A stretch of DNA of 64,000 bases. Source: Glycera tridactyla (lineage: Eukaryota). Below, piece by piece: positions 1-64,000 of this stretch; positions within the stretch are counted from its first letter, which is position 1; the number at the start of each line of letters is the position of its first letter. The notes beneath the pieces are model-generated. The model saw only the letters and a list, made by a program, of their open reading frames with translations. It did no database searches and was not told the origin of the DNA. Made by a program: the position numbers and the translations under genes. The stretch is from NCBI GenBank assembly GCA_965644265.1, contig OZ286459.1, positions 116,312,001 through 116,376,000 of the forward strand. The letters run 5' to 3'.

Positions 1-108
1 GGAATACAAGTAGCTATTGTCTCACGAGTTGCATCATTCAGCATTCTACTAAATCTTTCAACAAAGACCACCTTTTGATACACCCATGGCTTGTATCTGT
101 AGACAGGT

Positions 109-3100
109 TCAACCGTACTTCCAACAGCACTCACCTGGTTCACCACGATTTCCTGGTGTGCCAGCTGTTCCACTCTCTCCACGGGGTCCTGCAGGTCCAG
201 TCTCACCACGTTCACCACGAGGTCCAGTAGGTCCAGAAGTTCCAGGTGATCCTGATGGTCCGGCTGGTCCAGTTTCACCTCTTTCACCAGGTGATCCAGA
301 GGATCCTTGTTGTCCAGGGTTTCCTGGCTCTCCACGTGGTCCAGATGGTCCAGTTGGCCCTATGGGTCCAATTGGTCCGGCAGGACCAGGCGGACCTGTC
401 AAACCTTGTTCGCCTTGCTCAGCTGCGTTTCCAGGAGGTCCTCTAGGTCCTTGAGGACCTGGCGGACCTGTTGGTCCAGATGGTCCTGGGGGACCAATTT
501 CACCTCTAGATCCATCGGGACCTGATGGTCCCTGCTGACCATTCGATCCTGGGGTGCCAGGGCCTCCACGTTCTCCACGTTCTCCACGTGGACCTGCAGG
601 GCCTGCAGGGCCTGAGGGCCCAGGAGGTCCGGTAGGGCCAGCTGGTCCAGTTTCACCTCTCGAGCCGGGAGTACCAGGGCTTCCAGCTTCTCCTCTTTCG
701 CCAGTAGTTCCTCTAGAGCCTGTGGGTCCAGATGGTCCTGCTTCACCTCGGGGTCCAGATGGACCTCGTGGTCCACTTGGACCAGGAGGTCCTTGCTGCC
801 CAGGTGTGCCAGGGGTTCCTGCTGTTCCTGGTTCTCCGCGTTCACCGGGGGTCCCAGGTGTGCCAGACTCTCCACGTTGTCCAGGTTCTCCTCGCTGGCC
901 AGGACTTCCAGAGGGTCCACTAGGTCCTGATGGTCCACTGGGACCAGCTTCACCTCGTTCTCCAGGTGATCCAGCTGGCCCAGTAGGTCCACTTTCACCT
1001 CGTTCTCCAGATTCTCCACGTTGCCCTGCCGATCCTTGTGGTCCTTGTGGTCCCTGTGGTCCTGCAGGCCCACGGACTCCAATAGGTCCAGCTGGACCAG
1101 GCTGTCCAATGGATCCAGGTGTTCCTGGAGTGCCTGATTCACCACGTTGACCAGGTTCGCCACGCTGCCCAGGTGTTCCACGTTCTCCAGCAGGTCCTGC
1201 TGGTCCGCTGGGTCCTGATGGTCCTGATGGACCTTGCTCTCCACGTTGTCCAGATGTACCTGGTGTTCCAGGAGATCCGGTCTCGCCTCGTGGTCCAGAC
1301 TCACCACGTGGCCCTGATGGACCAGCTGGGCCAGATTCTCCTCTGGGTCCAGCAGGCCCTTGTGGGCCAGCTTCCCCAGGTGATCCTTGAGGTCCCATCT
1401 CACCTCGGGGTCCTGATGGTCCCGCTGGTCCAGCGGGTCCTAAAAATAAAGAATGCATTATGGTTATCAATGGGTGCAATAACTGTTGCAGCGTGAATCT
1501 GAGTCTTGCTCTATTTCTATGATATTTCTTCCCAGTATGTAGTATATAAGACTATCAGCATCATTAGGGATCGGGTAATTTTGTGTGATGATGTAGAATA
1601 TTGGACCAAACTCAGACTTTCTCGTGACAAACCCACTGATATTTCCACCAAGAAGGATATTGTGATCTCAATTATTATTCAGGGTGATATTCCATCACTC
1701 CCACTACTTCGATGACCACATACCTGTTTGTCCTGGTGTTCCTGCTTCACCGCGCTCTCCTGGTGTGCCTTTGTTCCCTGGTTGGCCAGATGGTCCTGCT
1801 GGTCCTGATGGACCAGATGGTCCCGTTGGTCCCATAGGTCCTACTTCGCCACGAGGACCAGATGATCCAGGCGTACCATCAGTGCCAGCTTCGCCACGAG
1901 GTCCAGTAGGTCCCATGGGCCCTGTAGTTCCAGGCGTTCCAGATTCTCCACGTGGTCCAGCAGGTCCAGCAGGTCCTGCTGGTCCTTGTTCACCCCTCTC
2001 GCCTGGAGTTCCAGGTGTACCAGGAGATCCAGCATCACCACGTTCACCTTGTGGTCCTGGTGACCCATTCTCTCCTCGGCTTCCTGTGGGACCTGTTGGT
2101 CCTGAGGGTCCAGACGGTCCAGCCTCGCCACGAGGTCCTGATGGTCCAGCTGGGCCAGGAGGTCCAGATTCACCTCTTTGACCAGGTGTGCCACTGGATC
2201 CTGCTGGTCCTGAAGGTCCACTTTCCCCTCTTGGTCCACTTGGTCCACTAGGTCCGGGTGATCCTGAAATTAAATAAATACACCAAGTAGCAAATCATAG
2301 GAGACTGTAATTTGAAGTGTCCGATCGTGAAGTGGATCTTGAATATGTAAAAGATCAAAATATACAAGACGATGTTGGATGTATGAACATATTTCATGAT
2401 ATATACCTAATTGAGATGATTGTGTGGATAGAATTTATTTGCGGATAGAATCTTGAACCATCCATCAGGTTAACAAAGTTTTGTTAATTTACGACCCTCC
2501 ACATAGGCAGCGAGTATATATAGATGTTTGAATGTGCATCATGGGTTGAAATTAAGGTCCCCAGATAAAATTGCTTGTTTTCACACAGCAGGTTTCGATC
2601 ATATATCTGAAATCTAAAGCTTCTTGTGGATCATCTCACATGAATATAAAGTTCTGACTCTATTTGCTGAAGCACTTCTGGATGAAGTGCAAGTGTTGGT
2701 GGTATTCTTTCTCTCATGGACCAGAGATGCTGAATTACGAGACATTTCATGAAGTTAACAGGTGTGCGGCCATGCCTCAGTATGAATACAAGCGATCATA
2801 TTTATTTGAGTGCACAAATATCGCTCTATTTGCTGGTTTATCACACTCTTATTCAAGTGTACCTACCTGGGTCTCACTTATGTCGACTATTATATATGTT
2901 ATGTGCCCCTACTCAATTTCTTGTGAACATTGTTATTCATACGACTACGTCTTGCACAGCTGGTATTACTCCTAAGTGTACCTATCTGGGTTTCACTTAT
3001 GTCCACTCTTGTCATATGTTGTGACCCGTCAATGTCATGTTCTCATCTCTACCGGACAGCTTGGATAAATATTGTGGAAGCATCTGTTTGCTGCTATATG

Positions 3101-6100
3101 ATGACCACTCGTCAACACACTTTCCAGACTACCATCATTGGCCACTCACGAGATCGACTTCCACATGTTCCTTCACAGCCTCATTACTACATGTGACTTT
3201 GTCGTCAGCTGGCAATTAATCGACTTTAGTCTTTTTTCCACGGTCAATACCAACGTTGACAGCCGCTATATCGGTATACAATAATAACACCCTGACTCTA
3301 GCGCCTAACTAAGGCTTTTCTGCATCTGGACATGTGAAAGTCATGAACAGCAGGTTGGTTTTGGGTGGTCAAACATTCTAGTGTAGGTGAGTCGTTCTGT
3401 GCATATCAGTGTGACATTTTATACTTCTGGTCGGTGTTTGAGGACATAGAAGAATTAAAACCTATTGGGCATAACCCATGAACTGAGATAGACAAGAGAA
3501 TTGCGACATGTGGAATCATGCATGAATGTGGATATGATGTGTCTTGGGGTCAATCAACTCTCATTCTATCATACAGGTTTGAATATGTGGTCGTGTGAAC
3601 GCTATCGGGCGTTGATACTGTGAACAGATGTATATGATATTTGGGTTTGTTTCCTGATTATTGATTCGTAAGTCGCTCATTTTCACCATTTTCTTATACA
3701 CATATGTGAAATACCAGAATTTTGTGTTATCTGCCTAATCGCCCGACCGCGACAGTCGACGCCGTCATGGCCATCGTTATCTCCGCCATTATATCATCTC
3801 CCTCATCGGCGCCATTGACAGCACCACCAACATCACTACAACTACCAAAATGACCGCCAACACCGTCACCACTGCCAAAATTCCCTCCGCCACCGCTACT
3901 GCTGTTGACACCACAAGCACCACCTCTACCCCCACCTCCTCCAATGCCGCAGTCACCGCTGCTACAACCACAACCACAACCACCAACACCGCAACCACCG
4001 CTGCACTCATCCTCACCATGACCTCTGTATCAGAGATACTTGTTAAACAATCTACATATTTGAAGGATAGTCTTTTGGCTATCCATCAGCCTTTCTCTGG
4101 CGTGTGCTGTGTAGATATGAAGCTTTCTCTATTAAGCTGTACCTGGATTTGCGAGCTCTTTTTTTTTTCGTTTGTTGGGCTTTCTTTAATCATTGACATT
4201 AGAGGTGTACACCATACTACACCAATGATATGGTCTAGAGTCCGCTTCTTCAAATCTGCCAATTCCATTTCATAGTAATCCCTAGTGTGCCTTTTCTCCC
4301 CCCCCCCCCCCCCCGTGTCTAAATCAAAACATCGATCAAATTATATTTATCACTCTATGTTTTTTTTTTGTGGAGATTTCTTGTTTCATACTCATTACAC
4401 TGGACTCTCAGTGTCTTGTAGAAATCTCACCTAGTTGGCTCATTTTTTGCCAGCTCTTTAGTGTGTATATATATACTTTTGTGTTCCTATTGTTTCATGT
4501 GTTAGTTCACTGTTTCCTCTGTTAATAGTTTCAGTGCAATCAAATTGTATTGTATTGTATTTGTACCTCCTTGGGGTATGCTTAATGATACCTGCTGACA
4601 GTTATGTATGTTATACCTGATGTATATACCGATAGTTCCAACCAGCTTGAGTACACTATTGAACGCCTGAACAATGAGAGAAAGATGGGCTTTGCTGCAA
4701 TCAATGTTCGTAGTCTGACAAGAAAGCTTGACGAGATTAGGATTCTATTATCACTTAGTAATCTAGAATTTTTAGTCCTCTCTGAAACATTTTTAAACAA
4801 TTCTATAACTGACAATGAGATCGCAATTGAAGGCTACCAATTTTTCAGATCTGATCGATCTGAAGAGTCTGGTAAAAAAGGAGGAGGAGGTCTCTTGATC
4901 TATGCAAATGCCCAACGTGATGTCCAGTCTGTCGATGGTGGCAGTATCTGTACGCCGGATTTAGAATTTCTATGGGTCAAACTTGTCCTCCCATGTACCC
5001 GCCCCACCTTTATCTGTGGCCTCTACAGACCCCCTTCTGGTAATATTAGGCGAGCACTAGACTTGCTACAAACATCAATACAATCAGTCGTTGGAGAGAA
5101 GCGCTCTGATGTTTTAATTCTTGGGGATGTTAATATTAATCTCTTAATTAGAAATGCTGATTGCAGAGTGTACAAATCGTTCGTGTCTAACAACAATCTC
5201 AATTGTCTCATTGACCGCCCAACTCAAGTAACTCCACTAACATCGACTTGTATTGACCATATACTGGTAAATAACCAAAATTAGTATTCCTGCTCTGGTC
5301 TGCATGATCCAGGCATCAGTGATCATGCCCTAATCTTCACTTATCGACAGAGGTCCAAAATTTCTTTCTTCAAGCTTTCGTAGTTTTCGAAATCTGGATA
5401 TTACCGAATTTCAATCGGACATAAGTGGCCTTGAATTTGACGCCTCTGGTCATGCAGACATAGATGAATGTGTTGAAGGTTTTGTGAGTGACCTATGTAG
5501 TATTATGGATAAACATTTGCCAATAATATCCAAACCCCGTCGGATAGAAAATGCAGGCTGGGTAAATAACCATTATATCTCTCTCTTGGATGCTAGGAGC
5601 TATTGGGCAACTAAATACCATCATAGTAAAAACCCTGTCTTTAAATCCAAACGTGATGATTTGATCAAAGAATGTGCTCGCTTGAAACGTCAGCTTAAGA
5701 GAGACTTTATCTTAAATAAAATTAAGTTCGCAGGTGATGATCCTAAAAAGCTCTGGCGTACCATCTGCACGTTTTGGCCAAATTCAAAGTCTAGCTATAA
5801 TTTACCTGTGAACATCGATGGTCATACTAATCAGCAAAATATTGCAGATCATTTAAATGTCCATTTTTCGACCATTGGTGGCAAGTTGGCTGCTGCTTTT
5901 GATAAAAACCCCACTGAAAATATCACGAATACGTTGATATGTCAACCACCAATCTTTGAGTTGAAAGAGGTAACCATAGACACTATTGCTGAGGCGGTCA
6001 AGTTGCTTAGCTCCTCAAATGCTTCAGAGGATGATGGTATCACTAGCAAAATAATCAAACTTGGAGGTGGTGAATTGAACTCGATTGTGCTCGAGATTGT

Positions 6101-9100
6101 AAATTTAAGTATTCGGACTTCACGCTTCCCTGACAGCTGAGAAGTGCTAAAGTGACTGCCCTCCATAAGGGCGGCTCCTCATCGTTATCAACTAATTACC
6201 ATCCAATATCTGTCTTGGCTGCCTTGAGCAAAGTCTTAGAGCGAGTTGTTCATTTTCAGTGCCATGCCTACCTCAGGAAATATAATCTCTTATCGAAGGC
6301 CCAGTCAGGTTTCAGGAAGAGCCACTCTACCACGAGTTGTCTGGTGGATTTTCGCAATACAATCTATGACAATATGGAACAGGGTCTAGCCTGTGGTGTG
6401 GTCTTCCTGGACCTGACTAAGGCCTTCGATACGGTCGATCATGATCTTCTTTTAAACAAATTATTTTACCTTGGTTTCAGGAGATCAGCGGTAAACTGGT
6501 TCCAGTCTTATCTCAGTGACCGTAGCCAATGTACTGCATTGGGAAGGTGACTTCTGGGTTTAGCGAGATCAAATACGGTGTACCTCAGGGGTCCATTCTT
6601 GGACCCCTGCTGTTTGCGCTATCTATTAATGACATGCCTGATGTTGTTACCAATTCCAATATTTATATGTATGCGGACGACACTGCAATTCTTGCCACTG
6701 GAGCCACTGAGGAAGAAATTATTTGTAATCTGCAGCCTGACATCAATGCTCTTGACATATGGTTCACTCGAAATCGACTTACATTTAATCGCTCAAAATC
6801 AAAGTACATGCAATTTGGCACTAGGCAGAAATTGGCGAGCATTACCTCTAATATGAATCATGTGTTGGGATTTGAACGGCTGTCATCATTCAAATATCTT
6901 GGGGTCAAACTTGATTCACAGCTGTCCTTTAGGAACTACATTGATAGCATTGTCAATAAAGTTAAGTCGCGAACTGGTCTCATGTGGCGAATCCGTAGTC
7001 ACATTGACACAAGATTAGCCATCCATTTAGCACAATCATTGATATTACCTCTTTTTGATTATGCAGACATTCTGTTATTGGGCATGTGTGAGCAACTCAA
7101 GAGCAGACTGAAAGTGGCGTACAACAATTGTTTACGTGCTGTCCTCTGTAGGGATGCGCGAACGTCCACCTCAATCCTCTTGGATGAGAGCGGTTTTATT
7201 GATGTGGCTGACCGCAGGGAAATCCATAGCCTTTGCGAACTTTATAAAATCTTAGCCGGAAACTGTTCCGCTCGTCTCTCGGAAGTTGCTGTACAGAAAT
7301 ATCGAATGCTTGTGCCTATGGGTGAAGCCTGTCAGACTAGATCTCGTAGCTGTGAGCTGCTAAAGATTCCTAAGACTAGATTGAAATGTGTTGACGGTAA
7401 TTTTTTTTGTGGTATGTGGTGCTATGTGGAATAGCATACCACAGGATATCCGCATAGCTCCATCGATTGACAGTTTTAAGTCTCAGCTCAAAAAATGGTA
7501 CAGAATCAGGAACGAGATTATCTGATGTCACATTATGTATATGAATGTATCTTTGGTATCTCGTTGTGTTTCTTTTTGTCAAAACCAAGAATGGTACTCA
7601 ATACTTTACATTGCCAGGTGAATGTGTGTTGATTTATTATTTTTCGCCACTTGGCATGCTATTTGGCATTGCCCTGTGTTCCGATCTGATATTATTCGTC
7701 TAATCCTCGCATAATTTTGTCACCGGTTCTCTCCCTGGTCATGTCAATACAGTGACTGTGTGATAAACTCTAATTACTCTTATCGCCACCTGGCACACTA
7801 TTTGGTGATGCCTTGTGTTTTGAGCTTGTCTCTGACAGGTTAGTCATTGCAGGTTATTGTGCTATTCGTTAACTGCTTTGGTATCCTCTTGTGTGTACTA
7901 ATAATGTAAATATTGTACTTGATATATGAATATCCTATCTAATCACATGCTGATCTACCCCCTTGTTTTTTGTCGGTCTACATATCGATAACTCTTGGAC
8001 GCGCAATACCACCCCAAAGTGCGTACTAAATACGCGCTTCTGATGTCATGTTGTCTCGGGTAAACGCCAATCTCTATCTTTACTTCACATCAACTTTGTC
8101 ATGATAATTTTTGTACTCAGCATGTTTCTCAATGATATTTTCTTTTGTCAGCTGTCATGCAATTTCTTTCTGTCAACACGTTTCTTGTATATGTATTCTT
8201 AATGGGAAATATGGTCGTCTGTGGCCACCCATTCTGGAATTCAAATAAAGTTTTTTCAATTCAATTCAATTCAATTCAGAACATATTTCAGGGACTTTCA
8301 GAACCGAGTACAAATTTGGCGAGCTTGATGAATAGAAAAAATTCACTGACCTGGAGATCCTGATTGTCCAGCCTCCCCTCTTGGACCACGCTCTCCTCGT
8401 GGACCTGCTGGGCCTGGGGTTCCACTCGGTCCTGATGGCCCTTGAGGACCTGCCTCTCCTCGTGGACCTGCTGGCCCAGTTTCACCTCGGGGTCCAGAGG
8501 ATCCTGGTGTCCCTGGAGTTCCAGACTCACCAGCCTGACCTGGTTCCCCTCTTGGGCCTTGAGGACCTTGTGATCCCGGTTCACCACGAGGTCCTGGTGA
8601 ACCACTTGGGCCACTTGGACCACTTGGTCCTGGAGGTCCTGATTCTCCTCTTGACCCAGGAGAACCCTGTGGACCAGATTGTCCTAAATCATAAATAAAA
8701 GTAAAAAGAAGTCAGTGATATCTCATCTTTTCCGAATATCTAGTAAATGCTATAAGTGGTGTTGATGGGGAATATTCTGGAAGTCAAGTGATATCAGGGT
8801 TCATCTCACTGAAGAGTTTCAGTGTTTCTGAAGTGCAAGCCACTTAAGTGGTAGCTTGGAAATTGCAGACTTAAATGAAAATCATTTGAGTGTTTTAAGC
8901 ATCCATGTTTACCTCATTTATTTTGAGGATCTAACAAATACACTCACAACATCAACACCCTAGGCTCAGTGTTCAAACTATGGATCAGTACTGATGGGCC
9001 TTGAAATATTGATCCCAGGCTATGGCAGTGATCAGGGATTTCGAGACAAGGTGAGAAAATGTTTTACAGCTTACCTGCACTTCCTGGGGATCCGTCAGTT

Positions 9101-10948
9101 CCTCTCTCACCCTGTGGTCCTTGTGAACCAGGCTCGCCTTGCTCTCCGCGTGGACCAGATGGGCCAGTAGGTCCCGCGGGTCCTGGTGGGCCAGACTCAC
9201 CACGGGAACCTGGTGAACCAGGTGTACCACGATCTCCCCGCTCTCCCTGTGGCCCTGCTGGTCCTGCAGGTCCCACCTCACCACGTGAGCCAGGGGAACC
9301 TTGGGGTCCAGTTGGTCCTGATGGTCCAGCTGGGCCTGCCTCACCCCGTGAGCCTGGCGATCCAGATGATCCGTCTTCACCTCGCGGTCCTGCTGGACCT
9401 TGTGGACCAGTTTCACCACGTGGACCAGATTCTCCTCGTTCTCCAGCGGGACCTTGAGGTCCAGTCTCTCCACGTGGTCCAGCCGGGCCAGTAGGTCCAG
9501 CTTGACCTGCAACAATCATATTATCAGGGATGTTAGCCTGGTACATCATAACCACCACAAACACAATCAAAACTGCTACCCTGACATTGCCCCAACCACA
9601 GCCATAAACAAAGAAACAATGTAACAACACCACTATATAATTGAATGACAAAAAAAGAAATATTACAATTCACAAGTATAGTTGTTCAACTACACACGCA
9701 GCCAAGGCCTCTATCACCACAAGCCCTGCAGCTACTATCACCACCACTATGACCGCCACCACCAATGCTATCTCTGATATTATCATCATCATCACCAATT
9801 TCTTGGAAACAAACAAGAACTATTCACCATCACCACCATCAACATTACGACCACGATCACATTACGATCACCACCATCCTTCTAGCCCTCAGCATTCACC
9901 CTCCCATCAAATCGATTTTTCATTATTCTTTGCTTTTTCCTGAATGATTCACAGCTTTGTGTGAGCTGATTCATACCTGGACTGCCATCACTACCGCGTT
10001 CTCCTTTCTGTCCTGATGGTCCCATTGATCCTGCTGGTCCTGATGGTCCCGATGGTCCTGAGGGTCCAGATGGTCCTGGTGGTCCAGACTCACCACGTTC
10101 TCCTGGTGTTCCAGGCGTACCAGGTGTACCTGAAGGCCCTCGTTCTCCAGGACTACCACGGGGACCTGACGGCCCTTGTGGTCCGGACTCACCACGTGGC
10201 CCAGATGGTCCACTTGGTCCAGATGTTCCTGTTGGTCCAGGTGGGCCAGTCTCTCCTCGAGGACCAGCAGGGCCTTGCGTCCCAGGTGTGCCTATCGGAG
10301 AAACAATCATTTTAGTATAAGATGATAGAAATGTGCAAAAGAAGGAATAGATACTAAGATTTGTTCGATGATCTCTGAGTGGTTGATTATCTGAAATGCC
10401 ACAAAATTTTGGATCAGTTTCAACTGCCTCAGATACATACGAAGAATAGAAAAGAAGCACTCAAGGCAATTCAAGTACTGGAAATAATTCCCAATGTGTA
10501 GTACGAAAATGATAGAGTATTTGATATATCTATACCATAACTACCATGGTAGACCTATCTCCAAATATTTTCATATATGTATATAATATTTCGTGTTTTT
10601 TTTTCTGCACAAATGTGAGCAGGGTACATGTGACGAAGTGGAAAATGGCCCTATCGATTTTTGCTATTGTTGGTATATATACAGCTGATAAACGAAAACT
10701 GTCATAACTGTGACGTAGCAATTAAAGGAGCATTCTGATGTCAGATACATGACCACCGATTGGGACATGGAGCGGCGTAGACGCACGAATTGAAATCATA
10801 TACAATGTCCCCAATGTTGGGAACTTGTCGTACATGAGGAATTATGTTCGCTTCACCGATGGAAGAATTTTGTATTCATATCCACAACAACTTGATGTCC
10901 ATGTGGATATCGTCTCAATCTATTCTCGTGTCAAAAATCTGAGAAAAA

Positions 10949-11015
<67 letters not shown>

Positions 11016-14000
11016 CGTGTGTGCGTGTGTGTGTGTTCGTCGGTGGTCGAAATATGAAGAAAACCNNNNNNNNNNNNNNNNNNNNNNNNNNNNNNNNNNN
11101 NNNNNNNNNNNNNNNNNNNNNNNNNNNNNNNNNNNNNNNNNNNNNNNNNNNNNNNNNNNNNNNNNNNNNNNNNNNNNNNNNNNNNNNNNNNNNNNNNNCC
11201 TGCAGATCCTTGACTTCCTGATTCTCCTCGTGGTCCTCTAGGTCCTTGACTTCCAATCTCGCCCTTTGGCCCAGCTGGTCCTGCTGGTCCCGCTGGCCCT
11301 GGTGACCCAGATTGTCCTGTTGGTCCAGTTGGGCCTTGTGGACCTGGTGGACCACTTTCACCCCGAGCTCCTGGAATATTATCTCCTGGTGTCCCTGGAG
11401 TTCCCGGTTCTCCTCGCTCACCAGGAGGACCTGTTGGTCCAGCTGGTCCACTTGGTCCAGCTGGTCCTATATCACCACGAGGTCCTGCACTTCCAGGTGT
11501 ACCCGGAGTTCCATCCTCTCCACGATCCCCAGGCTGGCCACGTGAACCTGGTGTCCCTGAATTACCAGATGGTCCTGATGGTCCAGTTGGCCCAGGTGGT
11601 CCAATCTCACCCCGTGTCCCAGGACTTCCTGGTGTACCAGCACTGCCATCGGGTCCACGTGGTCCTGCCTCGCCTCGTGGCCCTGTCGGTCCCTGTGGAC
11701 CTGCTTCACCACGTGGTCCCGATGGACCTGCCGGGCCGGATGGGCCTGATGGACCTTGTGGACCCATCTCTCCCCGTTGTCCTGGTGTTCCTGCTGGCCC
11801 TGATGGTCCTAAATAAACAGCATACATTTCCTCGATTAAAACCCTCGTTCCACTTTTGGAAGGTCAGGGACATAATAGCAGTTTTAGTTCAGGGTGCCAC
11901 ATGCAAGAGTCATATCTTGTTTTTTCCATGGAATTGATTCAAATTCGGTTTGCATGTCTTCATACAAAAATGGCAATACATAGATCAATCTCTAATTTCC
12001 AGCAAATGATCTGTGATGATCGGGAGAATCTCTCAAAATGCAAATCCAGCAGGTTCTCTCACTATCTCTTCAATTTCTCAATCACTGTAATTTTTATGTG
12101 GTTTTACAAGTGATTCCTGAAGAACCCCGATTTTTATCGACTGGTAAATGAGACATGAAACAGAGAGATAGTCATCATGCTTTCACTACAAATACCTGCC
12201 ACTTATGTAAACACGGCGGTGGTTTTGACCGGTTGAGAAGTGGAGGTAATCAGAACAAGAAACATACCTATCGGACTTAAACATCATAGACGTTAATCAC
12301 TTTTTGAGATCTCCGCCTGAGGCTGGAGATCTCTATGCTATCACCTCTCTGCTTGACCAGCACACTAACTTCGCTGATTCTGACTCTCGAGGATAATATC
12401 AAACGAATCTTGATCTGAGCTGTGTAAAAGGATCGAATGATCTATCTAACACAATTCTGAGATGATTTATTGATCTGATGAACGACAATTTAGGAAATGT
12501 AGCGATTACGTAATACCAAATTCTCCTAAAACTCGTTTTTGTGGCCGATTACCGAAGCACACAGATATCAGTACACATACTTCTCAGCGCGAACGAGTGC
12601 TTCAGTTTGTGATGGACTGCTGCCCCAGATTCCTGGAGGGGAGGTTGTCATTACCCCCGTCTCTGTCTCTGTCTCTGTCTCTACTCGGATATGTATAGCT
12701 GCGCACAAATAGTGCCTGCGAGGTAGCGTACTAACATAGAGACTAAATAGGTCACTGTGAAACTGGCACGCTCTCGCTCTCTCTCGCTCTCTCTCCCCCA
12801 AACCATCCCTATTTCTCCTGGGGATTTCTAGGTGCACGTGGGCGCTCTTGTTTGTATTATCAGGCAAGGAAGGGGGCAGTCTGGTGTGAATGAATTGCAT
12901 ACCTGCTTGTCCTGGATCTCCACGCTCTCCCTGGCTACCTCCTGGTCCCTGAGGGCCAGCTTCTCCTCGGGGTCCTGACGGTCCTTGTGGACCCGATGGT
13001 CCCTGTGGTCCCTGTGGTCCACTTTCACCGCGCGGGCCTGATGATCCAGGGGTACCTGGAGACCCACTCTCACCACGTTGTCCAGGTTCGCCCCGCTGTC
13101 CAGGGGTGCCTCTCTGTCCTGGTGAACCAGCAGGTCCAGCTGGTCCAGGAGGTCCCGACTGTCCAGCAGGTCCAGATTCACCGATTTCGCCACGAGGTCC
13201 AGGTGATCCTTGCGATCCAGGTGTACCGTCATTACCTCTGGGTCCACTTTCTCCACGAGGTCCCGTAGGTCCTTGTGGACCAGCCTCGCCTCTTGGTCCG
13301 CTAGGTCCAGTTGGTCCACTTGGGCCTACGATTATAGAATACCAGTGATGAGTCAACAGGTGACTATATTATAAATAACATAATATCACCGGCTCAAACC
13401 CAAGTTCACTAACGACCCTATTTTATATCATAAGCTATGTTAACAGTACAAATGGTGATTTGGTTTGGTCTTGCTTGATCGAGGTTTAATGGGAGGGATC
13501 AACCGAGAGGATTATGTATATCATGTGGTCGTGGTCAGTGAAAGCTAGATGTTCTATTACTGCAGGCATCACCCTGACAAACCCTGTACACAAAATGATG
13601 GGGAGCCTGAGAGCCTGTCAAGTGGAAGTAGCTGACAGTTCAGATCAACCTCCACCTATCTAACATGAATTCGGCGATCAGTAGAATGGCATATTTTACT
13701 ATGTACTGGACTATTCATTATCATGGCACAACTTCCCGTACGAATGAAGAAGGTTCTCAGGATCGACAATATTCGAATACGTTCAACCGACAAGATATCA
13801 ATATGAGCGATTCCTATCGGTATAATCTTTGCAGTTACAACTACTTTCAATAGCACTTCAGTGTCTCTTTCAGAAAATTCTTAAACTTTGTGTGAAATCA
13901 ACGAATTCTCAGCGCAGTCAACTAGTTGTCAAAACTACGTGCATTATTCGATTCACCAGCGGGTCTCTCAATCATCTCCCTTTGTGCGATCTCTGTGCCT

Positions 14001-17000
14001 TTGTATCTGTCTGTCTGCTAGTCTGCTAGTTCATTAATATCTTTGTCCATCTGTCTGCCTGTCAGTCAGTCAGTCAGTCGGACAGTCTTTCAGTGTGTGA
14101 AGGGGTCCATCTTCCTCTTCGTTTTGGGTGCTCTGCCCATCCATTTTTCAGCTACCAGGCTGTCTTTCTGTTCGCCTGTCTGTCAGTCACTGTCCATCCA
14201 TATATCTGTCAACTAGAATTCAAAATTCATGATATAGACTATACTATCTGTCTCCTATAGGCATCGCTCCTCAGAAAAATATCTACTCACCTGATGATCC
14301 ATCACGCCCAGGTTCTCCAGGCGATCCAACTTCTCCCCGTGGTCCAGCTGGACCAGATGGACCAGATGGTCCAGCTGGTCCTGAGGGGCCCTGCGGACCC
14401 ATCTCTCCCCGATTTCCAGGAGTTCCAGGCGTTCCTGAAGAACCTGCTTCTCCCCTGGGTCCCTGAGGTCCTCGCTCTCCGGGGCTTCCACTTGGGCCAG
14501 TTGGTCCGCTTGGTCCGGCTGGACCAGTTTCACCACGGGGTCCAGCTGGGCCAGATTCCCCGCGATTTCCTGCTGATCCTTGTGGACCTGCTTCTCCGGC
14601 TTCACCACGTTCTCCAGTTGGACCTCGTGGACCTGCTGGGCCGCTAGGCCCTGTAGGTCCACTTGGGCCTGATGGTCCTGCAGGACCGCTGGGTCCGGGT
14701 GGTCCACTCTCACCCCTGGCTCCAGGAGAGCCTGGCGTACCCGCAGAGCCTATGGAACAAGGATGAGAATTTAGTACACCCAAGGAATATATCAAATACG
14801 ATGATACTGATTCATGGCCATCAATAACATTACCAATACCCTGACCAGCAATGCTGTAAGTGATGAGCTTAACAGTTTCTCCATTTCAGTGATAAATTAT
14901 ATGCATATATGTATCTATATACACATATATACATACATATATACATAATGTGTGTGTGCTTCGTTATCTTTATACATAAGTAATAGAGAACATCCTTTAC
15001 CCCAATTGTATACATCTGATGACATAAGATAGAATCAGTCCATTTCACAGCGTGGTACTGCCTTGAGAACAAGGAAGATTCAGAGCACAAGTCGCATGAT
15101 ACATGGTTGTCTGTGATGAGATACACAATACTTATCTGCTTTCATTGTCGACTCATTTTTTATCGTATTTTTCGAGAAGACCACCTCGTGGAAGTAACCA
15201 CCCTTTTGCTAAGACCATATTTAGTCTTTCAGGACAAATTATGTTGATGCGAATCACTCACCAGCCTCGCCACGGGGACCAGATGGTCCAGATGGTCCGA
15301 CGTCACCACGTTCACCAGTTTCACCCCGTGGTCCTGGGGATCCCGCAGGTCCTGTGGGTCCAGAGGGACCTGAAGGTCCTGTCTCACCTCGACTACCAGG
15401 ACTACCTGGTTGACCTGGAGTTCCTGGTTCACCACGTTGTCCTGCACTTCCTTGTTGACCCTGTGGTCCTGCAGGACCAACCTCACCACGTGGTCCACTT
15501 GGTCCTGTCGTACCTGGTTGGCCTGTTGCAAGAATGAATCAGAAATGATGAGTGACTCTGGACAATGTTTTTGAAGTGAAATAGCATCAGCTATCAATAG
15601 CTGGTAGTGGTGGCAATTGTGATGGAGACGATGGTGGTGTTGGTGGTGGTGACGTTGTGGATGTGGCGGCAGCAGTCTTGATGGCTGTCCTAGTGGTGGT
15701 AGTGGTGGTAGTGGTGGTGGTGGTGGTGGTGGTAGTGTTCGATATGATGGTGGTGTCAGTGATGTCAGTGGTGGTGATGGTGGTGGAGGAGTGATGGTGG
15801 TATGTGGTTGTGGTAGTGGCGCGTGCGATGGTGGTTGTTGGCAGACCCATTGATGATAGCACCGATCAAAATGATCATGACGATGGTTTCCGTCTGGTCC
15901 TCAGTGATCCGTATTTCAGTGAAGTGTTTATGATGATTGTCATTTCTGAATCAAGCATAATTGGTATGTTCGAGGTTCAGCTAGACTTCATCAAAAACAG
16001 GTACTGTTAACAAGCAAATGCAACTATCATCGAAACTTCTGTAAGATTTGAATGTCAATTTACCATCTTGTCCTGGGCTTCCAGGTGATCCAGGGGTACC
16101 ACTCTCTCCACGAGGTCCTGCTGGGCCTCTACTTCCAGGTTCTCCACGTTCTCCAGATGGTCCAGTAGGTCCAGATGGGCCAGTATTTCCCGATGGTCCA
16201 GTGGGTCCTATTTCGCCACGCTCTCCAGGAGTGCCAGACTGACCTGGTGTCCCTGGCTCTCCACGTTGTCCAGGCTCACCACGCTGTCCTGCCGGTCCTT
16301 GAGGCCCAGTTTCACCACGTGAACCACTCGGTCCTGATGGGCCAGATGGTCCACTTGGTCCTGGTGGTCCAATGTCTCCCCGAGGACCAGCAGGTCCAGA
16401 AGGTCCGGCAGGGCCTAAAATACACAATGTGTCAATCAATACATACGATATTTGGTGGGGCAGTTTTGGTAGGAAAGTGTCATTCTTATTGTATCGTATA
16501 TTGATAATGAAGTTCAATTAAGTAGCTACTATGACCCAAAAGAAAGACTCCTGAATTGATATATTGATTGAAATGAACAGTACGGATCGCGAAATGGACA
16601 GATGACGTCATGATGTGTGCATGATGTTGCTGTAATGTGTCTGACTGACATCATATTATGTAATGTGAAACCTCATCTGAGACAGGTTCTGGGTCTTACC
16701 TGTCGATCCATCAGATCCTCTCTCTCCAGATTCGCCCTTTTCTCCACGGGGTCCAGGTGAGCCTTGTGGTCCAGAGGGCCCTGAAGGTCCTGCTGGACCC
16801 TGCTCTCCCCGGTTACCTGGGGTGCCTGGTGGACCTTGCGACCCTGGGGTCCCAGGGGTTCCTGCCTCCCCACGTGTTCCTGGTTCACCACGTTGACCCG
16901 CAGGTCCTTGGGAACCAGGAGTACCAGGTTCTCCGCGATCTCCTGGTGTTCCCTGTGGACCTGTATGATTGAAACAGAAATAGGTCATTTCAAATTGACA

Positions 17001-20000
17001 GAAACACAAGATGGCGGCACTGATGTTGGACAAGATCACAGTATAATCAAAGCAGTGGCTGGTGGGTATATACGTCAGGGGTGCAGAGAGTAATCATAAT
17101 TCTGAGACTTAGCTTTTCTACAATGAGAGCACCCGAACGGACCAGGATTGGTCAAAATTGGAGGTTAGATTAATATAGGCGAATGGGAGAGAAGCGATGT
17201 ATCAAAACCCAGGATCTCTGGATTCACATAATCTCAGTAAAGAGGTTGTCAGTAAAGGTAACAAGTTCATATTCTATCAATTATGGTGACATGTCTGAGC
17301 ATAAGCCTCTACCAGTGCTTGAATTTCAACCATGTTCTCTTGTGCTTGTTTATATATGACTGTATGTTGACGAGGATATTCCTACGGTATCTAGACATTA
17401 GTCACGCTTTTATCATCTGGCTTAAGGGGTCTGAGCTCTGAAATATTTTCTCATTGAACAGGAAAACTGGCTAAAGTCCCTAGTTTATGCCAGTTGACGA
17501 ACCACTGCTCCTACCCTACAGGGAATTTCAATAACTACATACATTATGAGAAGCAACTAATATCATTGTCTTCCTACGCCATGTTTGTCTTGTCATTTTA
17601 GTTGAGAATGTTTCGTTGCATATAATGTGACCTTAGGGTCAGTGCTTCAGAACAATATTTACAAACGGTTAATGTTTGTGATAAGCATATTCTGAATTAG
17701 GATATACCATTTTGATTCACATCCCACCCCTCGAAATCAGTAGTTGAGCTTGAGTGCAGGCTTGTTACTATAGACTGCCAACTACACTGCAAGCCTTCAA
17801 TTTACCAGTCGGTATGCACGAGAAAAGCCTGGCACTCGTGACATGACTGCTGATGCATTCACGTTATGGGATAAAACAGAAAAGAATCCACTCTCATGGA
17901 TGTTAATTTCAGCCACTCACCGGATGGTCCAGATGGTCCTGATGGACCTGGGGGTCCCGTCTCACCACGTTCACCACGGGTTCCTGGTGTTCCAGGGGTG
18001 CCAGACTCTCCACGAGATCCTGCCTCACCTCGTGGCCCTGATGGTCCTGGTGGTCCAGTCTCACCTCGTGGTCCACTTGGTCCCTGAGGTCCACTTGGTC
18101 CTGAGAATCAGATTTGAGGCCGTGTTTAGAACATTTCATCACTGATCACTCTATAACTGGGGAGACATTAGTAAATATCTTCCAATAAGAATAAGTGAAG
18201 TTTGTTTCATATCATGATATCAGCAGTTACTCCATCATTGCTGGCATGATTGCAATCGTTTCAGCTTTGTATTTATGAATGTATTGACTGACTGGCTGAC
18301 TTATCAACTGATTGACAGACAGACAAAAGACAAAACCTACACACTTGCACACATAAAGACAAAGATACACACATTCACACGAAAACACACATATAAACAT
18401 TTCCACACAGAAACACATGCAAAACCATACAAACATACACGCAAGTGCATTCCATACCTGATGGTCCCTGTGAGCCCGGTGATCCAGGAGAACCATTCTC
18501 GCCTCTGGGTCCTGTCTCGCCTCTTGGTCCTGATGGTCCGCTTGGACCAGCTGGTCCTGTTTCTCCTCTCGGTCCCGAAGGTCCAGATGGTCCTTGTGGT
18601 CCAGCCTCTCCTGGTGTTCCTGGAGTGCCACTCTCACCACGAGGTCCTGCTTCACCACGAGGTCCTGAAGGACCCGATGGTCCCATCTCTCCGCGCTGAC
18701 CACTCGGTCCAGCAGGTCCCGCTGGTCCTTGTGATCCAGGTGTACCAGGCGTACCTAAATGCACAAATACATAGTAAACTTATCTCCACCCTTGCACATT
18801 ACTCACTTACCAGCTATCCACCACTCCTCTCATACCTCTTATTTCATAAATGTTCAACATGCTTTGTATGTCAATGCCAGTGAACAGAATGAAATTCACT
18901 TCACCCATACTTCTTGTCAAGATTCATGGAAAGTGGGAACAATTGTGTGTGACAGTGTCCACAGTAAGTATGAATGTTTATATCTGGAATCTATGTGCTG
19001 AGTTCAGAGAGAGCAGTTCAGATTGTACAAAATAGGTGTCACAAAGGGTGATTAATTGAGTAATCACTAACGTCATACGAGACACAGAAAGGCGATCTGA
19101 CTGCAGATTGTCAAACGGGAGAAGGTGGGTGATTAAACAAGCTATGATGAGCATTCTCAATATGTAAACCATGAAATCTTGAATACCTGACTCTCCACGT
19201 TCACCCGGTGAACCAGTTGGGCCAGGGGGTCCTGTATCGCCACGGTTGCCAGGGGTTCCAGGAGTACCGGAATCACCACGAGGACCTGTCTCTCCCCGTG
19301 GACCAGAGGGTCCTGAAGGTCCGCTCGGTCCAGCTGGACCAGATGGCCCTGAAGGTCCCGTTTCTCCCTTTGACCCTGCTTGTCCTGGTGGACCAGAGCT
19401 TCCTGAAAAAAGATCCAGAGCAACCAGTGAAACAAATGTCTGGGTATTGGTCAACAAACGAATCAATTTTCGTTCTGTGTTCTTTAAACGAGGATCTGCT
19501 TCCATTTTATTGCATGCATGAGACAAAACTGTGTACATTTTTGGCTCATCATCCTGCGTTGAAGCATGGAGATGCAGTACTAGATCTATGAAAACAATGG
19601 GAACGAACAAGAGTGCCGAGGCGAACAGTGGGAAATTCGCGACCTGTTGCAGGTGTAGTCAGCCAAAGACAAACAATGTCACCTCAGCTGACCTGAACTA
19701 TGTATGGTAAGAAAGCAAGAGTGCATGGGATTTAAAAGAATTCATTATTTTTCACTTGATAGTCCTGCCATGGGACATGCAGATAAGAAGGGGCTATTTC
19801 GAAGGAGCAGTGAACATTATTTGAAGATCCTTGTCCCAAGTCAACAGCATTGTTCAGAGTGTTGTACAGGACTCCTCCTTGGATGGGCGACCAAAATGGA
19901 CGAGGTCCACATTCAATACTGGACTGTTCCACAGATTGAGAGGATCTGCCCTTCTCACACACGAGGATCCCCTATGTGGGGGTAACTGAGTGAGCCATTT

Positions 20001-23000
20001 GCATTCCATTCCTCCACTTACCCAAGTATTAATGGGTGGTCAGCTACAGACAGTGATGATAATTATAGAGTGCTTAGCCTATGCAGTCATTTCCATGTTT
20101 GTGGTTTAGTTGTATATTCACAAGTAGATGCGGGAGGCCCAAGACTGAACAGGCCTGCCAGTAAATGAAATTGTAAAATAAGAAGAGCCTGTTAAGGATA
20201 CCAAATTGTGAAACAATTCATCTACATTTTCAGGAATCGTGGGGGTCTACGGTAGGTTTCACAGTATCACACTGACCTGGGGTGCCAGGAGTTCCAGATT
20301 CGCCCCTTGGTCCAGCTTCACCTCTGAGACCCGATTCACCAGGGCTTCCTGTAGGTCCTGTGGGTCCAGGTGAACCTGATTCACCTCGTGGTCCTGAAGG
20401 TCCGGTCTCTCCTCTCGGACCCTGGCTTCCTGGCGTGCCGGCTTCACCTGGAGTTCCTCGCTCACCTGGAAAATTTGTAGCAACAGCTTGTGACATCTGA
20501 CACATGAATGTGACGCAATAGGTCAAACATGGAATGTTCTTCCAGAATGCAACAGAAGCGAAAACAATTTTGAAATGGCGGAAATTTGCTTTGAGGCATA
20601 TCTATCATATATGAACGTGTTGTTCGGTTAGGTTTTTATATCGAATTTGACTCTTTTGACCCGACTAAGTCAGAGAGAGATGAAATTCCATATATATTCA
20701 TCATGTATAAAGCATTGCTTGTATCAAGTTGAAAGATCAACATTGAAATAGCATAGATATGTATCAGTTATAGACAAATTAATCCGTATGTAGTTCTCAT
20801 TTGAAATTTATCGCTTGTGACCCAACAATGTATGGCTCATAACAGACGAGGGTTGAATTTGCATACTGTGCATATTGTACACTGACCATCTACTCGTAAA
20901 TGTTTGTGAATCTCCAAATTGTTGAATTTCACAACTCATATGATGTTCAATCAGCTCACCCTGTGGGCCTGCCGGTCCCTGAGGTCCTTGGGGTCCCTGT
21001 TCTCCAATGGGTCCTGCTGGACCGGGCTCTCCAGCCTCACCACGTGGGGCAGATGGACCAGCGGGACCCACCTCTCCACGTGGTCCTGCTTCTCCCCTTG
21101 GTCCGGGCGTTCCTGCCGGGCCAGCGGGGCCAGAGGGACCAGTTGGACCCGGTGGTCCGATATCACCTGTCAACCAAGAAAGAAAGCTCAGTCCAGGAGG
21201 GTCTGCATCTCAGTATGTAAGTTACCTATGGAAAGTACTTCAATTTCACTGAGGTAAGCCAAATCTCGAGCTGTCAATCATTTCACAAATGAACCCATAA
21301 TGCATACATCAATTGAATCCTCGTATCTGGCCCTAGGTGCCCCCTCTAGTTCTCTCGCCTATCCCATTTTTAGCAATCCCCTATTTCCGACTCTGCTACA
21401 TTTTGTGGATGAGATTCGGGGTAATGAAATGACTGGGAGGGTAGATTTCACAGAATGGGCATCTGTTGAGAATATAAGCACTTTGAGGTGATGATGTGAA
21501 AAAATGTGAATCCTACACAGTTAATATACGAAGTTTTGTTATGCGGATAGGACTATATATGCGTATAAATGGAATGGACCATGTAATCCTGAAATGTAGT
21601 TCCTTCATCCAATCAGCATCAATAAGGAGGTCTAGCGGTTTTCCTGTTGCAGCCAGAGATCTACTTGAGGCAAGTCCATAGCAGTGCTGCCTTCTTGAAA
21701 CTCCGGCACTTTCCCTGCTGGTTGGGTATAACAAATGCTCTCTTCATATTGATGTGATGAACAGTCATACTGAACAACAGTCATACTGATGCATGAAATT
21801 TGTCAATCTCACCTGGTGATCCTGAGCTACCAGGAGTTCCTGGCGTACCAGACTCTCCTCTTGGTCCAGTTTCTCCACGTGATCCTGGGCTACCAGTTGG
21901 TCCTGCTGGTCCAGCCTCTCCACGAGATCCTGGTGAACCAGGCTGCCCACGTGGTCCAGATGGACCTTGGGGTCCAGGTGGTCCTGACTCGCCACTCGGT
22001 CCACTTGGTCCCGTAGGTCCAGCATCACCTCGTGGACCAGATGGTCCTGCTTGTCCCGCTGGTCCTGATGGTCCACTTGGTCCTGAAGGTCCCGCAGGTC
22101 CAGGTGGTCCAGTTTCACCGCGTTCACCTCCAGGTCCTGTTGGTCCAGATGGTCCAGCCTCACCGCGTTGTCCTGGTGTACCTGCTGATCCATCTGGTCC
22201 TCTAGGTCCTTGCTCACCTCGTTCTCCAGAAGGACCTGCCGGACCTGCTGGTCCGGATGGCCCTGAAGGTCCAGGTGGACCAATCTCTCCTCTTGTTCCT
22301 GGTGTCCCAGGCTGTCCATCAGAACCTATAAACATATCATGACATTCATCAGCATCTGTCATTTTGATTGAATTCGTCGACCTGATTGAAAGAAAAAATA
22401 TTTTACATCAATACGCCTGTTTGAGCATATAACAATCCTCACTTCTTTCCATATCTCGGGCCAGTCTGCAGATTGTGTAATATAATTTCAACCTGAATTT
22501 ATCACTTTGCATCCTTCATATGAATTGCGCCATCCTAATGTTTATCACTCACCTGGTGTTCCGGATGGTCCTTGAGGTCCAGGTGGTCCAGTTTCACCTC
22601 TTGGACCACTCTCACCACGAGGACCGGCAGGTCCTGATGAACCACTTGGTCCTGATGGTCCTGTTGGTCCTTGAGGACCTCGTTCACCTGGTGAACCAGA
22701 TGTCCCTGGAGTTCCAGATTCTCCACGAGGGCCAGCTTCTCCGCGAGGTCCTGGTGGTCCAGTTTCACCACGGGAACCTCCCGGTCCTGCAGGTCCTGCC
22801 TCTCCACGTGATCCTGATGGCCCAGCTGGCCCTGTTGGTCCTTGAGGTCCTGAAGGCCCTGATGGGCCTGGTTCACCTGGGCTTCCTGCTGTTCCTGCTT
22901 CGCCTCGTTCCCCAGCTGGGCCCTGTGGACCAGTCGTTCCTGATGGACCACTAGGTCCTGATGGTCCAGACTCTCCTCGTGATCCAGGAGGCCCTGCAAT

Positions 23001-24148
23001 AACATAAAATGAAGTTTCTAATACCTTCTGAAATGTACTCCCACATCCAAAATGAGATTTCGATCTTTATATTGAGTGTATAATATCCAGTGTAACTCTG
23101 TTGTCTTGTTTCTTATTCTGTCCTGGGAGAGTCTAGCAGACTGTATTTTCCCATTCAAGTCAAACATGGAACACAGAACCCAATTGCAAACATATGTAGA
23201 TGCACACAATACATTACAGACAAACAGAGAGGATATAGGGATGGAGTATCTTTTACACATATAGGCATTAGAACTAATTCCAATAGAAACTTGGTGTGCT
23301 TTAGTTAGAGTTGAATAAGGGTATAGATGTATAAATCTTCTTGAAGGACACTAGAAATCTCAATCTGTCTTACGATGAGTGGCCATTACAAAATGACATC
23401 CCCCAGGAGTCTAGGCTAAACCCTGAATGGTTGGTAGAGGGCCAGAATACTATCAGGGTATTCCATGCATCAAGGTTAGCTCTACCAGGTACATACCACT
23501 CGTGCTGCATTCATATACATGTTTATTGTATGGTGACCTGAATGCTTTGAATTGTCAATAGACAACTGACCTTGTGATCCAGGTTGTCCAGGTGTTCCAG
23601 GTGTTCCAGACTCTCCTCGCTGACCAGGTTCACCACGTGGTCCAGAAGGCCCTTGACTGCCTGGGGTACCAGATTCGCCTGTCGGTCCCATTGGTCCAGC
23701 TTCGCCCCTTGGGCCAGAGCTTCCTGGTGTTCCAGAGGGTCCAGCCTCTCCACGCTGACCGGGCTCCCCTCGCTGGCCGGAATCACCACGTGGCCCAGGT
23801 GATCCACTTGGTCCTGAAGGCCCAGATGGTCCAGATGGTCCAGGAGGTCCTTGTGGTCCCATTGGTCCAGCCTCACCACGTTGGCCACTTGGTCCTGAAG
23901 GCCCTTGTGGGCCAGTCTCTCCTGAAGAGCCTGGTGTTCCAGGTGTACCAGACTCTCCTCGGGGACCGCTCGGGCCTGCAGGGCCCGATGGTCCCATCGG
24001 GCCAGTTGGTCCTGTTGGTCCTGGTGGCCCTGGAGGCCCTTGTTCACCTTGTTGTGACGGTCCCGGTGGTCCAGTTTCACCTGGAATGTCGGAATAACAT
24101 TGTATTGTGTATGAAAACAATCTCACATATCTGTGTGCAGGTGAGCAT

Positions 24149-24203
<55 letters not shown>

Positions 24204-27200
24204 ATGTGTGCATGTGTGTGTGTGTCCTTATCTGCGATCCACTATTCGCTCTGCCTGAAAACGGGTGTTACAGTTATCTTGTGAAATACGATGAAATCCC
24301 TATAATCAATTTGATAATTGCTTACTGTGTCTCGATATACAGAGTTCACTGAACAAGGAATATTTCTGATGACACATACTTGATGTTCATATCTGGCGAT
24401 GTAAGAGATACCAATATTATCGAACAATAGAGATAGTTCTGATGTTATGCATTTGACTCTCGTACCTGGTGATCCTGGAGATCCTGCTCGCCCGGGCTCT
24501 CCTGAAGGTCCTTGTGGACCTGTTTCACCACGTTGTCCTGCTGGTCCTGATGGTCCTATGGAGCCAGATGTTCCTGGGGTACCTGGTTCACCTCGGTTGC
24601 CAGGGGTTCCAGGGGTTCCAGCAGTTCCAGCTTCCCCTCTTGGTCCAGAAGGACCTGGAGGTCCAGCCGGTCCTGACTCACCACGCGATCCAGGGGATCC
24701 CCGTGGTCCAGACTCACCTCGTGGCCCTGAAGGTCCTGATGGTCCTGTTGGGCCAGATGGTCCACTAGGTCCTGTTTCACCACGAGGTCCAGATGGTCCA
24801 GGTGGACCCGTCTCACCCTTGTTTCCAGGCTCACCACGTGATCCAGATGGACCAGATGGACCTGCTGGTCCTGTCGGTCCACTTGGACCGAGAGGACCCA
24901 TCTCTCCTACAATAACAAAAGTAACTGTCTAGAAAATTGTCCCTCTCACAGATCAGTGAGTAATTGCCTTTTCTTATTTGTGCCTTTCCTCATTTGGCTC
25001 AGGACATACATCAGCTCACTTGTCTATTAATAGCATTCATAAATTCGATTATTCTGTTTGAAGGTGAAATGGAAACAAGCAATAGTCCTCAGGGAAATGT
25101 AGCCGAGAGATGGTTTCTCTTCATGGATACATTGCATATAGTATCATCAGTAGTCTCACTAAAACTATTCCAGCTCCGTCATGAGACTGGTTGAACATGG
25201 CAATAGCATGAAGCTAGTAAAAATACATACCTGGAGATCCCGGTGTTCCGGGTGTTCCGCGATTCCCTGATTCCCCGCGTGGTCCAGCTGGTCCACTGGG
25301 TCCTGTCGGTCCTGTAGGTCCTGTAGGTCCAGCAGGACCTCGTTCACCAGACTGTCCAGATGTCCCAGGAGTACCAGCTTCCCCATCATCTCCCCGAGGA
25401 CCTGGTTCACCACGAGGTCCAGGAGGTCCAGATTCTCCAGATGGCCCTGATGGCCCTGAAGGCCCTGGTGGTCCAGACTCCCCAATCGAACCGGGTGGTC
25501 CACTTGGTCCCATCGGTCCTATCAAAGACACATAAGCAATATTAGAGTCCATTTATTTGGACATATCGAATTGATTGGATATCTATCACAACACTTAGTA
25601 TCTACACAATACATGCCACGATTCTAATAAATCATATTATAGGCTTTCCTAATTTCACATACCTGGGGACCCATCAGTTCCTGACTCTCCACGTGGTCCA
25701 GGTGGTCCACTTTCCCCTCTCGGTCCACTCTCACCAGATGGTCCTCGAGGACCTGATGGTCCTGAAGGACCTGTTGGACCTGGCGGGCCAGATTCTCCTG
25801 GCTCTCCCCGACTTCCAGGTGTTCCTGACTCCCCTCGCGGTCCGCTCGGTCCACTGGGTCCTGTTGGTCCTGGGGGTCCAACCTCTCCTCTAGAACCACT
25901 TGGGCCAGATGTGCCAGAAGGTCCTGAAAAGAGCCGATGTGGTATAAGGTCATTCCAATCTTCATAGGTATATAATCAGCCAGTCATTACTTCCGTTTAA
26001 TAGTATTGTAAGTCCTGACTAAAATTGATGAGTTCCTTGCATGTTGAACCTGACCCACAACAATCATGTGCTGCATACCACCAACTTCTCTTTTATGACA
26101 CGTATGGATTACCCTATTGCAACGCTAGCGCGAATATGTATTTTATATTGACCCTTGTATCTACCCTGTCTCACTGTTCTCCTTCTATCGAACCAAATGT
26201 TAATCATGTCCTGAATCGTTGAAAATAATTCAAGCCCTTGCTTTTGAGTTCATGTGAGCATTTAATACGATCCCTCAGGATCTATGTGAGATCAACCATG
26301 TGCATCTAATATATCCACGATGTATGTTGTTTTCTTATTCACAGCAAAATATCGGTCGCTTTTTTCAAATAGTTAATTTGTTTGTATATCATGTCGTAGT
26401 GTGCTGCATAAACTATATTGTATTTTTCTTGTCTTTCCGGTATATTGTACATAGTTTAAATTTCTTGTGCAATAAACAAGTTCTTTATCTTTATCTGTAT
26501 TAACAAATATATGAAATAGATGCTCGTCCAACGTCGACCCAATACATATTTTAGCAATAGCTCATGTAAAAAAGGAGAGATCTCCATACTGTCAAGAAGG
26601 TTGGCAGTTGATTATTCACATGATTTGTTGAAGAGAGATCAGTACACATATTCAGGTACTTGGTTACTCACCCGATGGACCAGAGGGACCTGCTGGTCCA
26701 CGTGGTCCTCTCGGTCCTGCTTCACCACGCTGTCCACTTGGTCCAGAGGGTCCCGATGGTCCAGTCTCGCCTGTCTCTCCTGGTGGACCAGATTCACCTC
26801 TAGATCCTGCAGGTCCACGAGGTCCTGATGGTCCAGAAGGCCCAGTTGGTCCTATAGGACCTGAGGGTCCTGATTCTCCTCTTGGGCCAGAAGGCCCTTG
26901 GGATCCAGGGTTCCCAGGTGATCCTGGTGTGCCTGATTCGCCTGGTGAACCTGGTTCTCCTCGCTCTCCGGGAGGTCCAGATGATCCAGATGGGCCACTC
27001 GGGCCTGCTGGTCCAGTCGGACCTGGTGGTCCAGTCTCCCCTACACTGCCTCGTTCTCCAGGTGTACCAGCAGTTCCTCTCGGTCCAGCATCTCCACGTG
27101 GTCCAGTTGGTCCTTGAGGTCCAGCCTCTCCTCGTGAACCCGATGGTCCAGAAGGCCCACTTGGTCCTTTCCAAAAAAGAATGAGAAAATATTAGTAAGG

Positions 27201-38776: not shown

Positions 38777-41700
38777 GCCTTCTCTGAAAGTAATATATCC
38801 ATGAAATCTTTGCTGTTTTCGAGTGTGTATGAATAGGACTTCTCCCAACAATTATAGCCCATTTGTGTACTTTTGCCTGGATCTGGCTAGCATATACATC
38901 TCATGTAGTCCATATACGATATGTATATTACCGATTAGGGTTAGGACAATTGTAGGCCCCAGATAGATCTGAGGCCATACCACGAATTTTACTCACCAGA
39001 GCTGCCAGGGTCTCCGCGTTCACCCTTTGCACCCTGCGGTCCAGTTGGACCTAGCGGACCAGTTGGACCAGCAGGTCCCATTTCACCAGATATACCATCC
39101 GTTCCTGGTGGACCTCGCTGGCCTGTAGGCCCTGTCGGTCCACTGGGACCTGGCGAGCCATCTGGTCCAGGGGGTCCAGATTCTCCTCTCTCACCACGAG
39201 GTCCTGATTGGCCGCTTGGTCCTGAAACAATGATGTACCAATCGACATAAATACTGATTCCTAGTCTAATAGTATACATTGTATTTGGAAATTGTATGCA
39301 TAAACATGTATGTACATACATATGTATGATTGTATGCATCTATGTGTGTGAGTCCGAAACTGTCTGAGGCCATACCACCTGGTATCAAAATTCAAAATCA
39401 GTGTCATTTAACAAGTTGATATTCTGTGGATTTCTTAGTGTCCTTGGGATAAGAGATCTATAGCATCGATGATCGGAGGGGGGGTAGGAAAGTAACAAAA
39501 AGACGTTGCCTGCTTTCTCACTTTGTACCTGAGTGAGGTCGACTTACCTGTAGGGCCTGCTGATCCGATCTCTCCTGGTGGACCGGCAGATCCAGATGGA
39601 CCTGAGGGTCCCATTGGGCCGGCCTGTCCAGTTGGGCCACGGTTTCCAGCAGGTCCTGTGGGGCCTGTGGGGCCTGAGGGTCCGGAATCTCCTCGATCAC
39701 CTTTTTGTCCTGAAGGTCCAGGAGGCCCATCTGGCCCCACACCACCTGGTGGTCCAGATTCTCCCGTGGGTCCGGACGGTCCAGACTCGCCAATTTGCCC
39801 TGTAGGCCCAGTAGGGCCTGAAGGTCCCATTGGCCCAGCTGGTCCTCTTGGTCCCGATGGCCCGGATGGTCCAAGGGGGCCTGATGGTCCAGTCTCACCT
39901 CTTGAGCCTGTTGGCCCTCTTGGCCCTGATTCACCTTGTGTTCCTTTGGGACCAGGTGGACCCTGGCCACCAATTTCCCCAGTCGCTCCCACCTGGCCAG
40001 ATGGTCCAGTTGGACCTAGTGGTCCAGCAGAACCACTTGGACCTTCTGGTCCTGGGGGTCCTTTTGGTCCGCTTGGACCTCTTGGTCCGGTTGGCCCAGA
40101 ATCACCTGGTCCACCTGATGGCCCTGATGGTCCAGATGGTCCTCGTTGTCCTGTGGGTCCGGTAGGACCTGGTGGTCCAATCTCACCAGCACCGCCGGGA
40201 GGACCTGAGGGCCCAGATGGTCCGGCATCACCACGTGGTCCAGTAGGTCCTAGGGGGCCCAATGCACCTGTAAATCGATCACAACGCATAATGTGAAAGG
40301 AAGCGATTAAACTGATAGTCATTGACAGATCATTTGATCTGCCTTTTGGACATGGGATTTTGCATGAATATCGAGAAACGTATGCAGTAATTATTAAAAT
40401 GCCGAATCGACTAATGGAGAAATGGTCCGTCAATTGAGCAATGCACAAAATCTTATTCCAATTATCTTTCATGTGTACCTCATTATTCTGCTATCCACAT
40501 TGAACTTCACCTTCTTTGATTTTGAAATGTTAAACATGTATAAATTTGGAGATCATTATACAGTATCATTGCATTCAGTAGAGGAGACATTTTAGCAATT
40601 CTTCTTGTTTGTTTAGACTTGATACCAACCTGTAGGTCCTGAAGGTCCCGGAGATCCTGATGGTCCAGTTTCACCGCGTTCTCCTCTTTGACCAGTTGGA
40701 CCAGGCCCACCCTGGGGCCCTCTTTCTCCGGTTGGGCCTGAGGGTCCTGTGGGTCCGAGAGGTCCAGTTTCACCGGGAGGTCCACTGGGTCCAGCATCGC
40801 CAGTCTCACCACGTGGACCCAATGGTCCTGCAGGTCCAAGTCCTCCTGGTGGTCCACCAACACCGGGAGAACCCCCTGGTCCAATGGGACCAGTGGGACC
40901 AGAAGGTCCTGGTGGTCCATCTTGCCCAGTTGGACCTGGTGGTCCTCTTTCTCCTCGAGGTCCAGTTGGGCCCGAAGGTCCTAATGGCCCTGTCTCTCCT
41001 ACTTCTCCCTGTGCTCCAGTCTCACCTCGAGGTCCAGATGAACCGGTTGGTCCACTTTCACCCAAAGGACCTGAAACATCGGAAATCAATCCATTCAATT
41101 CAGTTTCAATATCGTATTTCACATTCATCTTACTCTATCAAAAAGCAGATGATATGAATCTTCACAAAGGAAAAAAGTGACTCACCCTTTGGTCCTGAGC
41201 CACCAGCTGGTCCAGTAGGTCCTGCTGGTCCCCTTGGTCCAGTTGGCCCTGGTGGTCCAATTGATCCATCTGGTCCTGCAGGACCCATCTCTCCTCCTTC
41301 GCCTCGGGGTCCAGATGGTCCAGATGGCCCAAGGGGGCCTTGTTGTCCAGGGTCTCCAGGTTCACCCTTGGCACCTGTTGGACCAGTGGGTCCGCTTGGT
41401 CCAGATGGTCCAAGATTCCCAGTTGGTCCTGCTTCACCTTGTTCACCACGCTCTCCTGTCTCACCCTTTGGTCCTGCAAATCAAAAATCCGGAATCGGAA
41501 TTCAATTCTTTCGTGATTTCCGATTATTGCCATCCAGGGAAAATAGAAAGGCGGTATACGATCATGAAGACGTCAGCTTTCTTTCCACATCACAAACAAC
41601 TACGAGATTTGGCCTCAACGTGCAACCAGTTTCCAACATACACCCAGCTTTTCATATCTTCACCATTTATCCAACTTGTACAGTACTCATTCTCATGGCT

Positions 41701-42791
41701 AAATGTCAGCAGTTGGAGTTGGTCGTGCCGATAGATTTACCCACATGGGCGAGATCACTGTGAGAGTGATTTTTCAGCGAGATGGCTGGGTGAATATGCC
41801 TAACATCCAGGGCGTGAAATCAAACATGAGCAGGGCTATGGGGCCCACAATCTCTCGACATAAATCTTTCAATGCGACAAGGTTTGACAACGTTGGCATC
41901 AGTGCCAGGACTGTCACAGACAGTCATCAAAAATGTCAACTTCAAAATGTGATATCTTGGCCATGCTACGGGAAATGTATGTTATTTCAGCTAAGATCTG
42001 GAGTCTTTGATAAGGCCTTCTCATTGATATTTGTAAAGTATTTTCGGGAATGTCTGGCGATCGGTAGGTATACTGCGGTGCTTTCTGTTGCCCTGCCATT
42101 GGCTGCTGACGTCTTTCTCGCGATGAGAAATGGTTATGGGGCCAGGCTTTGTCTGAAGTGAACAGAGGGAAATCATATATCACTTTGAGTAACCTGAAAA
42201 TGTCCATTTTCATAAACTTCACTGTATTCTGTTAGCTATACTGATGTATATTTTGCCAATATACTGAAGCAATTCACAAAGTTGTTCTAGGGGTAGGAAG
42301 GGGGCTCTGTTTCAAAGTAATAATTACTGGGGGTTGTTCAAGCGACCTCACTCCCTTGAATTGAAGATTTACTTAGAGATCATTGCCAAATAATAGTCAC
42401 TGTACCTGTGGGTCCTACTGGTCCAGTCTCTCCCACAGACCCTGCGGGTCCTGCTGGTCCCGAAGGCCCAGCTATTCCACGTGGTCCAGAAGGTCCTGTC
42501 GGACCGAGTGGTCCAGTCTCTCCGGGTTCTCCAGGTGGGCCTGAAGGACCGCTGGGTCCAGAGGGTCCTGGGGGTCCAAGTTGACCTGGAACAAACAGTC
42601 GAAAACATTGAGGAATGAATACATAGATGTTTATAATCGATGAGGTACGGTAATTTTGATTGTCGCTCGCCAAGGCACTGGTCCTAGTTATTTGAGACAT
42701 AACCATCAAGTAAATCTTGGACCAAAGTGATTCAACGATCGATGGATTCTGAGCTACACACACCATACACACACATGTTTAAACACAAACA

Positions 42792-42865
<74 letters not shown>

Positions 42866-45800
42866 GAAGTAACACTCACTTGTTAAGCAGCACAATCTAG
42901 GCAGAAGCCCCCTGCTTTCAGCACTTAATTACAACCATATCTGTGGTAGGCAAGTCATCGACTATGCCGTTTGCATATCCCATGGTCTACGAGATCTCCA
43001 AACTTGACACTGAGAACCCAATATTTGACCAGTCACCCAACTTACCCGGCATCGACGCATAGCAAACTATTAGAAACGACCTTCAGAAACGAATTCAATT
43101 CAAAATCCAATGATCTCACCTGACTCTCCCTTCGCGCCAGTGGATCCAGTGGGTCCTGATGGTCCCCTATTTCCAGTTGGTCCTCTTGGGCCAGTCGGTC
43201 CAGATTCGCCTGCTGGTCCCTGCTCTCCCGTTTCTCCGCGTTGTCCAGTTGGTCCTGACGGTCCAAGTGGTCCTAAAACAAACAGCCAGCGTAGTCATTA
43301 GATTTATACAATATTCATATAAGTGGATTCACCAGGTGGGGTTCCAGAGATCCGGGATGCGAGATCCGAAAAAAAATTGCGAAATGAAGAGTATGGATTT
43401 TGTAATAAGACATATTCGGCTTTGGCAATATCTTCAAATAAAACCACTGTTATGGCCACAAGATTAGAGTTTTCCTGGACAGTGCTGGATATTTTTCATC
43501 TTCAGTTATATGCAATATTTCTGGTATTTTTGTTTTGTGAATATGGTCACCACTAAAACATCAATATGCAACTACTGAGAGGGTCTTTAAAGGGGCAAGT
43601 TTTGACGAGTCAACTATTTTTGGACCCTGATATATTGGTGATGAGATCCCTTATATGATTCCATCTTGCATATCACGCTTAGATTCGTAACAATTGCGAG
43701 ATGATGAATTTGACTATTATATAGGCGGTGATATATCAGGTAAAGGACCTCGTTTTGGTATGTACAGTCGAACCTCCCCTAAAGACCACCTCTCTATAAA
43801 GACCACCTCCCTACAAAGACCGCTTTTTTGCGACCGACGGGTTTTTTATAGGGAGGTTTGACTGTACCTCTTGATGCACATTCATTGTAACACCCCTCCA
43901 CCCACCCTCTCTCTCTCTCTCTACATGTACATGTATGTATATGCTGACCTGCCCTCCTGCTGGTTAATACAGCAAGAATACAGCAAAATTCAAACCGAGT
44001 TTGGTATCGCATTTTTATTTCACGGCCATGCATTCTTGCTTTCATCGCATGGATTAGGAAAGAAATTATCAAAACTAGTTCTCAGCCAGCTTTGAAGTAT
44101 CCCACGCTATATCACATGTGATATTGATTCATATACATGGTGATTGGGCCATTCAGCAAATGCCTGCCATGTGTCTCGTGCTATCATCATTTTGCAGCCC
44201 GTGCCATTAATCATTAACAAATATTTATTCTCCAAACCAATCCAATTCAATCTGACATCAACATGACATTGTTATCGCTACTTAAATAGATAGGTAAGGT
44301 CCTTACCCAGTCCTCCGGTCCCACCGAGAGGTCCAGCTGGTCCACGTGGTCCTGCGGGTCCAGTAGGACCCGGTGGTCCATCTTGTCCAGGTGGTCCAGT
44401 TTCTCCTCTTTCTCCTGGTGGTCCGCTTGATCCTGGGGGCCCTCCAAATCCTGGTACACCTTCATCTCCAGCAGGGCCATCGGGCCCAGCTGGTCCAAGT
44501 GGTCCTGTGGGGCCAGATGGACCAGATTCTCCTTCTGGACCTGGTGGTCCAGTTGGTCCACTTTCACCTCTTGGTCCTGGCGGACCAATTGATCCAGGTG
44601 GGCCTCCGGGTCCAGATTCTCCGGCAGTTCCTTTTGGCCCAGCTGGGCCTCGTGGTCCAAGAGGCCCTCCTGGTCCGAGTGGTCCACTCTCACCTGGAGG
44701 CCCAGTTTCTCCCCGTTGTCCACTTGGTCCTGAAGATCCTGGTGGACCAACCTCACCAGTTGGTCCTGATGGTCCTGATGGTCCAGGAGATCCTGGTGGT
44801 CCTAATGATCCATCCGGTCCAACAGGTCCACCTGGTCCTGCCTCCCCTCTTGGTCCAAGTGGACCAGTAGGGCCTAGCGGACCAATTGGTCCTGGTCCTC
44901 CCGTTGAACCTGTAGCTCCTGTTTCTCCTCGAGGTCCCGATGGCCCGAACGGTCCTAATGGGCCAGCAGGTCCAATAGCCCCAGTTGGTCCTTGTGGGCC
45001 AGTGGGTCCTCTGGGTCCAATTGGACCCAGTGGACCTACGGGTCCTTCGTCTCCTAATGGCCCAGTAGCTCCTGTTGCTCCCCGTGGGCCTATGGGACCT
45101 CGTGGCCCATCTGATCCTGCGGGACCTTCGGGTCCTTGTTCTCCTTCAGGTGCAGCTGGCCCAGTCGGACCAGGGGGCCCCACTGGGCCTGGTGGTCCGG
45201 CAGGTCCTGATTCGCCCCTGTCTCCAGAGATTCCTGAGGGTCCTGAGGGTCCTGCTGGACCAGTCGAACCAACAGAACCAACGGGGCCAGGATTTCCTGG
45301 AGGCCCTCTACTACCGGGTGATCCAAGGGAACCAGGAGATCCTGGGGGGCCCATATTTCCGGGTGGTCCTACAAAAAACACCATATGAGTGAGCGATAGA
45401 TACACAAGAACATACATCAAACATACCGGATGTGCTGGATTTGTTGTGGATGTATCGTAAGCGATTCTCCATACATGTGGTAGCCATCTTGCTTTACCTT
45501 GAGAGTATTTCTTTCATAATATGGCCTTCATGATCTTCATTTACGAAATAATGATGTTGTGCCAATTATAGTCATAGGCGCCAAAAGTGTGTCTTTTCGA
45601 ATCTTTTATCGCCGGAAGGAATGAAGCATTTTGATGACAGGAATCGGTCTGTAGTGTCAGTCTCCGAATATTTCAAAGATTGGCGAACCTTACATTAAAC
45701 GAGGCACCAGCATATAACCATCTACGAATTATCAATACACCTTTCGGATAAAAAGACACAATCCTACCATGTGGGTACCCGAGAAAGAACTTCTCCGTCT

Positions 45801-48800
45801 TTGCAGTATATAAATGTTCGAATAGTAGTTATCTTTGTTTCAGTTTCTCAAAACTAGGAGATTTGTACAAATTGAGATACATATATTGGGGTTATTCTGA
45901 TAGATTTGATGATAAGTGATCAATATGCATCATCGTAAACCAAACATGAGGAAAACTATTTGAACAGCATAAATGGAATGATCTTTTGATATAATCCAAA
46001 AGGCAGAATGTATGATACTAAACGGACTGTGAGTATTAGAACAGGCTGATTTAATATCATCATGAGTACTCGATATGGATGCTTTCAATTATGTTGGTGT
46101 GAGGTAACCATATTCCCTGCTCTTTTCATTCTCATATTCTGGAAGATAACTCCAGTGTGGAGACTGTCATGTTGGTTTCATCTCTGTAAGTTTGGTTCCC
46201 CCCCCCATACATAGGCACGAACTTGTTATTTCTCAATATTGGTGAAAAAAATCGCCAAAAAAACATGTCTCTGAGTTTATCGGACACCAGCATTATGAGA
46301 TAGATCTGTTACCATCATCATTTGGATGTTTATCCAATAGCTGAGGCAATACGGTGTAAATTCAAGGGATTCGTGAAATGGGACAATTCTCGTTCAGCCA
46401 GATCTTGCCACTGGATCACATGATCACAAGATAGAATATCATGCAGTGATACATCGATGTACTTCCATCAAAGTTCGCCCACAAAATTCTAAAAAATTGC
46501 TCTAAACTACCACTTAGCAGCAGAGGTCAGAACTAGCAGTGTGCAAACAATCCCCAAGGTGGCTGCCAGTGTTCGCATGTGTTATGGCGCAGCCCCATGA
46601 GTTATGGTGCTCCTCATGTGCAAGCAATGAACCCTTCATAGCGGGCACACTAATATTGCATCGCCATATATCAAATGGATATCTGTTCTTGTTAAATTTG
46701 AAAGCTGATTCATCCCTGGGAGCCAAAACCAGGGCGGATAGCTTGGGGGGGGGATACATATTCACTACAGAGTAAAAATGCCATCTACCTGGTGGTCCTC
46801 GGTTCCCTTGACTACCTGGCGGTCCACCAGGTCCTGAAGGACCGGTCACACCAGTTGCCCCTGTCGCTCCTACATTTTGTCCTGCAATCCAACATAAAAA
46901 TGAAATGCAGAATTCGAAATGGTCATGTAGATTCTGAATCGGAGCACACTAAAAGTGGCAACATCAATGATAAATATCATGAATATCACGGGAATTATCT
47001 ATAACTATCAGATGAATGGCACAATGTCTTAGCATGTGTGATGCTTGCAGGTAGATCACACAAACTTTGGTAGTGATGCTCCACAGGTAATTCTTGGGAG
47101 AGACGGCTTTCGTGATAGAATGGATACTCACCAGGAAAGTCCATATCGGAGGGCTTTGAAAACGTCCAATGTGTTAGTGATCATTCTGCCTGAGCCAGAT
47201 TTGTTGTTAGGTTCTAATACCAAGCTGCTATACAATACGACACCCTTGAGTGAGTAATGATATCATATAACAAAGGTAAGACCCACATAAACAAGGAAAT
47301 GAGACACATATACACAAATGTTCTCATCAGTACGGAACCCCATATATATATATATATATTCGATTAAATAAATGAATAGATGAATGAAGTCGTTTCACTT
47401 TTCCACGTCCACACACACATACACAAATAAACACACACACAAACACACAAACACACTCACACACACACATTAAAACGAAGTTTTTGGTTTCGAGTAAAAA
47501 AAGATTATGAATGGCAACTAATATAGTGAGAAGAGTGGAAAATAAACAGGTTTTCAGTTGCCAGTAGATCATAAAAGCATAATTACTGAACTGGTAGCCT
47601 GGGAAGAAGTGCAAGAGGTGCAGAGTAGATAATCGCCGAGAAGCACCAGAATGTTCATTAAGGCATGACTGATAACTTATACAGAATAATAACTGATATG
47701 CTAAGAAGAGCCAGTTATCAGCTGGCGATGAAAAATCACCGAAACATAGTAACTTAAGAGTCAGACATCAACCAGTTCTCAGTTGCCCGTGAGAGTTCAT
47801 GAAAGTGAAATAAGTATCTCAAAAAGACGAGCCAAAATGATCAAGAATTCAGTCGCCAGCGAGAGACCATAAGCGCGAACCAACTATCTAAGTATCGGAA
47901 TTGAGCAAGCGTTCAGTCGCCAGCAAACGATCACGCAAGCAAGGGCGAGAGTGTGTGTTGAGGAACACAAGGATGCGTCTTCATGCAGGATGCAGAGAAA
48001 TACCGCAGCTGAGCAGCAGGCAAGGTTGTAGTTGCAGGCTCGATTCATGATTTCACCCCAATCCTTCATCAACGCCCAATCAGATAAGATTCATCTAGTA
48101 GGCAGAGAACAGCGGGCAGATCCTCGGGGATGCCACCATAGAGGACATTGATCCTACAGAAAAGGCGATGAGAGTAATTGCAGTCAAGGTTCTATGAGAG
48201 ATTGGGATAGAATGGCTGACTACTTCACTTCCTTCTTCTGTCACACACATCATGGTTTGTCCTGTAGTCATGTATACTTTGTCTAGACTGTAGGTTTCCA
48301 CTAAGATCCTGAAAATACCTATGTATCGAATGCCGGTGATGTTTTCGAATCATATCTGCCAATCATTTTCCATTGAAATGAGTTTGTGCTGTGGTACAAT
48401 TTCCCAATTGCTCTGTTATGAATGGGAAGTGCCTGAATAGAACAGGTATACTTCTAAAGCAGCCAATTGGTGCTTTGATCCCATTTACCTGAGGCAGATA
48501 GACCAGCTAGTTTNNNNNNNNNNNNNNNNNNNNNNNNNNNNNNNNNNNNNNNNNNNNNNNNNNNNNNNNNNNNNNNNNNNNNNNNNNNNNNNNNNNNNNN
48601 NNNNNNNNNNNNNNNNNNNNNNNNNNNNNNNNNNNNNNNNNNNNNNNNNNNNNNNNNNNNNNNNNNNNNNNNNNNNNNNNNNNNNNNNNNNNNNNNNNNN
48701 NNNNNNNNNNNNNNNNNNNNNNNNNNNNNNNNNNNNNNNNNNNNNNNNNNNNNNNNNNNNNNNNNNNNNNNNNNNNNNNNNNNNNNNNNNNNNNNNNNNN

Positions 48801-51800
48801 NNNNNNNNNNNNNNNNNNNNNNNNNNNNNNNNNNNNNNNNNNNNNNNNNNNNNNNNNNNNNNNNNNNNNNNNTGTGTGACAGAAAAGGATCGTGGTCGAG
48901 AGAAGAATACTGGCGGTCCGGGTTCCTACCAGGGCCAGGGCCAGGACCTGTCGTCGTGCCACATGCAGAGTCAATCAGACGCTCCACTTCCCTGTGCAGG
49001 TCTTCGAAATCCTGCGCTTGGATCACCAATGATGGATCACTGGCAATAGACAGCAGCTCGGAACGGTCAACATTTGACGTCACGCCAACAGCGAGAACGG
49101 TGGCTTCCTGTTGAAGAAGGGCCGCCTCGTCACCCGTGCGGTGTCTATCGATGTTGGAGTTTCCGTCAGTGATGACGATGGCCAGATTGAAGACGTTCGG
49201 ACGGTCGCCATTGTAGTAGTTGAAGATGGTTTCACGTAACTCACGTAAGCCGTCAGCTGTGTTCGTCATCCCGCCAGTTAATGTCATATCGGAGATGGCC
49301 TGTAGCAGATCGTATTCATCAAAGTAGCGGTCCAAGTCCCACTGCCATTCGGCATAGTTGGCAAATTTCACCATGCCAACACGGACACGGGTCCGGCCAA
49401 TCGGCAGGTATTTAACAATCTCCATGATGAAATCCAAGACAAGTGCCCAGTTCTCGTTACCCTGTTCCCTGATGCTACTTGAGTCATCCACCAGGAATCC
49501 CAGGTCCAATACATCCCAGCAATCTGTAAGAGGAGAACACTGTGAATTTGTGAAAAATAGCATACCAATGCCGAATTGGGTGAAATTAGGCAACTGCATG
49601 CAATATGATGCCTGATATTCCTTGGCTGAAAGTGCAAATGATTGAAATTGTGGGACAAAAGACCCAAGATAATATGCACAAGGTGTGAGTGATGGTTGAT
49701 GTTTCTGCAACCCAAGTAGGCTTATTTGTGACAAAAGGAATTTTGAAACATTGACTAGATGAAAAGTATTGTCTACAGTGGTGAGCAAGGCTCCCTGCTC
49801 GGATGGGTGACTGATATGGACAAGTTTCCCGACCAAATACCAGATCTTCACCATTACACAGATCTGTGTTGAGGTAAGGCAGGACTCCTATACTCTACAA
49901 CTTCACATCTCCCATTTGTGAATTGGTACTTGAATAGAAGCTGGGATGGCAATGTAGAGTTCTCATTCCATGCAATTACATCTGAATAGGTCTGCTGACG
50001 ACGGATGCAAATACGTCGAATGTGACGAAGCATGATATTGCTGTATTGCATGACTACGATTCTTTTCATGAGAGGCTGGGATACCATAGGCTCGAGAATA
50101 GAGCACTGATATGACAGAAATTAGGTGAGCACAGATGGAGCAACAATTTGCGCTGGGGGTCGTGATAAAGAATAGGCATCAAATTGGGATAGCACCCGAG
50201 GGTATCTACAATAATTCTGTCGATATTTGCAACTTATATCTAAATTCTTGTAGCATGTTGAGTATAACAAGAAAACAACAAGATCATGGTTTGAAAATAA
50301 CAAGATCATGTCATCCCATATAGTAGTGTTGTCTGAGGCTATTTCAAGGATAGCTCTGCAATCCAAAATTTGGTGATTTCATCTGATATACACGGACACA
50401 AACAACTCACCTGTCTTATGCACAGGACAAATGCCATCTAGTGCCAAGTCGATGAAACTGGGATTTCGGTCAAGGTCACTCCATTGTCCGACGATGATTG
50501 GCGGAGGCGTCGAACCATCAACATTGGGCAAAATTTGCGTATTAGCGCCATTAACGGCGACGTTAATGTACCAATCGACGACGTCATCACGTAACAACTG
50601 TGTGGCTTTATTAGCGATGGTCTGTGTCGGGTATTGTGAGTACGTAGTGTCGGTAATCATGACGACGACCTTCCGAGCATACGGTCGGTAGGCAATGTTG
50701 GTGGTAAAGGCGGTCTCGAGACTATCGAGGCATTTCATCGGATCGCCATCTCCCGGCGTGATCCTCAACTGCAGAGCCGCTTGCACCGCCGCCTCGCGGT
50801 CATTCGGGTAATCATCAAAATACCAGCGGACCGTCTCGGAGTTGTAGTCGATGGCGGAGGTCCAGATGAAATTCTCCGTCGGGTGGATGTTCAACCTGTC
50901 TATAACGGCTGCCAGATAACCCTGGGCGTAGGGTATATAATAGGAATACTGGGCCGATACACAGAAGGCAACGTCGATAATCTCGTAGCACCCATCTTCC
51001 ACGTCAGCTCCTAGTTTAATTCACAGATCAATGTGGCATCAAGCAATTCATCATTTTCATTGAAGAGAAGTGAGAAATTGTATGGGGAGTTCCGGTATCT
51101 GTATTGGATTGATGTCGCAAAATACCCTTGTTATATCATAGAAATCGACACACCGGAGATTGATGACTGAATTTCTAATGCAATACATGTATTGAGGCAA
51201 ATGGCGTCCAGAAAATGTCGACGCTGAAACCTCCTGAGACATTCAAGGTAGAATTAGTGTTTGTCTTTGTTGTTGCTGAAATCGTCAACGTCGTCTTTTT
51301 TGTAGTTGTTGTGATTCTGTTTTTGTGGTGATTGTGGTTTTGTGGTGGTTGTCGTCATCATTGTTGTTGAGTGGTCACTGTGGTTGTTTTATTTTTTATG
51401 GTTGTCGTTGTTGTTGTTGGTGTTGTTGTTGTTGTTGTCATTGTTGTAGTGGTGGTGGTATTGGTGGTGGTGCCGGNNNNNNNNNNNNNNNNNNNNNNNN
51501 NNNNNNNNNNNNNNNNNNNNNNNNNNNNNNNNNNNNNNNNNNNNNNNNNNNNNNNNNNNNNNNNNNNNNNNNNNNNNNNNNNNNNNNNNNNNNNNNNNNN
51601 NNNNNNNNNNNNNNNNNNNNNNNNNNNNNNNNNNNNNNNNNNNNNNNNNNNNNNNNNGATCACTATTGTCGTTGTCGTCATTGCCATTCCCAGAATTGAA
51701 AAATCGGTTCTGGATTCTCGCCCTGATCCTCCAAGAAATCACGTTTTCAAATGCATGGGAGCGCATGAGGGATACGCGAGTGAGGAACAACAGAAAGACA

Positions 51801-64000: not shown

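Follow-up and report, generated by a model that had tools for sequence, protein, structure and literature searches.

A candidate giant collagen gene of annelid cuticle-collagen type with an N-terminal pair of vWA-type domains

Gene layout and exon design

On its minus strand, the window (the whole stretch of 64,000 nucleotides that was analyzed) carries a signal-peptide-like exon, two exons for vWA-type domains and 42 collagen exons, each of the latter preceded by AG and followed by GT (Table 1). The coding strand is marked by Gly-X-Y runs of at least five triplets, which together hold 1,787 triplets in the minus frames versus 344 in the plus frames. The order along the gene, from a signal peptide through two vWA-type domains to a giant and nearly uninterrupted helix, is supported by our analysis, and the visible product of signal-like exon, vWA pair and helix amounts to ~5,740 aa. 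The joining of the second vWA exon to the helix is predicted, the junction passing through one of the nine N gaps in the window.

Table 1. Coordinates of the gene parts, assembly gaps and inserted element in the window
Feature	Position	Strand	Description
Signal exon (gene exon 1)	54229-54085	-	ATG, 48 codons plus 1 base; phase-1 donor G/GTAAGG
Assembly gap	51477-51657		intronic, flanks non-coding
vWA-like domain 1 (vWA1)	51010-50411	-	single phase 1-1 exon, 200 aa; Cys near both ends
vWA domain 2 (vWA2)	49523-48930	-	single exon, 198 aa; canonical
Assembly gap	48514-48872		359 N, between vWA2 and collagen exon 1; reading frame open into gap
Possible exon tail	48513-48489	-	after the gap; ...KLAGLSAS, phase-1 donor TCAG/GTAAAT
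Collagen exons 1-6	46881-46789, 45368-44307, 43272-43120, 42585-42406, 41473-41186, 41070-40630	-	
Collagen exons 7-12	40267-39548, 39221-38997, 38457-38143, 37110-36742, 36107-35739, 34942-34718	-	
Collagen exons 13-18	34195-33845, 33315-33091, 32382-32032, 31594-31370, 29808-29458, 29135-28911	-	
Assembly gap	30658-30818		intronic, flanks non-coding
Assembly gap	28689-28817		intronic, flanks non-coding
Collagen exons 19-24	28052-27693, 27166-26672, 25923-25663, 25518-25231, 24906-24466, 24080-23571	-	
Collagen exons 25-30	22993-22553, 22325-21813, 21166-20960, 20465-20277, 19402-19187, 18754-18458	-	
Collagen exons 31-36	18100-17921, 16960-16700, 16414-16064, 15522-15262, 14749-14291, 13325-12903	-	
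Collagen exons 37-42	11808-gap, 10291-9977, 9506-9075, 8683-8351, 2263-1724, 1439-135	-	
Assembly gap	11066-11198		truncates collagen exon 37 at its 3′ side, donor included; Gly-X-Y coding on one side, CA microsatellite on the other
Degraded non-LTR (LINE) retrotransposon	4604..7434	+	inside 6.1-kb intron 40
Consensus donor CAG/GTGAGT	109..134	-	after last visible exon, 134 bases from window edge

The exons belong to a single transcription unit, with introns of 115 to 1,561 nt except for intron 40, which at 6,087 nt is uniquely long because the LINE sits inside it. This element lies on the strand opposite to the gene and is not part of its product; its reverse-transcriptase ORF matches RVT_1 clusters at 0.97, and its first ORF appears, from a reading of the sequence only, to be an endonuclease. 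A survey of ORFs and introns across the window found no second start, vWA block, signal or terminal exon between the collagen exons. Neither a C-propeptide nor a COLFI domain lies within the window, in agreement with an earlier note on this DNA that had reported no C-propeptide there.

All 41 introns between the collagen exons are phase 1, each falling between the first and second bases of a Gly codon. The exons range from 93 to 1,305 nt, and their lengths are multiples of 9 nt. Collagen exon 1 (93 nt) and collagen exon 24 (510 nt) depart from this rule through interruptions of one or two residues, and collagen exon 37 runs into a gap. The two largest match the Pfam Collagen family with E-values of 3.7e-73 and 4.5e-49, and a dedicated search for missed mini-exons returned none. 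The 42-exon model of the earlier note (1,759 triplets plus 4 residues, or 5,281) is confirmed, the only difference being that it takes the alternative acceptor at 46870 for collagen exon 1. The introns are unrelated to one another and the exons are all distinct. Exons of 225 and 351 nt alternate between 34942 and 28911, and we considered them as recent tandem duplicates; this is unsupported because their identities of 0.51-0.63 stand against a background of 0.51 +/- 0.07.

N-terminal head, helix and 3′ end

The signal exon encodes a long basic n-region, a hydrophobic core [10 protein letters not shown] and the end ...PLAA/G, with a Kyte-Doolittle 11-residue mean of up to 2.87 and an in-frame stop upstream. 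It has no match in Pfam, and we call it signal-peptide-like by eye and hydrophobicity, its putative n-region being unusually long (~30 residues).

The earlier note had described two vWA domains, of which the second is canonical and the first is not. vWA1 scores 22.3 bits against Pfam VWA (E 1.7e-4), under the gathering score of 23.8, and has lost the DxSxS MIDAS motif. Its ten best named Atlas feature matches are nevertheless all VWA (score 0.94), and BLASTP aligns it to vWA2 over the full length at 22 % identity (E 0.006). Its single-sequence structure model has a pLDDT of 54 and best TM-scores of 0.46-0.47, to the vWA domains of MIC2 and vWF A3; vWA1 found no sequence match in PDB and none in a word-indexed sequence search. 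On its sequence, vWA1 is best described as a degenerate, MIDAS-less vWA-like domain.

vWA2, by contrast with vWA1, reaches 112 bits against Pfam VWA (E 4e-32), and its metal-site residues align to the family-conserved D, S, S, T, D columns. An AlphaFold model (pLDDT 92.5, pTM 0.90) confidently predicts a vWA fold, with TM-scores of 0.83-0.91 to the vWA domains of matrilin and of collagens VI, XII and XIV at 23-34 % identity. Sequence matches in PDB include collagen VI alpha3 and, second-best, mussel PTMP1 (E 8.8e-42). The exon closes with ...[15 protein letters not shown] and a phase-1 donor; 18 nt upstream lies an alternative donor.

An orthologue search with vWA2 (HMMER, 1.84 billion representatives) found no orthologue, and no protein with a long helix among the best 150, the maximum being ~110 triplets, in a ranking dominated by proteins with many vWA repeats. 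The word-indexed search gave a single match to vWA2, a metagenomic ORF 41 % identical on a 1.2-kb contig; for the 435-aa collagen exon it gave only generic collagen repeats of bacteria, phages and animals. Neither an Rfam search, which had no hits, nor the Atlas taxa of the LINE reverse transcriptase supplied a taxon marker.

Once spliced, the helix runs stop-free for 5,285 residues, comprising 1,755 canonical Gly-X-Y triplets, five Gly-less triplets (APE, AET, SQR, APR, AEQ) and five extra residues (V, QQ, IP), that is, eight small interruptions or ~1 per 660 residues. Per 1000 residues it contains G 338, P 238, S 113, T 63, E 62, R 55, A 47 and K 4, without any C, W, Y or H, and this composition is uniform across exons along the whole gene. 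The X position is 53 % Pro, whereas the Y position is shared among S (24 %), P (19 %), R (16 %), A (12 %) and T (12 %). GPP accounts for only 6.7 % of triplets and Ser or Thr stands in Y in 36 % of them. R-G-E occurs 197 times, where the residue frequencies in X and Y would predict ~52. Autocorrelation and Fourier analysis for long-range charge or hydrophobic periodicity showed nothing beyond period 3 and no D-period-like charge periodicity.

The last visible exon ends in a consensus donor, and the gene probably continues past the window. The donor-like sequence at 135 is by itself not decisive, because GGTGAGT also occurs eight times inside exons, where it plainly codes Gly-Glu-Ser. The gene might be complete in the window, with that donor unused and the chain ending ...[11 protein letters not shown] before a stop at 111-109: a 1.51 µm rod, the Riftia length quoted in the earlier note, whose three chains would be held together by a Cys-Cys knot of the collagen III kind and which would have no C-terminal globule. 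Read-through does end in GECCWKYG-stop, placing two adjacent Cys right after the last triplet and a stop 8 codons in. Such a short tail is unremarkable, because read-through of the 41 donors (that at 135 included) stops after a median of 8 codons; the same median holds for the other introns, and several of their peptides contain Cys. We consider a complete gene unlikely, since CAG/GTGAGT is the best possible donor and occupies the same phase-1 Gly-codon position as 40 of 40 other donors. Other annelid giant collagens are moreover given as 7,700-8,900 aa in the collagen passage of the 2025 Alvinella genome paper (PMC12403961). The last 60 residues also lack a stabilising GPP cluster. Thr, at 6 % here, is well below the content of Riftia cuticle collagen.

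The visible helix of 5,285 residues, or 1.51 µm at 0.286 nm each, sets a minimum length, since a gap truncates exon 37 and the gene probably exits at the window edge. The earlier note had put the helix at ~1.5 µm so far; that figure is set by the window edge, where the last exon stops at a consensus donor, and its agreement with the Riftia helix is probably a coincidence.

Relation to cuticle collagens and other collagens

Annelid cuticle collagens have held the record for triple-helix length since the 1960s-90s. Their helix measures 2.4-2.5 µm in most species, and they are rich in Ser/Thr and poor in Lys and aromatics. Gaill and colleagues reportedly measured ~1.5 µm in Riftia and ~2.4 µm in Alvinella, with one terminal globule. 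Among animals, we know of helices as long as the present one only from annelid cuticle collagens, and of no sequences from those proteins beyond peptide fragments. These proteins (from Lumbricus, Nereis, Riftia, Alvinella and Arenicola) were studied as such by Gaill, Mann, Timpl, Kimura and Tanzer, whereas what we describe here is a gene model. Shared with them are the very long helix, a putative globular end and an X position rich in Pro, like that of the earthworm protein, where Pro/Hyp is concentrated in X. In the literature, cuticle collagens combine a very long helix with globular domains (review PMC11766948), and that of the earthworm is unusually rich in X-position 4-Hyp (PMC8233474).

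The encoded chain falls within the cuticle-collagen range of 1.5-2.5 µm (5,000-8,700 residues) with at least 5,285 residues, although its visible 1.5 µm is short of the 2.4-2.5 µm of most members. Its composition also agrees (X-Pro 53 %, Ser/Thr/Ala together 48 % of Y, Lys 4 per 1000, no C, Y, H or W), as far as encoded residues go, hydroxylation not being readable from DNA. As to the single globule, the N-terminal vWA pair is present, and the C-terminal end of the helix is outside the window or ambiguous.

Gene models of such giants have already been reported. The collagen passage of the 2025 Alvinella genome paper lists annelid collagens of 7,719-8,859 aa, namely one of 8,859 aa in Alvinella pompejana (APscaff0012.353.p1), members of 7,719-8,689 aa in Paralvinella, and GWHPACBE014886 in Eisenia andrei (PMC12403961). 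The locus fits this class of giant collagens, and the existence of such models answers the question of the earlier note whether the gene model was already described and lowers its novelty. These chains and the present one are several times longer than any vertebrate collagen, ~5,740 aa being visible here in a gene that probably leaves the window. In the metric of Table 1 of that paper, G-P-Y and G-X-P are 0.531 and 0.185 in our helix, versus 0.403 and 0.215 in the Eisenia entry (PMC12403961), a likeness by composition. The link to cuticle collagens proposed earlier is thus plausible and gains support from these annelid chains and from the earthworm-like X-Pro excess (0.53 vs 0.19). Of the earlier interpretation, the architecture is supported, while 1.5 µm as a length and vWA1 as an ordinary vWA domain are not borne out.

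Collagen VI (like XXVIII) joins vWA domains to a collagen helix, as here, and provides the best PDB sequence match of vWA2. Its helix of ~335 residues is flanked by N- and C-terminal vWA domains; the helix here is ~15 times longer, only two vWA domains precede it, one of them degenerate, and within the window no vWA or Kunitz domain lies downstream. The ~110 triplets of the collagen-containing vWA relatives among the best 150 correspond to the length of the collagen VI helix. Among fibrillar collagens (I, II, III, V, XI) the helix is likewise long and hardly interrupted, but it has ~1,014 residues versus at least 5,285 here. Their exons are of 54 bp and related sizes and start on an intact Gly codon, whereas ours are phase 1, span 93-1,305 nt and lead to no COLFI domain in the window. 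Mussel PTMP1, which binds collagen, is secreted with a vWA pair like the present head and differs by having no collagen domain of its own. Collagen VII, the longest vertebrate helix at 1,380 residues (PMC11923368), resembles our gene in a long helix preceded by a vWA-containing head, but the helix here is almost four times longer and far less interrupted. Its nine FN3 repeats and C-terminal Kunitz-like domain have no counterpart in the window: among ORFs of at least 45 aa between signal exon and helix, the vWA exons, which are those Pfam-scanned in that interval, are the only recognisable domains, and the 359-N gap there leaves room for no more than a small exon.

Our main reading, to which we give a probability of about 0.6, is that a single large gene on the minus strand encodes a secreted giant collagen of the type found in annelid cuticle, the 5′ part of the gene lying in the window and its remainder probably past the window start. 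The cuticle likeness might instead be merely compositional, in a giant matrix collagen unrelated to cuticle (interstitial or anchoring, for example) or in one from a non-annelid animal, and vWA2 is indeed equally distant (23-34 % identity) from FACIT, collagen VI, matrilin and other vWA domains. Yet helices so long are known to us only from annelid cuticle collagens, and the pattern of Pro in X and Ser/Thr/Ala in Y with hardly any Lys fits the cuticle type, which makes such an origin quite improbable.

A different product could arise if the exons were interchangeable cassettes, skipped to yield a family of shorter rods in place of one 5,285-residue chain. All exons being phase 1-1, any subset would splice in frame, and every fully read exon is in frame, most keeping the triplet register; constitutively spliced collagen genes share this exon design, however, the splice sites are uniformly strong, and the collagen passage on Paralvinella has transcriptome contigs encoding 7,719-8,689 aa in one piece (PMC12403961), so that we rate this as very improbable. 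Several tandem genes, a pseudogene or an assembly expansion can practically be dismissed: although that passage cautions that collagen repeats are prone to misassembly (PMC12403961) and nine N gaps lie in the window, the 5,285 codons are stop-free, introns and exons all differ, no internal start, signal or terminal exon occurs, and the introns are too short for intergenic regions. The locus is no assembly artefact, its introns being mutually unrelated and its same-length exons no more alike than background.

Proposed assembly and significance

For a cuticle-type gene of this design, we propose that three chains would assemble into a rod at least 1.5 µm long, its single globule being built from the vWA pairs. 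Its stability would come, in place of Gly-Pro-Hyp, from hydroxylated Pro in X, O-glycosylated Ser/Thr in Y and the abundant Arg(Y)-Gly-Glu(X) pairs. Lysine-derived cross-links would not be expected in a helix that contains so little Lys. In a collagenous cuticle, such rods may pack into crossed fibres that are not striated, and the vWA head, which keeps an intact metal site, may serve attachment or end-on assembly.

At its boldest, the locus could offer the first detailed plan, at gene level, of a cuticle collagen on the micrometre scale, with a head of one dead and one live vWA domain, no C-propeptide, an end in a Cys-Cys knot or a continuation to ~8,500 residues, stability from X-Hyp, glycosylated Ser/Thr and ~200 Arg-Gly-Glu pairs, and folding from the N-terminal vWA head; we regard this as doubtful. 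Folding from the N-terminal head would run opposite to the direction of classical collagens.

Since models of giant annelid collagens had already appeared in 2025 (PMC12403961), the value of the finding is reduced. The collagen passage of that paper covers neither domain architecture nor exon structure, and the vWA pair at the N-terminus, the consistent phase-1 design and the R-G-E pairing are absent from it (PMC12403961). With a verified gene model, peptides from cuticle, sites of glycosylation and hydroxylation in the X position could be placed on a sequence, and one could study how chains forming a helix five to eight times the length of collagen I find their register and fold. The exon design, uniformly phase 1 and neutral to the triplet register, would show by what route a gene of this kind can expand.

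Collagen exons and the spliced helix

Counting only runs of at least five triplets, the three minus-strand frames hold 1,787 triplets in Gly-X-Y runs (X and Y being the second and third triplet positions), compared with 344 in the plus frames. Every one of the 42 minus-strand collagen blocks is preceded by an acceptor AG whose G forms base 1 of a GGN codon and is directly followed at its 3′ side by G/GT (the slash marks the splice point). Thus all 41 introns are in phase 1, splitting a glycine codon after its first base. The donor consensus of the collagen exons is (C/A)CAG/GT(A/G)AGT. Exon sizes range from 93 to 1,305 nt and are multiples of 9. The exceptions are exon 1 (93 nt) and exon 24 (510 nt), both with interruptions of one or two residues, and exon 37, whose length is not readable as it enters an assembly gap. 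A scan of the collagen-region introns revealed no small phase-1 exons.

Spliced together, the exons encode a helix of 5,285 residues with zero stop codons. It comprises 1,755 canonical triplets, five with another residue in place of Gly (APE, AET, SQR, APR and AEQ), two insertions of two residues (QQ and IP) and one of a single residue (V). The 42 exons with 1,759 triplets and 4 extra residues counted in an earlier note represent the same model, with an alternative acceptor at 46870 for the first collagen exon. All five Gly-less triplets (minus strand, 45153-45145, 36868-36860, 27954-27946, 21050-21042 and 423-415) begin with Ala or Ser and are followed by a Gly-Glu triplet, as is the QQ insertion. 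Interruptions of this type are recurrent and stereotyped.

Per 1000 residues the helix contains G 338, P 238, S 113, T 63, E 62, R 55, A 47, Q 35 and K 4, while Cys, Trp, Tyr and His are absent from all 5,285. Pro occupies X in 53 % and Glu in 18 % of triplets; Y is Ser (24 %), Pro (19 %), Arg (16 %), Ala (12 %) or Thr (12 %). GPP makes up 6.7 % of triplets, with GPS, GPR, GPT and GPA each commoner. R-G-E takes 197 of the 292 Arg, with Arg in Y, against an arithmetic expectation of ~52 from positional frequencies. RGD occurs 26 times, and KGE/KGD pairs are almost lacking (15). Unmodified, the helix region has a mass of 469 kDa and a calculated pI of 4.96, and no D-period-like charge periodicity was found in it.

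The N-terminal head and its junction with the helix

The product of exon 1 has a basic n-region and a hydrophobic core (10 protein letters not shown) and ends in ...PLAA. The block containing vWA1, the first vWA-type exon, is without an ATG of its own; its sole entry is a phase-1 acceptor, compatible with exon 1.

Coordinates of gene features, a retrotransposon and assembly gaps (window positions)
Feature	Position	Strand	Remarks
Exon 1	54229-54085	-	ATG at 54229; 48 codons; phase-1 donor G/GTAAGG at 54085
vWA1	51010-50411	-	predicted degenerate vWA domain; four lines of evidence
vWA2	49523-48930	-	canonical vWA
Collagen blocks (42)	46881-135	-	Gly-X-Y
LINE-type retrotransposon, degraded	4604-7434	+	opposite to gene, within intron 40; reverse-transcriptase ORF
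Gap, vWA2 to helix	48514-48872		359 N
Gap, exon 37	11066-11198
Gap	28689-28817		intronic, flanks non-coding
Gap	30658-30818		intronic, flanks non-coding
Gap	51477-51657		intronic, flanks non-coding

The second exon, vWA2, scores 112 bits against Pfam VWA and gives a structure model of pLDDT 92.5, with TM-scores of 0.83-0.91 to vWA domains of matrilin and collagens VI, XII, XIV, XX and XXII at 23-34 % identity. Collagen VI alpha3 and mussel PTMP1 top its matches in a PDB sequence search, and in a 40-sequence alignment Asp, Ser, Ser, Thr and Asp stand in the conserved metal-site columns. For vWA1 the Pfam VWA match (22.3 bits, E 1.7e-4) lies slightly below the gathering score, yet the top ten named neighbours in a feature-based Atlas search are all VWA clusters. 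It shares 22 % identity with vWA2 over the full length (E 0.006), and both have a Cys close to each end. Its single-sequence model, of low confidence (pLDDT 54), comes closest in fold to the vWA domains of MIC2 and von Willebrand factor A3 (TM-scores 0.46-0.47), and vWA1 lacks the DxSxS metal-site motif. Sequence and model together indicate a degenerate vWA domain. The pair proposed earlier thus holds in that both exons are vWA-type, with only vWA2 canonical.

Protein P0151 from an ENA metagenome contig (L001:213-899), at 41 % identity, is the one short sequence close to vWA2. Straight after its vWA domain it closes with ...SSACG-AVGP, much as vWA2 does here (10 protein letters not shown). P0151 may represent part of a related vWA-collagen whose animal source is unsampled.

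The gene model is weakest at the gap separating vWA2 from the helix. No stop closes the vWA2 frame before this gap begins, and the 25 bases past it (48513-48489, minus strand) hold an open frame, ...KLAGLSAS, with a good phase-1 donor, TCAG/GTAAAT. The gap may conceal a whole or partial exon, of which ...KLAGLSAS is perhaps the tail. Continuity of vWA2 with the helix is judged from strand, order and matching phase, not from read sequence. The proposed architecture of signal peptide, two vWA domains and giant helix is well supported, with this one junction unread. In exon 37, Gly-X-Y coding reaches the gap edge and a CA microsatellite lies on the other side; the 3′ end of the exon with its donor, and a number of triplets, are thus absent from the assembly.

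Integrity and extent of the gene

A collapsed or expanded repeat, or a recent duplication, is rejected, since comparison of the introns with each other revealed no similarity and equal-length exons are at background identity (0.51-0.63, versus 0.51 +/- 0.07 for random in-register segments). Composition is uniform from the first collagen exon to the last, and an ORF survey found no extra start exon, vWA block or terminal exon among the collagen exons. Seven successive exons (28911-34942, minus strand) alternate between 225, 351, 225, 351, 225, 351 and 225 nt, which points to ancient duplication of a 576-nt pair of exons; same-size exons in this series are at background identity, not above.

Introns measure 115-1,561 nt, except intron 40 at 6,087 nt. 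Frame shifts break up the reverse-transcriptase ORFs of its LINE, whose first ORF is endonuclease-like by eye only. Upstream, 54300-64000 contains four further N gaps and TG/CA microsatellites (e.g. ~63300-63450), and neither strand there carries convincing coding sequence.

The last visible exon ends CCAG/GTGAGT at 135, 134 bases short of the window edge, and reading through yields GECCWKYG, then a stop. The chain could possibly end there, in a cystine-knot C-terminus, with the donor read through: GGTGAGT occurs eight times within exons, as Gly-Glu-Ser, so a donor-like sequence at 135 is no proof of splicing. However, read-through at 41 donors (135 included) runs for a median of 8 codons before a stop, with Cys in several peptides, so that the GECCWKYG tail is not unusual, and the giant annelid collagens in the collagen passage of the 2025 Alvinella pompejana genome paper are 7,719-8,859 aa long (PMC12403961). 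Probably the gene runs on past the window. If so, the 1.5 µm helix previously matched to Riftia is a lower bound, and the match a window-edge coincidence.

Relation to annelid cuticle collagens

Annelid cuticle collagens form rods of 1.5 and 2.4-2.5 µm, the chains in Nereis are ~470 kDa, and Ser/Thr-linked sugars, with which the present composition is compatible, are known from the class. These collagens stand out by the great length of their helix, their high mass and their globular domains, and Thr is glycosylated in Riftia (review PMC11766948). Composition also matches the pattern of earthworm cuticle collagen, with its unusually abundant X-position 4-hydroxyproline (PMC8233474).

The collagen passage of PMC12403961 places an 8,859-aa Alvinella collagen under cuticle composition and reports collagens of 8,689, 8,413 and 7,719 aa from three Paralvinella transcriptomes; such giant chains are therefore single mRNAs. 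Siboglinid gene predictions fall short of such length. In a similar protein of the earthworm Eisenia andrei, Pro favours X (0.403) over Y (0.215), a bias that is stronger in the present helix (0.531 versus 0.185, in 1,730 flanked triplets counted by the same pattern). That passage is silent on domain architecture, exon structure and the pattern of interruptions, and our literature search returned no other gene-level description of such collagens. Neither an exhaustive HMMER search, its ranking dominated by multi-vWA proteins, nor word-indexed searches returned an orthologue.

From length, composition and analogy, the annelid cuticle-collagen class is the best explanation of this gene, with a probability of about 0.6. 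The earlier observation as a whole is confirmed and, as far as the collagen passage of PMC12403961 goes, giant annelid cuticle-type collagens are already known at gene level.
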